NCBI GenBank assembly: GCA_009694925.1
Contig: SIBX01000001.1
Coordinates: 1-59,243, forward strand
Length of the DNA stretch: 59,243 nt
Origin: Minisyncoccota bacterium
GTDB lineage: Bacteria; Patescibacteriota; Minisyncoccia; UBA6257; 1-14-0-10-40-38
Direction of reading: 5' to 3'
Shown: piece by piece, positions 1 to 59,243 of the stretch
How the letters are laid out: each line of letters opens with the position of its first letter
Position numbering within the stretch: the first letter of the stretch is position 1
The notes under the pieces: generated by a model
Database searches by the model: none
Told to the model about the DNA's origin: nothing
What the model saw: only the letters and a program-made list of their open reading frames with translations
Program-made: the position numbers and the translations under genes

Positions 1-1
1 T

Positions 2-376
2 AATCAGGGCTATATAGCCATAGTAACGGCAGTCATTCTTTCTACAATAATCTATTTTCTTGCTTTTAGTTTTTCAGAAACCTCAATTCTCGGGCGTTAT
101 GATGTTTTGATTTTAAATAATAAAAAAGAAAGCAGATATTTATCTGAAAGCTGTCTTGATTATGCCAAGCTTCAGCTCGCAATGAATATTAATTATACCG
201 GCAATGAAACAGTTAATTTAATAAATGGATCTTGCCTTATAGGCGCAGTATTAACTCAAGGCAGTAATAAGATAATCACTTCCACTGCTTCTTTCGGTAA
301 CGCAAAAACCGTGTTAAAATTGACCCTAACACAGGTTAATTTGGGAAAAATAAAACTTGAAGAACTTCAATCTTAA
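2..376 (+). CDS. hypothetical membrane-anchored protein, 5' end outside window; first gene of a pilin-like pair
   Basis: Frame 2 is open from the window edge (NQGYIAIVTAVILSTIIYFLAF hydrophobic helix) and runs into listed ORF 107..376. Its 3' end overlaps the next pilin-like gene by 20 nt. Confidence 0.45.
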   Translation, partial: NQGYIAIVTAVILSTIIYFLAFSFSETSILGRYDVLILNNKKESRYLSESCLDYAKLQLAMNINYTGNETVNLINGSCLIGAVLTQGSNKIITSTASFGNAKTVLKLTLTQVNLGKIKLEELQS

Positions 377-830
377 AAATAGAGGCATAACCTTAGCCGA
401 AATACTAATTTCAGTTTCTATAATGGCAGTTTTAATAGCTATTTTTGTAGTGTCTTCAAGTCCTGTTAGTACTCTCATAACTTCTAGAAACTTTGAACGC
501 CAATCAGAGCTAAATTTAATTATGAACGCTATTTCTCAAAATATCGGCGACAATAATGGAAACTTCGTTTGCGCCTCTGGAATTATTCCAACCGCCACAA
601 CAACCATGGCGAGTACAACCTATTTGGCCGGCGACTACAACATCGCTCCATGTCTTATTCCGGTTTATCTAGACTCTTTCCCGTATGACCAAAGCTCAAC
701 TTCTGCCTATTGGACTGGGACTACTAGTAATAACAGCGCCTATTCAATAATAAGAAATTCAACAACCGGAAGAGTAAAGGTATTTGCTCCATATTCCGAA
801 GGCTCAACCACTATTTCGGTAACGAGATAA
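357..830 (+). CDS. type IV pilin/pseudopilin-like protein with prepilin N-terminal motif
   Basis: TTG start. N-terminus MKNFNLKNRG/ITLAEILISVSIMAVLIAI has a Gly cleavage site, Glu at +5 and a hydrophobic helix, as in class III signal peptides. Confidence 0.75.
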   Translation: MKNFNLKNRGITLAEILISVSIMAVLIAIFVVSSSPVSTLITSRNFERQSELNLIMNAISQNIGDNNGNFVCASGIIPTATTTMASTTYLAGDYNIAPCLIPVYLDSFPYDQSSTSAYWTGTTSNNSAYSIIRNSTTGRVKVFAPYSEGSTTISVTR

Positions 831-847
831 GTTAAAATTCTTTAATT

Positions 848-1699
848 CTAAATTGAAAATTTTTCTTTAGGCAGGCCTCCCTCTTCTTGAATAATCTTAA
901 GCCTTAATTTTCTCTCAATCACTTCTGCGGATAAAAGCTTTATTCTTTTATCGTCTTTTATAATATAAACTCCAGGTTCATTTCCGATTGCTCTAATTTT
1001 TTTATCAATTAAGATTGCCATATCTCCACCAGCTTCAACTGCTTCATTTAAATCTTTTAATCCAACAAATCCATCTTCTGAAGAAAATTTTTTAGTATAA
1101 GTAGCCTCTTTCTCATTTTGCGGAATTGTTTTAATTTCTTTTTTTAATATCTTGGGCAAAATTTCAACAATCAAGTTTCCGCCAATTTCCGCAAGTTCCT
1201 TCTCTAGTTCCAGATAATCTTGATTTTTAATTTTTACTTCTCGCTTCTTCAATATTTCTCCGCTATCCACTCCTTCGTTTAAAAAATATATCGTCACTCC
1301 AGTAATTTCATCGTCAGAAAGTATTGCAGACTGTATCGGCGTTGCGCCCCTAAATTTTGGTAGAAGCGATGGATGAACCCCTATAGTTCCAAGCTTTGGA
1401 ATTTCCAATATTTCTTTCTTTAAGATTTTTGAATATGCAGCCACAATAAATAAATCAGGAGCAATTTTAAGTTGAGTTAATTTATTATTTAATTCTTCTT
1501 TATTCAGTTTTTCACTTTGAAAAACTGGAATTTTATATTTTTCTGCCAAAACTTTTGTCTCCGGCGCAGTCATTATTTTCTTCCTTCCTTTGAGTTTATC
1601 AATATTGCAAACAATAAGAGAGGGGATGATCCCGCCTTTAATTATTTTCTCCAAAGCTATTTCTGCGAATCTTGGCGATCCAAAAAATATAATTTGCAT
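848..1699 (-). CDS. fmt: methionyl-tRNA formyltransferase
   Basis: MQIIFFGSPRFA start, HPSLLPKFRGATPIQSAIL motif, and the usual position next to def. Confidence 0.9.
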   Translation of the reverse strand: MQIIFFGSPRFAEIALEKIIKGGIIPSLIVCNIDKLKGRKKIMTAPETKVLAEKYKIPVFQSEKLNKEELNNKLTQLKIAPDLFIVAAYSKILKKEILEIPKLGTIGVHPSLLPKFRGATPIQSAILSDDEITGVTIYFLNEGVDSGEILKKREVKIKNQDYLELEKELAEIGGNLIVEILPKILKKEIKTIPQNEKEATYTKKFSSEDGFVGLKDLNEAVEAGGDMAILIDKKIRAIGNEPGVYIIKDDKRIKLLSAEVIERKLRLKIIQEEGGLPKEKFSI

Positions 1700-1713
1700 A
1701 ATTTATTTTTCCT

Positions 1714-2223
1714 TTATTCTTGATTCTGAATTCTAGACTCTATTTTGTGTATCTCCTTAGCTTTATCTATAAAAAGACTGCCATTCAAGTGATCCATCTC
1801 GTGCTGAAATATTCTCGCCAGCAACCCCCAAGCCTTTATTTTTATATCTTTACCATTGGCATCCATTCCTTCTAATACCACATTAGTTGGTCTTTTAACT
1901 TTGCCGAATGTTTTTGGCACGCTTAAACACCCTTCTTCAAAATCTGTTTCTTCTCCGTCAGATTTTGCTATTTTTGGATTAAATATCGCATAAAACTTTC
2001 CTCTAGATTTCTGATTTCCCGGTATTTCGGCCACAAAAATTCTGGCATTTATTCCAATCTGATTTCCTGCCAGTCCGATTCCATCAGCCTCTCTCATAGT
2101 TTTTTTCATCTCCGCAATAAGCTCTTTTATTTCTTTTTTTGAATATTTTAAAAAATCGAAGTCCTTTGCTTTGGTTCTTAAAAACTTTTCCTTTTCTTTT
2201 GATTCTATGGTTAATATTTCCAT
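1714..2223 (-). CDS. def: peptide deformylase
   Basis: GIGLAGNQIG, EGCLSVP and HEMDHLNG motifs. Confidence 0.92.
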   Translation of the reverse strand: MEILTIESKEKEKFLRTKAKDFDFLKYSKKEIKELIAEMKKTMREADGIGLAGNQIGINARIFVAEIPGNQKSRGKFYAIFNPKIAKSDGEETDFEEGCLSVPKTFGKVKRPTNVVLEGMDANGKDIKIKAWGLLARIFQHEMDHLNGSLFIDKAKEIHKIESRIQNQE

Positions 2224-2513
2224 TATAAAAGTCTATTTTTATCTTCTTGCTTGCTTAAAGTAACCAGTTTCATAAAATATGCTCCCATATTCATTACGTT
2301 TTTATTTTCAGCGACAGATTTAGCCAATCCCAAGAGCTTTTCTTTATTATGCATCTTTGCTAGCTTAATGTAAAGAGATTTATATTTTTGATCTCTAAGT
2401 ATTTCGGCAATCAAAAGCCCGGTCATTTGATAATCTTTATATACCTTAGACTTTTTAGACTTAGTTTTAATTTCGGTCAAATATTTATCTTTATCCAATA
2501 AATCTTTTTCCAT
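2223..2513 (-). CDS. hypothetical protein (96 aa, Lys-rich)
   Basis: AT-rich ORF whose stop codon overlaps the def start (def lies immediately downstream on the minus strand). No motif recognised. Confidence 0.5.
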   Translation of the reverse strand: MEKDLLDKDKYLTEIKTKSKKSKVYKDYQMTGLLIAEILRDQKYKSLYIKLAKMHNKEKLLGLAKSVAENKNVMNMGAYFMKLVTLSKQEDKNRLL

Positions 2514-2562
2514 ATATTTTAGTCTAACGCATGGATAGTATCGAAGCCAATCTTAGTCTTAA

Positions 2563-2613
2563 TTATGGCCTAATTCCTGTCCGCCAACTGGCGGAGCCTA
2601 TAGCCTAGGGCCT
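2563..2613 (+). repeat. CTAnnGC-type heptamer array (degenerate) around a small GC hairpin
   Basis: ttatggc ctaattc ... gcggagc ctatagc ctagggc ctag. GCCTA recurs every 7 nt. Hairpin tccgcc-aact-ggcgga at 2577-2592. Confidence 0.5.
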
Positions 2614-2636
2614 AGAAATTGTGTTATCATTTTTTT

Positions 2637-3911
2637 ATGAAGAATTTTGTTTCAAAAATTAAAAGTTACGTAAATTCCAGCTACAAAGCATTTTTTCAAA
2701 TAATTATAAGCGTCTTTATAATTTTAGGAGTCTATTATATCGGTTTTATTTTTGGAACCAGGCACCCGAAGCAGATTGTTGTTGAGGGAATAAAAAATAT
2801 GACAGACAGCGACATTAAAGCTGATATGGGAATATTTTGGGAAGCATTTCAAAAATTAAGAGTTAATCATTACGATTCAGATAAAACAACTGAAAAAGAT
2901 TTTGTTTACGGAGCTATTTCCGGGCTTGCCAGCACCTTCGGAGATCCTAATACGGTTTTTTTTGAACCCGTAGAATCAAAAAAATTTAAAGATGATATTT
3001 CTGGATCATTTGGTGGAATAGGTGCAGAAATAGGAATTAAAGAAGGATCCTTAATGATTGTGGCTCCTATTAAAGACTCTCCGTCCGACAGGGCAGGATT
3101 AAAGCCCGGTGACAGGATTTTTAAAATTGAAGGAAAAATTACTTCCGAAATGACCGTTCCAGAAGCGGTAAATGTCATAAGGGGTAAGATTGGCACTCAA
3201 GTTAATCTTTCTATATATAGAGATACTTGGGCGGCTCCAAAAGAATTTTCTATCACCAGAGAAGAAATAGTCTTGCCAAATCTAGAGTCAAAAATGCTTG
3301 ACGATAAAATTATGTATATGAGACTGCATAATTTTAACGAAAAAAGCGTATCGCAATTTTCTAAAGCTGCTTCAGAATTCTCTAATCAAGGAGGCAAGGG
3401 TTTGATTTTTGACTTAAGAGGAAATCCAGGAGGATATCTTCAGGTTGCGGTTGATCTTGCTGGTTGGTTCATAAAAAATGGATCTCTAGTTGTGACTCAG
3501 GACTATAAAAATTCTATGGATTTCGGTTTTCATTCAAACGGCAACGAATTTTTCTTAAATACGCCAGTTGTATTATTACTAGATCAAGGCTCGGCTTCTG
3601 CTTCTGAAATTTTAGCTGGAGCATTAAAATTTAACAGGCCAGATATAAAAATAGTCGGCGCCAAAAGTTTTGGAAAAGGAACAGTTCAAGATTTAGAAGA
3701 TTTATCAGATGGTTCTCAGTTAAAAGTTACTATTGCACACTGGATAATGCCAAACGGAACAAGTATTGAAAAAAACGGCATAGCTCCAGATTATGAGGTT
3801 CAGATTTTAGACGATGATATAAAAAATAAAAACGATGCTCAGATGAATAAAGCTCTAGAAGTTTTAAAATTAGAAATGTTTGGAACTTCTACTACGGCTA
3901 AAGTCCAATAA
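2637..3911 (+). CDS. carboxy-terminal processing (S41, tail-specific) protease with PDZ domain
   Basis: N-terminal TM segment, GGIGAEIG, a PDZ-like PGDRIFKIEG segment, DLRGNPGG and GSASASEILAGAL motifs. ATG at 2637 preferred over TTG at 2619. Confidence 0.88.
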   Translation: MKNFVSKIKSYVNSSYKAFFQIIISVFIILGVYYIGFIFGTRHPKQIVVEGIKNMTDSDIKADMGIFWEAFQKLRVNHYDSDKTTEKDFVYGAISGLASTFGDPNTVFFEPVESKKFKDDISGSFGGIGAEIGIKEGSLMIVAPIKDSPSDRAGLKPGDRIFKIEGKITSEMTVPEAVNVIRGKIGTQVNLSIYRDTWAAPKEFSITREEIVLPNLESKMLDDKIMYMRLHNFNEKSVSQFSKAASEFSNQGGKGLIFDLRGNPGGYLQVAVDLAGWFIKNGSLVVTQDYKNSMDFGFHSNGNEFFLNTPVVLLLDQGSASASEILAGALKFNRPDIKIVGAKSFGKGTVQDLEDLSDGSQLKVTIAHWIMPNGTSIEKNGIAPDYEVQILDDDIKNKNDAQMNKALEVLKLEMFGTSTTAKVQ

Positions 3912-3917
3912 AAATTA

Positions 3918-3952
3918 CTATGGCCTAAAGCCTAATCGCCTAGGGCCTAATT
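3918..3952 (+). repeat. CTAnnGC heptamer array
   Basis: ctatggc ctaaagc ctaatcgc ctagggc ctaatta, lying between the S41 protease gene and rplI. Confidence 0.55.
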
Positions 3953-3958
3953 AAAACC

Positions 3959-4384
3959 ATGAAAATATTACTATTGGAAAACGTCAAAGGAATAGGTAAA
4001 AAAATGGAAGTGAAAGAAGTTAAGGACGGCTATGCCAAAAATTTCCTTATAGCCAAAAACCTTGCCACGCCGGCAAGTGGAGAGTCTTTATCTATTAAGC
4101 ACGGCTATGAAGAATCCAAAAAAAGCGACTTAGCTAAAAGAAAAGAAATGTCAGAAAAAGTTAAATCGTTAGTTTTAGAATTTCCAGTCAAAGTTGGTTC
4201 CAAGGGAGAAGTTTTTGAAAGCGTCAGCGAAAAAGATATTGAAAAATCTTTGAAAGCTAAAGGAATAGACGGGTTTAAGATAAATCTACCCCACCACATC
4301 AAAGTTTTAGGCGAACATTCTGTCGCTCTAAATTTCGGTAAAGAATTTAAAAGCTCTGTGAAAATTATTTTAAAGGGTAAGTGA
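3959..4384 (+). CDS. rplI: 50S ribosomal protein L9
   Basis: MKILLLENVKGIGKKMEVKEVKDGYAKNFLI is a typical L9 N-terminus. Size 141 aa. Confidence 0.9.
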   Translation: MKILLLENVKGIGKKMEVKEVKDGYAKNFLIAKNLATPASGESLSIKHGYEESKKSDLAKRKEMSEKVKSLVLEFPVKVGSKGEVFESVSEKDIEKSLKAKGIDGFKINLPHHIKVLGEHSVALNFGKEFKSSVKIILKGK

Positions 4385-4393
4385 TATTTAAAT

Positions 4394-4431
4394 AAAAAAA
4401 TCCCGACCTGCATAAGGTCGGGATTTTTTTA
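4394..4431. terminator. bidirectional intrinsic terminator between rplI and rpmA
   Basis: aaaaaaa-atcccgacc-tgcataa-ggtcgggat-ttttttt. Confidence 0.85.
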
Positions 4432-4440
4432 ATGCTATTT

Positions 4441-4725
4441 TTATTTACTAAGCTCCTCAACCAAAACTACCTTTACGTATCTAATGCTTCTGTCAAAATT
4501 TGTTTTCTTTTTATCTAAAAATTTAACTACGCCATTTTTCATAGCATAAAGCGTATCGTCTCCAGCAACTTTAACGTTTGCACCGGCGATATATTTAGAT
4601 CCTCTTTGTCTGATAATGATTTCCCCGACAGAAACTTGTTGGTTCTGATTAACCTTTATTCCAAGGCGCTTAGAACGCGAATCTCTGCCATTTTCTGTTG
4701 AACCACCCGATTTAGTATGTGCCAT
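4441..4725 (-). CDS. rpmA: 50S ribosomal protein L27
   Basis: [24 protein letters not shown]...[10 protein letters not shown] is a canonical L27 sequence. Confidence 0.93.
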
Positions 4726-4790
4726 TTTAGTTTATTTTTTGGCTTTTTTCCGATATATTTATATAGAGAGAAATATAACAAATTAAACTT

Positions 4791-5513
4791 ATGGCGTCAA
4801 ATCAATCAAGATTAGTATTCGACATAGAAACGATAGGGGAAGATTTCTCAAAAATAGACAAAACAACCCAAGATAACTTAACTAATTGGATTAAACGTGA
4901 AGCAGAAGACAAGGATGATTACGAACGAATGTTGGACGACATTAAAAATGGCTTAGGATTCTCGCCTTTGACCGGAGAGATAGTCGCTATAGGCGTTCTA
5001 GACATTGATAAGGATAAGGGCGGTGTTTACTACCAATCACCAGATTTAAAATCAGATAAATTTGAAGAAGATGGAATTATGTATGAGCCAATGGACGAAG
5101 CCGGTATTTTAAAGAAGTTTTGGGACATAGCTTCTAAATATAGTGTCTTTGCCACATTTAACGGCCGGGCCTTCGACGTTCCATTTATTATGGCGCGTTC
5201 TGCGGTTAAGAAAGTTAAGCCAACCAAAAATCTAATGTTTAGTCGTTATCTTTATCAACAACATTCAGATTCTATTCATATAGATCTTTGCGATCAACTT
5301 TCTTTTCAGGGAGCCGTTAGAAAAAAGGGAAGTCTTCATTTGTGGAGTAGAGCGCTTGGAATCAAAAGTCCTAAAGCCAGCGGAATTACCGGAGATGATG
5401 TTGGTTTCTTATTTAAAAAGAAAAAATATCTGGATATTGCCCGTTACAATGTCGGCGACTTAAAAGCCACTAAAGAACTTTTTAAAGTTTGGGAGGAATA
5501 TTTCAATATCTAA
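4791..5513 (+). CDS. predicted 3'-5' exonuclease, RNase H-like/DEDDy fold (PolB-exo-like)
   Basis: LVFDIETIG (ExoI), FNGRAFDVPF (ExoII) and YNVGDL (ExoIII-like) motifs. Confidence 0.65.
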   Translation: MASNQSRLVFDIETIGEDFSKIDKTTQDNLTNWIKREAEDKDDYERMLDDIKNGLGFSPLTGEIVAIGVLDIDKDKGGVYYQSPDLKSDKFEEDGIMYEPMDEAGILKKFWDIASKYSVFATFNGRAFDVPFIMARSAVKKVKPTKNLMFSRYLYQQHSDSIHIDLCDQLSFQGAVRKKGSLHLWSRALGIKSPKASGITGDDVGFLFKKKKYLDIARYNVGDLKATKELFKVWEEYFNI

Positions 5514-5558
5514 TCCGCAGTGTTAATAATTTTAAAGCCTAATTCCTCATATATTAAT

Positions 5559-7529
5559 ATGAATATAATTAAAAAATTCGGCTTTCTAATCCTTTTTATG
5601 GGGATTTTAGTTTTACCAAATATTACCAATGGTCAATCCAGTAATCTTGGGTTAATTTCAGATATAATAACTTCCTTAAATGCAATAACCGGACAAGTTT
5701 CAAAATTAGAAAACGAAATTTCTAATGTAAAGAAAGAAATAAATAATGTAATGGGATTCGTAGGAAATATTGCTTTATCTACTCAAGATTTATCAGTATT
5801 TATTACTCCCGAGAATGTGATAATTAATAGAAGTATGTCTCTTGGGTCGCGCGGAAAAGAGGTTAAACAATTACAAGAATGCTTAAAAAATATGGGATTT
5901 TTTCCGGATAATCAAGAAATAACAGAATATTATGGAAAAACTACAGAAGGCGCGGTAATTAAGTTTCAGGAGGTAGAGGGAATAATTTCATTAAAAGATG
6001 ACAGTGGAAAAGGAAAATTTGGCCCCAAAACCAGCGCCTCAATAGCTAAATCTTGCGCGAAAAATACAATTATTGCTCCAACCGGCACATCAAGCACCTC
6101 AACATTGCCGATTAAAAATCCTATTAAATACAGCCCCGCTTCTTCATTCTCGCCAGCCTTTCCTGCTCCAAATCCACTAACTTCAACGCCGCCAGACTTA
6201 ATTCCTTTTAACCTTAACGCAGCAAGCCCATCTTCAGGCGTGTGGGATTTTGCTGGGACAATAGTTAATATCGGAAATTCATCTTCAAACATAGGTCAAA
6301 CCAAATTAAGAATAGATCTATTAAGTGATGGAACATGGGACATATTACCATCTAATCAATCAACAAATTCAATCGCTCCTAGAGCTTTTGAAATTGAACA
6401 ATGGAAAAATTTAGCTATAACTTCTGTAGGTACTCACAAATATGAAGTATGTGCAGATGATCTAAATACCACAACGGAATCAAATGAACTAAATAACTGC
6501 ACTTCATCAAGCTTTATTATTTATCCTCCTATCGGAACCCTAACAGCAAGCGTTGATAGCATAATTCCTGCAGAACAGCAATTACTTCTTGGATCGGTTG
6601 GCGTTTCTTTGGGTCAATTTAAATTCACAGCAAATAGCATTGAAGATATAAGAGTTGATACATTAAGAATAACCGCAACAACCTCCGTTAGCTCTCCTTT
6701 TACTTTTACTAATCTTCAATTTTATGATGGGGCTACTAAAATTGGTCCGATTGGAAGTCCATTGGTTGCCACTTCAACGTCATTTTATATGTCGGATTTT
6801 TCCTTTGGAAATTCAATGATTATTCCAAAGAACGTAACTAAGACATTCACCTTGAGGGGAGATATTTCTTCTTATGCAACTTCTCCAAGTTCTCATAATA
6901 AATTTTATAATTTTCAAATTAACTCAGCCAACACTTCTCCTAATCTTGTCGGTGATCTAAAGGGATATGGAATAACTTCCAGTTTTCAGGTTCCAGTCTC
7001 AGCAGTACCGACAACCCTGCAAGCAAACACCCAGCACACGTTAAGAACAAAATTAACCCCCTCTATGAGCACCTTAGGAGCAACATCTAATAGAGTCAGA
7101 AGTGCTAATGATGATATTTCAAAGCTAACACTTGGCGTGAATGGAGATACTGGAGCAGAATTTAAGTCTGTTAATTTCCTATTTTCCGGAAAAGCCATCC
7201 CAAATTCAACAACTATTTATGTTGCCTTAGTGGATGCTTCTAGTGGATCAACATTAGTTTCTACGAATATAAAAACATCAATCGCTACGTCGTCTGGGGT
7301 TAATCTTGTTCTCCCAACTCCATACGTTATAAGTAATGGACTATCTCACGATTTCAAGTTAAGAGTAGATTCTTCAAATTTTGCAAATGGTACAGGCAGC
7401 GATAGTCTGTCTTGGCAATTAGCTTCGACTTCTGCAATTCTTTGGGCAGCACAAGGGAATTCTTCAATTGAAAGCATAGGACTAGAAGCAAGAATTATTC
7501 CGATGACTAATACGGTTTCTTATCAGTAA
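5559..7529 (+). CDS. secreted protein with peptidoglycan-binding (PG_binding_1-like) domain and long Ser/Thr-rich beta-rich region
   Basis: Signal-like MNIIKKFGFLILFMGILVLPNITNG. GSRGKEVKQLQECLKNMGFFPD...GKTTEGAVIKFQ resembles a PG-binding repeat. ATG 5559 preferred over GTG 5520. Confidence 0.7.
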   Translation: MNIIKKFGFLILFMGILVLPNITNGQSSNLGLISDIITSLNAITGQVSKLENEISNVKKEINNVMGFVGNIALSTQDLSVFITPENVIINRSMSLGSRGKEVKQLQECLKNMGFFPDNQEITEYYGKTTEGAVIKFQEVEGIISLKDDSGKGKFGPKTSASIAKSCAKNTIIAPTGTSSTSTLPIKNPIKYSPASSFSPAFPAPNPLTSTPPDLIPFNLNAASPSSGVWDFAGTIVNIGNSSSNIGQTKLRIDLLSDGTWDILPSNQSTNSIAPRAFEIEQWKNLAITSVGTHKYEVCADDLNTTTESNELNNCTSSSFIIYPPIGTLTASVDSIIPAEQQLLLGSVGVSLGQFKFTANSIEDIRVDTLRITATTSVSSPFTFTNLQFYDGATKIGPIGSPLVATSTSFYMSDFSFGNSMIIPKNVTKTFTLRGDISSYATSPSSHNKFYNFQINSANTSPNLVGDLKGYGITSSFQVPVSAVPTTLQANTQHTLRTKLTPSMSTLGATSNRVRSANDDISKLTLGVNGDTGAEFKSVNFLFSGKAIPNSTTIYVALVDASSGSTLVSTNIKTSIATSSGVNLVLPTPYVISNGLSHDFKLRVDSSNFANGTGSDSLSWQLASTSAILWAAQGNSSIESIGLEARIIPMTNTVSYQ

Positions 7530-7534
7530 AAATT

Positions 7535-7564
7535 AAAATCTCTTAGCTTTAGCTAAGAGATTTT
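7535..7564 (+). terminator. intrinsic terminator after the 5559..7529 gene
   Basis: aaaatctcttagc-ttta-gctaagagatttt, a perfect 13-bp stem whose 3' arm ends in a T-run. Confidence 0.75.
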
Positions 7565-7575
7565 AATTAACGAAT

Positions 7576-7734
7576 ATGTTTGAGAATTTTAAGACCTGGC
7601 TAAAAGAAAACGAAAAAAGAATATTATTTATCATATTAATATTTTTAGGAATTATCTTAAGTTTCGGCTTAGGATTTCTACTTGGTAAAAGTTCAAAAAT
7701 TACTCCAATTATTATTGAGAAAAACTCTGATTAA
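7576..7734 (+). CDS. small membrane protein (52 aa)
   Basis: Not in the ORF track because it is under 60 aa. ATG..TAA gives MFENFKTWLKENEKRILFIILIFLGIILSFGLGFLLGKSSKITPIIIEKNSD, with one clear TM helix and AT-rich host-like codons. Confidence 0.45.
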   Translation: MFENFKTWLKENEKRILFIILIFLGIILSFGLGFLLGKSSKITPIIIEKNSD

Positions 7735-7740
7735 ATTTTA

Positions 7741-7774
7741 AGTGCCACCCCAGCTTTACGCTAGTAGTGGCACT
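7741..7774. terminator. GC hairpin at the left edge of GC island A
   Basis: agtgccac-(18 nt)-gtggcact. It lies 17 nt downstream of the stop of the minus-strand 7792..8004 ORF. T-run is weak. Confidence 0.5.
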
Positions 7775-7791
7775 TGGACTCCCCGAGATTT

Positions 7792-8004
7792 TCAACTAAG
7801 GATTGTAACACTCCCGTTGGGCTGGAAATATGGCTCGCAGTCCGTATTCATCCTGTGTCCAAGAACTGCGCCGCACTGAGGACAGGTCACATTGGAATGA
7901 TCCCAGCATTGGCAGTTTTGGACAGTGCACCGGTCAAATGTGCCAACCCAGGAACAGGTGCACATGATCCTGGTCTTCAGCTCACATTCCTCTTTTACCG
8001 CCAT
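7792..8004 (-). CDS. GC-rich orphan micro-protein, 70 aa, 9 Cys (zinc-ribbon-like)
   Basis: GGAGGTG lies 5 nt upstream of ATG 8004. Sequence MAVKEECELKTRIMCTCSWVGTFDRCTVQNCQCWDHSNVTCPQCGAVLGH... has CxC, CxC and CxxC pairs. Own promoter and hairpin. Confidence 0.55.
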   Translation of the reverse strand: MAVKEECELKTRIMCTCSWVGTFDRCTVQNCQCWDHSNVTCPQCGAVLGHRMNTDCEPYFQPNGSVTILS

Positions 8005-8046
8005 TCTGTCACCTCCCAAACTTAGAGATAGGAAGCCTCTCTTAAA

Positions 8047-8075
8047 ATTATCAACTCTATTTCTTAAAAAATCAA
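8047..8075 (-). promoter_or_regulatory. predicted sigma70-type promoter for island A ORF
   Basis: Minus strand: TTGATT (8075-8070), 17 nt spacer, GATAAT (8052-8047). Divergent from the rnpB promoter. Confidence 0.5.
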
Positions 8076-8078
8076 GAT

Positions 8079-8107
8079 TTGTATATTTTTTATATTTATG
8101 GTATAAT
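8079..8107 (+). promoter_or_regulatory. predicted promoter of rnpB
   Basis: TTGTAT, 17 nt spacer, TATAAT. The -10 box ends 6 nt before the predicted P1 5' end. Confidence 0.6.
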
Positions 8108-8113
8108 TCTCAA

Positions 8114-8474
8114 TGTCGCTTAGGTGATTACGCAATACCTTAAAAATATTGTGAGGAAAGTCTGGACTCCTATCTCGCGAGAAATCGCGGGTAAACGTAC
8201 CGGTTAAAAGCCGGCTAAGTCAGAAAGTAATTTCTGGTTTAAGAGGTGCGAAAAGTGACGCCCAAAGACGAAAGAATTTGGGAGTCCGCTTGCGGACTAA
8301 TCTCTTCTATATTGAAGGAAGAGAGTGCAACGGCTAAATTCCTTACGAGGTGCAAGATCGTGCTCTAATTTAAAAGTTAGAGAGAATCGCTTGAGCTTGA
8401 AAGTAATTTCAGGCCTAGATAAATTATCATCATCCATTTGCAAGAATGGCACAGAATCCGGCTTATTAGCGACA
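8114..8474 (+). ncRNA. rnpB: RNase P RNA, bacterial type A
   Basis: GAGGAAAGTCTGGACTC (P4 5' strand, 8153-) and ACAGAATCCGGCTTAT (P4 3' strand, 8451-). P1 pairs tgtcgct (8114-8120) with agcgaca (8468-8474). A terminator follows. Confidence 0.9.
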
Positions 8475-8483
8475 AAAACAATA

Positions 8484-8516
8484 AAGACCCGCGCCTAAAG
8501 CGCGGGTCTTTGATTT
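8484..8516 (+). terminator. intrinsic terminator of rnpB
   Basis: agacccgcg-cctaaag-cgcgggtct followed by ttgattt. Confidence 0.8.
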
Positions 8517-8603
8517 GACTATTAAGATTGCTTTTAAGCTAACTGTCCGTTACCATATTACACAGCTCTTGGGACCACACAGCTTCTCAAGCTGGAGAAA
8601 GTC

Positions 8604-8789
8604 TTGGTGGAAAGGGGAAGGCGTTTGGCTGTCGGTCTGTTTCGGATGGTGATCGGAGTCTTTTCAAAGGCTCCAGCGCATGAGGGAGAAGAGAGGACAA
8701 CGGCTCTCAGGGTCTGTCTCGTGGCAGCCCTCGGTACGGTCCTCATCATGTATTTCAGCGAGGGTGGGCACATGTTCCATCCGAACTGA
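8604..8789 (+). CDS. GC-rich orphan ORF, 61 aa, two hydrophobic segments (tentative)
   Basis: GGAG (8594-8597) lies 6 nt before TTG or 9 nt before GTG. Sequence MVERGRRLAVGLFRMVIGVFSK...ALRVCLVAALGTVLIMYF. A strong terminator starts 28 nt after the stop. Non-ATG start and weak promoter. Confidence 0.35.
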   Translation: MVERGRRLAVGLFRMVIGVFSKAPAHEGEERTTALRVCLVAALGTVLIMYFSEGGHMFHPN

Positions 8790-8816
8790 AGCACAAAATA
8801 ATCTCCGTCCACGCTT

Positions 8817-8857
8817 CGGCGCGTCTCACTTTGATAGTGGAACGCGCCGTTTTTTTT
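8817..8857 (+). terminator. intrinsic terminator closing island B1
   Basis: cggcgcgt-(17 nt)-acgcgccg, a perfect 8-bp stem followed by T8. Confidence 0.75.
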
Positions 8858-8859
8858 GT

Positions 8860-8917
8860 AAAAAAAGACCACCTTCGCTTGAATATTTTATATTAAGCTT
8901 GGGTGGTTTTTGGTCTT
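8860..8917 (-). terminator. terminator-like hairpin plus T7 after the 8930..9151 ORF
   Basis: Minus strand reads aagacc..ccacc..ggtgg tcttttttt. It converges on the plus-strand terminator at 8817-8857. Confidence 0.5.
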
Positions 8918-8929
8918 CGACAATAGTCA

Positions 8930-9151
8930 TTATTGAATACTGCCGGATTGAAAAAGTATCGCTTCTGGCCTCAGCTTGTCTGCTCTTTCTTTGCAGATTA
9001 CAGAGCAAAATGGCCTTTTGCATTTGCCGACATAATAGAGGCTGTCGACTGGGATTACTGCTTTACATTCAGTGCAATCGTGTCTGACTTTGGCCATATG
9101 ATGTTCTGGAACCAGATCATCGTCTTCGTATCCTCCAGCGCATCCGCACAT
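8930..9151 (-). CDS. GC-rich orphan micro-protein, 73 aa, FCS/TRASH-like zinc finger
   Basis: GGGAGGAA lies 8 nt upstream of the ATG. ...HDCTECKAVIPVDSLYYVGKCKRPFCSVICKE fits C-x2-C-x19-FCS-x2-C. Confidence 0.55.
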   Translation of the reverse strand: MCGCAGGYEDDDLVPEHHMAKVRHDCTECKAVIPVDSLYYVGKCKRPFCSVICKERADKLRPEAILFQSGSIQ

Positions 9152-9200
9152 CAGAGTTTCCTCCCATGTTTGTGACCGCCATAAGACCAGTGCTTTCTAT

Positions 9201-9230
9201 ATTATAATCTTGATTTAAGACATTTCGCAA
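9201..9230 (-). promoter_or_regulatory. predicted promoter for the 8930..9151 ORF
   Basis: Minus strand: TTGCGA (9230-9225), 18 nt spacer, TATAAT (9206-9201). Confidence 0.5.
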
Positions 9231-9248
9231 ACTGTTTTAAAAATGAAA

Positions 9249-9302
9249 GAGTCCGGTTCAGAATTTTATCTGATACCGGACTCCTGCCCCGCCGTAGCGG
9301 GG
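9249..9302 (-). terminator. tandem hairpins terminating the 9315..9530 ORF
   Basis: gagtccggt-(17 nt)-accggactc plus ccccgc-cgta-gcgggg. On the minus strand they are followed by tttcattttt. Confidence 0.6.
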
Positions 9303-9314
9303 ACTTATTCGCTT

Positions 9315-9530
9315 TCAGGCGGTGGCGACGGCGAGTTGACGCTCGTCGACCATCTCCGTGATCGTCGGAGCCGAGAAGCGCCGGATGAGATCCAGTCCGC
9401 CCGGCTTCCTGCCACCAGCCGCGATGATCATCTGCGCGATGAGCCCGCGAGTGGTCGGAGCACCCCGGAAAGTCCGGATCTCGCAACGGCACTCACCGCT
9501 CACCCTGCATGCCCTTGAGTCGCAAATCAT
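9315..9530 (-). CDS. GC-rich orphan micro-protein, 71 aa, N-terminal Cys cluster
   Basis: MICDSRACRVSGECRCEIRTF... (C-x4-C-x5-C-x-C). Weak SD GGGGAAAG 6 nt upstream. Consensus promoter and terminator hairpins flank it. Confidence 0.45.
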   Translation of the reverse strand: MICDSRACRVSGECRCEIRTFRGAPTTRGLIAQMIIAAGGRKPGGLDLIRRFSAPTITEMVDERQLAVATA

Positions 9531-9622
9531 TTCAGTCTTTCCCCGATTGCCATTCTAGCCTCGTGTTACCGAGCTAGAGGACTGTGAGTGAGTAGGGCCA
9601 ATCCCTTATCACTTACTTTATC

Positions 9623-9652
9623 ATTATATCATACGATACATCTATTTGTCAA
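9623..9652 (-). promoter_or_regulatory. near-consensus promoter of island C
   Basis: Minus strand: TTGACA (9652-9647), 18 nt spacer, TATAAT (9628-9623). Implies an approximately 85-nt GC-rich leader with hairpins before the ATG at 9530. Confidence 0.65.
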
Positions 9653-9666
9653 TATATAAAGCCTAT

Positions 9667-9717
9667 AATCCTTAAAAATAAGGGTTCTGTTGTAAAAATC
9701 CCTTATTTTTAAGGATT
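9667..9717. repeat. perfect 18-bp inverted repeat (hairpin or operator)
   Basis: aatccttaaaaataaggg-(15 nt)-cccttatttttaaggatt. It lies between the divergent island C promoter and the surface-protein promoter. Confidence 0.7.
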
Positions 9718-9743
9718 CTTTATAATTTATAAACTCACAGCTC

Positions 9744-9772
9744 TTTACAAATTAAATTGACCTTGATATAAT
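9744..9772 (+). promoter_or_regulatory. predicted promoter of the 9846..11867 gene
   Basis: TTTACA, 17 nt spacer, TATAAT. Confidence 0.55.
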
Positions 9773-9845
9773 ATGGAAATGAAGGTTGGGCTTAGAACGT
9801 TATTAATAGTAGCGATAAACCCAGAAAATAATTTAAAATAACTAT

Positions 9846-11867
9846 ATGTTCAAAAAAATTATACTTTTAAATATTGCAATTCTTTCGATATTTTTTATCG
9901 ACTTAAACCAAAACAAAACTCTGGCTTCTTTTCCTGGTTATTGTTCTAGCGAAATTATAATTTTTGCACAAGACATAGATGGAGTTACTCCCGGCAATAA
10001 CAATGATACGGCCATAGTAAATAATAGAAATGGAGCCCGCTTAGCAACAATTAATCAGGTAAGCGATGACTACATAGTTTTTCCGAATGATTATTATATT
10101 AAAGTTTATTCTGGAGAAAGAGCCGTTTACGCTGGAGCTCAAAAAGCCAATTTAACTTTCGAAATAGTAGATAATAATTACGCTCTTTTAAACAGCTATT
10201 CTTTCGGGGTTACAAATTCTAATAGAAAAGAGGTTCAAATTAATCAGGACGGCTACATTCATTTTATTAAAAATTTTAAATCGAATCAGTCTAGTTGGAT
10301 TATAATTTGTCCGAAATCAAACTCAAATCCACCACCAACTTCTAACGGCCAAATTACCTGGAGCCAAATTCCAACTCAATATGTAAATATTGGCAGTGTT
10401 TTGCAATTCAATATTTCGGCCAATAGTTCTATAGGAAAAACAATTTCTTATACTGCCGTTAATCTTGCCCAAGGAGCTTCTTTTGATTCAAATACAATGC
10501 AATTTTCTTGGACACCAACTCAATCTGGAACATATAGCGTAACTTTTAGGGCCAGTGACGGAATAAATTCAACAGACATGACAGTTTCCATAATTGTTAA
10601 TGGAACTACTGGAGGTGGCTGTTATTATAGTTGCAATAATAGTTGTGACTACAACAATAATTATAATTATTCAGGATCTTCTATCCTTGAGCAGTACGAT
10701 ATTTTCGGAATTTTTGGAAATTCAAACAATAATTCAAATTATGGCTGTAATAATAATTGTGGTTATTCTGGAAATTGTAATTATAACGACAATAACAACA
10801 ACGGTTCTTATTATCAGAATTATAATATCTACGCCCCAAATTGGAATATAATTCCAACTCAGACAGGATATGCTGGCCAGCTTTTAAGATTTGTTGTTTT
10901 TGCAACCAGCCAAAACAATTCAAATCTTTCTTATTCAGCCTTTAATCTTCCGTCTGGTGCATCTTTTGATTCCGTAACCAGAACTTTTTCTTGGGTTCCA
11001 GGATTCAATCAGATCGGAACATATCACGCTCTATTTAGGGTTACCGATGGATCTTCCGCTTCTCAAGATATGAACATAACCATAAATATTTTAAATAGTG
11101 GTCAAGCTGCTCCAAGTTTTACAGTTTTTGATCCTCCTCTTACTGGAGTTGAAAATCAATCTTGGACATATACGGCTCAGGCCGTTTCAAACGGCGGAGG
11201 TGGTGTTGTTTATAGATTATTAACCGCTCCAGCCGGCATGACCATTAGCCAAATAGCAGGAACAATTAATTGGATTCCAAATTCTTCTCAAGGAAGACCA
11301 AATCCATATTTAGTTACTGTTGGAGCTTCATCTGGATATGCCGAAGCCACTAGATCATTTTATTTAACCATAGCCGACACAGATGGAAATTATTCAATTC
11401 CATATATTCCTCCTTATCAAGGTTCTGGTTCTGGAATTATTCAAAAACCAAATATCAGCAATATAAATATAAATAATATTGATGGGGGAATAAGAATTTC
11501 TTGGAGCACGGATATTCCGGCCAAAGGAAGAGTTGTTTACGGAAGAGAATCTCAGGCCAATAAAGGGGAGCCATATTCATATTCTAACGCCACAAATTAT
11601 TCAGAAGTTAATAAAGATAATTCTGTAAATTTGACAGGTTTGGAAGATAATAAAACTTATTATTTGAGAATAGTTGCCGACGCCTCTGGCGCAGTTTCCA
11701 CGAGTCAAGAAATAAGTTATGTTTATTTAGCAGCCTCCGGCGCTGGTCTTGGATTTGCCTTAGCGTCTTTAGGTGCTCTTATTGCTAACGGTTGGTTTTG
11801 GCTTATAGCCATCCTAGCTATCGGAATCTTCTATGTTTATCCAAAATTCTCAAAAAAAACTGCTTAA
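9846..11867 (+). CDS. large cell-surface protein: signal peptide, three Ig-like (He_PIG-type) repeats, Asn/Tyr/Cys low-complexity linker, Fn3-like domain, C-terminal TM anchor
   Basis: Repeats ...YTAVNLAQGASFDSNTMQFSWTPTQSGTYSVTFRASDG / ...YSAFNLPSGASFDSVTRTFSWVPGFNQIGTYHALFRVTDG / ...YRLLTAPAGMTISQIAGTINWIPN. C-terminus GWFWLIAILAIGIFYVY. Confidence 0.8.
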   Translation: MFKKIILLNIAILSIFFIDLNQNKTLASFPGYCSSEIIIFAQDIDGVTPGNNNDTAIVNNRNGARLATINQVSDDYIVFPNDYYIKVYSGERAVYAGAQKANLTFEIVDNNYALLNSYSFGVTNSNRKEVQINQDGYIHFIKNFKSNQSSWIIICPKSNSNPPPTSNGQITWSQIPTQYVNIGSVLQFNISANSSIGKTISYTAVNLAQGASFDSNTMQFSWTPTQSGTYSVTFRASDGINSTDMTVSIIVNGTTGGGCYYSCNNSCDYNNNYNYSGSSILEQYDIFGIFGNSNNNSNYGCNNNCGYSGNCNYNDNNNNGSYYQNYNIYAPNWNIIPTQTGYAGQLLRFVVFATSQNNSNLSYSAFNLPSGASFDSVTRTFSWVPGFNQIGTYHALFRVTDGSSASQDMNITINILNSGQAAPSFTVFDPPLTGVENQSWTYTAQAVSNGGGGVVYRLLTAPAGMTISQIAGTINWIPNSSQGRPNPYLVTVGASSGYAEATRSFYLTIADTDGNYSIPYIPPYQGSGSGIIQKPNISNININNIDGGIRISWSTDIPAKGRVVYGRESQANKGEPYSYSNATNYSEVNKDNSVNLTGLEDNKTYYLRIVADASGAVSTSQEISYVYLAASGAGLGFALASLGALIANGWFWLIAILAIGIFYVYPKFSKKTA

Positions 11868-11928
11868 AGATATATCAAAATAAAAAAATCCACGTGGCTC
11901 TTACGGGGATTTTTTTATTTATAAATTA

Positions 11929-11957
11929 TTGACAAAATTTTTTATTGGGAGTAAATT
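11929..11957 (+). promoter_or_regulatory. predicted promoter of island D
   Basis: TTGACA, 17 nt spacer, TAAATT. Followed by an approximately 100-nt GC-rich leader. Confidence 0.5.
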
Positions 11958-12068
11958 AATATTTAGTACACGATTCGGTGTGTAAGCCGGATCAACAACA
12001 GAGATTCGCAATTCGAGAGAGGGAGGGTTTCTCTTTAGCCCGCTTTTGTGGGCAGAAGGAATTTTCTC

Positions 12069-12584
12069 ATGAAGGCCTTGATGTTGGTTCTGGCGGTGCT
12101 CCTCGTGGGAGCCTCGGCAGGAGCTGTCTCTTCGGCAACGTCGGCGGAACCGACCACTCTGAAGATGGTCGATCCGTTCGTCTCGGCGACCGTCACGGTG
12201 AACGGCGTCGTGGTGGAGGTGGAGTTCGTGGATCTCTCCACGGGCCTCACGCTCACGACGACGAATCCGGCTCTCGTCGCGATGGCTAGCGATTACGTGA
12301 GCGATCCGGATACGTCATCTGCACGCTTCACCAAGGATGTCAGCGACGGCAACGGGGGCAAGAAGAAGGTCGAGATGACCATCACGGTCACCAAGCGATC
12401 CGAAGAGTCCGGCAAGGAATTCCTCAGGCGCTTCGAGAAGCGTTGCGAGGACGCCATCTCTTCTGGTTGGGAGCCCGTCGTCACGCCGACGTCGAACGTC
12501 TACGACTCGAACCGGCCGGTCCTCGACGTCGTCCATCTCTACGACAGGGACGACCCGCCTTCGGACATCGGCAACGCTGTCTGA
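12069..12584 (+). CDS. GC-rich orphan secreted protein (171 aa)
   Basis: GAAGGAA lies 8 nt upstream of the ATG. Signal peptide MKALMLVLAVLLVGASAGAVSSATSA. Codons overwhelmingly end in G/C. A strong terminator follows directly. Confidence 0.7.
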   Translation: MKALMLVLAVLLVGASAGAVSSATSAEPTTLKMVDPFVSATVTVNGVVVEVEFVDLSTGLTLTTTNPALVAMASDYVSDPDTSSARFTKDVSDGNGGKKKVEMTITVTKRSEESGKEFLRRFEKRCEDAISSGWEPVVTPTSNVYDSNRPVLDVVHLYDRDDPPSDIGNAV

Positions 12585-12589
12585 ATGCC

Positions 12590-12637
12590 GACCCCCACTT
12601 TGCAAGCCAAGACTTGCGAGTGGGGGTCATTTTTTTA
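12590..12637 (+). terminator. intrinsic terminator of island D
   Basis: gacccccact-(19 nt)-agtgggggtc followed by a, T7. Confidence 0.85.
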
Positions 12638-12654
12638 TTTCATACTTTTTGTTT

Positions 12655-12684
12655 TTACTCCTACGATATTTTTCTTGGTATAAT
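12655..12684 (+). promoter_or_regulatory. msrA promoter with extended -10, leaderless geometry
   Basis: TTACTC, 18 nt spacer, TGgTATAAT. Only 6 nt separate the -10 box from ATG 12691, and there is no SD. Confidence 0.55.
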
Positions 12685-12690
12685 ACATCT

Positions 12691-13179
12691 ATGGATCAAA
12701 AATCAGAAAAATTAGAAATAGCCACCTTCGCCGCCGGTTGTTTCTGGGGAGTTGAAGATAAATTTATGCAGACTAATGGAGTAAAAAACACTGAAGTTGG
12801 TTATACTGGTGGCCATCTTAAAAGCGCAACCTATAAAGATGTTTGCTCTGGCACAACTGGTCACGCTGAGACCGTTAATGTTTATTTTGATCCAAAACTA
12901 ATTTCATATGGAGAGCTTCTAAATATTTTTTGGCTCCTTCACGATCCAACTCAATTCAACCGCCAAGGACCAGATTATGGCAGTCAATATCGCTCGGCAA
13001 TTTTTTATCACGACGAAAATCAGAAAACTTTAGCCGAAAAATCAAAATCTCAACTAGATCAAAGCAATAAATATCCTAAAAAAATAGTCACAGAAATAAC
13101 CAGAGCCACAGAATTCTATAAGGCCGAAGAATATCACCAACAATATATGAAGAAAACCGGTCTTAAGGTTTGTCATTAA
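12691..13179 (+). CDS. msrA: peptide methionine sulfoxide reductase A
   Basis: ATFAAGCFWGVE active-site motif, GHAETV and YHQQY. Confidence 0.92.
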   Translation: MDQKSEKLEIATFAAGCFWGVEDKFMQTNGVKNTEVGYTGGHLKSATYKDVCSGTTGHAETVNVYFDPKLISYGELLNIFWLLHDPTQFNRQGPDYGSQYRSAIFYHDENQKTLAEKSKSQLDQSNKYPKKIVTEITRATEFYKAEEYHQQYMKKTGLKVCH

Positions 13180-13202
13180 ACAATAATTAATAACTCAGCA
13201 AT

Positions 13203-13835
13203 ATGGAAATACTTTACTATATAATAATTCTGATTTTTTCGGTAATGGTTCATGAAGTTTCTCACGGCGCTATAGCTTTAAAGTTTGGAGATACTACAGC
13301 AAAAGACGCCGGTAGGTTGACGTTAAATCCCATTAAACACATCGATCCATTTGGCTCCATTATTCTCCCTCTTTTAATGATCCTTCCCAGTGTTCTTAGC
13401 GGAAGACCAATCGGTCCTATATTCGGATGGGCAAAACCAGTTCCGGTAAATCCCTATAATTTAAAAAATCCAAAAAAAGAATATGGCCTAGTTGGATTAG
13501 CTGGTCCTTTAAGTAATTTTCTATTAGCATTAATTTTTGCATTAATTTTTAGACTATCATCAGTTATCGGAATAAATTCAACCCCGCTTCTTAACAGTTT
13601 TCTTTTAATAGTGATGGTAAATATTGGCTTAGCGGTCTTTAATCTTATCCCAATCCCTCCGCTCGATGGTTCCAGCATCCTATTTTCCTTTTTAAGAGAC
13701 GATTCTCCATTAAAGTTATTTCTCTCAAGATACGGATTTATAATCTTATTAGTTTTAATCTTCAGCAATTCAATTAACTTCATCAGCCTAATAATCAGCA
13801 TCCTATTTTCTCTCTTCACCGGTTTAAAGATGTAA
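13203..13835 (+). CDS. M50 family (site-2 protease-like) membrane zinc metalloprotease
   Basis: HEVSHG (HExxH) and NLIPIPPLDG motifs, with multiple TM segments. Confidence 0.8.
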   Translation: MEILYYIIILIFSVMVHEVSHGAIALKFGDTTAKDAGRLTLNPIKHIDPFGSIILPLLMILPSVLSGRPIGPIFGWAKPVPVNPYNLKNPKKEYGLVGLAGPLSNFLLALIFALIFRLSSVIGINSTPLLNSFLLIVMVNIGLAVFNLIPIPPLDGSSILFSFLRDDSPLKLFLSRYGFIILLVLIFSNSINFISLIISILFSLFTGLKM

Positions 13836-13859
13836 AAATCAAAGATTTACATCTTTAAA

Positions 13860-13889
13860 CTATGGCCTATCTACTATGGCCTATGGCCT
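13860..13889 (+). repeat. four tandem heptamers CTATGGC/CTATCTA/CTATGGC/CTATGGC followed by a T-run
   Basis: Near-identical to the array at 53001-53030 (aactatggccta..ctatggcctatggcctttttt). Confidence 0.7.
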
Positions 13890-13912
13890 TTTTTTATTGT
13901 AAGATTTATTTA

Positions 13913-14611
13913 ATGAAAAAATATGCCGTTATAATCTATGGCGCTCCCGGTTCCGGCAAAACAATGCAGGCCGATCTTCTCTCTAGAAAATTAGGCATAC
14001 TTCACTTTGATATTGGTCATTTTTTGGAAGACATCTTTAAAGATGAAAATGCTTTAAAAGACGAGAGGGTGTCTGAACAAAAGCACGTTTTTGAGTCCGG
14101 GGGAATGTGCGATCCTCTTTGGATTGTCTCTTTAGTTTCAAAAAGGTTTAAAGAAATAGCCAATTCAGGTTCCAGTTTGATTTTAAGCGGATCTTTACGA
14201 ACAGTTTTAGAAACATTCGGCCACGAAAAGATGAAGGGATTGATAGATATTTTAGAAGAAGGTTATGGTAAAGAAAATATATATTTTTATTTTCTGGATT
14301 CAAAGCCAGAAACCTCAATCAAGAGAAATAAGAATCGTTTAATATGTTCAATTTGTGGAAGACCAGTTTTAGCCGAAGCCTTTAAAACAAAACCAGTAGC
14401 TTGTCCTATCTGCGGAGGCGAGTTAAATACTAGGGCACTTGATAAGCCAGAAATTATAAAAAAGCGCCTTTTAGTTTTTCACTCAGATACTAAGCCGGTC
14501 CTCGAAGAATTAACTAAGCGAGGCTACAAGATAACTCATATAGAAGGAGAGAGAAAGCCTTATGAGGTAGAGGCCGATATTCTAAAAAGTTTGAATCATG
14601 ATAAAAAATAA
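13913..14611 (+). CDS. adk: adenylate kinase with zinc lid
   Basis: GAPGSGKTMQ P-loop and CSICGR...CPICGG lid. ATG 13913 (MKKYAVIIYG) preferred over 13862. Confidence 0.9.
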   Translation: MKKYAVIIYGAPGSGKTMQADLLSRKLGILHFDIGHFLEDIFKDENALKDERVSEQKHVFESGGMCDPLWIVSLVSKRFKEIANSGSSLILSGSLRTVLETFGHEKMKGLIDILEEGYGKENIYFYFLDSKPETSIKRNKNRLICSICGRPVLAEAFKTKPVACPICGGELNTRALDKPEIIKKRLLVFHSDTKPVLEELTKRGYKITHIEGERKPYEVEADILKSLNHDKK

Positions 14612-15350
14612 AGAGGAGATAGAGAAAATAAGAAAGTCTGGCAAAATTTTAGCTGAAGTTCTTAAAATCTTAAAAAAAGAAGCAAAAGTTGGAGTCTCTC
14701 TTTTGCAACTTGATGTACTAGCAAAAAAATCGATTGAATCACTTGGCGGGATCCCTGCATTTTTAAATTATTTTCCATATGGAGCAAAGAAGCCGTATCC
14801 AAATACGCTGTGTGCTTCTTTGAATGAAGTTATAGTTCACGGCGTGCCAACAGATAGAAAGCTAAAGAATGGAGATGTGTTAAAACTCGATCTAGGCGTC
14901 ATCTTTGAAAAGTTTTACTCAGACTCAGCCATAACAGTTGTTATAGGAGAATCCTCAAAGGAAGTCTTAAATTTAATTAAGGCCACAGAGTTAGCCTTAG
15001 TAGGGGGCATTAAACAAGCTAAGTCGGGCAACACCTTGGGAGATATAAGTTTTGCTATTCAATCAGTTGCAAATAAGTATGGCGTATCTGTTGTTCGTGG
15101 GCTGGGTGGTCACGGAATCGGTCTAGATCTTCACGAAGAACCGTTTATAGACAACATGGGCACTTCCGGTAAGGGACTTAAGCTAAAAGATGGTATGGTT
15201 TTTGCACTTGAACCAATGTTCGCCCTTGGTAAGGGAGAAATAAAGATACTTGAAGATGATAGTTATTCAACAATAGACGGGTCAGTCTCTGCTCAATTTG
15301 AACACACAGTTCTGGTTACGAGAAATGGAGGAGAAATCTTAACTAAATAG
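14598..15350 (+). CDS. map: type I methionine aminopeptidase
   Basis: The adk-map order is typical. DLGV...YSDS, GHGIG and EPM...FEHTV metal-ligand motifs. Confidence 0.92.
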   Translation: MIKNKEEIEKIRKSGKILAEVLKILKKEAKVGVSLLQLDVLAKKSIESLGGIPAFLNYFPYGAKKPYPNTLCASLNEVIVHGVPTDRKLKNGDVLKLDLGVIFEKFYSDSAITVVIGESSKEVLNLIKATELALVGGIKQAKSGNTLGDISFAIQSVANKYGVSVVRGLGGHGIGLDLHEEPFIDNMGTSGKGLKLKDGMVFALEPMFALGKGEIKILEDDSYSTIDGSVSAQFEHTVLVTRNGGEILTK

Positions 15351-15486
15351 ATTATTTAAAACCTCCATCAGATCTTAAGAGTTGTAATGCAGATAGTGCC
15401 TAGCATAATTTGTTTATTGTTTAATATTTAGCGATTTAGAGCATTTGATTATTATTAATACTTGATGTAAAATTCTTACTTAATTT

Positions 15487-15945
15487 ATGGAATACTATTT
15501 AACGCCAGAGAAACTAGGGGAATTGAAAATAGAATTAGAACGGTTGAAAACCGATGCTAGAATTGAAATTTCAGAAAAAATAAAACGTGCCAAAGAATAT
15601 GGCGACTTATCAGAAAACGCAGAATATTCTGAAGCCCGCGATGAACAAGCAGAGCTGGAAAAAAGGATTGCAGAGATGGAAGATTTGATCGGAAACGCCG
15701 TTCTGATAAAAAACGGTCATAATAAAAAAGGGCTAATAGAAATTGGCTCAACTTTTACAGTTTCAAAAAATGGAAAAGAGGCTAAAATGAGATTAGTTGG
15801 TTCAAATGAAGCAGATCCGATTACTGGTTTGGTTTCTAATGAATCTCCTTTAGGAAAGGAATTATTAGGCAAAGGAAAAGGGGATACGGTAACTATTAAG
15901 GCTCCAATGGGAGAGATAAAATACAAGATTTTACAAGTAGAATAA
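15487..15945 (+). CDS. greA: transcription elongation factor GreA
   Basis: LT..G...L..EL..L, AKEYGDLSENAEYSEARDEQ, and 152 aa size. Confidence 0.9.
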   Translation: MEYYLTPEKLGELKIELERLKTDARIEISEKIKRAKEYGDLSENAEYSEARDEQAELEKRIAEMEDLIGNAVLIKNGHNKKGLIEIGSTFTVSKNGKEAKMRLVGSNEADPITGLVSNESPLGKELLGKGKGDTVTIKAPMGEIKYKILQVE

Positions 15946-16055
15946 AAAACAAAATAAAAAATTAAATATCTAAAATCAAAATTAGACTCTTGATTGAAAC
16001 TTTTCATTTTTAATTGTCATTTTACATTTTGATCTTTAAACTTTAATCTAATTAT

Positions 16056-17510
16056 ATGGATGCACTTAGAGAAGAAAGAATCAAAAAACTAAATTCACTT
16101 CAGAATGCTGGAATAGACGCATATCCTCCAAGAATAAAAAGAGATTTTGAAATAAATTTAGTTATTTCTGATTTTGATAAATTTATTAAAGCTAAGAAAA
16201 AAATTTCACTAGTCGGGCGCCTAGTCGGCTTAAGAGTTCAGGGGGCATTATTTTTTGCTGACCTCAAGGACGAATCAGGTAAAATACAAATTTTAGGTAA
16301 AAAAGATAATTTAAAAAATTTTGATATTTTTAAAGACACTATAGATATTGGAGACTTTATCGAAGTGTCCGGTATTCCTTTTGTTACAAAAAGAGGAGAG
16401 AAAAGCCTAGAAGCAAAATCTATCAGAATAATAGTTAAAAGCTTGCGCCCAATCCCTTCTGATTGGTATGGGATTTCTGATATTGAGCTAAGATTAAGAA
16501 AAAGATATTTAGATATTTTAGCCAGTGCTGAAATAAAAGAATTATTTAAAAAGAAAAGTATTTTTTGGGCAACTTTCAGAGACGAACTCAAAAAAGAAGG
16601 ATTTTTAGAAGTTGAAACTCCTATTTTAGAAACTACTCCAGGAGGGGCAGATGCAGAACCGTTTAAAACTCATCATAATGCCCTAGACACAGATTTTTAT
16701 TTAAGAATTTCTTTAGAGATTTCTTTGAAAAAATTATTAGTTGCCGGATATGAAAAAGTCTTTGAGATCGGCAGGATTTTTAGAAACGAAGGCATAGACG
16801 CCGAACACTTACAAGACTATACCCAGATAGAATTCTATTGGGCCTATAAAGATTACAACGATTTAATGAAATTCATTGAACCGCTTTATAAGAAAATTAT
16901 AAAAAATACTTTCGGAAGTTTAAAAACTGAATGGCATGGGCAAAAAATAGATTGGGGCAAAAAATGGCCAAAAATTTCCTATTACGATCTTTTTAGAGAA
17001 AAGTTAGGCATCGATTTAGAAAAAGCTTCAACTGCCGACCTAGAGAAGAAAGTCAGAATTTTAAATCTAAAAATAGAGACAAATTCAAATCGCGGAAGAT
17101 TAATAGATGTTCTTTTCAAAACAATTCGCAAAGAAATTATCCAGCCAGTATTTTTAATCGACCAGCCAGCAGAACTTGAGCCATTAGCCAAGCGCAATCC
17201 AGCCTCTCCTCATAAAGTTGAAAGGATGCAGATTATTGCTTGCGGAACAGAGCTTGGTAAGGGATTTTCAGAGGCCAATGATCCGTTAGACCAGCGAGCC
17301 AGATTTGAAGAGCAGATGAAAATGAGGGAAGCCGGAGATAAAGAAGCTCAGATGTTGGACGAAGAGTTTTTAGAAGCTCTTGAATATGGAATGCCTCCAA
17401 CTGCCGGATTTGGTATTTCTGAACGCTTGTTTGCGGTTTTAGCCGACAAACCGATTCGAGAATGTGTATTTTTCCCCTTAATGAAAAGAGCTCCTAAAAA
17501 AGAAGACTAG
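16056..17510 (+). CDS. lysS: lysyl-tRNA synthetase, class II
   Basis: OB-fold N-terminus, FLEVETPIL (motif 1), RNEG, and the GFGISERL class II motif 3 region. Confidence 0.93.
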   Translation: MDALREERIKKLNSLQNAGIDAYPPRIKRDFEINLVISDFDKFIKAKKKISLVGRLVGLRVQGALFFADLKDESGKIQILGKKDNLKNFDIFKDTIDIGDFIEVSGIPFVTKRGEKSLEAKSIRIIVKSLRPIPSDWYGISDIELRLRKRYLDILASAEIKELFKKKSIFWATFRDELKKEGFLEVETPILETTPGGADAEPFKTHHNALDTDFYLRISLEISLKKLLVAGYEKVFEIGRIFRNEGIDAEHLQDYTQIEFYWAYKDYNDLMKFIEPLYKKIIKNTFGSLKTEWHGQKIDWGKKWPKISYYDLFREKLGIDLEKASTADLEKKVRILNLKIETNSNRGRLIDVLFKTIRKEIIQPVFLIDQPAELEPLAKRNPASPHKVERMQIIACGTELGKGFSEANDPLDQRARFEEQMKMREAGDKEAQMLDEEFLEALEYGMPPTAGFGISERLFAVLADKPIRECVFFPLMKRAPKKED

Positions 17511-17527
17511 CCCCAGTCTTCTTTTTT
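17503..17527 (+). terminator. lysS terminator overlapping its stop codon
   Basis: gaagact-agcccc-agtcttc followed by T6. Confidence 0.7.
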
Positions 17528-17531
17528 AATC

Positions 17532-17561
17532 TTGACAATATATTGATTTAGGGAATAAAAT
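17532..17561 (+). promoter_or_regulatory. near-consensus promoter of island E
   Basis: TTGACA, 18 nt spacer, TAAAAT. Confidence 0.6.
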
Positions 17562-17617
17562 TATGTTCTATGCGTCAAAAGGTGGCGCAAAGACAGACTT
17601 TGGTTTGGGAGATAGAA

Positions 17618-17872
17618 ATGTCTGGAAGGAAGAAGGCGGTTGGTCCAGTTGAGTCTGGGGAGACACAAGAAAAAGTCCGCAAGATCAGTTCGTGTAGGCT
17701 TTGTGAGGGAACCGGCAAGGTTCCTCTCCGTTGCGGTGGCAAGTCTGAATGTGCTTGCACTTCTTCGACTAACAAGTCGAAGCGCGCTGCACTCAATCCG
17801 AGACACCTTTCTCTGACTACTCGTGGGGCGAACTTTCACGCCCTGCAACGCGAACGTAGCCACCCGTCCTGA
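17618..17872 (+). CDS. GC-rich orphan micro-protein, 84 aa, CxxCxGxG Cys cluster
   Basis: GGGAGA lies 5 nt upstream of the ATG. ...KISSCRLCEGTGKVPLRCGGKSECACTSS. An alternative in-frame ATG at 17570 sits right at the predicted TSS (leaderless option). Confidence 0.5.
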   Translation: MSGRKKAVGPVESGETQEKVRKISSCRLCEGTGKVPLRCGGKSECACTSSTNKSKRAALNPRHLSLTTRGANFHALQRERSHPS

Positions 17873-17898
17873 TCTGATATCTGTCTTTCAAGAAGTTC

Positions 17899-17930
17899 CA
17901 GCCCGGCTTTCCGAAAAGGAAGCCGGGCTG
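17899..17930 (+). terminator. GC hairpin closing island E (no T-run)
   Basis: cagcccggctt-(10 nt)-aagccgggctg, an 11-bp stem followed by tataattg. Confidence 0.55.
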
Positions 17931-17998
17931 TATAATTGATAAGTACCTCTTGTCATCCCCGAGACATCGGGGATCCAGTCAAAAAATCAATTCAAAAA

Positions 17999-18382
17999 AT
18001 GAAAAAAGTTATGGTGTTTGGCGATTTTGACGGCCTTCACGAAGGCCACAGATTTTTTCTCCAGAGTGCGAAGAAATATGGAAATTATTTAATAGTCGCC
18101 GTTTCTCAAGATCATATTATTAAGCATTTAAAAGGCGAATATCCTATTAAAAATTTTGCCGAACGCTTTGAGCACTTAGAAACCTACGATGAGGTAAATC
18201 AAGTTGTCATAGGCGATCCAGAAAACTCCCCGATTAATTTGATAAAAAAATATAATCCCGATATAGTTGTCTTATCTAAAAATCAGGATTTTTTAAAAAA
18301 AGAAATTGAACACAATTACGAAAATTTTTCCAAAAAGATTGAATTAAAAACCGTAGATACCGGCGAAATAAAAATTTATTAA
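17999..18382 (+). CDS. cytidylyltransferase-like (HxGH) nucleotidyltransferase, about 127 aa
   Basis: VMVFGDFDGLHEGHRFFL matches the GxFDxxHxGH signature of the TagD/RibL-like family. ATG 17999 preferred. Confidence 0.7.
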   Translation: MKKVMVFGDFDGLHEGHRFFLQSAKKYGNYLIVAVSQDHIIKHLKGEYPIKNFAERFEHLETYDEVNQVVIGDPENSPINLIKKYNPDIVVLSKNQDFLKKEIEHNYENFSKKIELKTVDTGEIKIY

Positions 18383-18387
18383 TCATT

Positions 18388-19683
18388 ATGCTAGATATCA
18401 AATTTATAAAAGAAAACGCTGATTTAGTCCAAAAAGTCAGCGAAGAAAAAGGCTATAAGGTAGACGTCTCTGAAACTTTAAAGCTTTATGGTGAACAGAA
18501 TTCAATTTTGCAAAAAATAGAAAGCCTAAGAAAAGAAAGAAATGAGCTTTCCGCATTATCAAAAAATTCTAAGCCCACAGAAGAGCATATTAAGCGCGGC
18601 AAAGAAATTAAATTAGAAATTACACACCTAGAAGAATCTTTTAAAAAAGCAGAAGACGATTTTTTAGTTTCAGTTAAAAAAATTCCCAATATTTATTCCG
18701 AAGATGTTCCAAAGGGAAAATCTGAAAATGAAAATGTTGTAGTTAAAACAGTTGGCGAAATCCCAAAATTTAAATTTACCCCTAAGAATCATTGGCAATT
18801 GGGCGAAGCTAAGCATTGGATTGATAAGGAAAGGGCCACTAAAGTTGCCGGCGCGCGCTTTGCTTATCTAATGGGTGATTTTGTGAGATTAGAATGGGCC
18901 CTAATGCGTTTTGCTATGGATATTTTAACCGATGAAAAAATATTAAAGAAAATAATCAAAGCTAATAATTTAAAAGTTTCTTCGAAAGTCTTTATTCCAG
19001 TTCTTCCTCCATATATGATCAAAACCGAACAGTATGATGCTATGGATAGGCTTGAACCAAGAGAAGAAAGATATAAAATCGAAGGTGAAGATCTTTGGCT
19101 CCAAGGATCTGCTGAGCACGTTTTGGGCAGTATGCATTCTGAGGAAATTTTTAACGAAGCAGATCTTCCTTTAAGATATGTTGGTTTTGCCACCTCTTTT
19201 AGAAAAGAGGCTGGAAGTTATGGAAAAGATATGGAGGGCATCATCCGTCTCCACCAGTTTAATAAAATGGAGTTAGAAAGTTTTTCCGTAAAAGAAAACG
19301 GTATGCAGGAACATTTATTCTTTGTGGCTATTCAGGAATATTTAATGAAAGCGTTAGAGCTTCCTTATAGAGTGGTTATGAAGTGCACCGCCGATATCGG
19401 CAAACCTAACGCCAGAGGTATTGATATAGATGTCTGGCTTCCAGGACAAAATAAATATCGCGAGACTCACACGGCTGACTATATGACCGATTATCAGGCC
19501 CGCCGTTTAAAGACACGCGTCAGGAGAGCCGATAATTCAGTTGAATTAATCCATACCAACGACGCCACCGCGCTTTCCGAAAGGCCCCTTATAGCCATCT
19601 TAGAAAATAATCAAAGAGAAGACGGAACAATAGAAATTCCAAAAGTTTTGCGACCGTACATGCTTAAGAAAAAATTTATTTAA
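18388..19683 (+). CDS. serS: seryl-tRNA synthetase
   Basis: N-terminal coiled-coil arm MLDIKFIKEN...; FRKEAGSYGKD and RLHQFNK class II motifs. Confidence 0.93.
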   Translation: MLDIKFIKENADLVQKVSEEKGYKVDVSETLKLYGEQNSILQKIESLRKERNELSALSKNSKPTEEHIKRGKEIKLEITHLEESFKKAEDDFLVSVKKIPNIYSEDVPKGKSENENVVVKTVGEIPKFKFTPKNHWQLGEAKHWIDKERATKVAGARFAYLMGDFVRLEWALMRFAMDILTDEKILKKIIKANNLKVSSKVFIPVLPPYMIKTEQYDAMDRLEPREERYKIEGEDLWLQGSAEHVLGSMHSEEIFNEADLPLRYVGFATSFRKEAGSYGKDMEGIIRLHQFNKMELESFSVKENGMQEHLFFVAIQEYLMKALELPYRVVMKCTADIGKPNARGIDIDVWLPGQNKYRETHTADYMTDYQARRLKTRVRRADNSVELIHTNDATALSERPLIAILENNQREDGTIEIPKVLRPYMLKKKFI

Positions 19684-19687
19684 ATTT

Positions 19688-19725
19688 AAAGCGTCCAGCT
19701 GGGCTCTCCCATCTGGACGCTTTTT
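19688..19725. terminator. bidirectional terminator between serS and the island F ORF
   Basis: aaa-gcgtccag-(14 nt)-ctggacgc-ttttt. Confidence 0.8.
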
Positions 19726-19734
19726 GTATCAACA

Positions 19735-19923
19735 TCACGAACCTCCAGCCTTCTTTTTAGGAGAACCATCTCGGAAGATAAAGAACCAAAAAAGAAATAC
19801 AACGACGGGCAACAACACAGCGCAAGTAGATAGAATGTGTTCGCTATCAAAGCGGTGAAGAACGTCAGTCGCAAAGCCCATCCAGCTGCCCGGAATTGGA
19901 CACTTACTCTCCTCCTGTGGCAT
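19735..19923 (-). CDS. GC-rich orphan small membrane protein, 62 aa (C-terminal TM helix plus basic tail)
   Basis: AAGGTGGA lies 3-4 nt upstream of the ATG. MPQEESKCPIPGSWMGFATDVLHRF...CAVLLPVVVFLFWFFIFRDGSPKKKAGGS. Confidence 0.5.
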   Translation of the reverse strand: MPQEESKCPIPGSWMGFATDVLHRFDSEHILSTCAVLLPVVVFLFWFFIFRDGSPKKKAGGS

Positions 19924-20011
19924 TTTCCACCTTTTCCTTTTCTATTTGCCAATCGGTCTGTGTGCTGTTTTTCAGTCTACGACAATATTTCAAATTATTA
20001 AAGTCTTAGAT

Positions 20012-20266
20012 AAAAAAAGAACCCGGGGCCACACTGGTTGTGTGACTACCCGGGCGCAGAACAGCCCCATTCCCTAACTTTACAAGAGATTGCGATCTTA
20101 CCTAGGATCATCATCGCAGGCGTGGATTGTCGAAAAGACCAATCTGAGCGCACTTAGGGAGACTCCGAACATAACCAGACTGAAGTTCGATCTAGTTGCA
20201 GCGTCTTGTTGCCGGCAAGGAGTCTTTTCCCCTTATATCTAGCAAAGACCAGAGGGAACTTTCTGC
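20012..20266 (-). ncRNA. ORF-less GC-rich structured RNA, about 250 nt (independent sRNA or terminator-ending leader of the 62-aa ORF)
   Basis: Its promoter is at 20273-20300. Helices 20160-20166/20219-20225 and 20091-20096/20113-20118. Minus-strand terminator cccggg..cacac-aacca-gtgtg..cccggg followed by T7 (20012-20056). No ORF of 60 aa or more. Confidence 0.5.
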
Positions 20267-20272
20267 CCGTTT

Positions 20273-20300
20273 ATAATATCACAACTTTTAAAAGTTACAA
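20273..20300 (-). promoter_or_regulatory. predicted promoter of the island F RNA
   Basis: Minus strand: TTGTAA, 16 nt spacer, TATTAT. The -35 lies in a near-palindrome shared with the divergent ddl promoter. Confidence 0.5.
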
Positions 20301-20324
20301 ACTATGTCATTTTATGGTTAATAT
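20295..20324 (+). promoter_or_regulatory. predicted ddl promoter, leaderless geometry
   Basis: TTACAA, 18 nt spacer, TAATAT, then only 5 nt to ATG 20330. No SD. Confidence 0.45.
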
Positions 20325-20329
20325 ATTCA

Positions 20330-21385
20330 ATGAATAAAAAACTAAAAGTCTCCTTACTTTTCGGAGGAAAATCAGTTGAACACGAAGTTTCCATACTTTC
20401 CGCTAAAAATGTTTTTGAAGCAATTAATAAGGATAAGTATGATGTTTCCTTAATCGGTATTGATAAATCAGGTTATTGGCGATTCTTTACTGACGCAAAA
20501 ATTCTAGAGCAAAAAAGTATCAAGTCAATTGCCAAAAACCACAATGGATTCTTAAATCCAGACTGCGGAAAAGTACTAGTAAATTCAGACGTTGTTTTTC
20601 CCGTTCTTCACGGGACTTATGGCGAAGACGGCTCGGTACAGGGATTTTTAAAATTAATAAATAAGCCGTTTGTTGGTGCCGGTGTTTTGGGTTCGGCGCT
20701 CGGGATGGATAAGGAAGTTCAAAAACGGCTCTTAATCCAAGCGGAGATTACAACCGCTAAATTTTTAACTTATCAATCGTCAGAACTATCAACCATTAAC
20801 TATCACGCCATCACTACCAATCTGGACTTACCTTTTTTCATTAAGCCGGCTAATTCCGGATCGTCAGTAGGTGCATCTAAAGTTAAAAATGAGCCTGAAT
20901 TTATGCCAGCTATTTATGAGGCATTTAAATATGATAATAAAATTTTAATTGAAGAATTTATAGACGGCAGGGAAATAGAATGTTCGGTTTTGGGCAATAG
21001 CGAGCCAATCGCATCAATTCCCGGCGAGGTTGTGTCTAATCATGAATTTTATTCTTATGAAGCAAAATACTTAGACGAAAACGGAGCCGTTTTAAAAATT
21101 CCAGCCAAATTAAATAAGATAACAGCTAAAAAAATTCAAGAATTAGCAATTAAAACTTTTAAAGTATTAGAATGTTCAAGTATGGGACGCGTTGATTTCT
21201 TTTTAAAAAGAGATGGTCAGATTTTTATAAACGAGATTAATACTATTCCAGGATTTACCTCAATCAGTATGTATCCCAAACTTTGGGAAGCAACTGGCAT
21301 TAGTTATTCAGAATTAATAGATAGGCTGATTGAATTGGCTATAGAAAAATTTGAAAAGGATAGTAAGATAAAAACTTCTTATTAA
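20330..21385 (+). CDS. ddl: D-alanine--D-alanine ligase
   Basis: LFGGKSVEHEVS, HGTYGEDGSVQG, and ATP-grasp NEINTIPGFT motifs. Confidence 0.92.
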   Translation: MNKKLKVSLLFGGKSVEHEVSILSAKNVFEAINKDKYDVSLIGIDKSGYWRFFTDAKILEQKSIKSIAKNHNGFLNPDCGKVLVNSDVVFPVLHGTYGEDGSVQGFLKLINKPFVGAGVLGSALGMDKEVQKRLLIQAEITTAKFLTYQSSELSTINYHAITTNLDLPFFIKPANSGSSVGASKVKNEPEFMPAIYEAFKYDNKILIEEFIDGREIECSVLGNSEPIASIPGEVVSNHEFYSYEAKYLDENGAVLKIPAKLNKITAKKIQELAIKTFKVLECSSMGRVDFFLKRDGQIFINEINTIPGFTSISMYPKLWEATGISYSELIDRLIELAIEKFEKDSKIKTSY

Positions 21386-21391
21386 AGAAAA

Positions 21392-21441
21392 AGAGTCGCT
21401 AGAGGTCTTCGTGCAGAACTTGCACGAGACATAGCGACTCT
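21392..21441. terminator. long bidirectional hairpin between ddl and island G
   Basis: agagtcgcta-...tcgtgca-gaac-tgcacga...-tagcgactct, with T-rich flanks on both strands. Confidence 0.7.
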
Positions 21442-21490
21442 GTTGAAGGATTTATTTTTTCGTGAGTTCCTTCATTCTCACGGCGAGGTT

Positions 21491-22009
21491 CTAGCTCGCG
21501 CGCTTCTCCGATCGGGTCGAGGGGATTTTCCCGACTCGACGCAGTTCCTTGATGGCGCTCTTGCGAACCATGAGCGGCGCCCTGGATCGATCCAGTCGAT
21601 CGAGCTCCGCTATGGTCCGGCAAACCGAACCCAAGAGCAGTTTTTCGACTCCCTGGAGGCGAAGCTTCTCGGCTTCTGCATCTGCGAGCTTCACCCTTGT
21701 CTCCGCCAATATTGCCCTGTCATCCTCCAGTCGCCGGATGATTCCGACAATGTGCACGATCTGCTCTTCGGTCGGCGGACCCTGGAGAAGACCGAGAGTC
21801 GTCTGGACCTCGCCAGCCAAGCTCTCGTCGGTCTGCTCGAACTCCGGATCTTTGAAAACCGGAATTCTTGTGACCGTAACCTGTTCCGGGGTCAAAGAGA
21901 TTTGAACATTTCTCACGGTTCTCTCCCATTGTTCCGGCTTCATCCCAAATAGGGAATCAGCTTGGTTGTTCTGTTTTTGGTGCCGAGATAACTCCCAGCT
22001 ACCTTCCAT
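21491..22009 (-). CDS. GC-rich orphan protein (172 aa as listed; true start uncertain)
   Basis: A long ORF spans the whole island with a helical/coiled-coil-like C-terminal half (RLEDDRAILAETRVKLADAEAEKLRLQGVEKLL). The listed ATG 22009 is only 1 nt from the -10 box, so Met23 (21943) may be the real start. Confidence 0.55.
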   Translation of the reverse strand: MEGSWELSRHQKQNNQADSLFGMKPEQWERTVRNVQISLTPEQVTVTRIPVFKDPEFEQTDESLAGEVQTTLGLLQGPPTEEQIVHIVGIIRRLEDDRAILAETRVKLADAEAEKLRLQGVEKLLLGSVCRTIAELDRLDRSRAPLMVRKSAIKELRRVGKIPSTRSEKRAS

Positions 22010-22010
22010 A

Positions 22011-22040
22011 ATTATAGCACACTAATACTATAAAAGTCAA
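22011..22040 (-). promoter_or_regulatory. near-consensus promoter of island G
   Basis: Minus strand: TTGACT (22040-22035), 18 nt spacer, TATAAT (22016-22011). Confidence 0.6.
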
Positions 22041-22100
22041 TAGGCAAGAAAGCCCATATAAATTAGCCAAAATAGACCATTTAAGTTATTATGAAATCCA

Positions 22101-23228
22101 ATGAAAGAGGAAAAAATCTACAAAACCTGGATCGAGCTAAGTAGTAATAATTTAAAAAATAATATAGGTGTTTTTAAAAATTTATTAGATAAAAAAACTA
22201 AGCTTTTTGCCGTGGTTAAATCAAACGCTTACGGCCATGGCTTAGAAGATTTTTCTAGAATGGCGGATAAGTTTAGGGTTGATGGTTTTTGTGTCGATTC
22301 AATTATTGAAGGAATTAAATTGAGAAGTATCAGTATAAAAAAACCAATTTTAGTTATCGGTCCATCAATCCCTGGAAATTCTTTATTAGATGCCAAGAAG
22401 AACGATATAACAATTTCTATTTCCAACTTAGAAGCCTTAAAGATTTACTCCGCCTCAAAAGCCAAGCCAGACTTTCATCTTAAAATAGATACGGGCATGC
22501 ATCGCCAAGGATTGCAGATTTTTGAAATGAGCGAAGCCATTAGTATTATTAAAAAGAAAAAACTTCCTATCAATGGAGCTTACACTCACTTTGCCTCCGC
22601 CAAAGATCCAAAAAATACCGAATTCACTAATAAGCAGTTTAATGAATTTAATGAAGCTATAAAACTTTTAGAAACTGCTGGCTTAAGAGATTTGGCCAAA
22701 CATTGCTCTGCAACCGGCGGAACTTTATTGGATAAAAAATATCATTTAGATATGGTTCGCGTGGGTATTGGTCTTTATGGAATGTATCCGAGCGAAGAGC
22801 TTAAAAAAGAATTTCAGGATAAATATAAATTACTTCCAGTTTTGTCTTGGAAAGCCTTAGTTAGCGAAGTAAAAGAAGTTAAATCTGGCGAAGGCATTAG
22901 TTATGATTTAGTAGAAAAATTAATTAAAGATTCAAAAATTGCCATTATTCCAATAGGTTATTGGCATGGCTATCCAAGAAGTTTAACTAGTGTCGGAAAG
23001 GTTTTAATTAATAGCAAAGAATGCAAAGTTCTAGGGCGAGTTTGTATGGATATGATCATCGTTGATGTTTCTAATTTAGAAAATCTGAAATTAGGAAATG
23101 AAGCCGTTTTAATAGGCAAATCAGAAAATTCAGAAATAACCTTAGAAGAAATTTCACAATTATCAATAAATTCTACTTATGAATTTATTACCAGAATAAA
23201 TCCATTAATAAAAAAGATTATAATTTAA
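22101..23228 (+). CDS. alr: alanine racemase
   Basis: AVVKSNAYGHG PLP-lysine motif. Size 375 aa. Adjacent to ddl. Confidence 0.9.
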   Translation: MKEEKIYKTWIELSSNNLKNNIGVFKNLLDKKTKLFAVVKSNAYGHGLEDFSRMADKFRVDGFCVDSIIEGIKLRSISIKKPILVIGPSIPGNSLLDAKKNDITISISNLEALKIYSASKAKPDFHLKIDTGMHRQGLQIFEMSEAISIIKKKKLPINGAYTHFASAKDPKNTEFTNKQFNEFNEAIKLLETAGLRDLAKHCSATGGTLLDKKYHLDMVRVGIGLYGMYPSEELKKEFQDKYKLLPVLSWKALVSEVKEVKSGEGISYDLVEKLIKDSKIAIIPIGYWHGYPRSLTSVGKVLINSKECKVLGRVCMDMIIVDVSNLENLKLGNEAVLIGKSENSEITLEEISQLSINSTYEFITRINPLIKKIII

Positions 23229-23230
23229 AA

Positions 23231-24022
23231 ATGGAAATTCATCAGAATAATCTTAAAAAAAAGAGAAGGAGACTAAAATTTGAGCTATATTTTATTTTAG
23301 TTATTTTTTTATGCGAACCAATTTTAGCCCTTAAAACAATTAAGGATAGTTCAATTTTTCAGATTAAAAATCTAGAAATATCTGGGATAGATAGCTCAGA
23401 AAAATCAATCTTTATTGAAAATTTAAAAAAACATACCACTAGGCCAAAAGTTTTAGCCCTATTAGGGGAAAATAATATTCTTTCTTGGGAAAGTAACGTT
23501 AATTCTTTAAAATTTCTTGAATTTAATAATATTAATTTAAAAAAGGATTTTCTAAATATGTCTATTAACGTTACGGCAGAAAAATCAAAAAAAATTAGTT
23601 CTTGGTGTTTTTTAGGAGATGTTTCTAATAAGAATTGTTTTTGGGTTTCTTATGATGACGGAATGTTATTAGGTGAAGCTCCTCAGACATTCGGCGGTCT
23701 TTATATTGGAGTTATTGAAAACTCTAGTCGCATTGGATCTTTGGGTATAAAAGTTTTAGAAGATAATCAGTTTTTAAATTTTAAGAAAATATTCCAAGAG
23801 TTAAATTTAGCAGGGATAATCGCAGAAAAAGTAGAATATAAAAAAATAGGTGACGCATTAAATATTCAAGATAAAAACGGCACAAAGCTTTTATTTAACC
23901 TAAGTTTTGATCCAACTCTTAACTTAGAGGCATTAAAAAAGATTCTACAAAAATCTTCAAGTAATACAATAGAATATATAGATCTTTCCGTTGAGGGTAA
24001 AATCTATGTTAAACCAAGATAG
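23231..24022 (+). CDS. FtsQ/DivIB-like membrane protein (tentative)
   Basis: Basic N-terminus plus TM segment, then a POTRA-like FQIKNLEISG stretch. Position after ddl/alr fits a dcw-type context. Confidence 0.45.
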   Translation: MEIHQNNLKKKRRRLKFELYFILVIFLCEPILALKTIKDSSIFQIKNLEISGIDSSEKSIFIENLKKHTTRPKVLALLGENNILSWESNVNSLKFLEFNNINLKKDFLNMSINVTAEKSKKISSWCFLGDVSNKNCFWVSYDDGMLLGEAPQTFGGLYIGVIENSSRIGSLGIKVLEDNQFLNFKKIFQELNLAGIIAEKVEYKKIGDALNIQDKNGTKLLFNLSFDPTLNLEALKKILQKSSSNTIEYIDLSVEGKIYVKPR

Positions 24023-24024
24023 GG

Positions 24025-24112
24025 TATAGCCACTAGCCAATGGGGTGTAGTAAAATCATATTTTATAATACAGTATTTAACTAGTCGCTATTGGTAAACC
24101 CTAGTCACTAAT
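24025..24112. repeat. two short CTA-phased heptamer arrays
   Basis: tatagcc actagcc aatgggg (reverse orientation) and ctagtcg ctattgg taaaccc tagtcac taatc. Confidence 0.45.
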
Positions 24113-24115
24113 CAA

Positions 24116-24502
24116 ATGTTTGTAAGATTTCCCAAAGACACAGCCAGCATCTCTTGGACTAACCATATTAAGAATAAAATGGCTTTTTATGGTCTTTCGG
24201 AATCAAAAATAAAATCTATTCTTAGTTATCCAAAACGCAAAGAAGAGGGAATTGCCCCAGACACATTTGCCTCAATGAAACGCAACGACAAGAAAAATAG
24301 GAAAGAGGAGATATGGGTAATGTATATTGATAAAAAAAATAAAATGAAAGTTTCAACGCTAAAAAAAAGATCAAAAATTTTAATGATCAGCGCCTGGCGT
24401 TACCCAGGAGTTTCAAAAGTTGGGGCACAAATTCCAATTCCCGAAGATATGCTTTCAGAGCTCGGTGGATTCTTTAAGCTTCCAGAAGAATCTTTATTAT
24501 AA
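24116..24502 (+). CDS. hypothetical protein (128 aa, basic)
   Basis: AT-rich host-like ORF. No motif recognised. Confidence 0.5.
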   Translation: MFVRFPKDTASISWTNHIKNKMAFYGLSESKIKSILSYPKRKEEGIAPDTFASMKRNDKKNRKEEIWVMYIDKKNKMKVSTLKKRSKILMISAWRYPGVSKVGAQIPIPEDMLSELGGFFKLPEESLL

Positions 24503-24504
24503 TA

Positions 24505-24533
24505 TTGACTTAAAATATTTATATTGTTAAGGT
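24505..24533 (+). promoter_or_regulatory. predicted promoter of the island H RNA (extended -10)
   Basis: TTGACT, 17 nt spacer ending in TGt, then TAAGGT. Confidence 0.55.
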
Positions 24534-24539
24534 TTTAGA

Positions 24540-24830
24540 GAAGTAAGTCGAGAAGTCGCAAGTCAGCTTTTGGACGCTAAGCTTTCCTTCTTTGCCAGCA
24601 TCCAAAAGTCCGCAAATGGGCTCTTCTTCGCACAAGAGTTGAATTTCTCGTTTCATTCGGTCTCTCAATCCTCGGGCGACCACTGGCTAACCGACTAGAC
24701 CCGGTAAGCCGATACGGTGAGCAATCTCTGGGACAATGTAAGAGTTAATGAACCAGGGAGCGAGAAAAATTGTGCTTCTAGGCTTATCGGCTTCGGGTTG
24801 AGGCAACTCCTCCGCCCGAAGCCTCTTTAA
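24540..24830 (+). ncRNA. ORF-less GC-rich structured RNA, about 290 nt (sRNA or leader upstream of ychF)
   Basis: Helix 24567-24574/24601-24608. Terminator ggcttcggg-(17 nt)-cccgaagcc followed by tcttt (24789-24830). 24706-24714 can pair with 24785-24793, which overlaps the terminator 5' arm. Confidence 0.5.
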
Positions 24831-33426: not shown

Positions 33427-33483
33427 GGTTTGTTTAACTTTTTAGCTTGAAATTTTATTTTAGGTTAAAAAGTTAAACAAACC
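33427..33483. repeat. perfect 17-bp AT-rich inverted repeat just upstream of the J2 SD
   Basis: ggtttgtttaacttttt-(23 nt)-aaaaagttaaacaaacc. No T-run on either side. It ends 10 nt before AAGGAG. Confidence 0.7.
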
Positions 33484-33508
33484 CGAAACCAAGAAGGAGC
33501 AAGAGACA

Positions 33509-34234
33509 ATGGCGAACTTCGCATTGAGCAAGACCTTTCAGATGATCGTTGACTACGATCTTCGACCGGGAGAGCTGATTGCTTATTCCGGTGTCCAGGA
33601 AGTCGCCAATTGGCAAGAGATGGATAGCGCGTTCTATCATCTCGCCAACGACCGCAGCAAGTTCCCTTGCGGGAACGAGCACCTGGTCCGGTATGAGGCG
33701 CGTGTGAGCACTCGCCAACCCTTCGTCAGCGGAGACGAGAGGCAGGTTCTGGTTGATGCGGCTATCGTTACGTTGAACGAGCCGATCAACGAGCGCCGAG
33801 ATCCTCCACGGGAGAGCGATGACCTCCACGACTTCGTCCAAGAAGTCGAGCGGATGGGCTATCGCCAAGCCAACTTCCGAGAAGTTCTAACTCTCGGCAG
33901 CGTGGCACTTCTTCCCGAGGAGCTTCTGACGCCCTTCGCCTTGATTGGTAGCAGTTTCCATGTTGACTGGAAACTGTCCAGGCAGGTGTTGGGCGAGAGC
34001 TGGGGAGGGAAGTTTCCGCTCCTGGCTCTTGGCGCTGGATGGGTCGACTGCACTGGAGGAGAAGTTGTCACTCCCTGCTTCGAGTTCGTCCGTGGCCGTC
34101 GCGCTCTGTCGTTCCAGGAGTACTTGTGGTGCGGTGTTGAGATCAGCACCAGGTACCGCATCCTCGTTATCAAGAGGACAGACGGACCCGCGACGATTGT
34201 GGCCAACCCACTTCCTCGCGACCGGAGTGTCTAA
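33509..34234 (+). CDS. GC-rich orphan protein (241 aa)
   Basis: AAGGAG lies 9 nt upstream of the ATG. The ORF spans the island with G/C-ending codons. Hairpins follow the stop. No family recognised by eye. Confidence 0.7.
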   Translation: MANFALSKTFQMIVDYDLRPGELIAYSGVQEVANWQEMDSAFYHLANDRSKFPCGNEHLVRYEARVSTRQPFVSGDERQVLVDAAIVTLNEPINERRDPPRESDDLHDFVQEVERMGYRQANFREVLTLGSVALLPEELLTPFALIGSSFHVDWKLSRQVLGESWGGKFPLLALGAGWVDCTGGEVVTPCFEFVRGRRALSFQEYLWCGVEISTRYRILVIKRTDGPATIVANPLPRDRSV

Positions 34235-34273
34235 CTTGTAATGAGTGGTGTCGCGCACAGCGACACTGAAAAA

Positions 34274-34318
34274 TCCCCCGTGGAAGATTGCAAAAATCTC
34301 CCGGGGGAATTCTATTTT
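34274..34318. terminator. hairpin region between J2 and the convergent 34322..35641 gene
   Basis: gtgtcgc-gcaca-gcgacac (34248-34266), then tcccccg-(21 nt)-cggggga with T/A-rich flanks. Confidence 0.55.
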
Positions 34319-34321
34319 ATA

Positions 34322-35641
34322 CTACTTTTTTTCCTTATTTTGTTTTGATTCAATATAAGTCGCAATATGTCTATATTGATAAGGTTTTAAGATTGCAAAA
34401 AGTGAGTAGGTTTTTAAATAATCATCATTTTCTAATCTTTTTGCGTATTTCATATTTAAAATAATATTTTTATATATATTTACAAAAACATCCTTAAAAT
34501 CTTTAAGCAGTTTTTTATAAAAATCCAAAAGATCATCATCTTTTTCACCCTTAATCTCATTTTCTAAAAATTCAACAAATCTACCAGCATCTTTTCCAGC
34601 AGTACTTAGATTATTACTTGCATTCTCAAAATTAAAATCTAAATTAGTACTAAACTTAGCATTACGCGAAGAATTATTAAAGATTGCCATAGATAAAGCT
34701 TCTTGGGTCCACATGTCAAAATATTCCGAATACGTATTTTTAACCGTCGCCATTATTTCGTTATGTGAATCATCGATTATCTCTTTAAAACTCGTTCCCA
34801 TTATTAATCCTTTTTCATTATCTATTATATTTTTTGGAGCATTAAGATTAACTAATCTTTTATACCTTTCAATCCTATTTTTGATATGGTTAATATTACT
34901 AGTACTCATAGAAAAAACTCCATCTAACAAATTGTGAATTTTTTCATGCTCTATAGTAATGTCTCTGCGTTTAATATTTTCGTTATTTTTAACAACACTA
35001 TATGGAGTATTCCCAATATGATAGCCACCACAATATCTTTTATTTATAGCAATTTCGTCGTCTGTCAAAAACACAATATCAAATGGACCACGTGAAAATT
35101 CTTCACCTGTCAACATTTCACCCTCTTCCTTTCTTGTTTTTATATCTTCTAAAAAGAATCCTTCTTTATCTTGATTTTCTTTAATAAATTTATTTTTTAC
35201 AATCAAATCTTCTATAATTCTCTCTAATTCAATTAGAAAATAAACATCATCATTCTTTTCTATATCAATCATTTCTCCGCAAACTATTTCATTTTCTAAT
35301 ATTCTTTCATTACTTAAGTCTGTGTCTGAACTTTCAAGCTCATAAGAGATTTCTTTAAATTTTAAATATAAAAGATTATATTTATCTAACATAAAACCCA
35401 TCTCCTCACTAAAAGAGGTTTTTATATTTTTTAAATAATCTCTCAATTTTAATCTCACTTCTTCGTGCGGTGTTTCTAAACTAATAGAGTCCGTAAGTTT
35501 TTTAAATTCGGCAATTATTTCTGCTTTTTTATCTAATTTTTCTATAATTGCATCTTTTCTAGATTCCCAATCATCTCCATACTCTAGAGTTTTTTTAACA
35601 ACAAGCTGTTCTGGTTTAAGTTCTGGATTTTCTATAGACAT
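34322..35641 (-). CDS. hypothetical protein (439 aa) with HExxH motif (possible metallopeptidase)
   Basis: DITIEHEKIHNLLDG contains HEKIH. AT-rich host-like composition. Confidence 0.55.
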   Translation of the reverse strand: MSIENPELKPEQLVVKKTLEYGDDWESRKDAIIEKLDKKAEIIAEFKKLTDSISLETPHEEVRLKLRDYLKNIKTSFSEEMGFMLDKYNLLYLKFKEISYELESSDTDLSNERILENEIVCGEMIDIEKNDDVYFLIELERIIEDLIVKNKFIKENQDKEGFFLEDIKTRKEEGEMLTGEEFSRGPFDIVFLTDDEIAINKRYCGGYHIGNTPYSVVKNNENIKRRDITIEHEKIHNLLDGVFSMSTSNINHIKNRIERYKRLVNLNAPKNIIDNEKGLIMGTSFKEIIDDSHNEIMATVKNTYSEYFDMWTQEALSMAIFNNSSRNAKFSTNLDFNFENASNNLSTAGKDAGRFVEFLENEIKGEKDDDLLDFYKKLLKDFKDVFVNIYKNIILNMKYAKRLENDDYLKTYSLFAILKPYQYRHIATYIESKQNKEKK

Positions 35642-35647
35642 ATTTTT

Positions 35648-36763
35648 TTATTTTAAGTTCTCTATAATAGCAATTTCCAATGGTATAAAAGAAAAAGGAG
35701 AATATCTCATTTCCGAATATGCTCTTATAAAAGACTTTAATAAATTAATCAAAAACTTCTCATCAGCACCAACTGAAAGCGTTTTTAATTTCGCCAATTC
35801 CGTACTAGTAAATTCTTCTATAAATATTTTTTCAAAATCAGGATTTGCTTTTAAGGCCAGAATTTTTCTCAAGAAATGGATTAATTCTTTAGTAGAATCA
35901 ACAATATTTAATCCATTATTATAAATCGCATTTACTGCCTCAATAGATTCTTTGGTTTTTTTATTTAATACTAGCTCTGCTAAATTAGAAATCTTTTTAA
36001 AGCCTGCCTTTCCCAGAATAGACTCAATTTTATCAGCCGTAATTTTCTCTTCTAAGCTTCCCATCTGGTCTAAAATAGATTCTGCATCTCTAAATCCGCC
36101 TTCTGCCGTTTCGGCAATAAGCTCTAGTGCCTCGTCTTCTATGTCTATTTTTTCAATCTTCGCAATATCTTTTAATTTTTTAAAAAGCTTCTGAATCGGA
36201 ATTTTTCTAAAATTAAACTTTTGCACTCGGCTCATGATAGTTCCAGGAACTTTTTCATATTCAGTTGTGGCCAAAATAAATACTGCATGAGCTGGTGGCT
36301 CTTCCAATGTCTTTAAGAGTGCATTAAAAGCCTCCTTAGTTAATTGATGAACTTCGTCTATGATAAAAACTTTATATTTTGAAGAGGTTGGGGAAAGTTT
36401 AATAGATTCTTTCAGGTCTCTAATTTCGTCTATGCCTCGGTTTGAGGCTGCATCCATTTCCACCACATCTAATGATTTTCCAGAATCAACATCTATACAC
36501 TTAGGACATTCATTGCAGGGTTCTCCTTTTGCAAAAAACTTCTGATTCTGTTGGCGAGTTTCGCAATTTAATATTTTAGCCAAGATTCTAGCTACGGTTG
36601 TTTTTCCTGTTCCACGACTGCCGTAAAAAAGATAAGCATGCGAAATTCTGTCCTGAATTGCCGCATTTTTCAGCGTTTCAGTAATATGATCTTCGCCTAA
36701 GACGTCTTCCAATTTTTTAGGTCTATATTTTCTATATAAAGCTCCTCCTTTCATAAACACCAT
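35648..36763 (-). CDS. dnaX: DNA polymerase III subunit gamma/tau (short form)
   Basis: YRKYRPKK, GSRGTGKTT Walker A, the zinc module CNECPKC, IIDEVH, and the SRVQKF sensor. Confidence 0.9.
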   Translation of the reverse strand: MVFMKGGALYRKYRPKKLEDVLGEDHITETLKNAAIQDRISHAYLFYGSRGTGKTTVARILAKILNCETRQQNQKFFAKGEPCNECPKCIDVDSGKSLDVVEMDAASNRGIDEIRDLKESIKLSPTSSKYKVFIIDEVHQLTKEAFNALLKTLEEPPAHAVFILATTEYEKVPGTIMSRVQKFNFRKIPIQKLFKKLKDIAKIEKIDIEDEALELIAETAEGGFRDAESILDQMGSLEEKITADKIESILGKAGFKKISNLAELVLNKKTKESIEAVNAIYNNGLNIVDSTKELIHFLRKILALKANPDFEKIFIEEFTSTELAKLKTLSVGADEKFLINLLKSFIRAYSEMRYSPFSFIPLEIAIIENLK

Positions 36764-36852
36764 TCTAGCAAGTCTTATTGTTTTAGTGAAGTTTGTTTTT
36801 TAAACTAACAACCCAACTTTTAATCTAATAAGCGAGTGTTAAACTTAATCTT

Positions 36853-38088
36853 ATGGAGAGAAAATCGTTTTTAAGCATATTAATTATCGCGGTATTTTTT
36901 TCTATATATTTTTTATTTATTAAAAGTGAAAAAACACTAGCTCCGATAGAAATCGAACTCGATAATTCTACTCAGAACAAAAAAGAATTATTAGAAGGTA
37001 AGTTAAGTAATTCCATAAAAATAACAGAACCCAAAAAAGAAATTGACCAAAGTTTAATATTAACAATAAACACCAGCTCAAATCACATAGAAACCCCAGA
37101 AGAAGTTCATGGGCTTTATTTTACCTCCTTATTTTTTAATCAAAAATATTTTTTAGATTTTGTTCGTAATATGAAAACATCTAACAAAATTAATACGTTA
37201 ATAATAGACGTAAAAGATTTAGACGGATTTGTTGCATATGATTCAAAAGTTAAAGAAGTTATAGACTATAAAACTAAAAAAAATATTATTAAGGATATTA
37301 AAAAGAAAATAGAAGATCTTCATAAAGAAGGTTTTTATCTTATAGCCAGAATCAATGTTTTTAATGATCAGGCAGTTGCTCAGTCTCGCCCAGAGCTAAC
37401 TTTAAAATCTAATTCCGGAGAGCCGTGGAAAACAGATAAGGGGGCGTTCTGGTTAAATCCAGACAGCGAAAAAGTTTGGATATATAACACCAATCTGGGA
37501 ATAGAGGCCTATAATTTAGGTTTCGACGAAATTAATTTTGACTATATAAGATTCCCTTCAGAGGGGAACATGGAAGATTTAAATTTAGGAGAAATAACCG
37601 GTTATTCTTCAACTATTCAAAGATTTTCTTCTTTTTTAAGAAATCAATTTAAAAACATAAAAATATCTGCCGATATTTTTGCATACTCCTTAATAGAAAA
37701 AAATAATTTAGGAATCGGACAGAAATATGAAGATTTTTTCCCGTATTTTGATTATATTTGCCCAATGATGTATCCGTCTCATTATAATAAAAATTTTTTA
37801 GGTTTTGAAAATTCTGCGCTTCACCCATATGAAGTTGTAAGATATTCTTTAATAATTGGGAAAAATCGTGCATTAGATTTTTTTAAAAACAATCCAGACA
37901 AAAATCTATCATTTAAAATGAGGCCTTGGTTTCAATCGTTTAGTCTGGGTGATTATTACGATAAAAATATGATTCAAAGCCAAATTACAGCCCTTAATGA
38001 TGAGGTCTCCATAAATAAAGATTTTTGGAACGGATGGTTATTATGGGATGCATCAAATATTTATAGTAATTTTTCTGCTTTAAAATAA
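36853..38088 (+). CDS. putative TIM-barrel glycoside-hydrolase-like protein (GHL/DUF4015-like), membrane anchored
   Basis: N-terminal TM segment, IIDVKD.DG, INFDYIRFP and CPMMYPSHY resemble the GHL family. Tentative. Confidence 0.5.
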   Translation: MERKSFLSILIIAVFFSIYFLFIKSEKTLAPIEIELDNSTQNKKELLEGKLSNSIKITEPKKEIDQSLILTINTSSNHIETPEEVHGLYFTSLFFNQKYFLDFVRNMKTSNKINTLIIDVKDLDGFVAYDSKVKEVIDYKTKKNIIKDIKKKIEDLHKEGFYLIARINVFNDQAVAQSRPELTLKSNSGEPWKTDKGAFWLNPDSEKVWIYNTNLGIEAYNLGFDEINFDYIRFPSEGNMEDLNLGEITGYSSTIQRFSSFLRNQFKNIKISADIFAYSLIEKNNLGIGQKYEDFFPYFDYICPMMYPSHYNKNFLGFENSALHPYEVVRYSLIIGKNRALDFFKNNPDKNLSFKMRPWFQSFSLGDYYDKNMIQSQITALNDEVSINKDFWNGWLLWDASNIYSNFSALK

Positions 38089-38089
38089 A

Positions 38090-38860
38090 ATGAGTGAATA
38101 TCTAGTAAAATTTAAAAATTTTGAAGGACCGTTATATAAACTTTTAGAATTAATAGAAGAAAAGCATCTGGAGATAACAGAGATGAGTTTAGGGGCCGTG
38201 ACTTCGGATTTTTTAGATTTTTTAAGAAAGTCCGAAACCGGCATGCCGAGCGATATCATTTCAGATTTTTTAGTTATTGCGTCACGATTGATTTTGATAA
38301 AGTCTAAGGAATTAATTCCAGGAGTTGAGCTTAAAAAATCAGAAGATTTTGAAATAAAAGACCTTGAAAATCGCCTCAAGATTTATAGAGAATTTTTATT
38401 ACGCGCAAAAGTAGGCGATTCTCGTCGTCCAGGTGCCGCATATATTTTAAGGGGAGTATTGAGTAGTGGCCTATCTTTCTCTTCAAGGGGATATTTAAGG
38501 GGTGTTTGGAAAAGCCCAATTTTTATCTTTCCTAATAAAATATCTTTAGAAGTTTTAAAAAGAACAGCAGAAAAAGTTTTTATCTTGGAAGATTTTAAAA
38601 TAAAAGACCCCGAAGGGGCTGTGAAAAAGTTAGTTATTAGATTAGAGGAAAAAATAATTGAACTTTTAGATCGTCTTAATAAAAACGGGAAGAATAGCTT
38701 TAATTTATTAACTAAAACTAGGCCAAAAATGGAAATTATAGTTTTATTTTTAGCAGTTTTACATTTAGCTAGAGATAGAAAATTAAAGTTTGAGCAAAAA
38801 GAAAAATTTGGTGATATAATTTTAGAAAAGGAAGAAGAATTAATTTCAAAAGAAGGTTAA
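38090..38860 (+). CDS. scpA: segregation and condensation protein A
   Basis: FEGPLYKLLELIEEKHLEITEMSLGAVTSDFL N-terminus. Followed by scpB. Confidence 0.85.
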   Translation: MSEYLVKFKNFEGPLYKLLELIEEKHLEITEMSLGAVTSDFLDFLRKSETGMPSDIISDFLVIASRLILIKSKELIPGVELKKSEDFEIKDLENRLKIYREFLLRAKVGDSRRPGAAYILRGVLSSGLSFSSRGYLRGVWKSPIFIFPNKISLEVLKRTAEKVFILEDFKIKDPEGAVKKLVIRLEEKIIELLDRLNKNGKNSFNLLTKTRPKMEIIVLFLAVLHLARDRKLKFEQKEKFGDIILEKEEELISKEG

Positions 38861-38868
38861 ATTTTTAA

Positions 38869-39465
38869 ATGGAAACTGAAAACTTAAAAAAAATAAGCCT
38901 GATCAGTAAAATTGAGGGCATACTTTTCGCATATGGGGAGGCGATATCAAAAGATAAATTAATATCCCTGCTTTTTGTAGAAAAAAGCGAATCTCCAGAC
39001 TTAGAATTAGAATTTAATTCAGCCGTAACAGAGTTAAAATTAAAATATGAGTCAGATTCAAATTCTGGTCTTTGTGTTTTAGAGTCAAATAATAAGTTTG
39101 AACTAGTCGCCAAATCAGAATTGGGCCCAATCATTAATTCATTAATAAAAAACGAGATGGAAGGCGATCTTTCGGAAAGTGCATTAGAGGTTCTCTCAAT
39201 TATTGTTTATGGAGGGCCAATAGAAAAACATTTAATAGATTATATTCGAGGAGTAAACTCTTCTCTTGCTATAAAAAATTTAGAAATGCGCGGTCTTGTA
39301 GAAAAAAAGTCTCAAGAAGATAAAAGTATATTTAAATATTTGCCATCAACAGATCTAATTTGTAGATTAGGAGTTTCTAAGCTAGAAGACACTCCCGATC
39401 ATGAACGGTTTAAAAAATTAGTCGAATCGGCCAAGGCAAATTTTTTATCCCAGAATGTTAAATAG
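38869..39465 (+). CDS. scpB: segregation and condensation protein B
   Basis: IEGILFAYGEAIS..., SESALEVLSIIVYGGPI, and IRGV.S winged-helix repeats. Confidence 0.85.
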   Translation: METENLKKISLISKIEGILFAYGEAISKDKLISLLFVEKSESPDLELEFNSAVTELKLKYESDSNSGLCVLESNNKFELVAKSELGPIINSLIKNEMEGDLSESALEVLSIIVYGGPIEKHLIDYIRGVNSSLAIKNLEMRGLVEKKSQEDKSIFKYLPSTDLICRLGVSKLEDTPDHERFKKLVESAKANFLSQNVK

Positions 39466-40516
39466 TAAAACTAAGGTTTTTTCGCTGTGTTTAGTGATTT
39501 TGTCCATTACATTAATTTCTCATTTTTTGATATTCGAAAAATTTAAAAACAAAAACAACGACACCTACAAAGCCAGTCTTATAGATGTGGGTTTATTTGA
39601 GTTTAATAATAAATCATTATTACAAAGCACAAATACAGAAGCATATAAAAAACAGTCTTTTGAAAGTTATAAAAAATCATCAACCTATTTCAAACCAGAA
39701 ACAAAAGAGGCTCCTATAAAAAAAACAAAGCTAGTAAATACTAAAAAAGCTATTTCTGCTCCTAAAGAAGATAGTGACAATCCAATTTTATTAGCTCATT
39801 CAATTTTATTAAAAGATCTAACCTCTGGCGAAATTCTTATGAAAAGAAACGAGCTAGATTCTTGGCCAATGGCTTCCTTAACCAAACTCATGACGGCAAC
39901 TATTGCATTAGAGAACATGGACCTAACTTCTAAAATTTTAATCACTAAAAACTCTGCTGATCAATCTAGTAATCTTCTTTTTAAGGTCGGAGAGTATTAT
40001 TCAGTCATAGATATGATAAAGGCCTCATTAATTCTTTCTAATAACGCATCTGCCTTAGCTTTAGCCGAAGGTTTTGGATATGAAAAATTTATAAACCTTA
40101 TGCAATCTAAAGCAAATTTTTTAGGCATGAAAAATTCAAAGTTTTTTGAACCAACCGGTCTTTCTCCATTAAATAAATCTACCGCATTAGATTTTGAAAT
40201 CTTGGCTAAATACATTTATACAAATCATAAAGAAATTTTAGACATAACTACCGAGAAAATATCCTCAATAAAAGAAATAACTTCTGGGTCAGACAAGGTT
40301 CTCAATAGCACTAATATATTTGCAGGAGAAAATTATTTTATAGGAGGCAAAACTGGATATACCTTAGAGGCTCAGGGTAATTTATTTTCAATATTTAAGG
40401 CTGGAAATAAAGTCTTATTAAGTATAGTATTAGGCTCAAAATCTAAATTTGAAGATACTCAAAAGATATATATTTTAAGTCTAAGAAAGCTATTGGGCCT
40501 TTCGGCTTCAAAATAG
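39455..40516 (+). CDS. D-alanyl-D-alanine carboxypeptidase (S11, PBP5-like)
   Basis: SLTK (SxxK), SNN (SxN) and KTGYT (KTG) motifs, with an N-terminal anchor. Confidence 0.8.
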   Translation: MLNSKTKVFSLCLVILSITLISHFLIFEKFKNKNNDTYKASLIDVGLFEFNNKSLLQSTNTEAYKKQSFESYKKSSTYFKPETKEAPIKKTKLVNTKKAISAPKEDSDNPILLAHSILLKDLTSGEILMKRNELDSWPMASLTKLMTATIALENMDLTSKILITKNSADQSSNLLFKVGEYYSVIDMIKASLILSNNASALALAEGFGYEKFINLMQSKANFLGMKNSKFFEPTGLSPLNKSTALDFEILAKYIYTNHKEILDITTEKISSIKEITSGSDKVLNSTNIFAGENYFIGGKTGYTLEAQGNLFSIFKAGNKVLLSIVLGSKSKFEDTQKIYILSLRKLLGLSASK

Positions 40517-40531
40517 GTTTTATTTAAAAAA

Positions 40532-41572
40532 ATGATCACCCTGCAGGTTGTTAAAGTTTTAATAGTTTCCATCATATCCTTTCTTTTTGCTTTTATTTTT
40601 GCGCCATTCGTTTATAAAACACTTGTAAATATAAAGGCCGGAAAAAGAATTCGCTCCAAAGAAGAGGCGCCAATTATGTCCGCCTTGCACGAAAAAAAAG
40701 CCGGCGTTCCAACAATGGCAGGTGTTTTGATTTGGGGAACAGTAACTATCATTGCAATTTTCCTTTCAATTATGAATGCCTTGTTTGACGGGTTTTGGGG
40801 ATATATGAATTTTATAAGTCGACCAGAAACATACCTGCCTCTAGCCGCAATGATTATTGCTGGTCTTTTGGGATTGCTAGACGATTTTATAGGCGTCTTT
40901 AAGATTAAAAATTCTAGTGGTCTAAAAATAAAACATAAATTAATTGCCTATTTATTTTTGGGAGTTATAGGCGCCTCTTGGTTTTATTTTAAGTTAGGAT
41001 GGGATACTTTAATGATTCCATTTATAGGAAACATAGCGGTCGGCTGGCTTTATATTCCAATTTTTATATTTGTGATTATTGCTAGCACTTTTTCTGCCAA
41101 CGAAACAGATGGCCTAGACGGCCTTTTAGGGGGAACATCGCTTTTTAGTTATATTGCTTTAACCATAGTAGCTTTCGTGCTTGAAAAATATAATTTAGCC
41201 GCCTTTGGTGGGGCGATGATAGGTTCTTTGTTGGCTTTTCTCTGGTTTAATATTCACCCTGCTAAATTCATAATGGGCGACACCGGATCAATGCCTATTG
41301 GAATGACTCTAGGGGTTATAGCGATGCTCACAAACACAACCTTAATTCTGCCATTTTTTGCATTTATCTTTGTCTTAGAATCAGCTTCGGTTATAATTCA
41401 GGTTGCGAGTAAAAAGTTTAGAGGCAAAAAAGTTTTTCTTTCTGCTCCGATTCATCATCACTTCGAAGCCTTAGGTTGGGGAGAAGCAAGAGTTACAATG
41501 AGGTTTTGGATAATTTCTGCCATGACTTCAACCATTGGATTAATAATCTTCTTTTTAAATCGTTATCTATAA
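40532..41572 (+). CDS. mraY: phospho-N-acetylmuramoyl-pentapeptide transferase
   Basis: GLLDDFIG, NETDGLDGL, GDTGSM, APIHHHFE. Confidence 0.93.
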   Translation: MITLQVVKVLIVSIISFLFAFIFAPFVYKTLVNIKAGKRIRSKEEAPIMSALHEKKAGVPTMAGVLIWGTVTIIAIFLSIMNALFDGFWGYMNFISRPETYLPLAAMIIAGLLGLLDDFIGVFKIKNSSGLKIKHKLIAYLFLGVIGASWFYFKLGWDTLMIPFIGNIAVGWLYIPIFIFVIIASTFSANETDGLDGLLGGTSLFSYIALTIVAFVLEKYNLAAFGGAMIGSLLAFLWFNIHPAKFIMGDTGSMPIGMTLGVIAMLTNTTLILPFFAFIFVLESASVIIQVASKKFRGKKVFLSAPIHHHFEALGWGEARVTMRFWIISAMTSTIGLIIFFLNRYL

Positions 41573-41581
41573 AATAAAATT

Positions 41582-42457
41582 ATGAATTTTTTCAAACAAA
41601 TTAAGTCTTCTATCTACGATCCTAAATTTTATAAAGACCTAGAGGGTGAAACTGTTTTTTCTTCGATTAAATATTTTTTTAAACTATCATTTTTTTTAGC
41701 GCTAATTTTTACGATTATCAGCGGTCTTTTTAATTTATCTTTTTTTTCAGATACTAAAAAACTCATTAATGACAGTTTTTCCAGTATTCCAGAGGATCTT
41801 GAAATAAATATATATAGTGATAAAGGATTAATTGAATCAAACAAAAAAGAGCCATATTTTTTAAACGAAACCGCAATCATTAATAATAATGAAAATATTA
41901 AAAAATTAAATTCATCTCATATCTTAACCGTTGATACTAATCAAAACTTATCTGTTGATGCCTTAGATAAATATAATTCCATTATTTCCGTATTTAAAGA
42001 TTCTATTGCCTTTCATAATTCAGAAGATGGTGATATAAGAATTTATAAGGCAAAAGATTTACCAGACTTAAAAATTTCAAAAGACGAAGTACATAAGTGG
42101 AGAGATACGTTTTTAAGATTTTGGCCACTTATAGCAGTGCTAATTAATTTAATAATGTTTTTTATTTTGATTATTTATTCCATAAAATATTTATTAGGGG
42201 CATTGGTTCTAGGGTTGGTTATATTTTTACTTTTGAAATTTGAAAAGAAAGATATTTCTTTTAAGTATTCTTTTAAAATTAGCCTTCATTTATTAACAAT
42301 ATTAATTATTTTAGATGCCCTTATGAACTCCTTTACTAACTATGGCTTCAGTTTCTCAAATGGATATTTTTCTACTGCAATTTTAGCCTTAATTATTTTT
42401 TTAAATCTTAAAAATTTCAAAAAAGAAGATAAAATAGATACGGGATTGCCTCTATAG
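41582..42457 (+). CDS. hypothetical polytopic membrane protein
   Basis: Several TM segments. AT-rich. No motif recognised. Confidence 0.6.
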   Translation: MNFFKQIKSSIYDPKFYKDLEGETVFSSIKYFFKLSFFLALIFTIISGLFNLSFFSDTKKLINDSFSSIPEDLEINIYSDKGLIESNKKEPYFLNETAIINNNENIKKLNSSHILTVDTNQNLSVDALDKYNSIISVFKDSIAFHNSEDGDIRIYKAKDLPDLKISKDEVHKWRDTFLRFWPLIAVLINLIMFFILIIYSIKYLLGALVLGLVIFLLLKFEKKDISFKYSFKISLHLLTILIILDALMNSFTNYGFSFSNGYFSTAILALIIFLNLKNFKKEDKIDTGLPL

Positions 42458-42554
42458 CGTCGTCTTGTTTTTGATAGTCAAATTACCCAATTTTGACATT
42501 AGGGTGCATTTTATTTTTTTGTTATAATTAATAAAATCATCTCTAGATAAAAAG

Positions 42555-44045
42555 ATGCTTCTAATTAAAAACGCAAAAATTATAGATGGAACCGGAGGCC
42601 TGCCTTTTTTGGGCGATGTTTTAGTTCGCGATGGCTTAATCTCTGAAATAGGAAATTTAAAAAATAGAAAAATAGAACACGTTTTAGATGTTAATGGTCA
42701 ATATTTAATTCCTGGGATTATAGATATAAATACATCCTCAGATCATTATTTTACCCTTTTTAGTGATAAGGATCAGGAAAGTTTTTTAAGCCAAGGAGTT
42801 ACAACAATTATAGGCGGACATTGCGGGGTTTCTTTGGCCCCTTCTTACTCTGGAGAATTTTATGGCATGGAAAATTGGTCAATTCCACATGGCCATAACG
42901 TAAACTGGCACGGGATCGATGGTTTATTAAAAACCATCGAAAAGAATGGCTTAGGTGTAAATTTTGGAACTTTTATTGGCTATAATTCTGTTAGGGGAAA
43001 TATTTTGGGTGATCAAAAAAGAGACTTAACAATAAATGAAATTAAGGTCGCTAAAAAAATAATAACTTCAGGTCTAGAAGAAGGTGCTATTGGAATTTCT
43101 CTTGGGTTAGGATTTATAGACGGCAAATCCATAAGTCACAAAGAGATAGTCGAAGCACTGGAACCGGTTAAAAAAATGGACAGAATATTCTCAGTTCATT
43201 TAAAAAATTACAAAGAAAACTTAGAAAGATCTATTTCAGATATTTTAAACATATCTGAAAGTACCGGAGTAACAACTCTCATTAGTCACCTCAATCCAAT
43301 AATTGGATTTGAAAAATCTTTTGGAAACGCGATTGGTTCTTTGTCTAAAAAATCAAATAATAAAATTTATTTTGATTCTTACGCTTCAGAATGGTCTCTT
43401 CTCCCGATTCAATTCATGCTTCCGGATTGGGTTAAATTTGGAAAAGTTGAAGATATTTTAAATAAAATAAAAGAAAAAAATTCTCGAGAGAAAATAATCT
43501 CAGAAATAGAATATTTTAATCCGCAAAACATTCAAATAGCTCATTCCAAAATACTTCCTCATCTTGAAGGTAAAACAATTGAAGATTATTCAACTAATCG
43601 TGGGATATCTGCTAAGGAGGCAATTTTGGAATTATTAGAAAAATCAAAATTTCAAATGTCTATTTTTATAAAAAATATAAACCACGATTATGCATTGATG
43701 AATTTGTTAGAAAACAACGCCGTTTTATCTTCTAATGCGCCAGGGTTCAATTTTGAAAAATCAGGATTAAATCACGAAAGAAATTTAAATATTTTTTCAA
43801 ACTTCTTTAAGTTTTCTGAAAATTCTAAAAAAATAACCATAGAAAGTGCCGTACGCAAGACAACTAGCTTGCCGGCTTCCATTTTGGGCATAAAAAACAG
43901 GGGAGTAATCGCTAAAAATTTTATAGCCGATATAGCAATATTGGATAAAAATTGGAAAGCAAGAGAGGTTTTTATAAAAGGCAAAAAAGTTTTTTCAGAA
44001 GGAAAATCTCTTAATAAATTAGGCGGGAAAATATTAAAAAAATAA
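42555..44045 (+). CDS. amidohydrolase superfamily protein (D-aminoacylase-like), metal site apparently degenerate
   Basis: MLLIKNAKIIDGTGG...GDVLVRDGLISEIG...IPGIIDINTSSDHY. The usual HxH after the beta-strand is not intact. Confidence 0.65.
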   Translation: MLLIKNAKIIDGTGGLPFLGDVLVRDGLISEIGNLKNRKIEHVLDVNGQYLIPGIIDINTSSDHYFTLFSDKDQESFLSQGVTTIIGGHCGVSLAPSYSGEFYGMENWSIPHGHNVNWHGIDGLLKTIEKNGLGVNFGTFIGYNSVRGNILGDQKRDLTINEIKVAKKIITSGLEEGAIGISLGLGFIDGKSISHKEIVEALEPVKKMDRIFSVHLKNYKENLERSISDILNISESTGVTTLISHLNPIIGFEKSFGNAIGSLSKKSNNKIYFDSYASEWSLLPIQFMLPDWVKFGKVEDILNKIKEKNSREKIISEIEYFNPQNIQIAHSKILPHLEGKTIEDYSTNRGISAKEAILELLEKSKFQMSIFIKNINHDYALMNLLENNAVLSSNAPGFNFEKSGLNHERNLNIFSNFFKFSENSKKITIESAVRKTTSLPASILGIKNRGVIAKNFIADIAILDKNWKAREVFIKGKKVFSEGKSLNKLGGKILKK

Positions 44046-44046
44046 A

Positions 44047-45171
44047 ATGACGCCAATTTCTAATAAAAAAAAATACAATTGGCCAGACATGTTTTTTGTA
44101 ACAACTTTTTTTATATTGGTCTTTTGGGGATTAGTTATTTTAGGTAGCGCATCGTCAAATTTTTCTAATTTAAAGTTTGGCGATAGTTTTTATATGCTCA
44201 AAAAACAAATAATGTACGGCTTCTTAATAGGCCTTCTTGGTTTTTTTATAGCCTTAAAAATACCATATAAAAGTTATAAAAACATAGCACCACTTCTTCT
44301 TGCTGGGTCAATAATAATTTTATCTCTAGTTTTTACACCGCTTGGAGTAACTATAAAAGGCTCTGCGCGATGGGTAAGCTTGAAATTATTTTCATTTCAG
44401 CCATCAGAGGTCGCAAAGTTTCTTTCTATCATATATTTTGCTTATTGGTTTAGTAAAAAAAATATCAGGGAGGCGAATCTCAGGGATGCTTTACCGTTTT
44501 TTGTTATTTTAGGAATAATTCTAACTCTTTTATTTTTTGAGCCAGCTACAAGCGTTGCAATTGTAATTTTTTTATCATCTTGTGCGATTTATTTTTTTGC
44601 TGGTGCAAAAATGAGGCATATGGGTATATTATCCGTATGTATTTTAGCGGTGGTAGCAGGAATTATTTACGCAACGCCATATAGACTTTCAAGAATTCAA
44701 GGTTTTTTTAATAGCGCAGAATTTTCTAAGACCAGTGGTTTTCATATAGGCCAAGCAATGATAGCCATTGGATCTGGTAGATTAACCGGAGTAGGCTTTG
44801 GTCAATCAACCACCAAGCTAAGATTTCTACCGGAGCCATACGGTGATTCAATTTTTGCCGTATTAAGCGAGGAGTTTGGTTTTTTTGGTTCAATATTCAC
44901 AATCTTGCTTTTTGGGCTTTTAATCTTAAGGATTTTTATCCTAGCTAAAAAAATTCCGGACAAGTTCGGTTCATATTTATTAATTGGTTTTGGATCAATG
45001 ATAGGAATTCAAGCATTTATAAACATCGCAGCAATTTCAGGGCTCATTCCCTTAACTGGAATGCCGTTGCCGTTTATAAGTTACGGAGGAACCGCCTTAG
45101 CAGTTTTTATGACTATTTCTGGAATAATAGCCAACGTCTCAAAATATGCGCAAATAAGTTATAATGATTAA
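44047..45171 (+). CDS. ftsW: SEDS-family peptidoglycan polymerase FtsW/RodA
   Basis: FQPSE.AK, PEPYGDSIFAV and ISYGGT motifs, with about 10 TM segments. Sits upstream of murG. Confidence 0.85.
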   Translation: MTPISNKKKYNWPDMFFVTTFFILVFWGLVILGSASSNFSNLKFGDSFYMLKKQIMYGFLIGLLGFFIALKIPYKSYKNIAPLLLAGSIIILSLVFTPLGVTIKGSARWVSLKLFSFQPSEVAKFLSIIYFAYWFSKKNIREANLRDALPFFVILGIILTLLFFEPATSVAIVIFLSSCAIYFFAGAKMRHMGILSVCILAVVAGIIYATPYRLSRIQGFFNSAEFSKTSGFHIGQAMIAIGSGRLTGVGFGQSTTKLRFLPEPYGDSIFAVLSEEFGFFGSIFTILLFGLLILRIFILAKKIPDKFGSYLLIGFGSMIGIQAFINIAAISGLIPLTGMPLPFISYGGTALAVFMTISGIIANVSKYAQISYND

Positions 45172-45173
45172 AA

Positions 45174-46307
45174 ATGTCTAAGATTAGAATAATTTTGACT
45201 GGAGGTGGAAGCGGAGGGCACATGATGCCTCTTTTGGCCGTCGGTGAAGAGGTTTGGAAATATGCAGACGAACAAAAGAAAGAAGTAAAAATGAAATATT
45301 TTGGCGATCCATTAGGATATAGGGATGAATTTTTGATTCGCCGTATTCCAATTTCAAAAATAGCCTCCGCCAAAATAAGAAGGTATTTTGATTTAAGAAA
45401 TCTACTAGATATATTTAAGTTCTTTTTTAGTTTGTTTCAATCTTTTTGGAAAGTTTACTTATTTATGCCCAATGTCTGTTTTTCGAAGGGTGGCCCAGGA
45501 GCTATTTCGGTTATTCTAGCGTGTAGATTCTATAGGATTCCCGTGATTATTCATGAATCTGATTCCATTCCAAGTATGACAACAAAAATATCTTGTGGTT
45601 TTGCTAAGTCAATAGAAGTAGCCTTTTCCTCTATTAAAGATTATTTCCCCGGATGGAATAATATTAAAATTGTCGGCAATCCCGTAAGAAAAATAATTAC
45701 TCGCATAATAGGTGCAAGAGAAGCTAAGCAATTTTTTGGATTCAATCCAGACCTTCCAGTTATATTTTTTGCTGGTGGCTCTCAAGGATCAAACCATATA
45801 AATGACTTTGTTTTAGTAAACCTGAAAAAGTTTTTACAAAAATATCAAATTCTTCATCAAGTTGGAGTTGAAAATATAAATAGCTATAAAGCCGAATACG
45901 AGGTTATGTCGAGAGACTTGCTTCCAGAATTAAAATCAAAATATAAATTCTTTGCTTTTTTTAAAAGCGAAATAGCAGAAAGCTATCAATGTGCCGATGT
46001 TTTCGTCGGTCGCGCTGGAGCAGGACAAATTTTTGAAATAGCCTCTCTAAAAATTCCTAGTATTTTAATTCCTCTCCCTGATTCGGCCAATAATCATCAA
46101 TTCGAAAATGCCATTAAGTACGAAGAATCAGGAGCTTCTCTTACCATAGAACAAGACAATTTAATTCCAGAAGTCTTAATTAACGAAGTTGATAGTATTT
46201 TAAGTAATCCACTAAAAATGAAGCAAATGGAAGATTCTGCCGAAAAATTCTATATTCCAAACTCCGCCAGACTAATAGTTGAAGATATTTTTAGTTTAAT
46301 TAAATAA
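45174..46307 (+). CDS. murG: UDP-N-acetylglucosamine--N-acetylmuramyl-(pentapeptide) pyrophosphoryl-undecaprenol GlcNAc transferase
   Basis: LTGGGSGGHMMP, GGSQGS, RAGAGQIFE, NHQFENA. Confidence 0.9.
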   Translation: MSKIRIILTGGGSGGHMMPLLAVGEEVWKYADEQKKEVKMKYFGDPLGYRDEFLIRRIPISKIASAKIRRYFDLRNLLDIFKFFFSLFQSFWKVYLFMPNVCFSKGGPGAISVILACRFYRIPVIIHESDSIPSMTTKISCGFAKSIEVAFSSIKDYFPGWNNIKIVGNPVRKIITRIIGAREAKQFFGFNPDLPVIFFAGGSQGSNHINDFVLVNLKKFLQKYQILHQVGVENINSYKAEYEVMSRDLLPELKSKYKFFAFFKSEIAESYQCADVFVGRAGAGQIFEIASLKIPSILIPLPDSANNHQFENAIKYEESGASLTIEQDNLIPEVLINEVDSILSNPLKMKQMEDSAEKFYIPNSARLIVEDIFSLIK

Positions 46308-46309
46308 AG

Positions 46310-46375
46310 CCCGTAGTAAGAATTCGGCAAATAAAAATTACTCGCCAAAGGCGAGTAATTGAATTTCACTGCGGG
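46310..46375. repeat. hairpin repeat E3 (GTAGT-hairpin family) at the left edge of island K
   Basis: cccgtagtaagaattc-...attactcgcc-aaa-ggcgagtaat...-gaatttcactgcggg. Starts 3 nt after the murG stop. Confidence 0.6.
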
Positions 46376-46377
46376 AT

Positions 46378-46826
46378 AAAAAAACGGCTCCGAGAGAAGT
46401 GCATGCGACTGTGTCGCAATTACAACCCCCGGAGCCTTACTCGACAACCCTTTCTTCACCTATTGGGGATTCCTATCAGCCTGGTTCGAAACCCTAGCTG
46501 ATCTGATGCCGCCATTGCCCAAAAACGCGGGCGTTCGGTGAACAGGTACGAGAGACTGCTGATCTCAGCCAATTCTCGACGAGCGGGTTATGAGAGCGGG
46601 GATGGTGGCTTGGTTTCAGCCAAGCCGGGGTCCTTTTCCTCAAACGTGACAACCCCCCACTAAGTCGAGAAAAACCGATCGCAATCTCTGTGTCCCTTTC
46701 TGGAGTTGTTTACCCCATAGGAGAAACCTGAGCCAGGCTTGCTTTTTACGAACAGATACACTGGCTTTCTCTGTTCGTTACCGCACTTTTACTCTAGTTG
46801 AGATCACGGCAACTCTCAACCATTAC
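46378..46826 (-). ncRNA. large ORF-less GC-rich structured RNA candidate, about 450 nt
   Basis: A consensus promoter lies at 46833-46861. Terminator ggctccg-(37 nt)-cggagcc followed by g, T7 on the minus strand (46378-46436). Helices 46573-46580/46664-46671, 46607-46613/46620-46626, 46750-46755/46771-46776 and 46797-46803/46814-46820. No internal ORF of 60 aa or more; the only listed ORF touching the interval (46250..46459, minus) merely enters its terminator end from outside. Confidence 0.55.
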
Positions 46827-46832
46827 TCTTCC

Positions 46833-46861
46833 AGTATAGCATACCTAATTTTTATTGTCAA
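46833..46861 (-). promoter_or_regulatory. near-consensus promoter of the island K RNA
   Basis: Minus strand: TTGACA (46861-46856), 17 nt spacer, TATACT (46838-46833). Confidence 0.65.
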
Positions 46862-46900
46862 TAGATATTGTGGAAAACTGCTAAAAACCCAATGAAATAA

Positions 46901-46967
46901 ACCCAGTAGTAGAAATTAGACAGTTGACTCTGTCGCCCTGCGACAAGTCTAATTTTCACTACTGGGT
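46901..46967. repeat. hairpin repeat E2 (GTAGT-hairpin family) at the right edge of island K
   Basis: acccagtagtagaaattagac-(25 nt with gtcgc-cct-gcgac)-gtctaattttcactactgggt. It is the reverse-orientation homologue of E1 and carries compensatory stem changes. Confidence 0.7.
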
Positions 46968-46979
46968 AAGCATTTTCAA

Positions 46980-47008
46980 TTGAAAATTATTCTCTAAAGT
47001 GATACTAT
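46980..47008 (+). promoter_or_regulatory. predicted gltX promoter (extended -10), leaderless geometry
   Basis: TTGAAA, 17 nt spacer ending in TGa, TACTAT, then 8 nt to ATG 47017. No SD. Confidence 0.55.
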
Positions 47009-47016
47009 TAACCCCA

Positions 47017-48489
47017 ATGCCACCTAAAGAATCCAAAGAAATAAGGGTTCGCATAGCTCCCAGCCCAACTGGCTTCTTTCACTTTGGAACAGCTAGAACT
47101 GCTCTTTTTAACTATCTTTTCGCCAAAAAACACAATGGCAAGTTTATAGTGAGAATCGAGGACACAGACAGAGAACGTTCAAAGCCAGAGTATGAAAAAG
47201 ACATCTTGGATGGCCTAAGATGGCTTGGACTTAATTCAGACGAAGATCCAATAGTCGGAGGAAGCCATGGGCCATATCGCCAAAGCGAGAGATTAGATAT
47301 GTATGAAAAATATTTAAAACAGCTTTTAAGCGAAAATAAGGCCTATTATTGCTTTTGTGCATCAGAAGATTTAGAAATGGAAAGAAAAGTAATGATGGAG
47401 TCGGGCATTGCTCCTAAATATTCTGGAAAATGCAGAAGCATTTCCCATAAAGAAGCTGAAGGTAAAATTGAAAAAGGAGAAGCTTCCATAATTCGTTTTA
47501 AAATGCCCGAAGAAAAAATCCGCTTCAATGATTTAATTAAAGGTAAAATTGAAATGGACTTATCTCTATTTGGCGATCAAGTTATAGCAAAAAATCTTCG
47601 TGAACCACTTTATAATTTCGCCGTTGTGGTTGACGATGAAGAAATGAAAATTTCTGATGTAATTCGAGGAGAAGATCATCTTCCTAATACTCCAAAACAA
47701 ATTCCCATACAAAAAGCCCTAGGATTTAAAGAAGTGGCCTATGCCCACCTTCCTTTAATTTTAAATCCAGACAGAAGCAAAATGTCTAAAAGATTTTTAG
47801 ATGTTTCAGTAAAAGATTATAAAGATAAAGGATATTTACCTTCTGCCATGGTGAACTTCATGGCCTTAATCGGTTGGCATCCAGAAGCCAAGTCTGGAGA
47901 ATCAGAAAAAGAAATTTTTACCATAAAAGAATTGATTTCAGAATTTAGTTTAGAAAGAGTTCAAAAAGGGGGAGGAATTTTCAGCGAAGAGAAATTAGAT
48001 TGGATAAATTCTCAATTTATTAAAAACATGGAAGATGTCCATCTTTTAGAAGAATTAAAATTAAGAGGGGATGTTGAAGAAAGCTCTTTAAGCAAAGAGT
48101 CTGTGCTTAAAATTATAAAAAGCACCAAGGAAAGAATGAAAAACTTAAGCGAATTTAAAAATTTGGCTCATTTTTTCTTTAAACTTCCACAATATGATAA
48201 AAATCTTTTAATTTGGAAAAAATCCAACTTAGCCGGAGCGGTTATTGCCCTAAATGAATCTGTAGCGATATTAGAATCTATTAGTCCAGAAAATTTTAAA
48301 AAAGAAGTTATAGAAAAAGAGTTAAACCAATTTGGAGAAAAAATAGGCAAGGGAGATCTCTACTGGCCCGTCAGGGTTGCTTTATCTGGAAGAGAATTTT
48401 CCCCGCCACCACAAGAAATAATGGATATATTGGGTAAAGATGAGTCCATAAAGAGGGTCAAATCTGCTATAGAAAATCTAGAAAAATAA
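47017..48489 (+). CDS. gltX: glutamyl-tRNA synthetase
   Basis: RIAPSPTGFFHFGTAR (HIGH region) and KMSKR (KMSKS). ATG 47017 preferred. Confidence 0.92.
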   Translation: MPPKESKEIRVRIAPSPTGFFHFGTARTALFNYLFAKKHNGKFIVRIEDTDRERSKPEYEKDILDGLRWLGLNSDEDPIVGGSHGPYRQSERLDMYEKYLKQLLSENKAYYCFCASEDLEMERKVMMESGIAPKYSGKCRSISHKEAEGKIEKGEASIIRFKMPEEKIRFNDLIKGKIEMDLSLFGDQVIAKNLREPLYNFAVVVDDEEMKISDVIRGEDHLPNTPKQIPIQKALGFKEVAYAHLPLILNPDRSKMSKRFLDVSVKDYKDKGYLPSAMVNFMALIGWHPEAKSGESEKEIFTIKELISEFSLERVQKGGGIFSEEKLDWINSQFIKNMEDVHLLEELKLRGDVEESSLSKESVLKIIKSTKERMKNLSEFKNLAHFFFKLPQYDKNLLIWKKSNLAGAVIALNESVAILESISPENFKKEVIEKELNQFGEKIGKGDLYWPVRVALSGREFSPPPQEIMDILGKDESIKRVKSAIENLEK

Positions 48490-48490
48490 T

Positions 48491-49759
48491 ATGAAAATTT
48501 TCAATTATAAATTTATTCAGATAGTTTTATTTTTTTCACTTCTTTTTTTACTTGGAACTAAGGCATCTTTTGCCACAACCTCCCTTGAACTTAATTTAAA
48601 AACAGCCATAGAAGATAAATCAAAAGATCTTCAAGAAATAACAAAGAAAATCGAAGAAACTCAAAATCAGCTCTTTGAAACACAGGAAAAAGGAATTACT
48701 TTAAAACAAGCAGTTAAAAAGACAGATACCTTACTTAATCAGATTAATTTAAATATAAAATCAAGCGAAATAAAAATAGACAAACTAGGACTCGAACTTG
48801 AAAATTTAAGCCTTTCAAAGAAAGACAAAGAAAATAAAGTTTTAGAAAAAAAGACTGCTATTGAAGAGCTTTTACGTGAAATAATGAAAAAAGGCAGAGG
48901 GTCTAGTCTGAGATTGATTCTTGAAAGTAAAAGCATTTCTCAAAGTATTTTAGATTCAAAATCTATTGAATATATGAGCAGAAGTCTGGCATCCGAGGTA
49001 AATGATCTAGAGTTGCTTAAAAATGGTCTAGTGAATCAAATAGGGGAAACTGCGGAGAAGAAGCATTCCTTAGAAGGAGAAAAAGTTAATCTTAAATATA
49101 AAAAAAATATAGCCGAAGATGAAAAAAACAATAAGCAATATATCTTAAGCACAACCAAAAGTCAGGAAAAACTATATCAAGCTCAATTAAGGGAATTAGA
49201 GAGAAAACAAGAAGAGATAGCCGCCGAAGTTGAGGCAATAGAATCGGAGCTTCGCTTAAAAATAGATCCCAGTCTTCTTCCGAGCGCTATCCCAGGAGTT
49301 CTTCTTTGGCCAGTTCAGGGTGGTTATTTAACTCAAGGATATGGATCAACCGCCTTTGCTCTTAAAACATATAGAGGCAAGCACCACAATGGTATTGATA
49401 TCGGATCGCCAATTGGAACTCCAGTTTATAGTGCAGAAGATGGAGAAATTGTCTTTACGGCCAATCAGGATAGTTTTTGCAGAGGAGCAGGATATGGCAA
49501 GGTCTTAGTTGTTAAACACGATAATAATTTGACTACTTTATATGGTCACTTATCTCAATATTCTGTTCGCGTCGGTCAGAAAGTTAAGAAAGGCGAAGTT
49601 ATAGGCTATATGGGTAAAACAGGTTGGGCAACTGGACCGCATTTGCATTTTGTTGTTTTCGTTAGTGCAACTTATTATGTAAAACCAACGCGATCTTGCG
49701 GGGCAATGCCGGTTGGAGGAGATTTGGATCCGACTAAATATGTCTCACACGCTCCATAA
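48491..49759 (+). CDS. M23 family peptidase with N-terminal coiled coil (EnvC-like murein hydrolase/activator)
   Basis: Signal peptide, long coiled coil, HHNGIDIG (HxxxD), and GPHLHF (HxH). Confidence 0.85.
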   Translation: MKIFNYKFIQIVLFFSLLFLLGTKASFATTSLELNLKTAIEDKSKDLQEITKKIEETQNQLFETQEKGITLKQAVKKTDTLLNQINLNIKSSEIKIDKLGLELENLSLSKKDKENKVLEKKTAIEELLREIMKKGRGSSLRLILESKSISQSILDSKSIEYMSRSLASEVNDLELLKNGLVNQIGETAEKKHSLEGEKVNLKYKKNIAEDEKNNKQYILSTTKSQEKLYQAQLRELERKQEEIAAEVEAIESELRLKIDPSLLPSAIPGVLLWPVQGGYLTQGYGSTAFALKTYRGKHHNGIDIGSPIGTPVYSAEDGEIVFTANQDSFCRGAGYGKVLVVKHDNNLTTLYGHLSQYSVRVGQKVKKGEVIGYMGKTGWATGPHLHFVVFVSATYYVKPTRSCGAMPVGGDLDPTKYVSHAP

Positions 49760-49774
49760 GCAGTATTTTTAATA

Positions 49775-50722
49775 ATGGAAAGGAATCATTTTCTTCAATC
49801 GCAAGAATGGGCAGATTTTCAAAAATCCCTAAACTTAAATAGGGCTTTTTTTAATTTTAATATGGATGGTCTTAAGTCTATTTATCAAAAAAATAATTTT
49901 CCATTCGGATTTAATTATTTTTATTTCCCTCGCGGACTAATTTTTAAAAAAGAAATTAATAAACTAGAGTTAGATAATTTTATTAATTTATTTAAGCAGG
50001 GGACACGCCCTCTCAATAAATCGATTTCACTCAAAATAGAGCCTAACGAAAATTACTCCAAAGAATTAGAGGATATCTTGAAAAGCTCCGGTTTTAAAAA
50101 GGCAAAATCAATCCAGCCAGAAGAAACTATAATAATAGATTTAGAAAAATCGGAAGATGAACTTTTACGTGAGATGGAGCACGACACTCGTTATGCAATA
50201 AGATATGCAAATCGTCAAGGTGTTCAAGTTATTAGATTAGAAACAATAGAAGATAAAAAAAAGTATTTTGAAGATTTTTGGAATATATTTAAAGAAACAA
50301 ACTCTAAGCATACTCTAAGAATTTACAAAAAATCTTACTACGAAAATTTTTCCAATCTAAATGGAAAATTAAAATCTTACATATATCTAGCCCAAATCAA
50401 TGGTCAAAATATAGCTTCGGCCATCTTTTTGTCCTACGGCAGTGAAACATTCTATATGTTTGCCGGCTCGCGTACAGGGTTTGCCAAGTTTAACGCCCCA
50501 AGCCTGATCATCTGGACCGCCATAAGGGATTTTAAGCTTAATGGCTTTAAATCGCTTGATTTATGGGGTATAAGCGACACAAATGCCAAATGGCTTGGTG
50601 TTACTAGGTTTAAAAGAGGTTTTAGAGGCAAATCTATAAAATACATGGGCACATGGGAATATCCATTAAATAAATTTTATTTTTATTTATTTAATTTAAT
50701 TAAATTTATTTTAAGAAGATAA
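49775..50722 (+). CDS. FemAB-family peptidoglycan interpeptide-bridge aminoacyltransferase
   Basis: FLQSQEWADFQ start, RYAIRYANR and YMFAGS...FNAPSLIIW resemble the FemX/FemAB fold. Confidence 0.75.
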   Translation: MERNHFLQSQEWADFQKSLNLNRAFFNFNMDGLKSIYQKNNFPFGFNYFYFPRGLIFKKEINKLELDNFINLFKQGTRPLNKSISLKIEPNENYSKELEDILKSSGFKKAKSIQPEETIIIDLEKSEDELLREMEHDTRYAIRYANRQGVQVIRLETIEDKKKYFEDFWNIFKETNSKHTLRIYKKSYYENFSNLNGKLKSYIYLAQINGQNIASAIFLSYGSETFYMFAGSRTGFAKFNAPSLIIWTAIRDFKLNGFKSLDLWGISDTNAKWLGVTRFKRGFRGKSIKYMGTWEYPLNKFYFYLFNLIKFILRR

Positions 50723-50872
50723 TTTTTTATTTAAAATAAATCACAAAAGGGTATTAATAGTATAAAAAACAAGAAATCATATTTAGTTAATTAAAGTAGC
50801 TTATCTGTCGCAAAAGGTATATTGTGCGACATGTGATAGGTATTGTTCCCCGTAGAATAAGCGTAGCTTTCC

Positions 50873-51078
50873 AAAAATTAAAAAAGCCCTCCTTACCTCT
50901 TTCGAGCGTAGAATTGGGGCTCCTTCTGATCAGTGTTTCCAGTTGTTGGCAACTTGGTTTCCGAATTGGGTCGCCATAAAGTTTTTAAATCCTTCATACG
51001 CTTCCTTTTCTTACCTCAGAGCCCTAACAACGGCCTCATGCTTGTCGGGACTCTAATCAACTACTTTTCTCGTAGACT
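50873..51078 (-). ncRNA. GC-rich transcript, about 205 nt, downstream of the ABC transporter gene (sRNA, 3' UTR or micro-ORF mRNA)
   Basis: Predicted promoter at 51085-51113. Minus-strand hairpin agcccc..ctc-gaaa-gag..agggct followed by T-rich tail (50873-50921). No ORF of 60 aa or more. Confidence 0.4.
50893..50997 (-). CDS. possible 34-aa micro-ORF in island L
   Basis: AAGGAAG lies 3 nt upstream of the ATG. MKDLKTLWRPNSETKLPTTGNTDQKEPQFYARKR. The stop lies inside the terminator stem. Very tentative. Confidence 0.2.
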   Translation of the reverse strand: MKDLKTLWRPNSETKLPTTGNTDQKEPQFYARKR

Positions 51079-51084
51079 CTTGGT

Positions 51085-51113
51085 TTTATATTTAACATTG
51101 CTCCTTTAGTAAA
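51085..51113 (-). promoter_or_regulatory. predicted promoter of the island L transcript
   Basis: Minus strand: TTTACT, 17 nt spacer, TATAAA. Confidence 0.4.
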
Positions 51114-51143
51114 TATTTTTCTGGTTGATAAAATATTTATTTT

Positions 51144-52943
51144 TTATTTAAAGGATTCTTTTTGGGTATTAAAAAGATTTTTATAAATTCCATTTTTAAT
51201 TTTCATAAGATCCGCATGACTTCCCAATTCTTTAGCCTCCCCTTCCTCTATAATCATAATTCTATCGGCATTTTTTACCGTATTAAACCTATGCGAAATT
51301 AAAATTACAGTTTTATCGTCTGGTAAATTTTCTAAATTTTCAAATATTTCCATTTCAGCAACTGCATCAATTGAAGCAGTTGGTTCGTCGAGTATCCATA
51401 TTTCAGGATTTTTATAAAAAATTCTAGCCAAGGCAATTTTCTGCCATTGACCCATAGATGGCTCTTCCCCTCCCTCAAACTCTCTTCCCAAATAAGTGTC
51501 ATAGCCATTTTTATAGCTCATTATAAATTCATGTGCGCCAGACTTTTTAGCCGAAGCAATAACATTTTCCATGTTAAATGGAATATTGGTGTTGCCAATT
51601 GCAATTACGTCCTTTATTTTCATCCTATATCTGGCATATTCTTGAGATAAGTATCCTACTTTAGAATAATAACTATTAAGCTCGAGATTTTTTATATTAT
51701 TATTCCCTATTAATATTTCTCCCTTAGTTCCGTCATAAAATCTTAAAATTAATTTAGTTAAAGTTGTTTTACCTGCGCCATTAACTCCCACAATTGCAAT
51801 CTTTTCTCCTTTTTTAATCTTAAAATTTAAATTCTTTAAAATCATTTTATCACTATCTGGATAAGAAAATGAAACATTTTTAAATTCTATCTCTGAAGCG
51901 CCGGTCGTCAATTCATCCACGCCATTTTTCATTTCTTTTTTAGTGTTTAAAAATATAAAAATATCCTCCATGAAATTAGCATCCGCGTTTAATCTTGCCA
52001 ATCCTCTAAAAAATTCTGTTAAATCATTCTTTAGATCTGTCGTCCTTCCTAAAATAAAGATAAAGGTTCCAATAAGTAATGTTTTACCAACCACGTCATC
52101 CATTAAATAAAAGATTACAATTGCATTAGCAATATAAACTATTGTAGTTGAGAAAAATTTAGATTTAGTTCTAATTTCTTCTGTTTTCAAAAAATCATCA
52201 TCGAAAGCAGATAAAAAGAACTGCATAATAGACTTCAAAAAATCTTTTGTTTTGAAGATTTTTTGCTCTATAAGCGATGGAAGATGATTAAAATGTCTTC
52301 TGGCTTCAAAATATTTTCGTCTTATTTCAGTTTTTGCATCCCAAATACTCCATTTTTGTTTTCCATATTTTATTTCAACATAAAGATCTGGAAGAAGAGA
52401 GGTTAAAAGGACAATAGCTATCCATGGACTATATGAAATTAATATTATAGAGCTGGCCAAGATATCTATTAATCTGCCAAAAGCGAAAAGAATATAATCA
52501 GAAAACCAAGCAATTTTTCCTAGATTTTCATTAACTCTTAAGACTAAATTATTAAAATCAGATTTTTCATAAGTTTGTATATCTAATTCCGCTTTCTTCT
52601 CCACCACTTTCAAATCCATATATTGTCCAAAAAATATAAAGAATTTAGAAAAAAGGTGGGCTTGCCAGACTCTCGCCAAATTCACTAAAAGAGGTAGTCC
52701 AATATAAAGAGACACTATTAAAATTAATTCTTTATCAAAAATTGAAGAGAATCCCCCAACCTGTATTTTGTTAATAAAAACAGCCGAATACCAGGCAACA
52801 ATAATAGGCAAAACAGACATAAAAATTACCAGCAAAAACTCCCAGATCAAATAAGCTCTGTTGTATTCCCAGATGAATTTTAAAACTTTCCATGCTATTT
52901 TCCGCAAAGATATTTTTCTCTTTTTGACTTCTTTTTCTTCCAT
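51144..52943 (-). CDS. ABC transporter, fused permease/ATPase (MsbA/exporter type)
   Basis: Six-TM N-terminal half, GVNGAGKTT Walker A, the SMGQWQKIALAR signature, and WILDEPT Walker B. Confidence 0.9.
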   Translation of the reverse strand: MEEKEVKKRKISLRKIAWKVLKFIWEYNRAYLIWEFLLVIFMSVLPIIVAWYSAVFINKIQVGGFSSIFDKELILIVSLYIGLPLLVNLARVWQAHLFSKFFIFFGQYMDLKVVEKKAELDIQTYEKSDFNNLVLRVNENLGKIAWFSDYILFAFGRLIDILASSIILISYSPWIAIVLLTSLLPDLYVEIKYGKQKWSIWDAKTEIRRKYFEARRHFNHLPSLIEQKIFKTKDFLKSIMQFFLSAFDDDFLKTEEIRTKSKFFSTTIVYIANAIVIFYLMDDVVGKTLLIGTFIFILGRTTDLKNDLTEFFRGLARLNADANFMEDIFIFLNTKKEMKNGVDELTTGASEIEFKNVSFSYPDSDKMILKNLNFKIKKGEKIAIVGVNGAGKTTLTKLILRFYDGTKGEILIGNNNIKNLELNSYYSKVGYLSQEYARYRMKIKDVIAIGNTNIPFNMENVIASAKKSGAHEFIMSYKNGYDTYLGREFEGGEEPSMGQWQKIALARIFYKNPEIWILDEPTASIDAVAEMEIFENLENLPDDKTVILISHRFNTVKNADRIMIIEEGEAKELGSHADLMKIKNGIYKNLFNTQKESFK

Positions 52944-53000
52944 AAATTAAGAAGAAATTATACGTTTTATTTGAAAAATTAGCAATCCTCGTTCTTTTAA

Positions 53001-53030
53001 CTATGGCCTAGTTTCTATGGCCTATGGCCT
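53001..53030 (+). repeat. four tandem heptamers CTATGGC/CTAGTTT/CTATGGC/CTATGGC followed by a T-run
   Basis: Near-identical to 13860-13889, including the flanking aa...tttttt. Confidence 0.7.
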
Positions 53031-53058
53031 TTTTTATTAGTCACTATATACTTTTCAT

Positions 53059-53826
53059 ATGTTCTACGAATCTCCTGATATTTTTAAAAAAGAAGCCGGC
53101 CATGAAATAGATGGCGCTTGGTATCCTCGGGTCACTAAAATTTTAGAAATAAAATCTAAACCGGCTCTATATCGCTACTACGGAGAAGCCCCTAGTTTTG
53201 CAATTGCAGAAGAAAGAACAAAAAAATCTGCCGAAGAAGGAACTCTAATTCACGAAGTTGTAGAAAAAATATTTGTAGGCGATAAACCAGAAATAATAGA
53301 CTCTATCTCCCCCGCCATTGATGCGGTTAAAGATTTTTTAGCAAAAAATAATTTTCAGGTCGAGTGCGATCATGTTGAAAGAAAAGTTTTAAATAAAGAT
53401 GAGGGATATTCTGGAACGATAGACGCCATGGCTATTATTAATGGCAAATTTGGAGTTTTAGATATTAAAACATCTCAATCTATTTATAGAGACTACAATC
53501 TTCAAACCGCCGCTTATATGGGGCAATTAACTAAAGAATTTAAAAATTTAGAAACTAGATGGATTATGCGTGTTGATCAGCAAAAAAACTGTTTAAAATG
53601 CGGAGCAAGTCTGAGGTCTAAGGGTGGAAATGATAAAATAAAATCTAAAACTTTTAATTCTGAGATTTGCAAAGAAAATAACCACGAATGGTCTCTGCTT
53701 AAAGGTATAGTTGAGCTTAAGGAATTTCCTTTCTGGAAAAGTGACTTTAAGGCATTTTTGGCCGCTAAATATCTTTGGCAATGGGAAAATGAATATATGC
53801 TCAAAAAGATTGGATACCTTAAATAA
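53059..53826 (+). CDS. PD-(D/E)XK nuclease superfamily protein with inserted Cys/His element
   Basis: GTLIHEVVEK, GYSGTIDAMAI..GVLDIKTS (D...D-x-K core), and an inserted CLKCG...C..NNH element. Confidence 0.65.
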   Translation: MFYESPDIFKKEAGHEIDGAWYPRVTKILEIKSKPALYRYYGEAPSFAIAEERTKKSAEEGTLIHEVVEKIFVGDKPEIIDSISPAIDAVKDFLAKNNFQVECDHVERKVLNKDEGYSGTIDAMAIINGKFGVLDIKTSQSIYRDYNLQTAAYMGQLTKEFKNLETRWIMRVDQQKNCLKCGASLRSKGGNDKIKSKTFNSEICKENNHEWSLLKGIVELKEFPFWKSDFKAFLAAKYLWQWENEYMLKKIGYLK

Positions 53827-53904
53827 TAGAATTCAGAATTAAGAATTTAGGTTTTTTTAACCCCATTCTCTCCTAAATTCTGCATTCTATATTCTATCCA
53901 TAAA

Positions 53905-54195
53905 TATTTCTCCCCTCGACAAGCAATGCTTGGAGCGAGGGGGCAAGGAAAGGCTCGGAGACTAGTCGGCGGAAGAGAGACCGCTGTGGGGCGATGGCGG
54001 CGAAACGGGGAATGCCCATACAGAGTTCATCATCCGTCTACCAGTCTCCGAGCACAGAATTTCAAAGAACAGGAGTGGGAGATGAACTTGCGCCATAGCT
54101 AGCCCGTGCCCACGGTAACCATGGCATGCCTACGTGCTTCTCTCATCTCAGGAGGATTCTTTGCGTGCCCACTCGTCTCCCGCTCCTGTTCGTGC
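53905..54195 (+). ncRNA. ORF-less GC-rich structured RNA candidate, about 290 nt (strand tentative)
   Basis: Helices 53912-53918/53936-53942, 53954-53963/54043-54052 (10 bp) and 54067-54082/54176-54191 (16 bp). Three G-T pairs are tolerated only on the plus strand versus one on the minus. No clear promoter or T-run. Confidence 0.4.
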
Positions 54196-54292
54196 TGAAT
54201 TAATAATAGCATATTGATTTTTATAAAAAATAAAAAAAGTGGATAAGTATTATAATAATTATTCCAACTGATATCCTGCGGATAAGTTTATT

Positions 54293-54514
54293 AAAAAAAG
54301 AAACCGTCCGATGATATGCGCGTAGCGCATTCATGGACGGTGGTTCGGTTAAGAATGGGAGGGAGAACTTGCAAAATTGTTTCTCTGTGATTCGGAGCAG
54401 GTTTCCGTGTTGACTACAAACCTTGAGTTGCCTCATGATCTGTGTTCTTTCGGTAATTATGCGCCCTCTCACTAGAGTTATCTCTCGCAATCCCCCCCCC
54501 TCCCAGTATTAGCT
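54293..54514 (-). ncRNA. GC-rich structured RNA candidate, about 220 nt, starting with a GGGAG9 tract
   Basis: Promoter at 54521-54549. Minus-strand terminator accgtcc-(25 nt)-ggacggt followed by ttc, T7 (54293-54341). The G-rich 5' end pairs with ctccctccc (54357-54363/54498-54504). Confidence 0.5.
54492..54500. repeat. C9/G9 homopolymer tract
   Basis: Nine consecutive C on the plus strand, about 14-22 nt downstream of the predicted minus-strand TSS. Confidence 0.9.
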
Positions 54515-54520
54515 GTAGAA

Positions 54521-54549
54521 ATTATAATCCCATTTTTTAAAATATGCAA
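54521..54549 (-). promoter_or_regulatory. near-consensus promoter of the 54293..54514 RNA
   Basis: Minus strand: TTGCAT (54549-54544), 17 nt spacer, TATAAT (54526-54521). Confidence 0.6.
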
Positions 54550-54619
54550 AACAAATTAACCCTCCTTATATTGTAAGAGGTAAGTCAATATGTTAATTTA
54601 TTAAGGTATATTTAAAAAA

Positions 54620-54693
54620 TGGGGAATCGTCTAATGGTAGGACAGAGGCCTTTGAAGCCTTTAATTGGGGTTCGAATCCCTGTTCCCCAGCCA
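54620..54693 (+). tRNA. tRNA-Gln (anticodon TTG), CCA encoded
   Basis: Hand-folded cloverleaf: tggggaa/ttcccca acceptor stem, gtct/ggac D stem, gaggc-cTTTGaa-gcctt anticodon arm, tgggg-ttcgaat-ccctg T arm, and discriminator g plus cca. Confidence 0.93.
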
Positions 54694-54711
54694 AGTTTCA
54701 GAATTCGTTTT

Positions 54712-54876
54712 TTATCTACTGACTTTAAGTCCAAAATAAATTCCAGCTAATCCGCCCAGCGTTGAAAAAATAATAGACGTGAGTGAAAGTAAATCCCCTC
54801 CCCAGATAGCTGGCACAAAACTTCCAATCATAGAGCCAACAACCATCCCAAACATAATAATAGATTTAGAACTCAT
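54712..54876 (-). CDS. small membrane protein (54 aa, Gly-zipper-like)
   Basis: Under 60 aa, so absent from the track. MSSKSIIMFGMVVGSMIGSFVPAIWGGDLLSLTSIIFSTLGGLAGIYFGLKVSR has two hydrophobic helices and host-like composition. Confidence 0.5.
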   Translation of the reverse strand: MSSKSIIMFGMVVGSMIGSFVPAIWGGDLLSLTSIIFSTLGGLAGIYFGLKVSR

Positions 54877-54909
54877 CTTTTTATTATATTCTAATGCTAG
54901 AATTAAGTT

Positions 54910-55161
54910 ATGCCCTATTTCGTCTATATACTAGAGTGCTCTGATAAATCCCTATATACTGGCATAACTAATAATTTAGAAAAAAGAATTAAAAACCATA
55001 ACGAATCTAAAGTAGGAGCAAGGTATACAAAAGCTAGAAGACCGGTAGTTCTAAGATGCTTCGAAAAAGTAAAAACCAAAAGTCTAGCTCTTAAAAGAGA
55101 AATCGAGATCAAGTCTTGGACGAGAGAAAAGAAATTAAACCTAATAAGAAATATTTCTTAA
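54910..55161 (+). CDS. GIY-YIG nuclease superfamily protein (83 aa, stand-alone)
   Basis: YFVYILECSDKSLYTGITNNLEKRIKNHN...ARYTKARRP...LKREIEIK. Confidence 0.8.
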   Translation: MPYFVYILECSDKSLYTGITNNLEKRIKNHNESKVGARYTKARRPVVLRCFEKVKTKSLALKREIEIKSWTREKKLNLIRNIS

Positions 55162-55320
55162 AATTTCACACCTTGACGAAATTGTGATACATTGTTTATA
55201 AATGAGAAAACCAGTTTTTAGGGCATTATTAATACTTATTCTATTTATTATAATGGTAATATTATTTTATCTATTCTCTCTTTCTGTTTTTTTTGATGGC
55301 CTTTTAAAATTATAACCAAT

Positions 55321-55455
55321 ATGGAAGAAGGGCCAATATACCCAATACGCATTAATAAATATTTAGCGCTAAAACAGCACTCAACTCGCCGTGGAGCAGA
55401 TGAGCTTATTTCTCGTATAAATGGCGGTTTTGAATTACTAATTTTTAAAGTTTAA
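55321..55455 (+). pseudogene. truncated duplicate of the S4-domain N-terminus of the 57550..58257 pseudouridine synthase
   Basis: MEEGPIYPIRINKYLALKQHSTRRGADELISR... versus MQDKPLYPMRINKYLALKQYSTRRGADELIST... The promoter-like ttaaaatttc..cttgacgaaa.tgtgataca.tgttt is also duplicated (55158-55197 versus 57507-57547). Confidence 0.6.
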
Positions 55456-55467
55456 ATAATAATATAT

Positions 55468-57501
55468 ATGAAAATTCCACCAACAAAAAAGCAAAATATA
55501 GTAGAAAAAATAAATAACATATCCATAAACGACCAATATCGCTATCTAGAGGATCAAGAAAATCCAGAAGTTAAAGAATGGATCAAAGCTCAAAATGAAT
55601 ATACATATTCTTTCTTAAAAAATAAAAGTTTTGAAATATTTTCTAATGAATTGGCTAAAAATTTTAAAGTAGTAAATTTTGGCAATCCTCATCTTAAAAA
55701 TGGTAGATATTTTTATTCCGAACGCCAGAAGAACGAAGATCAAAGCGTGATCTATTTTAAAAACGGCATAGACGGCGAACCAATAAAACTTATTGATCCA
55801 AACTCTAAAGATTCTAAAAACATTACCACTATAGATTTTTGGGTTGTTTCCAAAAGTGGAAAATATCTTGTCTACGGTCTTTCAAAAGGAGGCACGGAGA
55901 TGGCCACGCTTTATATAAAAAATGTTGACGAAAATAAAAACTTAAAAGAAGAAATTCCAAACTGTAGATATTCCAGCGTTGCCTGGCTTCCAGACGATTC
56001 TGGTTTTTTTTATACGCGGAATCCAAAACCGGGCACCGTGGAAAAATCCGAAGAGCATCTTTATTCAAAAATTCATTTTCATAAATTAGGAGAAAATCCA
56101 GAAAACGATGAGTTGATTTTTGGTAAAGACAGACCTAAAGACGACCTGCTAAGACTAAAAACATCTACTAGTGGTGAATATCTAACAATAGAAGTTTCCA
56201 ATAAATGGACAGAAAACGAAGTTCATCTTTATAATTATAAAACTAAAGAAATTAGAGCATTAATCACCGGAATTCCGGCTAATTTTTATTTGAATTTTCA
56301 TAAAGAAAAGGTATTTCTATATACAAATCATAACGCGAGCAACGGAAAAATTTTAGTCACCAACATTCAAGATATTTTTTCACCGCTAACTAAATGGAAA
56401 AAATTTATTCCGGAAAGAAAATACAACTTAGAATCAATAAGTATGACAAAATCTAAAATCTTAATCGAATATTTAGTTAATGCTTGCTCGAAAGTTGTTT
56501 TGTTTGATTATGAAGGAAAAGAGATTGGAGAGCTTCCATTCCCTAAATATTCCAGTCTAGCTGGAATCTCTTCTAATCGAGACGAAGAAGAATTTTTTTA
56601 TAGCGTTAATTCTTTTACTTTTCCACAAATATCATACAGATATATTCCAAAAGAAAATAAATATGTAGAGTATCGTAAGACAGATAATCCAATAAACCCC
56701 GATGATTATATAGTTAAGCAGGAATGGTGCAAATCGAAAGATGGAACTAAAATTCCAATGTTTATTTTTCATAAGAAAAATTTATCACTCAATGGGAAAA
56801 ACCCGACTATCCTTTATGGTTATGGTGGATTTGGAACATCCGAAGTCCCAGAGTTTTGGAGAACTTATGTTCCATGGGTGGAAAGAGGTGGAATATATGT
56901 AATCGCAAATATAAGGGGTGGTGGAGAATTTGGTCAAAACTGGCACAAAAAAGGCATTAAAGAGAATAAACAAAATAGCTTTGATGATTTTATAGCTTGT
57001 GCAAAATATCTTATAAAAAAGAAATATACCAGTCATGAACATCTAGCCGCTTCTGGCGGAAGTAATGGTGGGCTATTAGTTTCTGCTGTTGCGGTTCAAG
57101 AACCTAAATTATTCGCAGGTGTTCGTTCTGGGGTTCCATTAACCGACATGGTTAGATTTCATAAATTTGGGATAGCTTCTCGTTGGGTTAATGAATATGG
57201 ATCTCCAGAAGTCAAAAAAGACTTAAAAAATATTTTGAAATGGAGTCCGTATCATAATGTAAAAAAGGGCATAGAATATCCATCAATTCTATTTACAACC
57301 GGTATCAATGACACAAGAGTTAATCCCCTTCACGCAAGAAAAATGACTGCAATCCTCCAATCGGTAAATAAGAAAAATAAAATATTTCTTTTAACAGAAA
57401 TGGATTCTGGTCATGGCGCTGGAAAACCAATCAAGAAAATAATTGAAACCCAAGCGATGATCTTATTTTTTTTCGCAGAAACATTAGGTTTAAAAATTTA
57501 A
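55468..57501 (+). CDS. prolyl oligopeptidase (S9A family)
   Basis: N-terminal beta-propeller region (YRYLED...PEVKEWI), YGYGGFG, the GGSNGGLL catalytic Ser motif, and GHGAGKP. Confidence 0.9.
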   Translation: MKIPPTKKQNIVEKINNISINDQYRYLEDQENPEVKEWIKAQNEYTYSFLKNKSFEIFSNELAKNFKVVNFGNPHLKNGRYFYSERQKNEDQSVIYFKNGIDGEPIKLIDPNSKDSKNITTIDFWVVSKSGKYLVYGLSKGGTEMATLYIKNVDENKNLKEEIPNCRYSSVAWLPDDSGFFYTRNPKPGTVEKSEEHLYSKIHFHKLGENPENDELIFGKDRPKDDLLRLKTSTSGEYLTIEVSNKWTENEVHLYNYKTKEIRALITGIPANFYLNFHKEKVFLYTNHNASNGKILVTNIQDIFSPLTKWKKFIPERKYNLESISMTKSKILIEYLVNACSKVVLFDYEGKEIGELPFPKYSSLAGISSNRDEEEFFYSVNSFTFPQISYRYIPKENKYVEYRKTDNPINPDDYIVKQEWCKSKDGTKIPMFIFHKKNLSLNGKNPTILYGYGGFGTSEVPEFWRTYVPWVERGGIYVIANIRGGGEFGQNWHKKGIKENKQNSFDDFIACAKYLIKKKYTSHEHLAASGGSNGGLLVSAVAVQEPKLFAGVRSGVPLTDMVRFHKFGIASRWVNEYGSPEVKKDLKNILKWSPYHNVKKGIEYPSILFTTGINDTRVNPLHARKMTAILQSVNKKNKIFLLTEMDSGHGAGKPIKKIIETQAMILFFFAETLGLKI

Positions 57502-57549
57502 ATTTATTAAAATTTCCCCACTTGACGAAAGTGTGATACAGTGTTTTCT

Positions 57550-58257
57550 ATGCAAGATAAGCCACTATATCCGATGAGGATAAATAAATATCTAGCTTTA
57601 AAACAATACTCAACTCGCAGAGGCGCAGATGAGCTTATTTCGACTAAAAAAGTTTTTATTAATGGCAAATTAGCTGTTTTAGGCGATAAGGTTCAGGAGA
57701 AAGATAAAGTAGAAGTTAAGGGGCATAGCGCCATAAAAAATTATGTTTATTACGCATACAACAAGCCGGTTGGAGTAATCACCCATTCACCCCAAGAAGG
57801 AGAAGATGAAATTAAAGACATATTTCCTATACCTGGAGTTTTTCCAATTGGTAGATTAGATAAAAATTCCAGTGGTTTAATTATTTTAACTAATGACGGC
57901 AGAATCACCGACAAACTTCTAAATCCAGAATATTCCCACGAAAAAGAATATTTAGTTAAAACTAGAGATAAAATTCGCTCTAATTTTAAAGAAAAAATGG
58001 AAGCCGGAGTTGATATTGATGGCTATATAACCAAAAACTGCAAAGTAGATGTTTTAAATGAGAATACTTTCAGAATAACTTTAACCGAAGGTAAAAAACA
58101 TCAAATCAGAAGAATGTGTGTTGCTCTCTTTAATGAAGTTTATGATCTTAGAAGAACTAGAATAATGAACATTCCTCTTGGTCGTCTCTACGCAGGAGAA
58201 TATCGCCCCATAGAAGGTAAAGAACTTTCAATCTTCCTAAAAAGCTTAGGATTTTAA
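57550..58257 (+). CDS. RsuA/RluF-family pseudouridine synthase with S4 domain
   Basis: MRINKYLA...RR.AD.LI (S4 domain), the GRLDKNSSGLIILTNDG catalytic Asp motif, and KKHQIRRM. Confidence 0.88.
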   Translation: MQDKPLYPMRINKYLALKQYSTRRGADELISTKKVFINGKLAVLGDKVQEKDKVEVKGHSAIKNYVYYAYNKPVGVITHSPQEGEDEIKDIFPIPGVFPIGRLDKNSSGLIILTNDGRITDKLLNPEYSHEKEYLVKTRDKIRSNFKEKMEAGVDIDGYITKNCKVDVLNENTFRITLTEGKKHQIRRMCVALFNEVYDLRRTRIMNIPLGRLYAGEYRPIEGKELSIFLKSLGF

Positions 58258-58270
58258 AATGTATAAATTA

Positions 58271-58308
58271 AAAAACACTCGCTCGTCCGTATAGACGAGG
58301 AGTGTTTT
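58271..58308. terminator. bidirectional terminator between the pseudouridine synthase gene and the BtpA-like gene
   Basis: aaaaa-cactc(g)ctcgtc-cgtata-gacgag-gagtg-tttt. Confidence 0.75.
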
Positions 58309-58311
58309 GTG

Positions 58312-59082
58312 TTATCTAGATTTTGTAGGCATCACCCCTACCATCCTGCGAACCAAAACAGGATCAAGCTCTGTATGCGACTTACTAACCCCAGTAGCTA
58401 CAAGAAAAATATCAGCATTAGGAAGATATAGTTGAACATTGTCTGGTGTAATCCCGCTCGCTATCGCTAGTGCGTGATTCCCGATTGCTCCTCTTATTGC
58501 TCGAATCTTTTCCGGATCTGGTGGCGATCCGGTTGCTTCACCGCTCGTAGTAATGACTTCCATGAATGGAATAGCAAGTCTCGCGACGCGAGTCAAATCT
58601 CTCACCGGAGTTTGATGCTTGAAGGCCACGCCTCCAAAAATCAGCGGCAATCCAGGAATTCCTCCTCCCTTAATTGCCATATTAACCCTCGCAATCCTAC
58701 AAGGATCTTCTTCGTCTTCGCGGATGCCACCGTCATCAATCCAAACAGCGAATATTTTGTGCATTACTGCCAATCGAATCGCATCTTCACCCGAAAGATC
58801 TAAGAAGTTAACTCCGATTTCCAATCCTTGTCCCGGTCCCTTAGAGGTTTTAAACTCTTTTCTAACAGCAAAGAAGTGTTGCAGAAGAGTTGCGTATGTC
58901 ATTCCATGACCAATTAGAAAAACACACTTCACCCCAGCATCAAAAGCAATTCCTACATTCCTCATAACCTGCGATCTATTCTCGGCATGAATCACGATGG
59001 CCAACACATGATTAGTGTTGATACCATCTCTTAAACAGAAAGTTGCGCCGGACAAAATCATTCTGGGATCCATTTGGCTCAT
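58312..59082 (-). CDS. BtpA/SgcQ-family TIM-barrel protein
   Basis: VIHAEN, GVNFL, IFGGVAFKH, and ITTSGEATGSPPD...AIASGITPDNV...ADIFLVATGVSK resemble BtpA. AGGAGG lies directly upstream. G+C is visibly higher than in neighbouring genes. Confidence 0.75.
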   Translation of the reverse strand: MSQMDPRMILSGATFCLRDGINTNHVLAIVIHAENRSQVMRNVGIAFDAGVKCVFLIGHGMTYATLLQHFFAVRKEFKTSKGPGQGLEIGVNFLDLSGEDAIRLAVMHKIFAVWIDDGGIREDEEDPCRIARVNMAIKGGGIPGLPLIFGGVAFKHQTPVRDLTRVARLAIPFMEVITTSGEATGSPPDPEKIRAIRGAIGNHALAIASGITPDNVQLYLPNADIFLVATGVSKSHTELDPVLVRRMVGVMPTKSR

Positions 59083-59152
59083 GCCTCCTGTGTTTGTTTT
59101 TTTATTTGTGCTATCTAAAATATATCAACTATTCAAACTAAATCAATAGAAA

Positions 59153-59243
59153 TTAGCTTTTTAAAATCTGATCTATTCTTTTTGCGAGCTTGATCATATC
59201 TTTTTCTTTCGCTCCGCGAGTAGTCTCCGCAGCTGTTCCTAAA
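59153..59243 (-). CDS. 3' end of an unidentified CDS truncated by the window edge
   Basis: Minus-strand frame reads ...LGTAAETTRGAKEKDMIKLAKRIDQILKS-stop (stop at 59153-59155). Too short to name. Confidence 0.35.
   Translation of the reverse strand, partial: LGTAAETTRGAKEKDMIKLAKRIDQILKS

Follow-up and report, generated by a model that had tools for sequence, protein, structure and literature searches.

The 59,243-bp window analyzed here is an entire contig of a Candidatus Pacebacteria metagenome-assembled genome (Paceibacteria, CPR), and G+C-rich islands punctuate its AT-rich sequence. In our best explanation, to which we assign a probability of roughly 0.55, these islands are autonomous micro-genes that together form a lineage-specific compartment; their G+C-richness is kept at the transcript level, and their cargo turns over. 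We resolved approximately 17 promoter-to-terminator units, ~10 with SD-led ORFs and ~7 with putative non-coding RNAs (ncRNAs), in line with a preliminary description in which about half of the islands carried such ORFs. The units cover ~10% of the sequence (~1 per 3.5 kb) and occupy almost all of the gaps separating housekeeping operons. Their neighbors are chromosomal housekeeping genes (LysRS, SerRS, Ddl, Alr, YchF, MurG, and GluRS in Pfam scans). Comparisons were made with four relatives (L081, L084, L092, and L086), which are independent assemblies from different samples and assemblers; these data span window positions 7.6–32 kb.

G+C segmentation of the window

The G+C content was 35.1% for the whole window and 33.0% for the background. 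Outside the islands originally claimed, 476 windows of 300 nt had a mean of 0.330, an SD of 0.044, and a maximum of 0.453. With this SD of 4.4% on 33.0%, the islands lie 4–6.5 SD higher. Islands were called by two-state HMM segmentation of G+C, which yielded 15 high-GC segments (51–62% G+C, 5.45 kb in sum):

7742-8017, 52.5%
8561-8849, 55.4%
9276-9605, 62.4%
11976-12628, 59.7%
17581-17980, 52.5%
19459-19588, within SerRS, ignored
20022-20269, 52.0%
21477-22007, 56.3%
24547-24825, 51.3%
29089-29381, 55.6%
33032-33298, 59.2%
33482-34307, 57.0%
46385-46742, 54.5%
53910-54197, 58.0%
58453-58734, 51.8%

The segmentation bears out the central observation of the preliminary description, namely, discrete G+C islands on an AT-rich background, and 12 of its ~14 islands hold. 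We rejected 50873-51078 (G+C 43%) and 58312-59095 (45%), the latter being an ordinary 256-aa ORF that is BtpA-like by a weak Pfam match. Its hand counts (36/60 at 12121-12180 and 10/60 at 16141-16200) are exact, and its assignment to the phylum Patescibacteria was right. The G+C content of ~55–60% that it gave was slightly high. Over its own intervals the range is 43–60%, because several of them (8560-9170, 19735-20266, 28919-29387, 33030-34318, and 53905-54514) merged two units or included AT-rich spacers.

Unit boundaries and folding

Promoters and terminators were placed by consensus scans and direct reading, and these ends are predictions rather than mapped transcript ends. The near-consensus promoters and terminal hairpins previously ascribed to the islands are present at individual boundaries: of the five highest-scoring promoter matches (≥11/12), four adjoin islands (9652(-), 22040(-), 17532(+), and 46861(-)), and a G+C hairpin and then a T-run close most units. 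However, taken over all of this AT-rich DNA, consensus matches show no enrichment (61 vs 55.5±7.7; 76 vs 68.4±9.0). SD motifs stand ahead of the unit ORFs. The compositional boundaries match predicted transcription starts and terminators, not arbitrary breakpoints.

As previously noted, the islands share no sequence: an all-against-all comparison of unit ends revealed no common motif, no direct repeats, and no att-like or attC-like junction motif, and the 3' hairpins are mutually unrelated. Consistent with the earlier statement on mobile elements, no integrase, transposase, or RT was found in Pfam scans covering all but the ORFs of 1-5513 and a few small ORFs.

All but one of 15 units had an MFE z of -2 or below on the sense strand (mean ~-3.9 against dinucleotide shuffles, part of which stems from terminator hairpins). 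Fourteen housekeeping segments used as a control gave -0.5±1.2.

Coding units

The units with ORFs are as follows.

U1, 7742..8030, minus strand, micro-gene; ORF 7792-8004, 70 aa (longest ORF from TTG 8019)
U2, 8545..8860, plus strand, 61-aa ORF 8604-8789 with a TTG start, predicted two-helix membrane micro-protein
U3, 8900..9195, minus strand, micro-gene; ORF 8930-9151, 73 aa, Cys-rich (CxxC ... CxxxxCxxxC)
U4, 9250..9615, minus strand, micro-gene; ORF 9315-9530, 71 aa, N-terminal Cys cluster
U5, 11965..12640, plus strand, orphan gene; ORF 12069-12584, 171 aa, predicted N-terminal signal peptide
U6, 17570..17935, plus strand, micro-gene; ORF 17618-17872, 84 aa, CxxCxGxG zinc knuckle and CxC
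U7, 19686..19990, minus strand, micro-gene; ORF 19735-19923, 62 aa, predicted single transmembrane helix
U9, 21392..22012, minus strand, orphan gene; ORF 21491-22009, 172 aa, true start possibly Met 21943
U12, 33010..33300, plus strand, 63-aa ORF 33048-33239, SD AGGAGG, C...CxxC
U13, 33482..34310, plus strand, orphan gene; ORF 33509-34234, 241 aa, SD AAGGAG

Of these ~10 bodies, four are predicted to encode Cys-rich zinc-finger or zinc-ribbon proteins, two membrane proteins, and one a secreted protein; the other three are orphans that are larger or unclassified. No island ORF matched a Pfam, PHROGs, or PADLOC family, U1 and U13 included.

Their sequence patterns suggest that U1, U3, U4, and U6 encode zinc-finger-type micro-proteins. 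U1 (G+C 51–52%) has a strong SD, GGGAGGTG, a 3' hairpin at 7744-7776, and the zinc-ribbon micro-protein pattern C-x-C-W-x-G ... C ... CPxCG-x2-LG. Homologues are present in L092 (92.5% nt and 93% aa identity), L081, and, as two tandem copies, L084. All four Cys are invariant in alignment A2 (CTC ... C ... CPQCG), and GC3 is 0.53–0.66 across the five copies. The best hit of a PDB profile search had an E of 0.14, and the AlphaFold model (pLDDT 48) was unusable. U3 (G+C 46%) has the SD GGGAGGAA and the putative promoter TTGCGA-18-TATAAT at 9230-9201; it is 86.5% identical to L092 at the nucleotide level and has a diverged homologue at 1310-1564 of L081. The promoter assigned to U4 is the sole 12/12 consensus match (TTGACA-18-TATAAT with TG, 9652-9623). 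U4 has a G+C of 59–62% and a GC3 of 0.76 in the window, 0.80 in L092, and 0.75 in L081; its C-terminal RQLAVATA also occurs in the L081 copy, which has 80% identity to that of L092. The U6 ORF, with a predicted promoter TTGACA-18-TAAAAT (17532-17561), a 3' hairpin sharing sequence with the -10 box of the gene that follows, and an MFE z of -3.1, is 82% identical to L092. L081 and L084 hold Cys-motif micro-ORFs at the equivalent place, and the promoter and terminator are 77–96% conserved with L081.

U2 (G+C 55%, MFE z -2.9) ends in the predicted intrinsic terminator GGCGCGT...ACGCGCC then T8. At the protein level it is weakly homologous to L081 991-1197 (E 2.6e-5). A GKRLC...W.LP..EEE motif was matched by eye in L092 907-1077, where no nucleotide homology was detected (z 0.1). 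U7 (G+C 46%) has the SD AAGGTGG and shares its 3' hairpin with the SerRS terminator; over the U7/U8 gap, the alignment with L092 reaches 68% (z 24). U12 (G+C 57–59%, MFE z -4.7) lies between a putative promoter TTGACT-18-TATTAT (32974-33003) and a 13-bp terminator (33268-33297).

The large orphan ORFs show GC1>GC2<GC3 periodicity, with GC3 up to 0.81–0.85. GC123 is 0.58/0.45/0.81 in U5, 0.62/0.41/0.65 in U9, and 0.63/0.42/0.68 in U13. U5 has a predicted promoter at 11929-11957 and the terminator GACCCCCAC...GTGGGGGTC then T7. U9 (MFE z -6.2) has the putative promoter TTGACT-18-TATAAT (22040-22011) and a terminator at 21392-21441. U13 is flanked by an AT-rich 27-bp hairpin upstream (33427-33483) and two G+C hairpins downstream; its single-sequence AlphaFold model (pLDDT 34) was uninformative.

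Non-coding units

The units assigned to putative or candidate RNAs are as follows.

U8, 20015..20268, minus strand, ncRNA of ~250 nt with internal hairpins and an intrinsic terminator
U10, 24540..24830, plus strand, ncRNA of ~290 nt upstream of ychF
U11a, 28919..29025, plus strand, hairpin-rich unit of ~105 nt with the terminator AAAGCCGAGC then T6
U11b, 29088..29387, plus strand, ncRNA of ~300 nt with no ORF showing coding periodicity
U14, 46372..46828, minus strand, ncRNA of ~455 nt between murG and gltX
U16a, 53905..54200, plus strand (by folding alone), candidate ncRNA of ~300 nt with three long helical domains
U16b, 54290..54520, minus strand, candidate ncRNA of ~230 nt read from sequence

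U8 and U10 are conserved with covariation that supports a secondary structure, as assessed with three sequences per RNA, and U11b, U14, and U16a are predicted to be structured as judged by MFE z. In U8, which has the putative promoter TTGTAA-16-TATTAT (TG) at 20300-20273, a predicted 24-bp closing helix joins the 5' and 3' ends. U8 (MFE z -3.7) has conserved counterparts in both L081 and L084, with 74% column identity in alignment A7, and the three sequences give 64 consensus pairs (88.9% paired). Both-side pair changes numbered 12, versus 6.4±2.0 in shuffles (5/500) and 0–4 in slid controls. In the predicted U10 fold (MFE z -3.35), the 5' and 3' ends pair in a closing helix, and there are also four internal hairpins as well as a terminator; 82 consensus pairs, 11 of them compensatory, were obtained over three sequences. 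Relative to L092, identity is 89.6% for the body and 100% for the promoter, which equals or exceeds that of housekeeping genes; identity to L081 is 78%. A pattern scan of JGI metagenomes for U10 returned chance matches only.

U11b has the strongest folding excess (MFE -138 kcal/mol vs -97.9±5.1 in shuffles, z -7.9). A long closing helix, GUCGGGGGGUGCAGAU... with ...AUCUGCACCUCCCCGAC, would enclose a multibranch domain, and two hairpins and a terminator follow. Its promoter is conserved with L081, where the body is not alignable. The adjacent U11a, with a promoter-like site at 28885-28912 and an MFE z of -4.0, is absent from the matching position in L081. U14 has the predicted promoter TTGACA-17-TATACT (TG) at 46861-46833, the terminator GGCUCCG...CGGAGCC then U7, and an MFE of -174 vs -143.8±5.8 (z -5.3); its longest ORF (52 aa) lacks periodicity, as does a 58-aa ORF in U16a. 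The latter has a G+C of 56–58%, an MFE z of -4.7, and a weak promoter and terminator. U16b has a -10 box, TATAAT, at ~54525-54530 and the terminator ACCGUCC...GGACGGU then UUUCUUUUUUU; its G+C is ~45%, and thus it was not called by the HMM.

A search of the whole window against Rfam at the gathering and E≤1 thresholds returned tRNA-Gln and RNase P RNA only, both off the islands. U8, U10, U11b, and U14 searched singly gave chance matches (E 0.2–0.44), and ARAGORN found no tmRNA. None of the refuting conditions named in the preliminary description was borne out: the G+C profile has discrete islands, none of these corresponds to an Rfam or Pfam family, and the architecture recurs in independent assemblies. 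In this genome, RNase P RNA itself scored 83 bits against an Rfam gathering threshold of 100, which indicates that the sensitivity of Rfam is lowered in this lineage.

Conservation and turnover

The synteny check proposed in the preliminary description found the same gaps filled: the matching gaps hold GC-rich islands in all four relatives. Homology between the islands of different genomes is 65–92%, and stretches of 6.2 kb and 3.6 kb of L081 recur without a difference in two additional, independent sequencing runs. Present and homologous at the same locus are U1, U3, U4, U6, U7/U8, and U10. The units are positionally conserved in these relatives, and many are under purifying selection; U1, U3, U6, and U10 have identities of 82–92.5% to L092, with 4-fold sites, the neutral yardstick, at 63%. 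The proposed dedicated repertoire of structured RNAs and micro-proteins fits most units, with protein-level conservation in U1, U2, U3, U4, and U6 and covariation in U8 and U10.

High G+C is restricted to the transcribed body, where it represents a stable equilibrium. Island G+C is alike (50–62%) although genome cores range from 33 to 44%, and GC3 of island orthologues is 0.6–0.8 (housekeeping ~0.27). Between the window and L081, 13 synonymous sites of U1 are unchanged and 18 changed. Since GC3 is stationary despite this turnover, the conserved islands are not ameliorating and are not fresh foreign DNA. The polarized changes in U8 point the same way (29 GC>AT vs 21 AT>GC); decay would give ~2.4:1, as estimated from composition. 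The three copies of U2 have G+C contents of 0.56, 0.51, and 0.43, the lowest being that of L092, and the G+C pressure is therefore not universal.

In the closest relative, unrelated sequence stands in place of U5 and U9. The U5 gap shows no detectable homology to L092 (global-alignment z 2.0; U6 control, z 171); in L092 and L081 this gap is occupied by a 51-aa membrane micro-ORF of unrelated sequence, and in L084 by two different ORFs. The promoter and first ~65 nt of the leader of U9 are 84.6% conserved with L092, and the promoter also with L081. However, the body is unrelated across the window, L092, and L081 (z 0.6–1.7, and 0.05 for the body against L092 alongside the U6 control), and tblastx against the relatives gave no matches past the flanks. 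Cargo turnover may be a general property of the units.

No island donor was found among ~15 billion proteins, phages, plasmids, and metagenomes. By unit, the searches detected no homologue of U5 in JGI metagenomes, phages, or plasmids, and for U9 only a weak 34-aa match in IMG/VR and none in plasmids. Among 5.8 billion clusters and 1.84 billion representatives, the sole match of U13 was itself (EXS49_00160, MST03973.1), and it had no phage or plasmid match.

Origin of the islands

We propose that each unit consists of an AT-rich sigma-70-type promoter, often near consensus, ahead of a G+C-rich transcribed body of 100–830 nt that usually ends in its own G+C hairpin terminator. Approximately seven bodies would be ncRNAs shut by long 5'/3' helices. 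The strong predicted promoters suggest that unit products are abundant. Selection on the transcript would hold G+C high, and the likeliest benefit would be compact, stably folded, nuclease-resistant, and long-lived RNAs amid AU-rich bulk mRNA. A body may be swapped for an unrelated G+C-rich gene while the housekeeping flanks are kept, in one case along with the promoter and leader; recombination with diverged relatives via the conserved flanks would be the likeliest route. The transcription, RNA stability, and translation of the units are deduced from sequence. As a guess, the products might serve an episymbiotic lifestyle as small zinc-finger regulators, as factors of the envelope or secreted ones, and as regulatory RNAs. 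Counting against our explanation is RNase P RNA, which in this genome is essential and structured but has a G+C of only ~41%, with the units 10–20 points above; ordinary structural need thus does not demand 55–60%.

Recurrent horizontal capture at intergenic hot spots from a pool of ~55–60% G+C (a host, partner, or mobile element), with G+C as the donor signature, would also account for the replacement of U5 and U9 between close relatives, the similar island G+C over cores of differing composition, and the codon periodicity of the large orphans, which resembles that of high-GC genomes. Import from an unsampled pool fits too, since U5, U9, and U13 have no homologue even in the clade. We nevertheless consider capture unlikely: the donor searches for these three units were negative, high GC3 is kept through synonymous turnover, which is the opposite of amelioration, and the boundaries fall at predicted transcription starts and terminators. 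Neither an integrase or transposase nor att-like motifs or direct repeats were found in our scans, and non-coding units are just as G+C-rich. The repeated capture previously suggested therefore stands as cargo turnover at U5 and U9, and not with a high-GC partner or host as the source. Assembly chimerism, in which high-GC reads were spliced into an AT-rich contig, might be suspected from the abrupt compositional switches in a metagenome-assembled genome. It is effectively refuted by the recurrence of the architecture in the four independent assemblies, the base identity of L081 in two more runs, the homology between genomes, and the predicted promoter and terminator signals at the junctions.

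A local mutational or repair bias, whether from very strong transcription or from GC-biased gene conversion at recombination hot spots, would need no selection on the RNA. It agrees with a G+C-richness that spans the transcribed body, coding or not, with near-consensus promoters and a stationary composition, and with a turnover showing that the gaps recombine. However, both the compensatory changes and the extent to which folding exceeds that of dinucleotide shuffles indicate that structure is under selection, and RNase P RNA, presumably well transcribed, is only ~41% G+C. We know of no transcription-linked GC-biased process this large in bacteria, and we regard such a bias as improbable. Still harder to sustain is the idea that the units are ordinary housekeeping RNAs and small genes (6S RNA, SRP RNA, tmRNA, leaders, or riboswitches) missed by databases in a divergent phylum. 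The sub-threshold score of RNase P RNA and the resemblance of U8 and U10 to stand-alone conserved small RNAs speak for it, whereas ~17 units per 59 kb far exceed a handful of universal RNAs, ten units have conserved or periodic ORFs, and some are replaceable; moreover, islands searched alone gave no sub-threshold Rfam match and ARAGORN no tmRNA.

Extending our preferred explanation beyond this contig, we tentatively raise the possibility that a Paceibacteria clade stably maintains a second compartment of distinct composition. It would be made up of a few hundred cassettes of ~55–60% G+C with strong promoters, located at the operon boundaries of a 33% chromosome and specifying zinc-finger micro-proteins, membrane or secreted proteins, and structured RNAs. 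Their G+C would be held by a transcript-level need undescribed in bacteria, such as extreme RNA longevity or an RNA or protein function in or on a high-GC host cell, and cargo would be exchanged one cassette at a time, downstream of promoter and leader platforms that are themselves conserved, with no known recombinase or att site.

Comparison with known systems

The G+C-rich intergenic signature of ncRNAs goes back to earlier work on AT-rich hyperthermophiles. The GC-IGR search strategy uses G+C-rich intergenic regions as markers of structured ncRNAs in AT-rich genomes (PMC6429828, PMC8632094, PMC11109978). The present units are likewise intergenic and far above an AT-rich background, with U8 and U10 covarying and U11b, U14, and U16a folding beyond shuffles. 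However, more than half of them are predicted to be protein-coding with G+C-rich synonymous sites, and they occupy ~10% of the sequence, exceed RNase P RNA in G+C, belong to no Rfam family, and are in some cases exchanged.

Phage morons, as the concept is used in PMC4378225 and PMC8065619, are autonomous promoter-gene-terminator units of deviant composition between phage genes. The units resemble them as single-gene units of deviant composition between intact genes, with their own predicted promoter and terminator, and as sequences present, absent, or different among related genomes (U5 and U9). In contrast to morons, they neighbor chromosomal housekeeping genes rather than a prophage, lack PHROGs matches and, for U5 and U13, matches in phage records, are mostly vertically conserved in the clade, and are in many cases non-coding.

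Haloarchaea encode CPxCG zinc-finger micro-proteins, for example Brz (PMC2253796) and others in the small proteome of Haloferax (PMC10117724). Similar features here are stand-alone proteins of 60–85 aa with CxxC or CPxCG knuckles (CPQCG in U1; other CxxC-type patterns in U3, U4, and U6), encoded between genes and often missed by annotation. However, we detected no sequence homology between the two and no Pfam match, the present host is a bacterial CPR member, and its genes are compositional outliers, a feature not reported for the archaeal ones.

Integron cassettes and replacement-type flexible genomic islands also swap cargo while keeping the flanks, as in the U9 gap, where a conserved promoter (with the leader in L092) precedes unrelated cargo in three genomes. 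In contrast to integrons, there is no integrase among the scanned window proteins (ORFs of 1-5513 lay outside), and neither an attC-like motif nor an array is present. Every unit sits singly at its site behind a promoter of its own, with a terminator that the cargo supplies.

Composition and anatomy of the islands

The window has an overall G+C content of 35.1%, and its large ORFs encode typical housekeeping proteins (LysRS, SerRS, Ddl, Alr, YchF, MsrA, GluRS, an MraY-type transferase, FtsW, MurG, ScpA/B, the clamp loader, and BipA). The G+C-rich islands reported in the preliminary description of this AT-rich contig are real. Two-state segmentation separated a background of 33.0% G+C from 15 segments of 51–62% G+C, 5.45 kb in total. 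Since 300-nt windows outside the claimed islands had a mean G+C of 0.330 with an SD of 0.044 (maximum 0.453), the islands are outliers of 4–6.5 SD. Short intergenic gaps were 16–28% G+C, and gaps of at least 360 nt were all 41–52% G+C, with the sole exception of 50723–51143. Both hand counts of G+C given previously were exact. Twelve of the 14 proposed intervals stand, several of them fusing two units; the other two fail, as 50873–51078 is 43% G+C and not an island, and 58312–59095, at just 45% G+C, is an ORF of the ordinary kind (256 aa) that weakly matches BtpA.

Approximately 17 units (U1 to U16b) were resolved when each island was read on both strands. A consensus scan revealed no overall enrichment of promoter-like matches across this AT-rich window. 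However, the near-consensus promoters described earlier do adjoin islands as far as the best matches are concerned: four of the five best (at least 11/12; several with an extended -10 TG) were located directly upstream of islands, as follows.

9652, minus strand, promoter match for U4
22040, minus strand, promoter match for U9
17532, plus strand, promoter match for U6
46861, minus strand, promoter match for U14

The predicted start and the switch in G+C coincided to a few bases. The expected GC hairpin and T-run were present at the 3' end of most units, and the proposed division into coding and non-coding halves was also borne out: a good Shine-Dalgarno sequence preceded the ORFs of approximately 10 units, and approximately seven had no credible ORF. 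The larger orphan ORFs of U5, U9, and U13 exhibited the GC1>GC2<GC3 periodicity of real coding sequences; U5 had values of 0.58/0.45/0.81 at the three codon positions and a textbook signal peptide. The sense strands of the units were slightly G-rich. The comparison of all units identified no sequence common to the islands, in agreement with the earlier claim. This comparison did not detect any junction motif, att-like site, or repeat that the units have in common, and a scan of most window proteins beyond position 5513 yielded no recombinase. At 33427–33483, between U12 and U13 and directly upstream of U13, is an AT-rich hairpin, the 27-nt arms of which (89% complementary) enclose a 3-nt loop.

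The sense strands were predicted to fold strongly. The MFE z-score relative to shuffles was -2 or lower in 14 of 15 units (U11b, -7.9; U9, -6.2; U14, -5.3; U12, -4.7; U16a, -4.7), versus -0.5±1.2 for 14 housekeeping segments and -4.4 for RNase P RNA. Terminator hairpins contribute part of this excess, yet are insufficient for differences of 25–40 kcal/mol.

Conservation in related genomes

Relatives were reached through SerRS homologues, which led to syntenic loci in independent assemblies. The closest was L092, with 83–90% nucleotide identity in housekeeping genes and 63% identity at 4-fold sites. The L081 locus, the sequence of which was identical in two further runs, had 94% amino acid identity in SerRS and 49% identity to the window at 4-fold sites. 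SerRS amino acid identity was 84% for L084, 71% for L086, and 76% for L087. G+C-rich islands were present in the intergenic gaps of L081, L084, L092, and L086. The first three share the gene order of the window, and their islands (9 per 21 kb in L081, 7 each in L084 and L092) occupy the same gaps. Since islands recur in equivalent gaps of independent assemblies, a chimeric assembly and strain-specific insertion are excluded. The background of L087 is 44% G+C and the contrast of its islands is weaker. Other AT-rich Patescibacteria loci contained 0–7 small segments per 11–21 kb, mostly 0–2.

Orphan ORFs of 53–58% G+C that showed coding periodicity and lacked a Pfam domain were also observed at 2486–3651, 12216–12425, and 18264–18707 in L086 and at 5316–6269 in L087. 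These two loci are more distant (SerRS 71–76% identical; core G+C 40–44%), and, therefore, the phenomenon reaches beyond the immediate clade.

Two neighboring genes differed from their surroundings. A PIF1-like helicase gene of ordinary composition (29432–31075, plus strand; 547 aa; ~37% G+C) is located between U11 and BipA; it is missing at the matching position of L081 and is, therefore, an accessory insertion beside an island. Ddl (20330–21385, plus strand) had 73% amino acid identity to L081 and L092 versus 87–96% for its neighbors, and its best GTDB matches (57–59% identity) were scattered over many phyla, a pattern suggesting past transfer or relaxed constraint in this clade.

Conserved micro-proteins and RNAs

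The ORFs of U1, U3, and U6 were 92.5, 86.5, and 82% identical to their L092 counterparts, and the RNA of U10 was 89.6% identical, its promoter being the same in both. Neighboring housekeeping genes have comparable or lower identities, and the neutral expectation of 63% is exceeded by far. Judging from its motif (CxC-W-x-G ... C ... CPxCG, with four invariant Cys), U1 is a predicted zinc-ribbon micro-protein family, and five copies were found in four genomes. The L084 locus carries a tandem pair of U1 genes (63–260 and 257–487) in the opposite orientation to the window copy. Further Cys-motif micro-proteins, recognizable across genomes, are encoded by U3, U4, and U6, and U2 encodes a small membrane protein with two predicted helices.

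The RNAs of U8 and U10 have long closing helices formed by their 5' and 3' ends. U8 had 64 consensus pairs (88.9% paired), and 12 pairs were altered on both sides, versus 6.4±2.0 in shuffles and 0–4 in slid controls. U10 had 82 consensus pairs, 11 of which were compensatory. Either could readily be put forward as a candidate new RNA family.

The high G+C content has been retained during divergence. GC3 is approximately 0.27 in housekeeping genes, whereas it is 0.76, 0.80, and 0.75 in U4 orthologues and 0.59, 0.61, 0.66, 0.65, and 0.53 in the U1 copies. Between the window and L081, 13 synonymous sites of U1 were the same and 18 were substituted, mostly strong-to-weak or weak-to-strong and in both directions. 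Changes in U8, polarized with L084 as the outgroup, comprised 29 GC>AT and 21 AT>GC, versus a ratio of ~2.4:1 that we estimated from composition for relaxation to the genomic equilibrium. The maintained GC3, synonymous turnover, and near-balanced changes indicate that the islands are at their own compositional equilibrium and are not unameliorated imports.

Replacement of cargo

Neutral DNA would still be alignable between the window and L092, and the controls gave alignment z-scores of 171 (U6) and 24 (the U7/U8 gap). The U5 gap (794 nt in the window versus 327 nt in L092; z 2.0) and the body of U9 (566 versus 559 nt; z 0.05) showed no homology in this comparison. In the U5 gap, the window encodes a 171-aa predicted secreted protein, whereas L092 and L081 carry an unrelated membrane micro-ORF of 51 aa and L084 has two different ORFs. 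In the U9 gap, each of three genomes has an ORF of its own, unrelated to the other two, behind one conserved promoter, and the first ~65 nt of the leader are also conserved between the window and L092. Such a swap of cargo points tentatively to an exchange mechanism that works without mobility genes of a known kind.

Replacement is claimed from the window–L092 comparison only. We withdrew a reading of replacement for U6, U9, and U11b from their failure to align with L081; since 4-fold identity to L081 is only 49%, neutral DNA would not align, and L081 alone does not distinguish replacement from saturation. No such claim is made for U11b, and U6 is most likely orthologous to the micro-ORFs with Cys motifs that L081 and L084 have in this position.

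Known families and possible donors

Rfam searches of the window, and of four islands singly, identified only two known RNAs, both outside the islands.

54620–54693, plus strand, tRNA-Gln(UUG); after it, at 54910–55161 (plus strand), comes a free-standing ORF of 83 aa with a GIY-YIG nuclease domain
8112–8480, plus strand, class A bacterial RNase P RNA, full-length match of 83 bits

The latter is overlooked at default thresholds because its score is below the Rfam gathering score of 100. Its copy in L092 is 91.5% identical, and its G+C content is only ~41%, well under that of the surrounding islands.

The island ORFs had no match in Pfam, PHROGs, or PADLOC. The sole match of U13 (241 aa) in protein collections was itself ('hypothetical protein' EXS49_00160, MST03973.1 [Candidatus Pacebacteria bacterium]), and it had no relative in 5.8 billion clusters or 1.84 billion representatives. 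No relative of U5 was found in a JGI metagenome scan, phage records contained nothing for U5 and U13, and plasmid records contained nothing for U5, U9, and U13. U9 had just one weak 34-residue match in IMG/VR. Exact-protein look-ups with U5 and Ddl and a PDB sequence search were also empty. The U1 family alignment as a protein query retrieved nothing, not even the window copy, because these ORFs are unannotated. A conserved 20-nt block of U10 had three metagenomic matches, all in high-GC contigs, which we judged to be due to chance. Single-sequence AlphaFold models were too poor for use (pLDDT 34 for U13 and 48 for U1).

Interpretation

The genomes of CPR/Patescibacteria are regarded as streamlined and uniform in composition, and most of their small ORFs and RNAs lack annotation. 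In the present contig, approximately 10% of the sequence is taken up by units that are unannotated or labeled 'hypothetical' and have the strongest predicted promoters in the region, which suggests that a substantial set of micro-proteins and small RNAs has stayed hidden in these episymbionts. The evidence favors the islands being a lineage-specific compartment of autonomous micro-genes, with transcripts that selection probably keeps G+C-rich and strongly folded and with cargo that is exchanged now and then. The mechanism holding G+C high, what the products do, and how cargo is exchanged are inferred.

The main caveat to an explanation by structure alone is the genome's own RNase P RNA, which is structured with just 41% G+C. 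On the same grounds, thermophily was rejected as an explanation for RNAs of high G+C. The import of the three large orphans, U5, U9, and U13, from an unsampled high-GC pool is a serious rival.

No account of comparable islands in CPR genomes came to light in a literature search. Four concepts come nearest, namely, GC-rich intergenic ncRNAs (PMC6429828, PMC8632094, PMC11109978), phage morons (PMC4378225), cargo exchange as in integrons, and micro-proteins with CPxCG zinc fingers (PMC2253796, PMC10117724); in every case, at least one defining feature that we tested was absent from, or not clearly present in, the window units. The long coexistence of two synonymous-site equilibria (GC3 ~0.27 and 0.6–0.8) in one small genome is unusual and provides a natural system in which mutation bias and selection on base composition may be told apart. 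Moreover, G+C segmentation would be a cheap finder of this gene class in related genomes.

Repeats and hairpins

A family of long hairpins with the related stems ACCAAGTAGTGAAAATGCGAC...GTCGCATTTCTACTACTTGGT and ACCCAGTAGTAGAAATTAGAC...GTCTAATTTTCACTACTGGGT was observed at 28818–28885 and 46900–46966, and more weakly at 46309–46365, adjoining U11 and U14. With only 2–3 copies flanking two islands, it was ruled out as a general island boundary. A 43-nt direct repeat (13852–13894 and 52993–53035; 91% identical), TCTTTAAACTATGGCCTATCTACTATGGCCTATGGCCTTTTTT with three CTATGGCC motifs, has one copy where the adenylate kinase gene begins and one immediately upstream of an unannotated gene for 255 aa, and may be a shared operator. 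A 102-nt direct repeat with 77% identity was found at 55320–55421 and 57549–57650, one copy being upstream of a gene for prolyl oligopeptidase and the second where a pseudouridine synthase gene begins.

What the first reader, a model, noticed from the sequence alone, without database searches (positions are those of the whole stretch)
7741..9660. Four independent GC-rich mini-gene cassettes packed around rnpB
In 1.9 kb, RNase P RNA is flanked by units A (7792-8004, minus), B1 (8604-8789, plus), B2 (8930-9151, minus) and C (9315-9530, minus). Each has its own SD and a terminator or terminator-like hairpin, and A, B2 and C also have a good predicted promoter (B1's is weak). B1 and B2 converge on back-to-back terminators at 8817-8857 and 8860-8917. 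This is the densest cluster of islands in the window. It lies next to the one structured RNA that could be identified with confidence, so it may be a hotspot for whatever process creates or inserts the islands.
Basis: partly seen in the sequence, partly recalled or inferred. Interest (0 to 1): 0.7.

Follow-up and report, generated by a model that had tools for sequence, protein, structure and literature searches.

The report
Four hidden microprotein genes around rnpB
Four tiny, separately switched genes sit around the RNase P RNA gene of an AT-rich candidate-phyla-radiation (CPR) bacterium; they are real, conserved in two related genomes but swapped between lineages gene by gene, missing from public annotation, and written in a different genetic style from the rest of the chromosome.

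Summary
rnpB lies at 8112-8480. Units A, B1, B2 and C are at the stated coordinates, each with its own promoter, ribosome-binding site and hairpin terminator. They are protein-coding. Two related metagenome genomes (L001, L012) carry the same four genes in the same order and orientation. The proposed frame scores best of six in all four units. Between closely related alleles dN/dS is 0.10-0.32. A, B2 and C are soluble, Cys-rich, probably Zn-binding proteins; B2 fits the zf-FCS signature exactly. B1 is a small membrane protein.

The "insertion hotspot" idea is only partly right. Nothing was inserted since the three genomes split. However, the cluster is the most mosaic part of 16 kb of shared synteny. 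A and B2 are 93% and 86% identical between the window and L012 but about 35-46% to L001. C is 79% identical between L012 and L001 but 41% to the window. B1 differs everywhere.

The units also use Shine-Dalgarno sites and mostly GC-rich codons, whereas 64 of 66 host genes have no SD core. Gene callers and the deposited annotation miss all four, so protein databases are blind to them. Their function is unknown; I infer fast-evolving interaction or conflict microproteins.

The parts
7741..7776 (.). GC-rich hairpin between the 52-aa host gene (+) and unit A (-). It is terminator-like but has no U-run on either side.
   Evidence: The fold places it as the 3' terminal hairpin. It is conserved with changed stem bases in L001 and L012.
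7792..8004 (-). Unit A ORF, 70 aa, 9 Cys. Motif: C-x-C-x-W-x-G ... C ... CPxC. Soluble, predicted all-beta, probably Zn-binding.
   Evidence: It is 93% identical to L012 and 46% to L001; omega is 0.10 between the window and L012.
8010..8017 (-). Shine-Dalgarno site of A (GGGAGGTG), 5 nt before the ATG.
   Evidence: L012 has GGGAGGTG and L001 has AGGAGG.
8047..8075 (-). Promoter-like site of A (TTGATT-17-GATAAT), back to back with the rnpB promoter.
8079..8107 (+). rnpB promoter (TTGTAT-17-TATAAT).
   Evidence: Read from the sequence. It is nearly invariant in L001 and 98% identical to L012.
8112..8480 (+). RNase P RNA, bacterial class A.
8483..8511 (+). rnpB terminator hairpin (13 bp, 8 G-C pairs).
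   Evidence: conserved in L001.
8528..8556 (+). B1 promoter (TTGCTT-17-TACCAT; the -10 reads TATTAT in L001).
8594..8598 (+). SD of B1 (GGAGA).
   Evidence: L012 has GGAGG and L001 has GGGAGGG.
8604..8789 (+). Unit B1 ORF, 61 aa, TTG/GTG start. Small membrane protein with one strong hydrophobic segment, a weaker N-terminal one and an acidic loop.
   Evidence: It is 25-43% identical in all three pairs.
8817..8857 (+). B1 intrinsic terminator (hairpin plus T8).
8860..8917 (-). B2 intrinsic terminator (hairpin plus U-run), back to back with the B1 terminator.
8930..9151 (-). Unit B2 ORF, 73 aa. Acidic N-terminal tail, VPEHH motif, then C-x2-C-x18-FCS-x2-C (zf-FCS/TRASH-like C2C2 finger).
   Evidence: It is 86% identical to L012 and 36% to L001; omega is 0.11.
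9158..9165 (-). SD of B2 (GGGAGGAA).
9201..9230 (-). B2 promoter-like site (TTGCGA-18-TATAAT).
9236..9300 (-). Two hairpins after C. The second is followed by a U-rich run (terminator).
   Evidence: Conserved with compensatory changes.
9315..9530 (-). Unit C ORF, 71 aa. N-terminal Cys cluster, then a probably helical C-terminal part that ends in RQLAVATA.
   Evidence: The L012-L001 pair is 79% identical; the window is 41% identical to both.
9531..9622 (-). 5' UTR of C, about 90 nt. It holds a G-rich SD-like tract (GGGGAAAG, 9537-9544) and a 19-nt block (9593-9611) identical in L001.
9623..9652 (-). C promoter, a perfect TTGACA-18-TATAAT with extended TG.
   Evidence: conserved in L001.

Best explanation
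The cluster consists of four resident, monocistronic microprotein genes flanking rnpB in a CPR (Patescibacteria) chromosome. NCBI names the window's own proteins 'Candidatus Pacebacteria/Paceibacterota'.

Each unit is built the same way: a sigma70-type promoter, a leader with a Shine-Dalgarno site, a 61-73 codon ORF, and a hairpin terminator. A, B2 and C encode soluble Cys-rich proteins that most likely bind zinc. A carries a CxCxWxG...CPxC module with an all-beta model. B2 carries a zf-FCS/TRASH-type C2C2 finger behind an acidic tail. C has an N-terminal Cys cluster followed by a probably helical domain. B1 encodes a small membrane protein.

Shown:
- The four genes have kept the same positions in all three genomes compared.
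- They are under purifying selection within an allele class.
- Each gene exists in deeply divergent allele classes whose distribution among the three genomes differs from gene to gene. Synonymous divergence between shared alleles is below the genome background.

Inferred: homologous recombination through the conserved flanks (promoters, terminators, rnpB) swaps alleles cassette by cassette.

Also inferred: the units form a separate expression class. They are SD-led and mostly GC-rich, inside a genome whose housekeeping genes are AT-rich and lack SD sites. The proteins are most likely fast-evolving binding modules in some interaction or conflict, with a phage, a host cell or a rival. Adjacency to rnpB is probably incidental: it is a non-operonic gap that tolerates such genes.
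For: Synteny and orthology:
- L001 and L012 carry all four units in the same order and orientation.

Coding:
- The proposed frame has the best cross-genome alignment score of six in every unit: A 136 against 99 for the next frame, B1 73 against 58, B2 103 against 79, C 90 against 58.
- Indels are in frame and the Cys columns are invariant.
- Between close alleles: A has dN 0.030, dS 0.32, omega 0.10. B2 has omega 0.11. C has omega 0.32.

Mosaicism:
- Amino-acid identities run 0.93/0.46/0.47 for A, 0.86/0.36/0.34 for B2, 0.41/0.41/0.79 for C and 0.25/0.33/0.43 for B1. The 12 neighbouring genes give 0.67-0.97 in all pairs.
- pS is 0.26 for A (window-L012) against a background of 0.547 (p 1.7e-4), and 0.32 for C (L012-L001) against 0.580 (p 3e-4).
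- Sliding identity shows sharp switches near the unit boundaries. The switches are concentrated in 7821-10287.

Separate transcription units:
- Promoters and terminators are conserved, with compensatory stem changes.

Different style from the host genes:
- GC3 is 0.59-0.76 for A, B1 and C, against 0.24-0.33 for host genes.
- A canonical SD core is present in 9 of the 12 mini-gene copies, and C has a G-rich tract. Only 2 of 66 host ORFs have such a core (Fisher p 6e-8).

Protein features:
- B1 has a hydrophobic segment with KD 2.5-2.7.
- B2 matches CX2CX14-30FCSX2C (PMC4047054).
- The A model has pLDDT 69 and its top hits are Zn-binding beta-tent folds.
- A has one distant relative, P0003, a tandem duplicate of the same module. 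It is also a stand-alone, SD-led, GC-enriched gene in another AT-rich genome.
Against: - Only three genomes are available, and each gene has only about 42-50 synonymous sites.
- Alignments at 34-46% identity are uncertain, and B1 has the thinnest coding evidence.
- No transcription or translation data exist.
- Zn binding and fold rest on motifs, one moderate-confidence model and non-significant structural matches (Foldseek E >= 0.1; PDB sequence E >= 0.026). The single-sequence B2 model was poor (pLDDT 46).
- No Pfam, NCBIfam, PHROG or PADLOC family hits.
- Bursts of lineage-specific positive selection, rather than recombination, could explain part of the uneven divergence.
- Part of the wider CPR clade is reported to lack the anti-SD motif in 16S rRNA (PMC9297842). 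The 16S rRNA of this genome was not available, so SD use by the resident ribosome is inferred only from conservation of the motif.
Confidence: 0.7

Rival explanations
1. The units are moron-like foreign cassettes. Complete expression units (promoter, SD, ORF, terminator) were acquired horizontally from a GC-richer, SD-using donor, such as an actinobacterial host or its phages, shortly before the three lineages split. They are still only partly ameliorated.
For: - The units contrast with host genes in GC, GC3, SD use and GC-rich terminators.
- Island content does turn over elsewhere. The 12055-12654 island, with a 178-aa signal-peptide-like protein of GC3 0.80, is present only in the window. 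The PG-binding gene is absent from L001.
- At 4-fold sites about 70% of positions have turned over, so an ancestral GC3 of about 0.9 could still leave about 0.6 today. This is my calculation.
Against: - No homologue of A appears among 1.84 billion representative proteins except P0003, which sits in another AT-rich genome.
- No phage, plasmid or viral matches.
- No integration scars or flanking repeats.
- The promoters look like the host's own.
- Four unrelated genes would all have had to arrive side by side before the split.
- B2 has host-like GC3 (0.34-0.48).
- Caveat: protein databases do not contain this gene class at all, so absence of donors is weak evidence.
Confidence: 0.2
2. The units are parts of a conflict system. 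B1 would be a membrane toxin or immunity-type peptide, and the Cys-rich proteins would be antitoxin, anti-defence or bacteriocin-like partners. That would explain the hypervariability.
For: - B1 is a small hydrophobic protein and the most divergent unit.
- The pattern of deep allele classes with purifying selection inside each class is typical of loci under diversifying or frequency-dependent selection. This comparison rests on general knowledge.
Against: - No PADLOC or other family hit.
- No antisense RNA or overlapping partner gene is evident. The units are separated by terminators.
- No modifying enzymes, transporters or leader peptides lie nearby.
Confidence: 0.15
3. The GC-rich islands are structured non-coding RNAs, as GC-rich intergenic regions in AT-rich genomes often are, and the ORFs are incidental.
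For: - The folding z-scores of the whole units are -1.9 (A), -2.9 (B1), -3.8 (B2) and -5.4 (C).
- High-GC sequence keeps several frames open.
Against: - The z-scores include the terminator hairpins.
- No Rfam match other than rnpB.
- ORF length, start, stop, SD and Cys columns are conserved while the nucleotides diverge to 30-55% identity.
- Omega is 0.10-0.32.
- The sense frame scores best of six.
- The RQLAVATA peptide is kept through synonymous changes.
Confidence: 0.03
4. The islands are an assembly chimera or contamination of an AT-rich MAG with GC-rich reads.
For: There are abrupt GC shifts inside a metagenome-assembled contig.
Against: The same arrangement appears in three independent assemblies from different projects, with diverged but orthologous sequence and host-type promoters.
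Confidence: 0.01

Closest known systems
Small stand-alone zinc-finger microproteins, for example the haloarchaeal C(P)xCG-type proteins such as Brz (PMC2253796, seen)
   Same: Under 100 aa, one or two Cys-pair knuckles (A has CPxCG), stand-alone genes in intergenic gaps, and often missed by annotation.
   Different: No detectable sequence relationship. These are bacterial (CPR), hypervariable, and compositionally distinct from their genome. No regulatory role has been shown.
zf-FCS / TRASH clan C2C2 metal-binding fingers (consensus CX2CX14-30FCSX2C, PMC4047054)
   Same: B2 in the window and in L012 reads C-T/A-E/G-C, then 18 residues, then F-C-S-V-I-C. That is an exact fit to the signature.
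   Different: The Pfam models of the clan do not hit B2 or its L001 orthologue even at E 10. The L001 allele keeps the four Cys but has lost the F and the S.
Phage 'morons': extra genes with their own promoter and terminator and atypical composition, inserted between conserved genes (from my own knowledge)
   Same: Each unit is autonomous, with its own promoter and terminator, has deviant base composition, and lies between conserved genes.
   Different: The context is a housekeeping chromosome, not a prophage. The units are at fixed positions across three genomes, and no phage relatives were found.
SD-led minority genes in SD-poor genomes, such as rpsU in Bacteroidota, where the anti-SD is normally sequestered (from my own knowledge)
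   Same: A genome whose bulk genes lack SD sites while a small set carries strong ones.
   Different: Here the SD-led set consists of GC-rich orphan microproteins, not a ribosomal protein. The state of the anti-SD in this organism is unknown.
GC-rich intergenic regions as markers of structured ncRNAs in AT-rich bacteria (PMC6429828, PMC11109978, seen)
   Same: rnpB itself is such a case.
   Different: The four units are protein-coding. They are not structured RNAs.

Membership tests
Bacterial RNase P RNA class A (RF00010), for 8112-8480 | Covariance-model match over the whole model at the curated gathering score | tested here: inconclusive
   Full-length match (positions 1-367), E 4.6e-25, with conserved GAGGAAAGUC and ACAGAAUCCGGCUUA segments. 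The score is 83.1 bits against a gathering score of 100; the L001 orthologue scores 95.5. I accept it as a divergent CPR rnpB.
zf-FCS / TRASH clan (B2) | Signature CX2CX14-30FCSX2C | tested here: met
   In the window: C26-x2-C29, then 18 residues, then F48-C49-S50-x2-C53. L012 is the same. L001 keeps C-x2-C-x18-C-x3-C but lacks the F and S.
zf-FCS / TRASH clan (B2) | Match to the family profile HMMs | tested here: not met
   No Pfam hit at E <= 1 or at E <= 10 for either orthologue. No NCBIfam hit.
Zinc ribbon or beta-tent Zn folds (CULT, MsrB, Mis18/Yippee, Mss4, RIG-I CTD) (A) | Structural similarity of a confident model, with two Cys knuckles forming one Zn site | tested here: inconclusive
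   AF2 with 3 sequences gives pLDDT 69, pTM 0.55, all-beta. The top PDB hits are almost all beta-tent Zn proteins, but with E >= 0.1 and TM 0.4-0.6. The invariant residues are C15, C17, W19, G21, C33, C41, P42 and C44.
Phage moron or mobile gene cassette | Presence/absence polymorphism, a phage or mobile-element context, or relatives in phages or plasmids | tested here: not met
   All four units are present at the same sites in three genomes. The neighbours are housekeeping genes. No phage, plasmid or viral hits.
Integron cassettes, MITEs or IS-type elements | Flanking recombination sites, terminal inverted repeats or target duplications, or repeated copies | tested here: not met
   No meaningful direct or inverted repeats flank the units. 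The islands share no sequence with one another.
Type I toxin-antitoxin (B1) | A small hydrophobic toxin together with an overlapping or adjacent antisense RNA | tested here: inconclusive
   A hydrophobic segment is present. No antisense promoter or overlapping RNA is evident, and B1 and B2 are separated by back-to-back terminators. Toxicity cannot be tested here.
Structured non-coding RNA | A conserved secondary structure with covariation and no conserved reading frame | tested here: not met
   The reading frames are conserved and under purifying selection. No Rfam family matches. Covariation was not analysed, because three sequences are too few.
SD-dependent translation class | An anti-SD (CCUCC) at the 3' end of the resident 16S rRNA | not testable with these tools
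   There is no rRNA in the window or in the fetched loci.

The most novel reading that the evidence does not exclude
This CPR lineage keeps a second 'gene dialect': SD-led, GC-rich, self-terminated cassettes reserved for hypervariable microproteins. These are exchanged allele by allele between lineages and translated under a different initiation regime from the SD-less, AT-rich core genome. One possibility is that translation depends on anti-SD accessibility. That would make this an annotation-invisible accessory proteome, possibly mediating symbiont-host or phage conflict, with its GC content held up by selection or by recombination-linked biased conversion rather than by recent transfer.
Probability: 0.2. 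Interest if true: 0.8.

Novelty: new variant of a known kind. Interest (0 to 1): 0.6.

Why it matters
CPR bacteria are mostly uncultured and are known almost entirely from automated annotation.

Here an entire class of conserved, selected genes is invisible to that annotation:
- No gene was called across this region in L012.
- The L001 proteins A', B2' and C' are not in a 15-billion-protein collection.
- The deposited record has no accession numbers left for these genes.

As a result, homology searches and pangenome statistics for these organisms leave this class out.

The class is also biologically odd. It uses Shine-Dalgarno sites in a genome that otherwise does not. It keeps GC-rich codons against the genome's AT bias. 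It evolves as swappable allele cassettes.

If this is general, it gives a concrete handle on two things. One is how reduced symbionts keep a fast-evolving interaction toolkit. The other is whether they run two translation-initiation modes.

Tried and rejected
Family and structure searches with nothing usable:
- Pfam, PHROGs, NCBIfam and PADLOC on the four proteins and five other island proteins: nothing usable.
- PDB profile searches: only weak Zn-finger-like hits, E 0.026 or worse.
- Foldseek against viral structures: nothing.
- A single-sequence AF2 model of B2 was too poor to use.

Homologue searches:
- The word-indexed search with A, with a C alignment and with an A alignment gave no hits.
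- I later understood why. These genes are not called, so they are not in the database.
- Exhaustive phmmer of A gave three marginal hits. Two are Cys-rich or WD-like repeat proteins, which I dismissed as compositional. P0003 was kept.

Scans of sequence collections:
- Viral contigs with alignments of A, B2 and C and with two rnpB words: nothing.
- blastn and tblastn against phages and plasmids: nothing.
- The metagenome scan anchored on the exonuclease found only relatives at 62% identity or less, and the four I scanned with Rfam had no rnpB nearby.
- Exact look-ups of window proteins failed at first. Cluster look-ups later found L012 but no fourth genome.

Analyses that did not help:
- A parsimony test for the direction of GC change is dominated by a saturation artefact and is uninformative.

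Ideas rejected:
- That the units are paralogues of other islands.
- That A, B2 or C are RNase P protein subunits: no Rpr2/Rpp21 or RnpA hit, and the distant homologue P0003 has no room for rnpB beside it.
- That C is a WhiB-like protein (no Pfam hit).


Full report
WHAT IS THERE

The window is a 35.1% GC bacterial chromosome fragment carrying housekeeping genes: L9, L27, LysRS, SerRS, Ddl, Alr, MurG, GluRS and BipA. Exact-sequence look-ups show it is a 59,243-bp NCBI MAG contig. Its proteins are named 'Candidatus Pacebacteria / Paceibacterota bacterium'. The closest GTDB genome record (L001) is titled 'uncultured Candidatus Saccharibacteria'. Either way it is a CPR/Patescibacteria organism.

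Rfam's default scan misses rnpB. The E-value mode finds a full-length class-A RNase P RNA at 8112-8480 (+): 83.1 bits, E about 1e-23 to 1e-25, below the gathering score of 100.

The four ORFs are exactly at the coordinates given. Each has a purine-rich ribosome-binding site, a sigma70-like promoter and a 3' hairpin. B1, B2 and C have hairpin-plus-U-run terminators. A has a hairpin without a U-run. The three GC-rich stretches (7738-8043, 8535-8862, 9066-9613) are the densest island cluster in the window.

ARE THEY GENES?

A genome-collection scan anchored on the neighbouring 3'-5' exonuclease found L001. A cluster look-up followed by a contig look-up found L012, a 37-kb ENA contig. Both are syntenic with the window over about 16 kb at roughly 75-85% nucleotide identity.

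Both carry rnpB flanked by the same four ORFs in the same order and orientation, each with its own SD, promoter and terminator.

The evidence for coding is:
- Across genomes the proposed frame gives the best alignment score of all six frames in every unit.
- Indels are in frame and the Cys columns are invariant.
- Where two genomes share a similar allele, selection is clearly purifying. A (window-L012) has dN 0.030, dS 0.32, omega 0.10. B2 (window-L012) has omega 0.11. C (L012-L001) has omega 0.32.

The units are therefore translated, functional genes. They are not structured RNAs and not assembly artefacts. B1 has the weakest support: a TTG/GTG start, 25-43% identity in every pair, and the smallest margin over other frames. 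Its start context, length, hydrophobic segment and acidic loop are nevertheless conserved.

WHAT THE PROTEINS LOOK LIKE

A (70 aa, 9 Cys) has the invariant residues C15, C17, W19, G21, C33, C41, P42 and C44, shared with its orthologues. It shares them also with the one distant relative found by exhaustive phmmer, P0003. P0003 is 138 aa and is a tandem duplicate of the module (E 4.5e-4; hhalign probability 79%). An AF2 model built on three sequences is all-beta with pLDDT 69. Its best PDB matches are almost all Zn-binding beta-tent domains (cereblon CULT, MsrB, LGP2/DRH-3 CTD, Mis18/Yippee, Mss4), but none is significant (E >= 0.1).

B2 (73 aa) has an acidic N-terminal tail, a conserved VPEHH motif, and then C-x2-C, 18 residues, F-C-S-x2-C. 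That fits the published zf-FCS signature CX2CX14-30FCSX2C exactly (PMC4047054). The Pfam models do not detect it, and the L001 allele keeps only the four Cys.

C (71 aa) has an N-terminal Cys cluster. From its sequence the C-terminal part looks helical. It ends in RQLAVATA, which is kept through synonymous changes.

B1 (61 aa) has one strongly hydrophobic segment (KD 2.5-2.7) and a weaker N-terminal one around an acidic loop.

No Pfam, NCBIfam, PHROG, PADLOC, PDB, phage, plasmid or viral relative was found.

WHY THE DATABASES ARE SILENT

In L012 the gene caller called nothing between 13125 and 15170, which is the whole stretch holding rnpB and the four units. The exact L001 proteins A', B2' and C' are not in the 15-billion-protein collection, although their neighbours are.

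In the deposited record of the window, the exonuclease is MST03949.1 and the He_PIG protein is MST03952.1. That leaves two accession numbers, which I take to belong to the 669-aa PG-binding protein and the 52-aa protein. By inference, none of the four units is annotated.

'No homologue' results from protein databases are therefore weak evidence for this gene class.

HOTSPOT OR NOT?

Nothing has been inserted here since the three genomes diverged. There are no flanking repeats, and no similarity among the roughly 14 islands of the window.

The divergence pattern, however, is striking:
- The twelve neighbouring genes are 67-97% identical in all three pairs, with pS of 0.55-0.63.
- A is 93% identical between the window and L012 but 46-47% to L001.
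- B2 is 86% against 34-36%.
- C is 79% between L012 and L001 but 41% between the window and either.
- B1 is 25-43% in every pair.
- Between the genomes that share an allele, synonymous divergence is below background. A has pS 0.26 against 0.547 (p 1.7e-4). C has pS 0.32 against 0.580 (p 3e-4).

Sliding-window identity shows abrupt switches of nearest relative:
- 7587-7764: L012 and L001 are 87-100% identical.
- 7793-8166: the window and L012 are mostly 87-98% identical, dipping to 60-83% in the spacer between unit A and the rnpB promoter.
- 8197-8256: L012 and L001 are 100% identical.
- 8928-9238: the window and L012 are closest.
- 9327-9561: L012 and L001 are closest.
- 9769-9857: the window and L001 are closest.

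Six of the seven 200-nt windows with more than 0.2 spread among pairwise identities, across the whole 16-kb synteny, fall in 7821-10287.

The simplest reading is that deep allele classes are exchanged by homologous recombination through the conserved promoters, terminators and rnpB. Lineage-specific bursts of selection could contribute.

A SECOND STYLE OF GENE

The units differ from host genes in more than GC content.

- GC3 is 0.59-0.76 in A, B1 and C and in their L001 orthologues, against 0.24-0.33 in host genes. B2 is only 0.34-0.48.
- At 4-fold sites with a conserved amino acid, the mini-genes are 63% GC and host genes 31%. Third-base identity is similar (0.49 against 0.45), so overall the mini-genes are about as old as their flanks.
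- More surprising, 45 of 47 long host ORFs in the window and 19 of 19 in L001 have no SD core at -18..-3. Several have TATAAT 6-8 nt before the ATG, which looks leaderless.
- By contrast, 9 of the 12 mini-gene copies carry GGAG/GAGG/AGGAGG-type sites at 5-9 nt, and C carries GGGGAAAG or GGGGGGAA. Fisher p is 6e-8.
- Other islands in the window behave the same way (17618, 33048, 33509, 58312).
- More distant relatives (L002, L003, L006, L008, L010) are also SD-poor but almost lack such mini-genes.
- A published survey reports that a Parcubacteria subgroup often lacks the anti-SD motif (PMC9297842). No 16S rRNA was available here, so I infer that the resident ribosome uses these sites only from their conservation.

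WHY GC-RICH?

I could not settle whether the composition is maintained or is a remnant.

About 70% of 4-fold sites have turned over, on my calculation. An ancestral GC3 of about 0.9 could therefore still leave about 0.6, and old transfer from a very GC-rich donor is not excluded.

Three things argue against old transfer:
- No donor was found.
- The only distant relative of A is itself a GC-enriched, SD-led stand-alone gene in another AT-rich genome (52% against 41% GC; GC3 0.63 against about 0.40).
- The promoters look native.

A three-taxon parsimony test of the direction of change is swamped by saturation.

Selection on mRNA structure or stability, amino-acid composition (Cys, Gly, Ala, Arg, Pro), and recombination-linked GC-biased conversion all remain possible.

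MECHANISM, COMMITTED

The cluster is four monocistronic genes: three cytosolic Zn-binding microproteins and one membrane microprotein. The resident polymerase transcribes them from native-type promoters. They are translated through SD pairing, and they evolve as exchangeable allele cassettes.

- Shown: the anatomy, the conservation, purifying selection within allele classes, mosaic ancestry, and the contrast with host genes.
- Inferred: metal binding, recombination as the cause of the mosaic, SD function, and a role in some interaction or conflict.
- The position next to rnpB is probably incidental.

VERDICT

This is a real feature, correctly located. The origin hypothesis needs revising.

The proteins are new, unannotated families of a familiar general kind: small zinc-finger and membrane microproteins. 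The combination of a cassette-wise allelic mosaic, SD-led initiation in an SD-less genome and persistent GC enrichment is unusual and testable.

Limits: only three genomes, very short genes, and no expression data.

Noticed in passing
whole window; L001; L002, L003, L006, L008, L010: Host genes almost never have a Shine-Dalgarno core (2 of 47 in the window, 0 of 19 in L001, 0-2 of 8-15 in more distant relatives). Several have TATAAT 6-8 nt before the ATG, which looks leaderless (for example 23231, 25963, 45174). Strong SD sites occur almost only in GC-rich island genes.
   Followed up: partly
window 12048-12584 (+), island 11999-12654: A 178-aa ORF with a signal-peptide-like N-terminus, 61% GC and GC3 0.80. 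The island is absent from both L001 and L012, which have unrelated short genes at that locus. It is a genuine presence/absence island, unlike the rnpB cluster. No family hit.
   Followed up: partly
window 46336-46861 (-): A GC-rich island with no long ORF. It has a TTGACA-17-TATACT promoter (46861..46833) and a terminator hairpin (46339-46359). The transcript would be about 500 nt, with folding z-score -5.9 and an internal T-arm-like GGGUUUCGAACC. No Rfam or ARAGORN match. It is a candidate unknown structured RNA.
   Followed up: partly
window 9710-10287 (5' third of the He_PIG/PKD surface-protein gene 9846-11867): Mosaic ancestry continues into this gene. The window and L001 are 81-87% identical here, while L012 is only 53-66% identical to either. 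Downstream, the usual pattern returns.
   Followed up: partly
window 5520-7529 (+): A 669-aa PG_binding_1 + CARDB protein is present in the window and in L012 (647 aa) but absent from L001. There the exonuclease gene is followed, after six bases, by the 52-aa gene.
   Followed up: partly
window 9593-9717: The divergent promoter region between C and the He_PIG gene holds four copies of AATCCYTWAW within 118 nt (9 in the whole window). It also holds a perfect 18-bp inverted repeat (9667-9684 / 9700-9717) and a 19-nt block (9593-9611) identical in L001. This may be an operator or an insulator.
   Followed up: partly
window 7576-7734 (+); L012 12934-13125; L001 10730-10888: A conserved AT-rich ORF of 52 aa (63 aa in L012) that looks like a single-pass membrane protein lies next to unit A. 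From the middle of the gene through the downstream hairpin, L012 and L001 are 87-100% identical, while the window is about 75-78% identical to either. This suggests a recent short recombination tract.
   Followed up: partly
L012 13125-15170; L001 minis; NCBI accession numbering MST03949-MST03952: Gene callers and the deposited annotation skip all four mini-genes. The large protein collections therefore do not contain this class, which explains the empty homology searches.
   Followed up: yes
window 17618-17872 (+); L001 20072-20302 (+): Another GC-rich, SD-led, Cys-rich mini-gene (84 aa; CRLC...C.C) lies between LysRS and a cytidylyltransferase-like gene. L001 has a weakly similar Cys-rich 76-aa ORF at the same locus, and the downstream terminator is conserved.
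   Followed up: partly
window 21491-22009 (-), 33048-33239 (+), 33509-34234 (+), 58312-59082 (-): Further GC-rich genes sit between housekeeping genes: 172, 63, 241 and 256 aa. The first three are orphans; the last gives a weak, sub-threshold BtpA match. Three of the four have strong SD sites. None has relatives in plasmids; that was tested for 33509 only.
   Followed up: partly
window 19684-20329, 24503-24868, 28811-29431, 53880-54214: These intergenic stretches have raised GC (0.47-0.53) and no convincing ORF or Rfam match. Their nature was not examined.
   Followed up: no
window 8197-8256 (inside rnpB): The window's rnpB has a 15-nt insertion relative to L001 (the alignment gap). L012 and L001 are 100% identical across this stretch. 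A recombination breakpoint appears to lie inside rnpB itself.
   Followed up: partly
window 4392-4509 (-): An Rfam Thr_leader match scores below threshold (39.5 bits against 55). It overlaps the terminator region next to the L27 gene and is probably a chance match to a hairpin plus U-run.
   Followed up: no

Follow-up and report, generated by a model that had tools for sequence, protein, structure and literature searches.

The genomes of Bacteroidetes are nearly free of SD sites, with exceptions at a small number of conserved genes, among them rpsU. Phage morons and genomic islets are autonomous promoter-ORF-terminator units of deviant GC content that lie between conserved genes. Mixed initiation, with leaderless and SD-led genes in one genome, is known from Actinobacteria and Deinococcus-Thermus (PMC6028130, PMC3898074). 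In Flavobacterium johnsoniae the anti-SD is reported to be sequestered (PMC7797042). The anti-SD motif was detected in only 48% of the 16S genes of Parcubacteria (Tsurumaki et al. 2022, PMC9297842).

Here we analyse a MAG contig of 59 kb (hereafter the window, a stretch of 59,243 nucleotides) from an AT-rich, Parcubacteria-type CPR bacterium, in which one genome seems to use two translation-start modes, one for an SD-free AT-rich core and one for SD-led GC-rich small genes. The arrangement resembles that of GeneMarkS-2 group C (Actinobacteria, Deinococcus-Thermus; PMC6028130, PMC3898074) in the Pribnow box found 6-8 nt before operon-first starts and in the second set of genes with the SD at similar spacing, one ribosome population presumably reading both. 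It differs from group C in that the non-leaderless core of the latter, operon-internal genes included, uses the SD and the core described here does not, in that the SD is limited here to a small, compositionally distinct and lineage-specific class, and in that high-GC Actinobacteria are replaced by an AT-rich CPR genome. As in Bacteroidetes (GeneMarkS-2 group B, PMC6028130), the core is nearly without SD, its starts are A-rich, G-poor and unstructured, and a few genes still carry a strong SD. However, leaderless reliance is not reported for Bacteroidetes, in contrast to the conspicuous Pribnow box at -12 to -7 of the starts in the window, and the SD exceptions of Bacteroidetes are not known to form a family of orphan GC-rich cassettes. 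The Parcubacteria surveyed in PMC9297842 belong to the same broad lineage, in which core genes lack the SD both here and in every CPR relative sampled; that paper covers 16S only and describes no conserved SD-led gene class. Like morons and islets, the GC-rich units are self-contained, deviate in GC content and can vary among close relatives. Unlike them, they reside in a cellular chromosome among housekeeping neighbours and are mostly vertically inherited, and phage context, donors and mobility genes were not found.

The islands of the window have a GC content of 45-65%, compared with 35% for the host, and their GC3 is as high as 0.81 where host genes have about 0.25. Island-class products are small (50-240 aa) and secreted, membrane or Cys-rich, and their genes have a GC content of 46-65%. 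Long ORFs occur on both strands of the GC-rich islands, and Pfam searches with ten island ORFs yielded a match for the BtpA-like gene only. Not all islands are ORFs. One is the class A RNase P RNA (8112..8480, +), a full-length match of 83 bits and E 1e-23 that falls below the gathering score of 100, with the promoter TGGTATAAT at 8099; several more are ncRNA-like and hold no convincing ORF. Beyond the tRNA-Gln called in the window, the RNase P RNA was the sole convincing match of the GC-rich units in Rfam at permissive thresholds, the other ORF-poor units having no match at all, and just one island adjoins a tRNA gene. Since GC-rich units fill these slots, between conserved flanks, in a second and independent assembly as well, an assembly chimera was ruled out. 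The window also contains a class II LysRS gene (16056-17510, assigned by Pfam). Homology matches trace the contig to a MAG deposited as "Candidatus Pacebacteria bacterium" (locus tags EXS49_); its placement with the Parcubacteria agrees with the presence of bL9 and with Wolfebacteria as the nearest named relative.

The unit beside msrA illustrates both classes of start. A sigma-70-type promoter (TTGACA, 17 nt, TAAATT; 11929..11957, +), homologous to the one ahead of the homologue in L063, is followed by a 5' leader rich in GC and about 100 nt long (11964..12068, +), its beginning placed from the promoter. The leader folds with an MFE of -35.6 kcal/mol (z -2.9), and a predicted hairpin pairs the SD region, leaving the SD unpaired with a probability of 0.18. 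The 171-aa ORF behind it (12069..12584, +; GC 61%, GC3 81%) begins with a signal-peptide-like segment and is an orphan with one homologue, relative to which dN/dS is 0.39; the SD of this L063 homologue is GGAAGGAG, 7-8 nt away from the start codon. GC content varies strongly with codon position in this ORF and in the one starting at 33509. The encoded protein belongs to no Pfam family, and its AlphaFold2 model (moderate quality; pLDDT 60, with about 75 in the core) has no PDB fold match at E <= 0.001. The intrinsic terminator (12590..12636, +) consists of a 16-bp GC-rich hairpin and a U tract (-28.8 kcal/mol, z -6.2); read by eye, the hairpin is kept in L063 with both arms changed. The whole unit, from promoter through leader and ORF to terminator, is found once more in another genome, amid different neighbours. 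The adjoining msrA (PMSR; 12691..13179, +) is an AT-rich host gene without SD, and its start is of the leaderless type, with an extended -10 element TGgTATAAT (12676..12684, +) ending 6 nt before ATG 12691. The relative has TGtTATAAT, 7 nt and ATG in the same arrangement.

The sequence-only reading of the window had named eight SD motifs before island ORFs, and all eight are found at their positions. GGAGGTG (8010-8016, -) lies 5 nt before ATG 8004 of a 70-aa Cys-rich ORF (7792..8016, -; orthologue L001 2441-2662 (-), SD AGGAGG) whose SD GGGAGGTG reaches -14.5 kcal/mol. GGGAGGAA (9158-9165, -) lies 6 nt before ATG 9151 of another Cys-rich ORF of 73 aa (8930..9165, -; orthologue L001 3545-3763 (-), SD GGGGAGGG). 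The SD-like GAAGGAA (12055-12061, +), 7 nt before ATG 12069, is the weakest of the set at -6.2 kcal/mol. GGGAGA (17607-17612, +) is placed 5 nt before ATG 17618 of an 84-aa Cys-rich ORF (17607..17872, +) that shares its promoter and terminator with the relative and has an ORF body unalignable as DNA. AAGGTGG (19927-19933, -) precedes by 3 nt the ATG 19923 of a 62-aa membrane ORF (19735..19933, -; orthologue L001 13575-13736 (-)). AGGAGGG (33031-33037, +) stands 10 nt before ATG 33048 of a 63-aa ORF (33031..33239, +) with its own terminator and, judged by eye, its own promoter TTGACT-17-TATTAT, and AAGGAG (33494-33499, +) stands 9 nt before ATG 33509 of a 241-aa orphan ORF (33494..34234, +; GC 58%) whose leader holds a 27-bp hairpin at 33427-33483. 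AGGAGG (59084-59089, -) belongs to the BtpA-family gene (58312..59089, -; GC 45%), which evolves at a housekeeping rate and has an identical SD in the relative; the motif is 1 nt from ATG 59082 and 10 nt from ATG 59073, of which the latter is the likelier start.

Further units complete this picture. A small membrane-protein ORF with a TTG start (8625..8789, +) has the SD GGAAAGGGGAAGG and a marginal orthologue at L001 3241-3432, and a 71-aa ORF with ATG 9530 (9315..9545, -; orthologue L001 3921-4127 (-)) has the weak SD GGGGAAAG and a promoter TTGACA-18-TGATATAAT near 9623-9660 that implies a leader of about 85 nt. The exception is the large GC-rich ORF of 150-172 aa at 21491..22009 (-), an orphan without clear SD. 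Its true start is probably downstream of ATG 22009, which sits 1 nt past a -10 hexamer; the deposited product begins at residue 23.

The strength of SD sites was scored by pairing positions -20 to -1 with the assumed anti-SD CACCUCCUUU and taking the energy of the duplex. The island starts (n=10), which were picked with the motifs already known, average -8.6 kcal/mol, and six of the ten reach -8 kcal/mol or better, a level attained by 5.9% of the island-sequence background on both strands (binomial P ~7e-6). The earlier proposal that island ORFs carry strong SD sites is confirmed, with the weak GAAGGAA and the ORF at 21491-22009 as caveats. In three genomes, all 22 island ORFs score -5.7 kcal/mol or better and 18 of them -8 or better; GGAG is found at 16 of the 22, and the motif is separated from the start by 3-11 nt. 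An unbiased scan for an SD followed by an ORF returned, outside host coding sequences, only matches inside GC-rich islands. A further 20 kb of the relative's genome contain seven additional SD-led ORFs, as compared with 0-2 per 20 kb in other CPR relatives. Orthologous island pairs keep a GGAGG-type motif despite 40-46% identity of the ORFs and a dS of at least about 1, and they do so although the adjacent sequence has diverged. The predicted accessibility of the SD in the leaders is mixed (0.18-0.71), and the idea that leader hairpins generally mask the SD was therefore dropped.

Host starts behave differently. The 47 AT-rich host starts of the window average -0.5 kcal/mol, and none of them pairs at -6 kcal/mol or better, against 7.7% in random host sequence; the proposed lack of SD sites in AT-rich housekeeping genes is thus borne out, as is the difference in SD frequency between island starts (6/10 at -8 or better) and host starts (0/47 at -6 or better). 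The same absence of SD at core genes is seen in CPR relatives (n=7). Upstream of host starts, A makes up 0.47-0.64 of the bases from -11 to -1 and G 2-6% from -12 to -1, far below its genomic level. AT-richness as the sole cause of the missing SD was rejected, since G upstream of starts falls well below its genomic level and AT-rich Firmicutes make heavy use of the SD. The start regions (-30 to +30) of host genes are also less structured, with an MFE of -4.1 kcal/mol at 25% GC versus -10.3 kcal/mol at 48% GC for island starts (P = 4e-5). Two classes of start region thus coexist in the window, and the division between them follows base composition.

The promoter geometry of the host genes points to leaderless transcripts for a part of the core. 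The spacings between -10 element and ATG previously noted for msrA, ddl, gltX, ychF and typA are correct, and the gene names are confirmed by Pfam. TAATAT is 5 nt from ATG 20330 in ddl (20319..20332, +), TAAAAT is 9 nt from ATG 24869 in ychF (24854..24871, +) and, on the opposite strand, 9 nt from ATG 32920 in typA/bipA (32918..32935, -). The gltX gene (47017-48489; start region 47000..47019, +) has TGaTACTAT at 47000-47008, 8 nt before ATG 47017. Extended elements likewise precede the genes of an S41 peptidase (2622..2639, +; TGtTATCAT, 6 nt, ATG 2637), a Pif1-like helicase (29417..29434, +; TGaTAAGAT, 6 nt, ATG 29432), a small GIY-YIG protein (54895..54912, +; TGcTAGAAT, 6 nt, ATG 54910) and a pseudouridine synthase (57534..57552, +; TGaTACAGT, 7 nt, ATG 57550), as well as two more leaderless-type starts at 25948..25965 (+; TGaTATAAT, 6 nt, ATG 25963) and 36837..36855 (+; TGtTAAACT, 7 nt, ATG 36853). 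The arrangement of the start at 25963 and of the pseudouridine synthase start is kept in the relative, where it is conserved in msrA, alr, a 522-aa gene, an Ig-domain gene and the pseudouridine synthase gene.

Altogether, 8 of the 47 host starts have an extended -10 element (TGnTAnnnT) that ends 6-8 nt from the ATG, against about 0.14-0.5 expected from the 114 TGnTAnnnT sites in 118 kb, an excess of more than 15-fold. The eight genes with the extended element and the five named examples all begin with ATG, a codon favoured during start selection, and have anti-SD energies weaker than -3 kcal/mol. The host position matrix shows a Pribnow box at -12 to -7, with T at -12, A at -11 and -10 and T at -7. 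In a set of 49 operon-leading genes, drawn from the window and from two genome pieces of the relative, strong -10 hexamers number 19 at a distance of 6-9 nt from the ATG, over a background of 0.63 per position, and a -10 box ends 5-9 nt before the ATG in about 40-55% of promoter-proximal genes. This Pribnow-box signature is the one that GeneMarkS-2 applies to bacterial leaderless genes (PMC6028130). The geometry of promoters in AT-rich DNA thus supports an in silico signature of leaderless mRNA for many promoter-proximal host genes; TAnnnT is frequent in AT-rich DNA. The suggestion that host genes look leaderless applies to the 40-55% of operon-leading genes and does not extend to operon-internal genes, which make up about 40% of genes and also lack the SD, or to the leadered genes rpmA, 42555 and 17999, whose leaders measure about 40, 19 and 60 nt respectively and which are likewise without SD. 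The host default is therefore SD-independent initiation in a broad sense, of which leaderless initiation is only a part.

These observations are probably best accommodated by a two-class model, in which an SD-independent, partly leaderless core coexists with resident GC-rich genes translated via SD pairing. Core genes would start translation without SD pairing. Where the -10 box is 5-9 nt from the ATG, transcription would begin from or beside the A of the start codon and yield a leaderless mRNA; operon-internal and leadered core genes may rely on their G-depleted, A/U-rich and unstructured starts and on short or overlapping junctions, through SD-independent loading or coupling. The SD-led genes form units of their own at fixed intergenic slots, in which a promoter of host type is followed by a predicted leader (30-140 nt), the ORF and a terminator; their start regions are more structured and have a GGAGG-type SD 3-11 nt upstream. 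The same ribosomes are presumed to translate these genes by SD/anti-SD pairing, and an SD may be needed because a GC-rich, leadered mRNA would be excluded from both the leaderless and the unstructured A/U-rich routes. The retention of canonical, position-constrained SD motifs in orthologues makes it reasonable to say that translation of the islands starts in a different mode, if this is taken to mean SD-dependent as opposed to SD-independent initiation. The conserved 16S helix-45 string is absent from the window and from the 63 loci examined; the conservation of the SD-led class argues, indirectly, that the lineage retains a working anti-SD. The model gives no reason for a GC3 of 0.6-0.8 kept after about one substitution per synonymous site.

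Comparison with relatives bears on the origin of the islands. In the relative with 92% identical LysRS, whose assembly is GCA_964543265.1 with CAZIWN010000001.1 among its contigs, GC-rich units occupy the same intergenic slots, and six small ORFs have an orthologue at the corresponding position, with 40-46% amino acid identity and conserved Cys motifs. The dS of orthologous island ORFs is at least 1.2, against about 1 for lysS, serS and the BtpA gene, and their dN is 0.47-0.63, against 0.05 for housekeeping genes (about 10-fold), with a dN/dS of about 0.5. The six orthologous ORFs are still GC-rich and SD-led in both genomes. Because these properties persist at housekeeping-like dS, the SD-led genes are mostly a resident, fast-evolving class in structured, leadered transcripts, and not recent imports.

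The alternative that the islands were acquired horizontally from GC-rich, SD-using donors, with the SD as the donors' baggage, is unlikely, although a number of observations agree with it. Island GC3 departs widely from that of the host, and the complete 12069 unit is present in another genome in other surroundings. Two slots, one upstream of msrA and one downstream of ddl, contain unrelated ORFs in the 92%-LysRS relative, and no such islands are found in Wolfebacteria, the next relatives, with 64% LysRS identity. However, foreign composition should have decayed in the six orthologous units, which at housekeeping-like dS have kept both their SD and their GC content, and the BtpA gene combines a housekeeping rate with an identical SD. 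The units use host-type TTGACA-17-TATAAT promoters and intrinsic terminators that are partly conserved across genomes. No shared, inverted or direct repeats were found at the island flanks, the island ORFs have no Pfam mobility domains, and neither an integrase nor a tRNA-flanked structure was found. Of three island proteins, two were compared with 5.8 billion proteins and the third with 1.84 billion cluster representatives, and no or almost no homologues were returned; each of the three is an orphan or has just one homologue, which lies in AT-rich surroundings, and these searches found no homologues beyond this lineage. The proposal that the islands evolved under a different mode, with its implication of foreign origin, consequently does not hold for most units, given the six orthologues, the host-type promoters and the failure to find mobility genes or, for the three proteins searched, donor homologues. 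The two slots with unrelated cassettes indicate that some turnover by transfer occurs.

A more far-reaching reading regards the GC-rich cassettes as served by a dedicated translational channel: as the only users of the SD, and maybe as host-interaction factors of an epibiont, they would be controlled independently of the core, and their GC content would be actively maintained. We consider this doubtful. The cassette products would be small secreted, membrane or zinc-ribbon-like proteins. Control on this reading might be exerted by anti-SD availability or by leader structures, and GC content, as opposed to being a foreign trace, might be upheld through selection acting on mRNA structure or through gene conversion that is biased at hot spots of recombination. 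A related explanation, in which the SD is a regulatory channel and the accessory class is switched by occlusion of the anti-SD (by bS21/bS18/bS6, as in Flavobacteria) or through the way the 3' end of the 16S is processed, appears quite improbable. It would agree with the avoidance of the SD by the core in the manner of Bacteroidetes (0/47 against the 7.7% background, with G at 2-6% upstream), with the retention of the SD by one coherent gene class only and with the predicted masking of some SD sites by leader hairpins; yet predicted accessibility spans 0.18-0.71, and a simpler structural explanation suffices. It is very improbable that the whole pattern is an artefact of chance purine runs taken for SD sites, spurious ORFs in ncRNA genes and chance TATAAT-like strings taken for promoters, for even though the RNase P RNA island is an ncRNA and several more islands have no convincing ORF, GC-rich islands have long ORFs on both strands (stop codons being AT-rich) and TAnnnT is common in AT-rich DNA, windows of SD strength occupy 5.9% of island positions against 60% of ORF starts, the motifs are confined to 3-11 nt and retained in orthologues amid diverged neighbouring sequence, conserved Cys motifs and dN/dS of 0.39-0.54 (<1) mark the ORFs, codon-position GC periodicity is strong in the 12069 and 33509 ORFs, and the -10 signal is confined to -12 to -7 with its extended form more than 15 times over expectation.

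Under the two-class model, what is new relative to previously known cases of mixed initiation is the clean separation of the two modes, between an SD-free core and a separate class of genes that uses the SD. This has a bearing on gene calling in CPR genomes, as finders with a single start model would miss or mis-start one of the classes, the likeliest victims being small SD-led ORFs. Set against the roughly one half of Parcubacteria that, on published evidence, seem to be without the anti-SD motif, the conserved SD sites are an indirect sign of a working anti-SD in this lineage. The GC-richness kept by the units in a genome of 35% GC suggests that some force acts locally, whether biased gene conversion or selection on RNA structure, and a local force that maintains GC content is worth studying in the minimal genomes of symbionts.

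The starts in the window (59,243 bp, 35% GC, with roughly twelve short stretches at or above 45% GC) fall into two initiation regimes, Shine-Dalgarno (SD)-led in the GC-rich islands and SD-free in the AT-rich host genes, as the sequence-only reading had proposed. Every SD string it listed is correctly placed, and the ORF whose start codon it adjoins lies in GC-rich sequence. For each start, the energy of the duplex between positions -20 to -1 and the anti-SD CACCUCCUUU was computed with ViennaRNA duplexfold. Host starts (n=47) have a mean duplex energy of -0.5 kcal/mol and none reaches -6 kcal/mol, a value attained by 7.7% of windows in random host sequence. The island starts (n=10) average -8.6 kcal/mol, and six of them reach -8 kcal/mol or better. 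Since GC-rich DNA yields SD-like strings by chance, the background was measured at every island position on both strands; 5.9% of positions reach -8 kcal/mol or better, giving P ~7e-6 for six starts in ten. An unbiased search for ORFs of 30 codons or more whose start codon is preceded by a strong SD returned, outside host coding sequence, matches in GC-rich islands exclusively. The weakest SD of the original set is GAAGGAA (-6.2 kcal/mol) in the span 12056-12693, where the island ORF at 12069 and msrA lie side by side; the island ORF at 21491-22009 (-) is an exception, having no clear SD, and the SD of the BtpA-like gene suits ATG 59073 better than ATG 59082.

The SD signal is conserved among relatives. 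Homology matches assign the window to an NCBI metagenome-assembled genome, "Candidatus Pacebacteria bacterium" (locus tags EXS49_). The class II LysRS (16056-17510) is 92% identical to that of another metagenome-assembled genome, represented by L001 (contig CAZIWN010000001.1) and a second piece, L064; its next-nearest relatives are Wolfebacteria-like Parcubacteria (64%). The presence of a bL9 gene (3959-4384) argues for a Parcubacteria-type organism and against Microgenomates or Saccharibacteria (Tsurumaki et al. 2022, PMC9297842). Across the window, L001, L064 and L063, an AT-rich contig with a homologue of one island protein, all 22 island ORFs pair with the anti-SD at -5.7 kcal/mol or better, 18 reach -8 kcal/mol or better, and 16 carry GGAG, at a spacing of 3-11 nt. 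Orthologous island pairs keep the motif while differing in exact sequence, and the BtpA SD is identical in the window and the relative amid an otherwise A-rich leader. This conservation argues, indirectly but fairly strongly, for a working canonical anti-SD in the ribosomes of the lineage, a point of note given that only 48% of Parcubacteria 16S genes were found to contain the motif (PMC9297842). In more distant CPR relatives the SD is also missing at core genes, and SD-led ORFs are almost wholly absent. A Moranbacteria relative carries a 293-aa ORF of normal size (L006 4945-5826) with a strong SD, AAGGAGG (-11.6 kcal/mol), among core genes otherwise without one; its product looks MreB-like by N-terminal sequence, and isolated SD-led core genes may thus exist elsewhere in CPR.

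Host starts display a different signature. The genes msrA, ddl, gltX (47017-48489), ychF and typA, offered as leaderless-looking examples, are correctly named according to Pfam and do have the reported -10/ATG geometry. The extended motif TGnTAnnnT occurs 114 times on both strands of the window; eight of these sites have their end 6-8 nt upstream of an annotated host ATG (2637, 12691, 25963, 29432, 36853, 47017, 54910 and 57550), against ~0.14-0.5 expected. In a pooled set of 49 operon-leading AT-rich genes, drawn from the window and from two 20-kb segments of the relative's genome, 19 -10 hexamers (at least 5/6 matches) are spaced 6-9 nt from the ATG; the background further upstream is 0.63 per position. 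The position matrix of 47 starts favours T at -12 (0.53), A at -11 (0.53), A at -10 (0.64) and T at -7 (0.64), and G makes up only 2-6% at -12 to -1 against 17.7% in the genome. A Pribnow box at the start is the signature by which GeneMarkS-2 calls leaderless genes (PMC6028130). The arrangement is kept in the relative for msrA, alr, a 522-aa gene, an Ig-domain protein and a pseudouridine synthase. Promoter geometry thus suggests leaderless initiation for a large subset of host genes; the claim fails for the ~40% that are operon-internal (gaps of -14 to +26 nt), for which a leaderless start is impossible, and for some leadered core genes without SD: rpmA (~40 nt), 42555 (~19 nt) and 17999 (~60 nt, yet leaderless-type in the relative). 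The cytidylyltransferase gene of the relative is of leaderless type, with TGTATAAT (L001 11843-11848) placed 8 nt before the ATG; its counterpart in the window has become leadered through a 55-nt insertion with a hairpin (17941-17998), still without SD. The longest adk ORF starts at 13862, inside a ATGGCCTA repeat; since the P-loop follows right after ATG 13913 and TAAGAT lies 7 nt upstream of it, 13913 is probably the true, leaderless-type start. Two small free-standing GIY-YIG nuclease-domain genes (27553-27819 and 54910-55161; 88 and 83 aa) are AT-rich with leaderless-type starts, and one adjoins tRNA-Gln and a GC-rich unit.

Several repeats were also noted. Clusters of ATGGCCTA or ATAGCCTA (2565-2615, 3920-3955, 13852-13894 and 52993-53035; 11 copies against 3.9 expected) include a repeated 43-nt element of 91% identity. 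They immediately precede the -10 and start of an S41 peptidase gene, rplI, adk and a 255-aa gene, and may therefore be an operator or promoter-associated repeat. A 102-nt direct repeat (55320-55421 and 57549-57650; 77% identity) has one copy overlapping the pseudouridine synthase gene start and the other in the spacer upstream of a prolyl oligopeptidase gene. A 54-nt inverted repeat (76% complementary; 28804-28857 and 46928-46981) has arms 18 kb apart, each at the edge of a GC-rich unit and each including a "cactactgggtaa"-like hairpin.

The islands are heterogeneous, comprising RNase P RNA, probable ncRNAs and protein-coding units. The match to bacterial class A RNase P RNA (8112-8480, +; 83 bits, E 1e-23) is full-length but falls below the Rfam gathering score of 100, and the gene is therefore missed by default annotation; it lies 5 nt downstream of a TGGTATAAT promoter. 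Five ORF-poor units have strong promoters and terminators: ~20020-20266 (-) and 24540-24830 (+), both with conserved DNA sequence in the relative, 29090-29385 (+), 46400-46826 (-; TTGACA-17-TGCTATACT at 46841) and 53900-54200. Lacking a convincing ORF and any Rfam match, they probably represent structured ncRNAs that have gone unrecognised. In each protein-coding unit a host-type promoter (for example TTGACA-17-TAAATT at 11929-11957; TTGACA-18-TGATATAAT near 9623-9660, -) is followed by a 30-140-nt leader and a small SD-led ORF, and an intrinsic terminator closes the unit. They encode Cys-rich proteins (63-84 aa), small membrane proteins, a 171-aa protein whose N-terminus resembles a signal peptide, and the products of ORFs of 150-241 aa; of ten island ORFs searched, the BtpA-like gene alone matches Pfam.

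The suggestion that the islands evolved under another regime finds little support. In blastn against L001, housekeeping genes are collinear at 75-86% DNA identity and the islands fall in alignment gaps; L001 too is GC-rich at the same slots. One gene of the window, for a low-complexity protein of 656-669 aa with a peptidoglycan-binding domain (5513-7573), is missing from the relative; there, L001 positions 2216 and 2220 adjoin within an otherwise collinear arrangement. Six small island ORFs have protein-level orthologues in L001, three clear (40-46% identity, z 11-18) and three marginal; at two slots, one upstream of msrA and one downstream of ddl, the ORFs of the two genomes are unrelated. 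By the Nei-Gojobori method, lysS, serS and BtpA show dS of 0.93-1.05 and dN of 0.05-0.08; for island ORFs dS is ~1.2 or saturated, dN 0.47-0.63 and dN/dS ~0.5. These values indicate that the small island genes were already in place when the two genomes began to diverge, and that their proteins evolve about 10 times faster than housekeeping ones with some purifying selection remaining. The genes are GC-rich in both lineages, as decaying foreign composition would not stay. The 171-aa ORF (12069-12584) has a single homologue and the 241-aa ORF none among 5.8 billion proteins, and the 172-aa ORF none among 1.84 billion cluster representatives. The 171-aa protein and its L063 homologue share 71% identity (BLASTP; 68% over the codon alignment; dN/dS 0.39), and promoter, leader, SD and terminator are homologous while the neighbours differ, suggesting that the unit can move or be reshuffled as a whole. 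The islands of the window showed neither flanking repeats nor mobility genes, and the GC islands are absent from more distant CPR relatives. For the persistence of high GC3, we infer only that selection on RNA structure might be responsible, or biased gene conversion where slots are prone to recombination.

A leader by itself demands no SD, as the leadered core genes show; island genes are set apart by GC content and structure. Start regions (-30 to +30) have 25% GC and a mean MFE of -4.1 kcal/mol in host genes, against 48% and -10.3 kcal/mol in islands (P = 4e-5). We favour, with moderate confidence, a scheme in which core genes use SD-independent routes and GC-rich leadered accessory transcripts need SD/anti-SD pairing. 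Many first genes would be entered at a leaderless 5'-AUG, the remaining core genes would rely on unstructured A/U-rich start regions or coupling, and the accessory transcripts would recruit the same ribosomes through their SD. In the span 12056-12693 the leader is predicted to pair with the SD region, which hints at regulated translation of the 12069 gene; predicted SD accessibility across island units is mixed and does not generalise from this span.

Leaderless and SD-led genes also coexist in Actinobacteria and Deinococcus (PMC6028130, PMC3898074), as they appear to do here, and the near-absence of SD with rare SD-bearing genes resembles Bacteroidetes (PMC6028130, PMC7797042). Here both patterns are combined, and SD use is in addition cleanly tied to a compositional, evolutionary and architectural class of genes in a CPR genome, an arrangement for which we found no published description.

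Follow-up and report, generated by a model that had tools for sequence, protein, structure and literature searches.

The spacer between serS and ddl appears, from in silico analysis, to hold two genes on its minus strand: a stand-alone structured small RNA (sRNA), representing a new and narrowly distributed family, and beside it a micro-protein gene with a promoter of its own. We hold this reading with moderate confidence; it is favoured because no structure was found to compete with the terminator that ends the RNA, because a promoter block is conserved in the spacer DNA ahead of the open reading frame (ORF), and because complementarity between the RNA and the peptide mRNA is absent beyond the level of chance. 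The original prediction, made on the whole stretch of DNA analysed here (a 59,243-bp contig, hereafter the window), had put forward a terminator-controlled leader and kept an sRNA plus a separate micro-gene as its fallback; it is the fallback that the evidence favours. In the arrangement we propose, the first gene would be transcribed from an extended −10 promoter to give a product of ~250 nt, in which a 24-bp helix (P1), joining the first nucleotides to the last ones of the core, would enclose a conserved, multi-branched interior; the terminator would fire constitutively and set the 3′ end, and the folded sRNA would work in trans by binding a protein or some other partner. The second gene, that of the micro-protein, would have its own weaker promoter, a Shine–Dalgarno (SD) sequence and a terminator hairpin in common with the convergent serS. 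We infer expression of the RNA and of the ORF, use of the spacer promoter, the efficiency of the terminator and the role of the RNA from these analyses.

The spacer separates serS (+ strand, 18388–19683) from ddl (+ strand, 20330–21385) over 646 bp. Its GC content is 44%, and that of the RNA core and locus region is ~49% by comparison with 35% for the window, so that the earlier description of the RNA as GC-rich was borne out. The host of the locus is an uncultured member of Candidatus Pacebacteria (Patescibacteria/CPR), and CPR/Patescibacteria genomes are very small. Relatives were reached via serS homologues at 94%, 84% and 76% identity, on contigs that keep the serS–ddl order; these lineages are referred to as L081 (L082 and L083 being identical to it), L084 (identical to L085, L092 and L093) and L086 respectively. 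The RNA, terminator, SD sequence and ORF all recur in L081 and L084, in spacers of 792 and 1052 bp; in L086 the serS–ddl spacer is 108 bp long and both the RNA and the ORF are missing from it. Comparison of the four spacers thus places the element in three lineages and shows it to be missing from the next one out. Sequenced samples in which relatives are present include SRR12487045, DRR736439 and ERR5863124/5. Among relatives at 70–72% identity either synteny was lost or the element was missing; and with Ddl as the search handle the best match in GTDB representative genomes was 59% identical, yielding neither a close relative nor the RNA.

Five parts are conserved in a three-way alignment of the window, L081 and L084: the −10 region, the RNA starting at its first nucleotides, the terminator with its U-tract, a spacer block of ~40 nt, and the SD sequence together with the opening codons of the ORF; the DNA between these parts could not be aligned. 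Identity over the RNA core was 61–68%, by comparison with 39–51% at serS four-fold degenerate sites (31% being expected at random) and 73–85% in flanking coding DNA, values which indicate that the RNA is under constraint, yet evolves faster than the coding DNA on either side of it. The positions of the features are collected in Table 1.

Table 1. Predicted features of the serS–ddl spacer, in coordinates of the window and in order of transcription on the minus strand.
Feature	Position	Strand	Details
sRNA promoter	20300–20273	−	−35 TTGTAA (20300–20295), 16-nt spacer ending in TGA, −10 TATTAT (20278–20273); promoter scan 9/12 plus TG
Whole sRNA	~20267 to 20012	−	~250 nt; promoter-driven core plus terminator
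Structured core	20267–20056	−	~212 nt, 49% GC; in the consensus fold from three orthologues, P1 encloses P2, hairpin P2a, one variable hairpin and P3
P1, 5′ strand	20266–20242	−	GCAGAAAGUUCCCUCUGGUCUUUGC; partner 20083–20056; in all three separate MFE folds
P1, 3′ strand	20083–20056	−	ends in invariant CUGUUCUGC; abuts the terminator
P2 domain	20232–20156	−	GGGGAAA (20232–20226) with UCUCCCU (20162–20156); encloses conserved hairpin GCCGGCAACAAGACGCUGC and conserved GAUCGAACUUCAG
P3 hairpin	20118–20091	−	UGCGAU (20118–20113) with AUCGCA (20096–20091); inner CCUAGG palindrome
Intrinsic terminator	20055–20012	−	two-tier 14-bp hairpin (20055–20021), then UUC and U7 (20018–20012); also found by hairpin-plus-T-run scan
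Promoter-like site of the micro-protein	20001–19974	−	TTAATA (20001–19996), 16 nt, TAGACT (19979–19974); in a conserved block of ~40 nt reaching AAAACAGCA
SD sequence	19933–19926	−	AAGGTGGA; corresponding sites in the orthologues are AAGGGG and GGGGAGGG
62-aa ORF	19923–19735	−	ATG start; N-terminal (E/D)SKCP, one TM helix at about residues 30–51, basic tail
Hairpin 3′ of the ORF	19720–19691	−	GCGTCCAG...CTGGACGC; bidirectional with convergent serS; T-run better on the + strand

The promoter that had been proposed for the RNA, TTGTAA-16-TATTAT on the minus strand, is present and was recovered by the promoter scan; as TG at 20281–20280 precedes its TATTAT element, we regard it as an extended −10 promoter, and L081 and L084 both keep the TGnTATTATA block. 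The predicted start of the sRNA lies near 20266–20268, ~7 nt past the −10 element. P1 begins within 1–2 nt of this expected start and ends exactly where the terminator begins, opening with GCAGAAAG, which pairs to the invariant CUGUUCUGC at 20064–20056. Of its 24 bp the outer 8 are invariant among the three orthologues and seven inner pairs are changed on both sides. The consensus fold and all three MFE folds are predicted to be multi-branched inside P1, where, besides P2 and P3, there is a conserved hairpin (GCCGGC-loop-GCUGC) and a variable one, for which the window and L084 have different sequences and which is deleted in L081.

Over the whole fold 87.8% of cells are paired, by comparison with 35–48% when the partners are slid by 1–3 columns, and eight pairs are double-changed, although this is a count over three sequences in which the inner helices barely vary. 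P3 is 94.7% paired across the orthologues, with variation on one side; the GGG/CCC base of P2 is invariant, so it offers no evidence of covariation; and the inner elements in general are uninformative in this respect because they are mostly invariant. As just three distinct sequences were found, the covariation is suggestive but statistically insecure. Two helices had been named in the original prediction. The one joining UGCGAU to AUCGCA, our P3, is a perfect complement that is present in the MFE fold. The other (AGACUCC, 20225–20219, with GGAGUCU, 20166–20160) is likewise a perfect 7-bp complement in the MFE fold of the window, but it is not conserved as such: it is specific to the window, where a 4-nt insertion has lengthened P2, with only the GGG/CCC base conserved. 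Thermodynamic support by itself is modest, with fold z-scores of −3.1 for the RNA with its terminator and −2.0 for the core; the orthologue cores gave −0.7 (−0.66) and −2.8, and the opposite strand −0.9.

Indels of 1, 2 and 4 nt separate the orthologous RNAs and, not being multiples of three, break every frame; the RNA is thus non-coding, as had been claimed for it, and the possibility that it is a coding sequence was ruled out on these grounds. The plus strand was also considered and rejected as the functional one: G–U pairs of the minus-strand fold become mismatches there, its z-score is −0.9 against −2.0 for the minus-strand core, and the terminator has the wrong orientation. The G–U pairs, the orientation of promoter and terminator and the z-scores together assign the RNA to the minus strand.

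The terminator starts directly after P1, and its predicted strength and T7 tract were confirmed: the hairpin has a predicted energy of −23.3 kcal/mol in the window, and of −25.1 and −21.5 kcal/mol in the orthologues, with U7–U8 in all three. Across the three orthologues 92.9% of its cells are paired and 4 of its 14 pairs show compensatory change. The layout of the locus, with a promoter, a structured RNA closed by P1, an intrinsic terminator, an SD sequence and an ORF in this order on one strand, is that of terminating riboswitch and attenuator leaders, and was the basis on which the RNA had been taken for such a leader, i.e. an orphan riboswitch or a protein- or ligand-dependent attenuator of the micro-protein mRNA whose terminator is overridden conditionally. 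The co-occurrence of RNA and ORF in three lineages, and their joint absence in L086, also speak for such a leader. Such leaders are marked by mutually exclusive terminator and antiterminator helices of comparable stability. Each orthologue was folded with the 3′ arm of the terminator kept single-stranded. Opening the terminator costs 18–22 kcal/mol in all three, and these forced-open folds contain no conserved, energetically competitive antiterminator. The sole alternative pairing, which the leader reading can claim in its favour, joins 5′-ACGGG(C) to GCCCG in the 5′ arm of the terminator in the window and L081; however, it is only 5 bp long, is broken by an A–C mismatch in L084 and uses nucleotides located at the predicted transcription start site (TSS) or upstream of it. 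There is no overlap, and no complementarity, between the terminator and the 3′ strand of P1. A search for anti-terminator pairings had been suggested along with the leader, and it has thus turned up nothing competitive.

The DNA between terminator and ORF also bears on this question. It had been described as 85 nt without a convincing promoter, a description that does not hold: TTAATA-16-TAGACT lies within the conserved block of ~40 nt (Table 1), and, although this site scores 8/12 in the window, the aligned sites in L081 (7568–7541) and L084 (7628–7600) read TTGATA-16/17-TAGACT, score 9/12 and were both called as promoters by the scan. The DNA from the terminator to this block is unconserved, with ~60 extra nt in L084, which also argues against a leader acting on the ORF in cis. 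A separate TSS between 19924 and 20011, with no read-through, had been named as a finding that would tell against the leader; the conserved promoter-like block predicted in silico in this interval comes close to it. Because the spacer promoter of the window reaches only 8/12, some or all transcription of the ORF could be by read-through, and this weakness of the site is a further point on the side of the leader. Against it stands the fact that three of the defining features of a riboswitch that can be tested at the locus are lacking: a known aptamer class (none at E values up to 10, see below), competition between terminator and antiterminator, and an ORF without a promoter, the last as judged in silico. 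The downstream gene, moreover, encodes a 62-aa orphan peptide and not a transporter or an enzyme. With no aptamer in Rfam, no competitive antiterminator and a promoter-like block 3′ of the terminator, we consider the leader unlikely, and the locus should be listed among riboswitch candidates only once a TSS has been mapped and read-through measured.

As for the second gene, the SD sequence that had been noted ahead of the ORF is AAGGTGGA, as confirmed here, and only one frame stays open across the three genomes, encoding 62, 53 and 59 aa in the window and its orthologues; the orthologous ORFs were also predicted by gene callers. The peptides share the motif M-x(1–3)-(E/D)SKCP, in which the S, K and P codons vary synonymously (AGT/AGC, AAG/AAA, CCA/CCG), and each of them has a single strongly hydrophobic segment with a basic tail after it, Kyte–Doolittle maxima being 2.85–3.53. 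The claim of a 62-aa membrane peptide agrees with this: the window peptide has its hydrophobic segment towards the C-terminus (2.85 over 17 residues) and ends in a KKK tail. The label ‘tail-anchored’ is a loose term, as the acidic N-terminus and basic C-terminal tail suggest, by the positive-inside rule, a single-pass topology with the N-terminus out and the C-terminus in. An analogous hairpin 3′ of the ORF was found in L081 by the terminator scan. Identity among the orthologous peptides is 28–31%, where serS is 84–94% identical. Only the two orthologues were recovered, whether by a word search of 5.8 billion clustered proteins, by phmmer among 1.84 billion representatives or with a profile; the three peptides had no credible match in Pfam, PADLOC or NCBIfam, where the sole hit was that of the L081 peptide to LmuC (E = 0.048). 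The ORF probably encodes a real, fast-evolving and lineage-specific single-pass membrane protein, judging by these sequence comparisons.

The RNA and the ORF occur together wherever either was found, and L086 lacks both. This pattern is also compatible with a functional link, and the two might form an RNA–peptide pair, either as a toxin–antitoxin-like system, with the peptide as a small membrane toxin, the RNA as its antitoxin and a terminator that sets the ratio of RNA to mRNA, as in type III systems, or as a membrane-tethered ribonucleoprotein of the OLE/OapA kind. Type I toxin–antitoxin loci (hok/sok, tisB/istR-1, fst/RNAII) likewise have a small, hydrophobic, single-TM peptide encoded next to an sRNA gene at a variable, fast-evolving locus; and the peptides described here, with 53–62 aa, one TM segment and Kyte–Doolittle maxima in the range given above, are of the size of type I toxins, which are hydrophobic membrane peptides of less than ~60 aa. 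Unlike type I antitoxins, however, the sRNA of this locus is ~250 nt long, lies upstream and on the same strand, and has a complementarity to the peptide mRNA that is at the level of chance. When longest runs and duplex energies of the sRNA with the peptide mRNA were compared with shuffled controls, the longest complementary runs were 8–9 nt, as against a mean of 7.6–7.7 and a maximum of 11–12 nt in the shuffles, and duplex energies were no better. A type I antisense pair was rejected because these runs are within the shuffle range; and the sRNA would accordingly look like neither an antisense regulator nor, from the folding tests described above, a cis-acting switch.

Type III systems (toxIN, cptIN, tenpIN) resemble the locus in having an RNA gene, a terminator and a protein gene on one strand, where the terminator could set stoichiometry. 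They differ from it in that the RNA of the locus has no tandem repeats, its protein is not an endoribonuclease of the ToxN/AbiQ type and its ORF appears to have a separate promoter; the type III assignment was rejected as well, TRF with a minimum score of 30 having found no array in 19650–20350 and Pfam, PADLOC and NCBIfam no protein of the ToxN, AbiQ or CptN type. OLE RNA, which is ~610 nt long and not known outside Firmicutes, is encoded directly before the gene of OapA, a membrane protein with four TM helices. The locus shares with it the position of a structured non-coding RNA gene directly before a membrane-protein gene; this is an analogy of layout only, as neither the RNA (by Rfam) nor the peptide (by Pfam) shows any similarity to OLE or OapA. 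In favour of a pair there are a small hydrophobic peptide (53–62 aa) that has one TM helix and a basic tail, a terminator between RNA and ORF, strict co-presence and co-absence at a locus of variable content, and fast evolution of both parts (28–31% for the peptide where serS is at 84–94%); yet co-occurrence in three close relatives amounts to nothing beyond conserved synteny, and we regard a functional pair of this kind as quite unlikely.

The stand-alone sRNA that we favour has no counterpart among the RNA families searched. At the gathering thresholds of Rfam 15 there was no match to the RNA in the window, the locus or the relatives; and with E values of up to 10 in a search of the 1.3-kb locus, and of L081 also, there were chance-level matches only and no aptamer class. 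The earlier statement that the RNA could not be matched to any riboswitch class by eye is in agreement with this, and the Rfam match to a housekeeping RNA that had been named as contrary evidence was looked for without one being found. The real RNA matches in the window were one tRNA and an RNase P RNA, the latter at E = 1e-23 and 83 bits by comparison with a cut-off of 100. A covariance model built from the three orthologue cores, used together with nhmmer, detected no further copy within the window, nor any match among 24 other loci that included Patescibacteria contigs. A metagenome scan with a degenerate core pattern of 23 bases gave two matches, both by chance and in GC-rich coding DNA; a viral scan gave none; and no meaningful match came from blastn searches of phages and plasmids. 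As the family, model, pattern and BLAST searches all came up empty, we describe the RNA as unclassified and as having a very narrow known distribution. The extra upstream unit of L081 and L084 was considered as a possible SRP RNA because of a resemblance, for which there was no support from Rfam.

Housekeeping RNAs of CPR bacteria can fall below Rfam thresholds, as the RNase P RNA of the window does, and it is conceivable that the RNA is a highly diverged one, e.g. a 6S-like RNA that binds RNA polymerase, which the Rfam models miss in CPR. Its long closing helix, strong promoter and compact size would be in keeping with this. However, 6S RNA, SRP RNA and tmRNA were all absent at E values of up to 10 in the 1.3-kb Rfam search, and ARAGORN found no tmRNA; the consensus fold is predicted to be branched, unlike the rod with a central bubble of 6S RNA, to which the locus RNA also has no covariance-model match. 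The RNA is missing, moreover, from the spacer of the relative at 76% serS identity and from other Patescibacteria loci (short genome pieces having been scanned), where a universal RNA would be expected to be more widespread. We consider a housekeeping RNA very unlikely.

At the other extreme, the region may have no dedicated function and represent a GC-rich remnant or fast-evolving spacer with promoter- and terminator-like signals that arose by chance and a spurious ORF. The narrow distribution, the modest z-scores and the orphan status of the peptide are consistent with this, as is the finding that nearby GC-rich islands keep their promoters while their bodies diverge. Against it, identity over the RNA is above the near-saturated neutral level, compensatory changes are found in both P1 and the terminator, and one frame stays open despite many substitutions and indels, with conservation of its SD sequence and TM segment. 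Absence of function is the least probable of the readings considered here, and we give it very little credence.

Of the known systems compared, the best fit to the sRNA is the type of structured sRNA that is encoded in GC-rich spacers of AT-rich genomes. GC-IGR and DIMPL surveys recover structured non-coding RNA candidates from long GC-rich intergenic regions of AT-rich bacteria (PMC6429828, PMC8723152, PMC11109978); Patescibacteria/CPR taxa go unmentioned in PMC11109978. Like these candidates, the locus has a GC-rich island (49% versus 35%) in a long spacer, bounded by a promoter and a terminator of its own, free of ORFs and with a fold whose conservation and covariation are suggestive; unlike the motifs described, it lies outside the families of Rfam 15 and has three representatives, which is far below the number usual for naming. 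Our literature search found no study of non-coding RNAs in CPR/Patescibacteria, and a conserved, strongly promoted and structured RNA of ~250 nt that belongs to no family in Rfam would give CPR one more candidate RNA class.

Approximately 12 comparable promoter-driven GC-rich islands were counted in the 59-kb window; in the islands that neighbour the locus, promoters are conserved and bodies diverged. On a bolder reading, which we put forward as a decidedly unlikely one, the RNA and the basic-tailed membrane micro-protein would form a lineage-specific CPR unit, as a membrane-tethered ribonucleoprotein or as a new type of toxin–antitoxin system that is neither antisense nor repeat-based, and the locus would be one of these ~12 islands making up an unrecognised repertoire of sRNAs and micro-proteins. 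The presence of about a dozen similar GC-rich islands in the window suggests that a sizeable share of the spacers in this lineage may encode short transcripts.

The window, which is 35% GC overall, carries about a dozen further GC-rich islands of 48-58% GC, roughly one per 5 kb. Near-consensus sigma-70 promoters precede several of these islands, and several are closed by strong hairpin-plus-T-run terminators. No Rfam family was matched by the other islands of the window and no Pfam domain was found in the ORFs within them.

Features at GC-rich islands of the window and its relatives (window coordinates unless a contig is named)
Feature	Position	Strand	Sequence or region compared
GC-rich islands, first group	7741-8040, 8531-8860, 9231-9610, 12001-12650, 17601-17990		
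GC-rich islands, second group	21401-21920, 24581-24850, 29081-29410, 33011-33310		
GC-rich islands, third group	33481-34310, 46341-46750, 53881-54210, 58431-58700		
Sigma-70 promoter at island	9652-9623	-	TTGACA-18-TATAAT with TG
Near-consensus sigma-70 promoter at island	22040-22011	-	
Near-consensus sigma-70 promoter at island	32974-33003	+	
Near-consensus sigma-70 promoter at island	46861-46833	-	
Hairpin-plus-T-run terminators at islands	8817-8857, 12590-12636, 28986-29026, 29336-29387	+	
Hairpin-plus-T-run terminators at islands	46378-46434, 54293-54341	-	
GC-rich spacer upstream of cytidylyltransferase-like gene	17511-17935	+	L081 5224-5623, L084 5212-5559
ddl-alr island, adjoining the studied spacer	21386-22100	-	L081 9139-9768
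Extra GC-rich unit between ddl and the studied RNA	L081 7836-8048, L084 7990-8207	-	

Comparison with L081, a contig from a relative whose serS is 94% identical, showed the promoter of the island between ddl and alr (TTGACT-18-TATAAT with TG) to be nearly the same base for base; the GC-rich body has diverged past easy alignment, and the longest ORFs are unlike (172 aa in the window versus 114 aa in L081). In the window the ATG of this ORF lies 1 nt past the -10 and is therefore an implausible start. Two features of the GC-rich spacer upstream of the cytidylyltransferase-like gene recur in L081, a TTGACA-18-TAAAAT promoter and the hairpin CAGCCCGGCTTTCCGAAAAGGAAGCCGGGCTG on the 3' side; the spacer could be another sRNA or leader.

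An extra unit of ~215 nt lies beside the studied RNA in L081 and in L084, a contig from a relative with 84% serS identity; the L081 copy carries a TTGACA-17-TATATT promoter and a terminator of its own. This unit is missing from the window, where TGACATA is the sole remnant. An Rfam match to the unit was not found, and a likeness to SRP RNA was without support.

Only ~30 nt (window 20301-20332, +) separate the ddl start codon from the -35 of the sRNA promoter, which points the other way. Neither a clear plus-strand promoter nor a clear SD turned up in this interval, and the ddl transcript may therefore lack a leader or have only a very short one. Within the 62-aa peptide, residues 7-9 (window 19902-19894, -) are K-C-P, which is conserved and has I, M or L as the next residue. 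It resembles the 'heme regulatory motif', in which a hydrophobic residue comes after Cys-Pro, a likeness that we take as a lead only.

A perfect bidirectional terminator hairpin at 4392-4431 (TCCCGACC...GGTCGGGA, with T7 on both strands) gave rise to sub-threshold Rfam matches to Thr_leader, C0465 and BSnc120, which were rejected as spurious. The Rfam search also placed a bacterial class A RNase P RNA at 8112-8480 (+) with 83 bits (E = 1e-23); this is below the Rfam gathering score of 100, and the gene is therefore missed at default thresholds. The 2.3-kb stretch around it (7530-9845) is GC-rich and poor in genes, and may contain additional RNA genes.

Follow-up and report, generated by a model that had tools for sequence, protein, structure and literature searches.

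For the contig analysed here (locus-tag prefix EXS49), of which the whole stretch of 59,243 nt is referred to as the window, the genes murG (protein accession MST03984.1) and gltX stand next to one another on the plus strand, separated by a spacer of 690 nt. The minus strand of this spacer holds a unit, termed K, of about 448 nt, with a G+C content of 51–52% against 35.1% for the contig. An earlier reading of the sequence alone had singled out K as a large, highly paired RNA of about 55% G+C (an overestimate, given the measured value), set between a consensus promoter and a terminator and bracketed by hairpin repeats. The coordinates of these and other features of the window are collected in Table 1.

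Both transcription signals were borne out. The minus-strand promoter, read earlier as TTGACA-17-TATACT, is of the sigma-70 type, agrees with the consensus at 11 of 12 positions and carries the extended TG in addition. Sites scoring at least 11/12 number six in the whole window, against 3.5 expected from shuffles, and four of the six border on a GC-rich island. Transcription of K would be expected to start near 46826. The terminator, previously placed at 46378–46436 as a hairpin followed by T7, is a compound hairpin of −32.6 kcal/mol (z −6.63, with none of 200 shuffles as stable), whose outer stem of 11 bp has a pair probability of 0.97. Promoter and terminator are placed exactly at the two borders of the GC-rich block formed by K.

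Table 1. Positions of features at the murG–gltX junction and elsewhere in the window
Feature	Position	Strand	Description
murG	45174–46307	+	Pfam assignment; stop codon 46305–46307
Segment missing in closest relatives	46308–46986		E3, K, E2 and spacer, between murG and gltX
Hairpin repeat E3	46310–46375		directly after murG stop, just past K terminator; −30.2 kcal/mol, z −6.4
K intrinsic terminator	46379–46436	−	compound hairpin 46436–46386, then U7 at 46385–46379
K body (predicted RNA)	46437–46826	−	about 390 nt, 51% G+C, series of hairpins
K promoter, sigma-70-type	46833–46861	−	TTGACA 46861–46856, 17-nt spacer, extended TG, TATACT 46838–46833
Hairpin repeat E2	46901–46967		direct orientation to E3; −33.4 kcal/mol, z −7.5
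Probable gltX promoter	46980–47008	+	TTGAAA-17-TG-TACTAT; divergent from K
gltX	47017–48489	+	Pfam assignment
Hairpin repeat E1	28818–28885	other strand, inverted	just upstream of two ORF-less GC-rich units
ORF-less unit after E1	28913–29025	+	terminator
ORF-less unit after E1	29085–29385	+	300 nt; terminator
RNase P RNA, bacterial class A	8112–8480	+	full-length model match
GC-rich single gene	8520–9620	−	
GC-rich single gene	12069–12584	+	signal peptide
GC-rich single gene	17570–17872	+	
GC-rich single gene	21491–22009	−	
GC-rich single gene	33049–33240	+	
GC-rich single gene	33509–34234	+	241-aa protein

Coding potential and predicted fold of K

According to the ORF lists, K contains no ORF of at least 60 aa, and a 69-aa frame on the minus strand (46250–46459) enters it through the terminator only; the sequence-only reading had said as much, and it was equally right that the longest ATG ORF has 19 aa, SD-like stretches being found before TTG codons only. 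It went too far in calling the lack of ORFs notable: for 450 nt at 51% G+C such a lack is unremarkable, and the missing three-nucleotide periodicity is the better argument. Period-3 power is 0.22 for K, with a peak of 1.66 among its 120-nt sub-windows; murG and gltX reach 8.2 and 12.1, respectively, and three GC-rich protein genes of the window 5.0–15.5. Each of the six frames of K contains 3–7 stops. Protein searches yielded little: a six-frame translation matched nothing in Pfam, a six-frame concatenate found nothing at E≤10 among 5.8 billion proteins, exact look-ups of the ORFs of K returned nothing, and phmmer with its 71-codon open stretch against 1.84 billion representatives gave two marginal low-complexity matches only. 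The marks of a protein-coding gene or a recent pseudogene (ORF, periodicity, homologues) were all missing from K. Since it has neither an ORF of at least 60 aa nor codon periodicity, K is most likely a stand-alone non-coding transcription unit and, to judge from its sequence, very probably an independent one on the minus strand. An alternative genetic code was considered and rejected: frame 2 of the plus strand has TGA stops only, yet it shows no periodicity and an un-protein-like composition, and TGA is used as a stop in the rest of the genome.

It could be argued that K is instead an mRNA that encodes a very small protein, or several, flanked by long and structured untranslated regions. Candidate micro-ORFs can be found, namely a near-leaderless one of 9 aa at 46823, one of 33 aa with a GTG start at 46761, and one of 49 aa with a TTG start at 46643, the last preceded by a GGGGGG stretch. 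The island with a minus-strand promoter at 9652 appears to encode two Cys-rich micro-proteins with good SD sites and likewise shows little periodicity at island scale, and the core genes of this genome are without SD sites, so that a missing SD does not exclude translation of K. However, no ATG ORF of K exceeds 19 aa, the SD-preceded TTG starts are buried in predicted helices or in the terminator, the peptides are basic and of low complexity as is typical of chance frames in GC-rich RNA, and database matches are confined to marginal similarities with long repetitive proteins. We therefore regard a micro-protein mRNA as distinctly improbable.

The fold predicted for K comprises hairpins at 46822–46795 and 46778–46748 in the MFE structure, a long imperfect arm (46692–46548) with an apical GGCUUGG/CCAAGCC hairpin and an unpaired C-rich stretch of about 20 nt, and a 3' domain (46547–46449). 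The four helices named beforehand (46573–46580/46664–46671, 46607–46613/46620–46626, 46750–46755/46771–46776 and 46797–46803/46814–46820) are all present in the MFE structure, with probabilities of 0.83–1.00. The description of K as highly paired is overstated: including its terminator K has a folding z of −5.1, but the body without the terminator reaches −3.1 (minus strand) and −2.3 (plus strand), about equal on the two, which falls within the range of three GC-rich coding islands folded in the same way (−0.8, −3.4 and −3.9). Segments of murG and gltX gave −0.8 and −2.4, the RNase P RNA −4.95 and the ORF-less island at 29085–29385 −6.7. In stability the body of K does not surpass the GC-rich coding DNA of its genome, and being highly paired is consequently not evidence of function here.

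Turnover at the murG–gltX junction

Adjacency of murG and gltX is ancestral in this clade, and the gap between the two genes varies widely in length and content. For the relatives L091–L093, whose MurG is 93% identical and whose core genes are about 85% identical at the nucleotide level, the gap measures 199 nt and holds an unrelated hairpin and a canonical terminator; for L001 (MurG 84%) it is 72 nt and empty; and for L082–L084 (MurG 62%) it spans 876 nt and holds an unrelated cassette of 49% G+C on the plus strand, with promoter, SD, a 207-aa membrane protein of no known family and terminator. Gaps of 13, 101, 1865 and 85 nt separate the two genes in L002, L004, L003 and L005, respectively, with MurG identities of 44%, 41%, 39% and 35%. 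L001 is collinear with the window up to 46308 and again from 46987, the −10 region of the gltX promoter being the first part to re-align, whilst in L091 collinearity likewise extends up to 46308 but resumes at 47017. Nhmmer detected K neither in the loci just listed nor in the other 70-odd gltX loci. As K is absent at the junction of every relative compared, it represents a lineage-specific insertion at a hypervariable junction, and by parsimony it was gained in the lineage of the window after the split from that of L091. It should be borne in mind that the lineage is very sparsely sampled, only three other genomes having a MurG at least 83% identical.

Two observations on the variability of such junctions can be added. 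The hairpin in the murG–gltX gap of L091 (gap at 11136–11334) has a two-stem architecture like that of the repeats beside K and an unrelated sequence, CCCGAG..GTGATCGTGC...GCACGATTAC..CTCGGG, after which the canonical terminator follows. A second hypervariable junction lies downstream of a FemAB-family gene (window 50723–51143), where the contents differ between relatives and are GC-rich: a region of 1.8 kb in L001 (9985–11760), two genes without relatives in L091 (15242–16532), and a gene without relatives together with a PD-(D/E)XK exonuclease in L082 (15862–17827).

Bracketing of K by the repeats E3 and E2 was confirmed. These two hairpins of about 70 nt share an internal mismatch, TAAA/TAA flanks and the outer arms (GTAGTARRAAT ... 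TTTCACTRC); E1 is a third copy with the same outer arms, and the inner tips of the three are mutually unrelated. The consensus pattern matches three times in the window, against 0.00 expected, and all three hairpins are stable (−30 to −33 kcal/mol, z −6.4 to −7.8) and adjoin ORF-less GC-rich units. The related loci contained none of them, and viral contigs none that is a true hairpin. E2 sits between the divergent promoters of K (46861, minus) and gltX (46980, plus). A similar layout recurs at 9652 (minus), hairpin 9667–9717 and 9744 (plus): in both cases a long, perfect or near-perfect hairpin separates two strong, divergent promoters, one belonging to a GC-rich island and the other to a core gene.

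The arrangement invites comparison with mobile cassettes. It resembles integron cassettes and CALINs in that a short cargo (593 nt from repeat to repeat) is enclosed by imperfect palindromes in the same orientation, whose outer arms are conserved while the centres vary, and the content of the site differs between relatives; one could suppose that E3, K and E2 make up an integron-like or MITE-driven cassette in which the hairpins are attC-type recombination sites and K the cargo. The conserved internal mismatch and the TAAA...TAA(A/G) flanks would suit such a cassette, as would the position of E1 beside ORF-less GC-rich units and the behaviour of the junction as an insertion hot spot. However, inspection of motifs found no attC cores (RYYYAAC / GTTRRRY) in the arms; no integrase or transposase was seen near K in the ORF lists or in the Pfam annotation, which there covered murG and gltX; the copies are only three, all in this genome and none in relatives or viral contigs; and, unlike a typical array, the locus holds a single cassette, with a non-coding cargo that has its own strong promoter and terminator. 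The E hairpins also resemble MITE, REP and Correia repeats, being of about 70 nt, in three copies per 59 kb, with inverted arms that are conserved at the termini, perhaps with duplications of TAA(A), and lying in intergenic positions beside promoters and terminators; they differ from MITEs in that their centres are unrelated among the three copies, and we know of no parent transposon. Given the unrelated look-alike that L091 carries at the same place, the E hairpins may simply be fast-evolving terminators or insulators. They are read here as insulator- or terminator-like elements, or as MITE-like repeats tied to cassettes; that they serve recombination is conceivable but finds no support, and an integron-like or MITE-driven cassette is in our estimation very improbable.

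Known RNA families and searches for homologues

Membership of K in a known RNA family was assessed with cmscan against Rfam 15 (4227 families), at gathering thresholds and then with lax filters at E≤10, the permissive scans being run on 901 nt and on K alone (458 nt). At gathering thresholds tRNA-Gln was the only match in the window, and K had none; K alone, with the laxest filters at E≤10, gave nothing beyond chance matches of the miRNA hairpin type, and the OLE, ROOL, GOLLD, HEARO, raiA and 6S models did not match it at that level. No family was thus recovered by the all-Rfam scan that had been proposed as a check.

Several specific identities were discarded. Firstly, a tmRNA, whether standard or permuted, was contradicted by ARAGORN, which reported tRNA-Gln only in the window, and by all Rfam tmRNA models, which were negative on K at E≤10; the string GGUUUCGAACC forms a 4-bp palindrome within a longer hairpin and makes no T-arm, as the sequence-only reading had concluded. 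Secondly, RNase P had been suggested by strings noticed by eye (GGUAACG...ACAGAGA, and AGCCUGG/CCAGGCU as a possible P4), but K is unmatched by the model and shows no blastn similarity to the true RNase P RNA of the window, whose location elsewhere removes RNase P as an identity for K. Thirdly, a T-box or other cis-leader of gltX is at odds with the promoter and terminator of K, which lie on the opposite strand, and no T-box matched either strand; gltX keeps its own promoter, separate from K.

The RNase P RNA, of bacterial class A, scored 83.1 bits (E 1e-23). It is divergent and falls below the Rfam gathering score of 100, so that default Rfam annotation would miss it. Its detection by permissive scanning shows that such searches work in this lineage.

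Homologues of K were sought more widely. Nhmmer against 80 gltX loci and further relatives found no copy, and blastn against phage and plasmid collections found no match. Viral contigs and metagenomes were covered by exact-pattern scans: five segments of K returned zero or chance matches in viral contigs, and the unpaired C-rich 20-mer returned four chance matches in metagenomes, on contigs of 48–61% G+C and with no flanking similarity. A covariance model was also built from the single sequence of the long arm (R1); run on the window with filters off, it found only generic hairpins at E≥0.3, and it found nothing in 17 Patescibacteria loci. No homologue of K turned up in any collection searched, let alone a set with covarying pairs of the sort that mark a structured RNA, and without homologues conserved helices, covariation and purifying selection are not demonstrable. 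Antisense targets within the 59-kb window did not exceed shuffled expectation, and the duplex energies of the C-rich loop with gene start regions merely tracked G+C content. Literature on GC-rich islands or ncRNAs in CPR bacteria held nothing pertinent.

Screens of GC-rich intergenic regions in AT-rich genomes by the Breaker laboratory find large ornate RNAs (PMC6429828, PMC11109978), and K bears the same signature as OLE, ROOL, GOLLD, HEARO and raiA in being a long, GC-enriched, ORF-free intergenic region of an AT-rich genome. Its size of about 450 nt, its strong promoter and terminator and its several helices of high pair probability are also what one would expect if K belonged to a conserved class of large structured RNA, either ornate in the manner of OLE, ROOL or GOLLD or a divergent tmRNA, RNase P or 6S RNA. 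Ornate RNAs, however, are defined by many covarying homologues, and K has no homologues, covariance-model matches or copies in its nearest relatives. The empty Rfam and ARAGORN results speak against such a class, all the more as the same permissive search that detects the RNase P RNA does not detect K; K is missing at the junction in relatives whose MurG is 93%, 84% and 62% identical, nhmmer found no copy elsewhere in the 6–20 kb available per relative, and the z of the body is not above that of coding controls. A housekeeping or broadly conserved RNA would not show this pattern of presence and absence, and the comparison across relatives decides against that reading. For known families it is largely refuted, and a conserved class in general is barely credible. 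The earlier suggestion that K belongs with large ornate or housekeeping RNAs accordingly did not hold; of the two findings that would have turned the sequence-only reading in another direction, a confident tmRNA or housekeeping match did not appear in Rfam or ARAGORN, and homologues with a conserved reading frame did not appear either, since no homologues were found at all.

K among the GC-rich islands of the contig

Several islands of the contig are GC-rich single genes (53–62% G+C; Table 1). Each is preceded by a consensus promoter and a good ribosome-binding site and closed by a terminator; the core genes, by contrast, have no ribosome-binding sites. Several small Cys-rich ORFs or micro-proteins are also found among the islands. 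For the 241-aa protein no relative turned up among 5.8 billion proteins, and the cassette proteins match nothing in Pfam, PHROGs or NCBIfam except for the PD-(D/E)XK exonuclease of L082. The notion that all GC-rich islands are giant ncRNAs was rejected, because several bear features of genes, namely ATG starts, ribosome-binding sites, strong codon periodicity and signal peptides. In its layout of promoter and terminator and in its atypical G+C content K resembles the GC-rich units, but it has no ORF.

Other stretches of the contig deserve mention in their own right. The longer of the two ORF-less units that come right after E1 is closed by a long helix (GUCGGGGGGUGCAGAU/AUCUGCACCUCCCCGAC) and has no Rfam match; with the strongest z measured in the window, it is a better structured-RNA candidate than K. 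An ORF-poor island beside tRNA-Gln is, unlike K, partly conserved in L091, at 74–86% nucleotide identity, and a small-protein cassette at 33.0 kb is 73% identical there, below the core genes. The conserved pieces lie at 54192–54374 and 33027–33174 of the window and at 19629–19847 and 6–156 of L091, and these islands could serve for tests of covariation or dN/dS. Further stretches of raised G+C without ORFs of at least 100 aa occur at 19684–20329, 24503–24868 and 53827–55467, and the non-coding fraction of the contig is unusually high for a Patescibacteria genome.

With GC-rich orphan protein genes of the same promoter and terminator layout as neighbours, K might be a decayed or truncated coding cassette of this kind, or some other non-functional insert, in which promoter and terminator work and the RNA has no role. 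Rapid turnover of the junction, the lack of homologues and of any detectable target, and a fold stability no better than that of GC-rich coding sequence would all be compatible with a remnant, and the intact promoter and terminator could equally reflect recent arrival rather than function. Yet no 120-nt sub-window of K is periodic, whereas frameshifted genes retain local periodicity; every one of the six frames is interrupted by stops; and promoter (11/12 plus TG) and terminator are undamaged. That the six-frame translation matches nothing in Pfam or in 5.8 billion proteins is a weak argument against a remnant, because intact cassettes are equally orphan. We consider a non-functional insert unlikely, though to be taken seriously.

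The reading that we favour, at a probability of roughly 55%, is that K is a recently acquired, stand-alone non-coding transcription unit whose RNA is accessory and acts in trans. Under such a model, which takes in transcription, exact ends and any activity of the RNA as predictions from sequence, the near-consensus extended −10 promoter would drive an RNA of about 448 nt and 51% G+C opposite to the strand of murG and gltX, and the strong intrinsic terminator would halt transcription before it could run antisense into murG, whilst the hairpin repeats on both sides may insulate the unit from its neighbours. K itself is a recent insertion into a hypervariable junction of an uncultured Paceibacteria (CPR) genome and the non-coding member of a flexible pool of GC-rich single-gene units that mostly encode ORFan proteins, and its RNA might work through base pairing or by binding protein, much as island-encoded sRNAs do. 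An accessory, trans-acting role seems most likely, rather than a conserved catalytic or housekeeping one.

Salmonella Isr RNAs are island-encoded sRNAs of 80–300 nt that reside on horizontally acquired islands. K is like them in its independent promoter, Rho-independent terminator and lack of an ORF, and in its location in strain-variable DNA between core genes that is absent from close relatives; it is unlike them in being much longer, at about 450 nt, and in having a G+C content above rather than below that of the host genome. To our knowledge, no island-encoded sRNAs of the Isr kind have been characterised in Patescibacteria, which do not grow in pure culture and whose regulatory RNA repertoire is, so far as we are aware, essentially unknown.

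By itself a single orphan such as K settles no open question, and it is best regarded as a legitimate ncRNA candidate of modest interest. If K were expressed and functional, it would be among the first accessory, strain-specific long ncRNAs to be described in Patescibacteria (CPR). A bolder proposal, that K founds a new kind of large accessory RNA, carried in hairpin-bounded single-gene cassettes alongside GC-rich ORFan genes that have ribosome-binding sites, and shuffled into fixed hot spots of Paceibacteria, is a long shot; were it true, it would imply an uncharacterised system of cassette exchange in ultra-small episymbiotic bacteria, with a cargo that includes functional RNAs. As K is currently an orphan, the surrounding pattern is the more promising lead. 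In the loci compared, the murG–gltX and post-FemAB junctions are hot spots whose GC-rich unit differs from one relative to the next, is equipped with a promoter of its own and has no relatives outside, and these units are protein-coding in some genomes and RNA-like in the window. This pattern bears on how streamlined symbiont genomes gain novelty, and is a more useful result than K alone.
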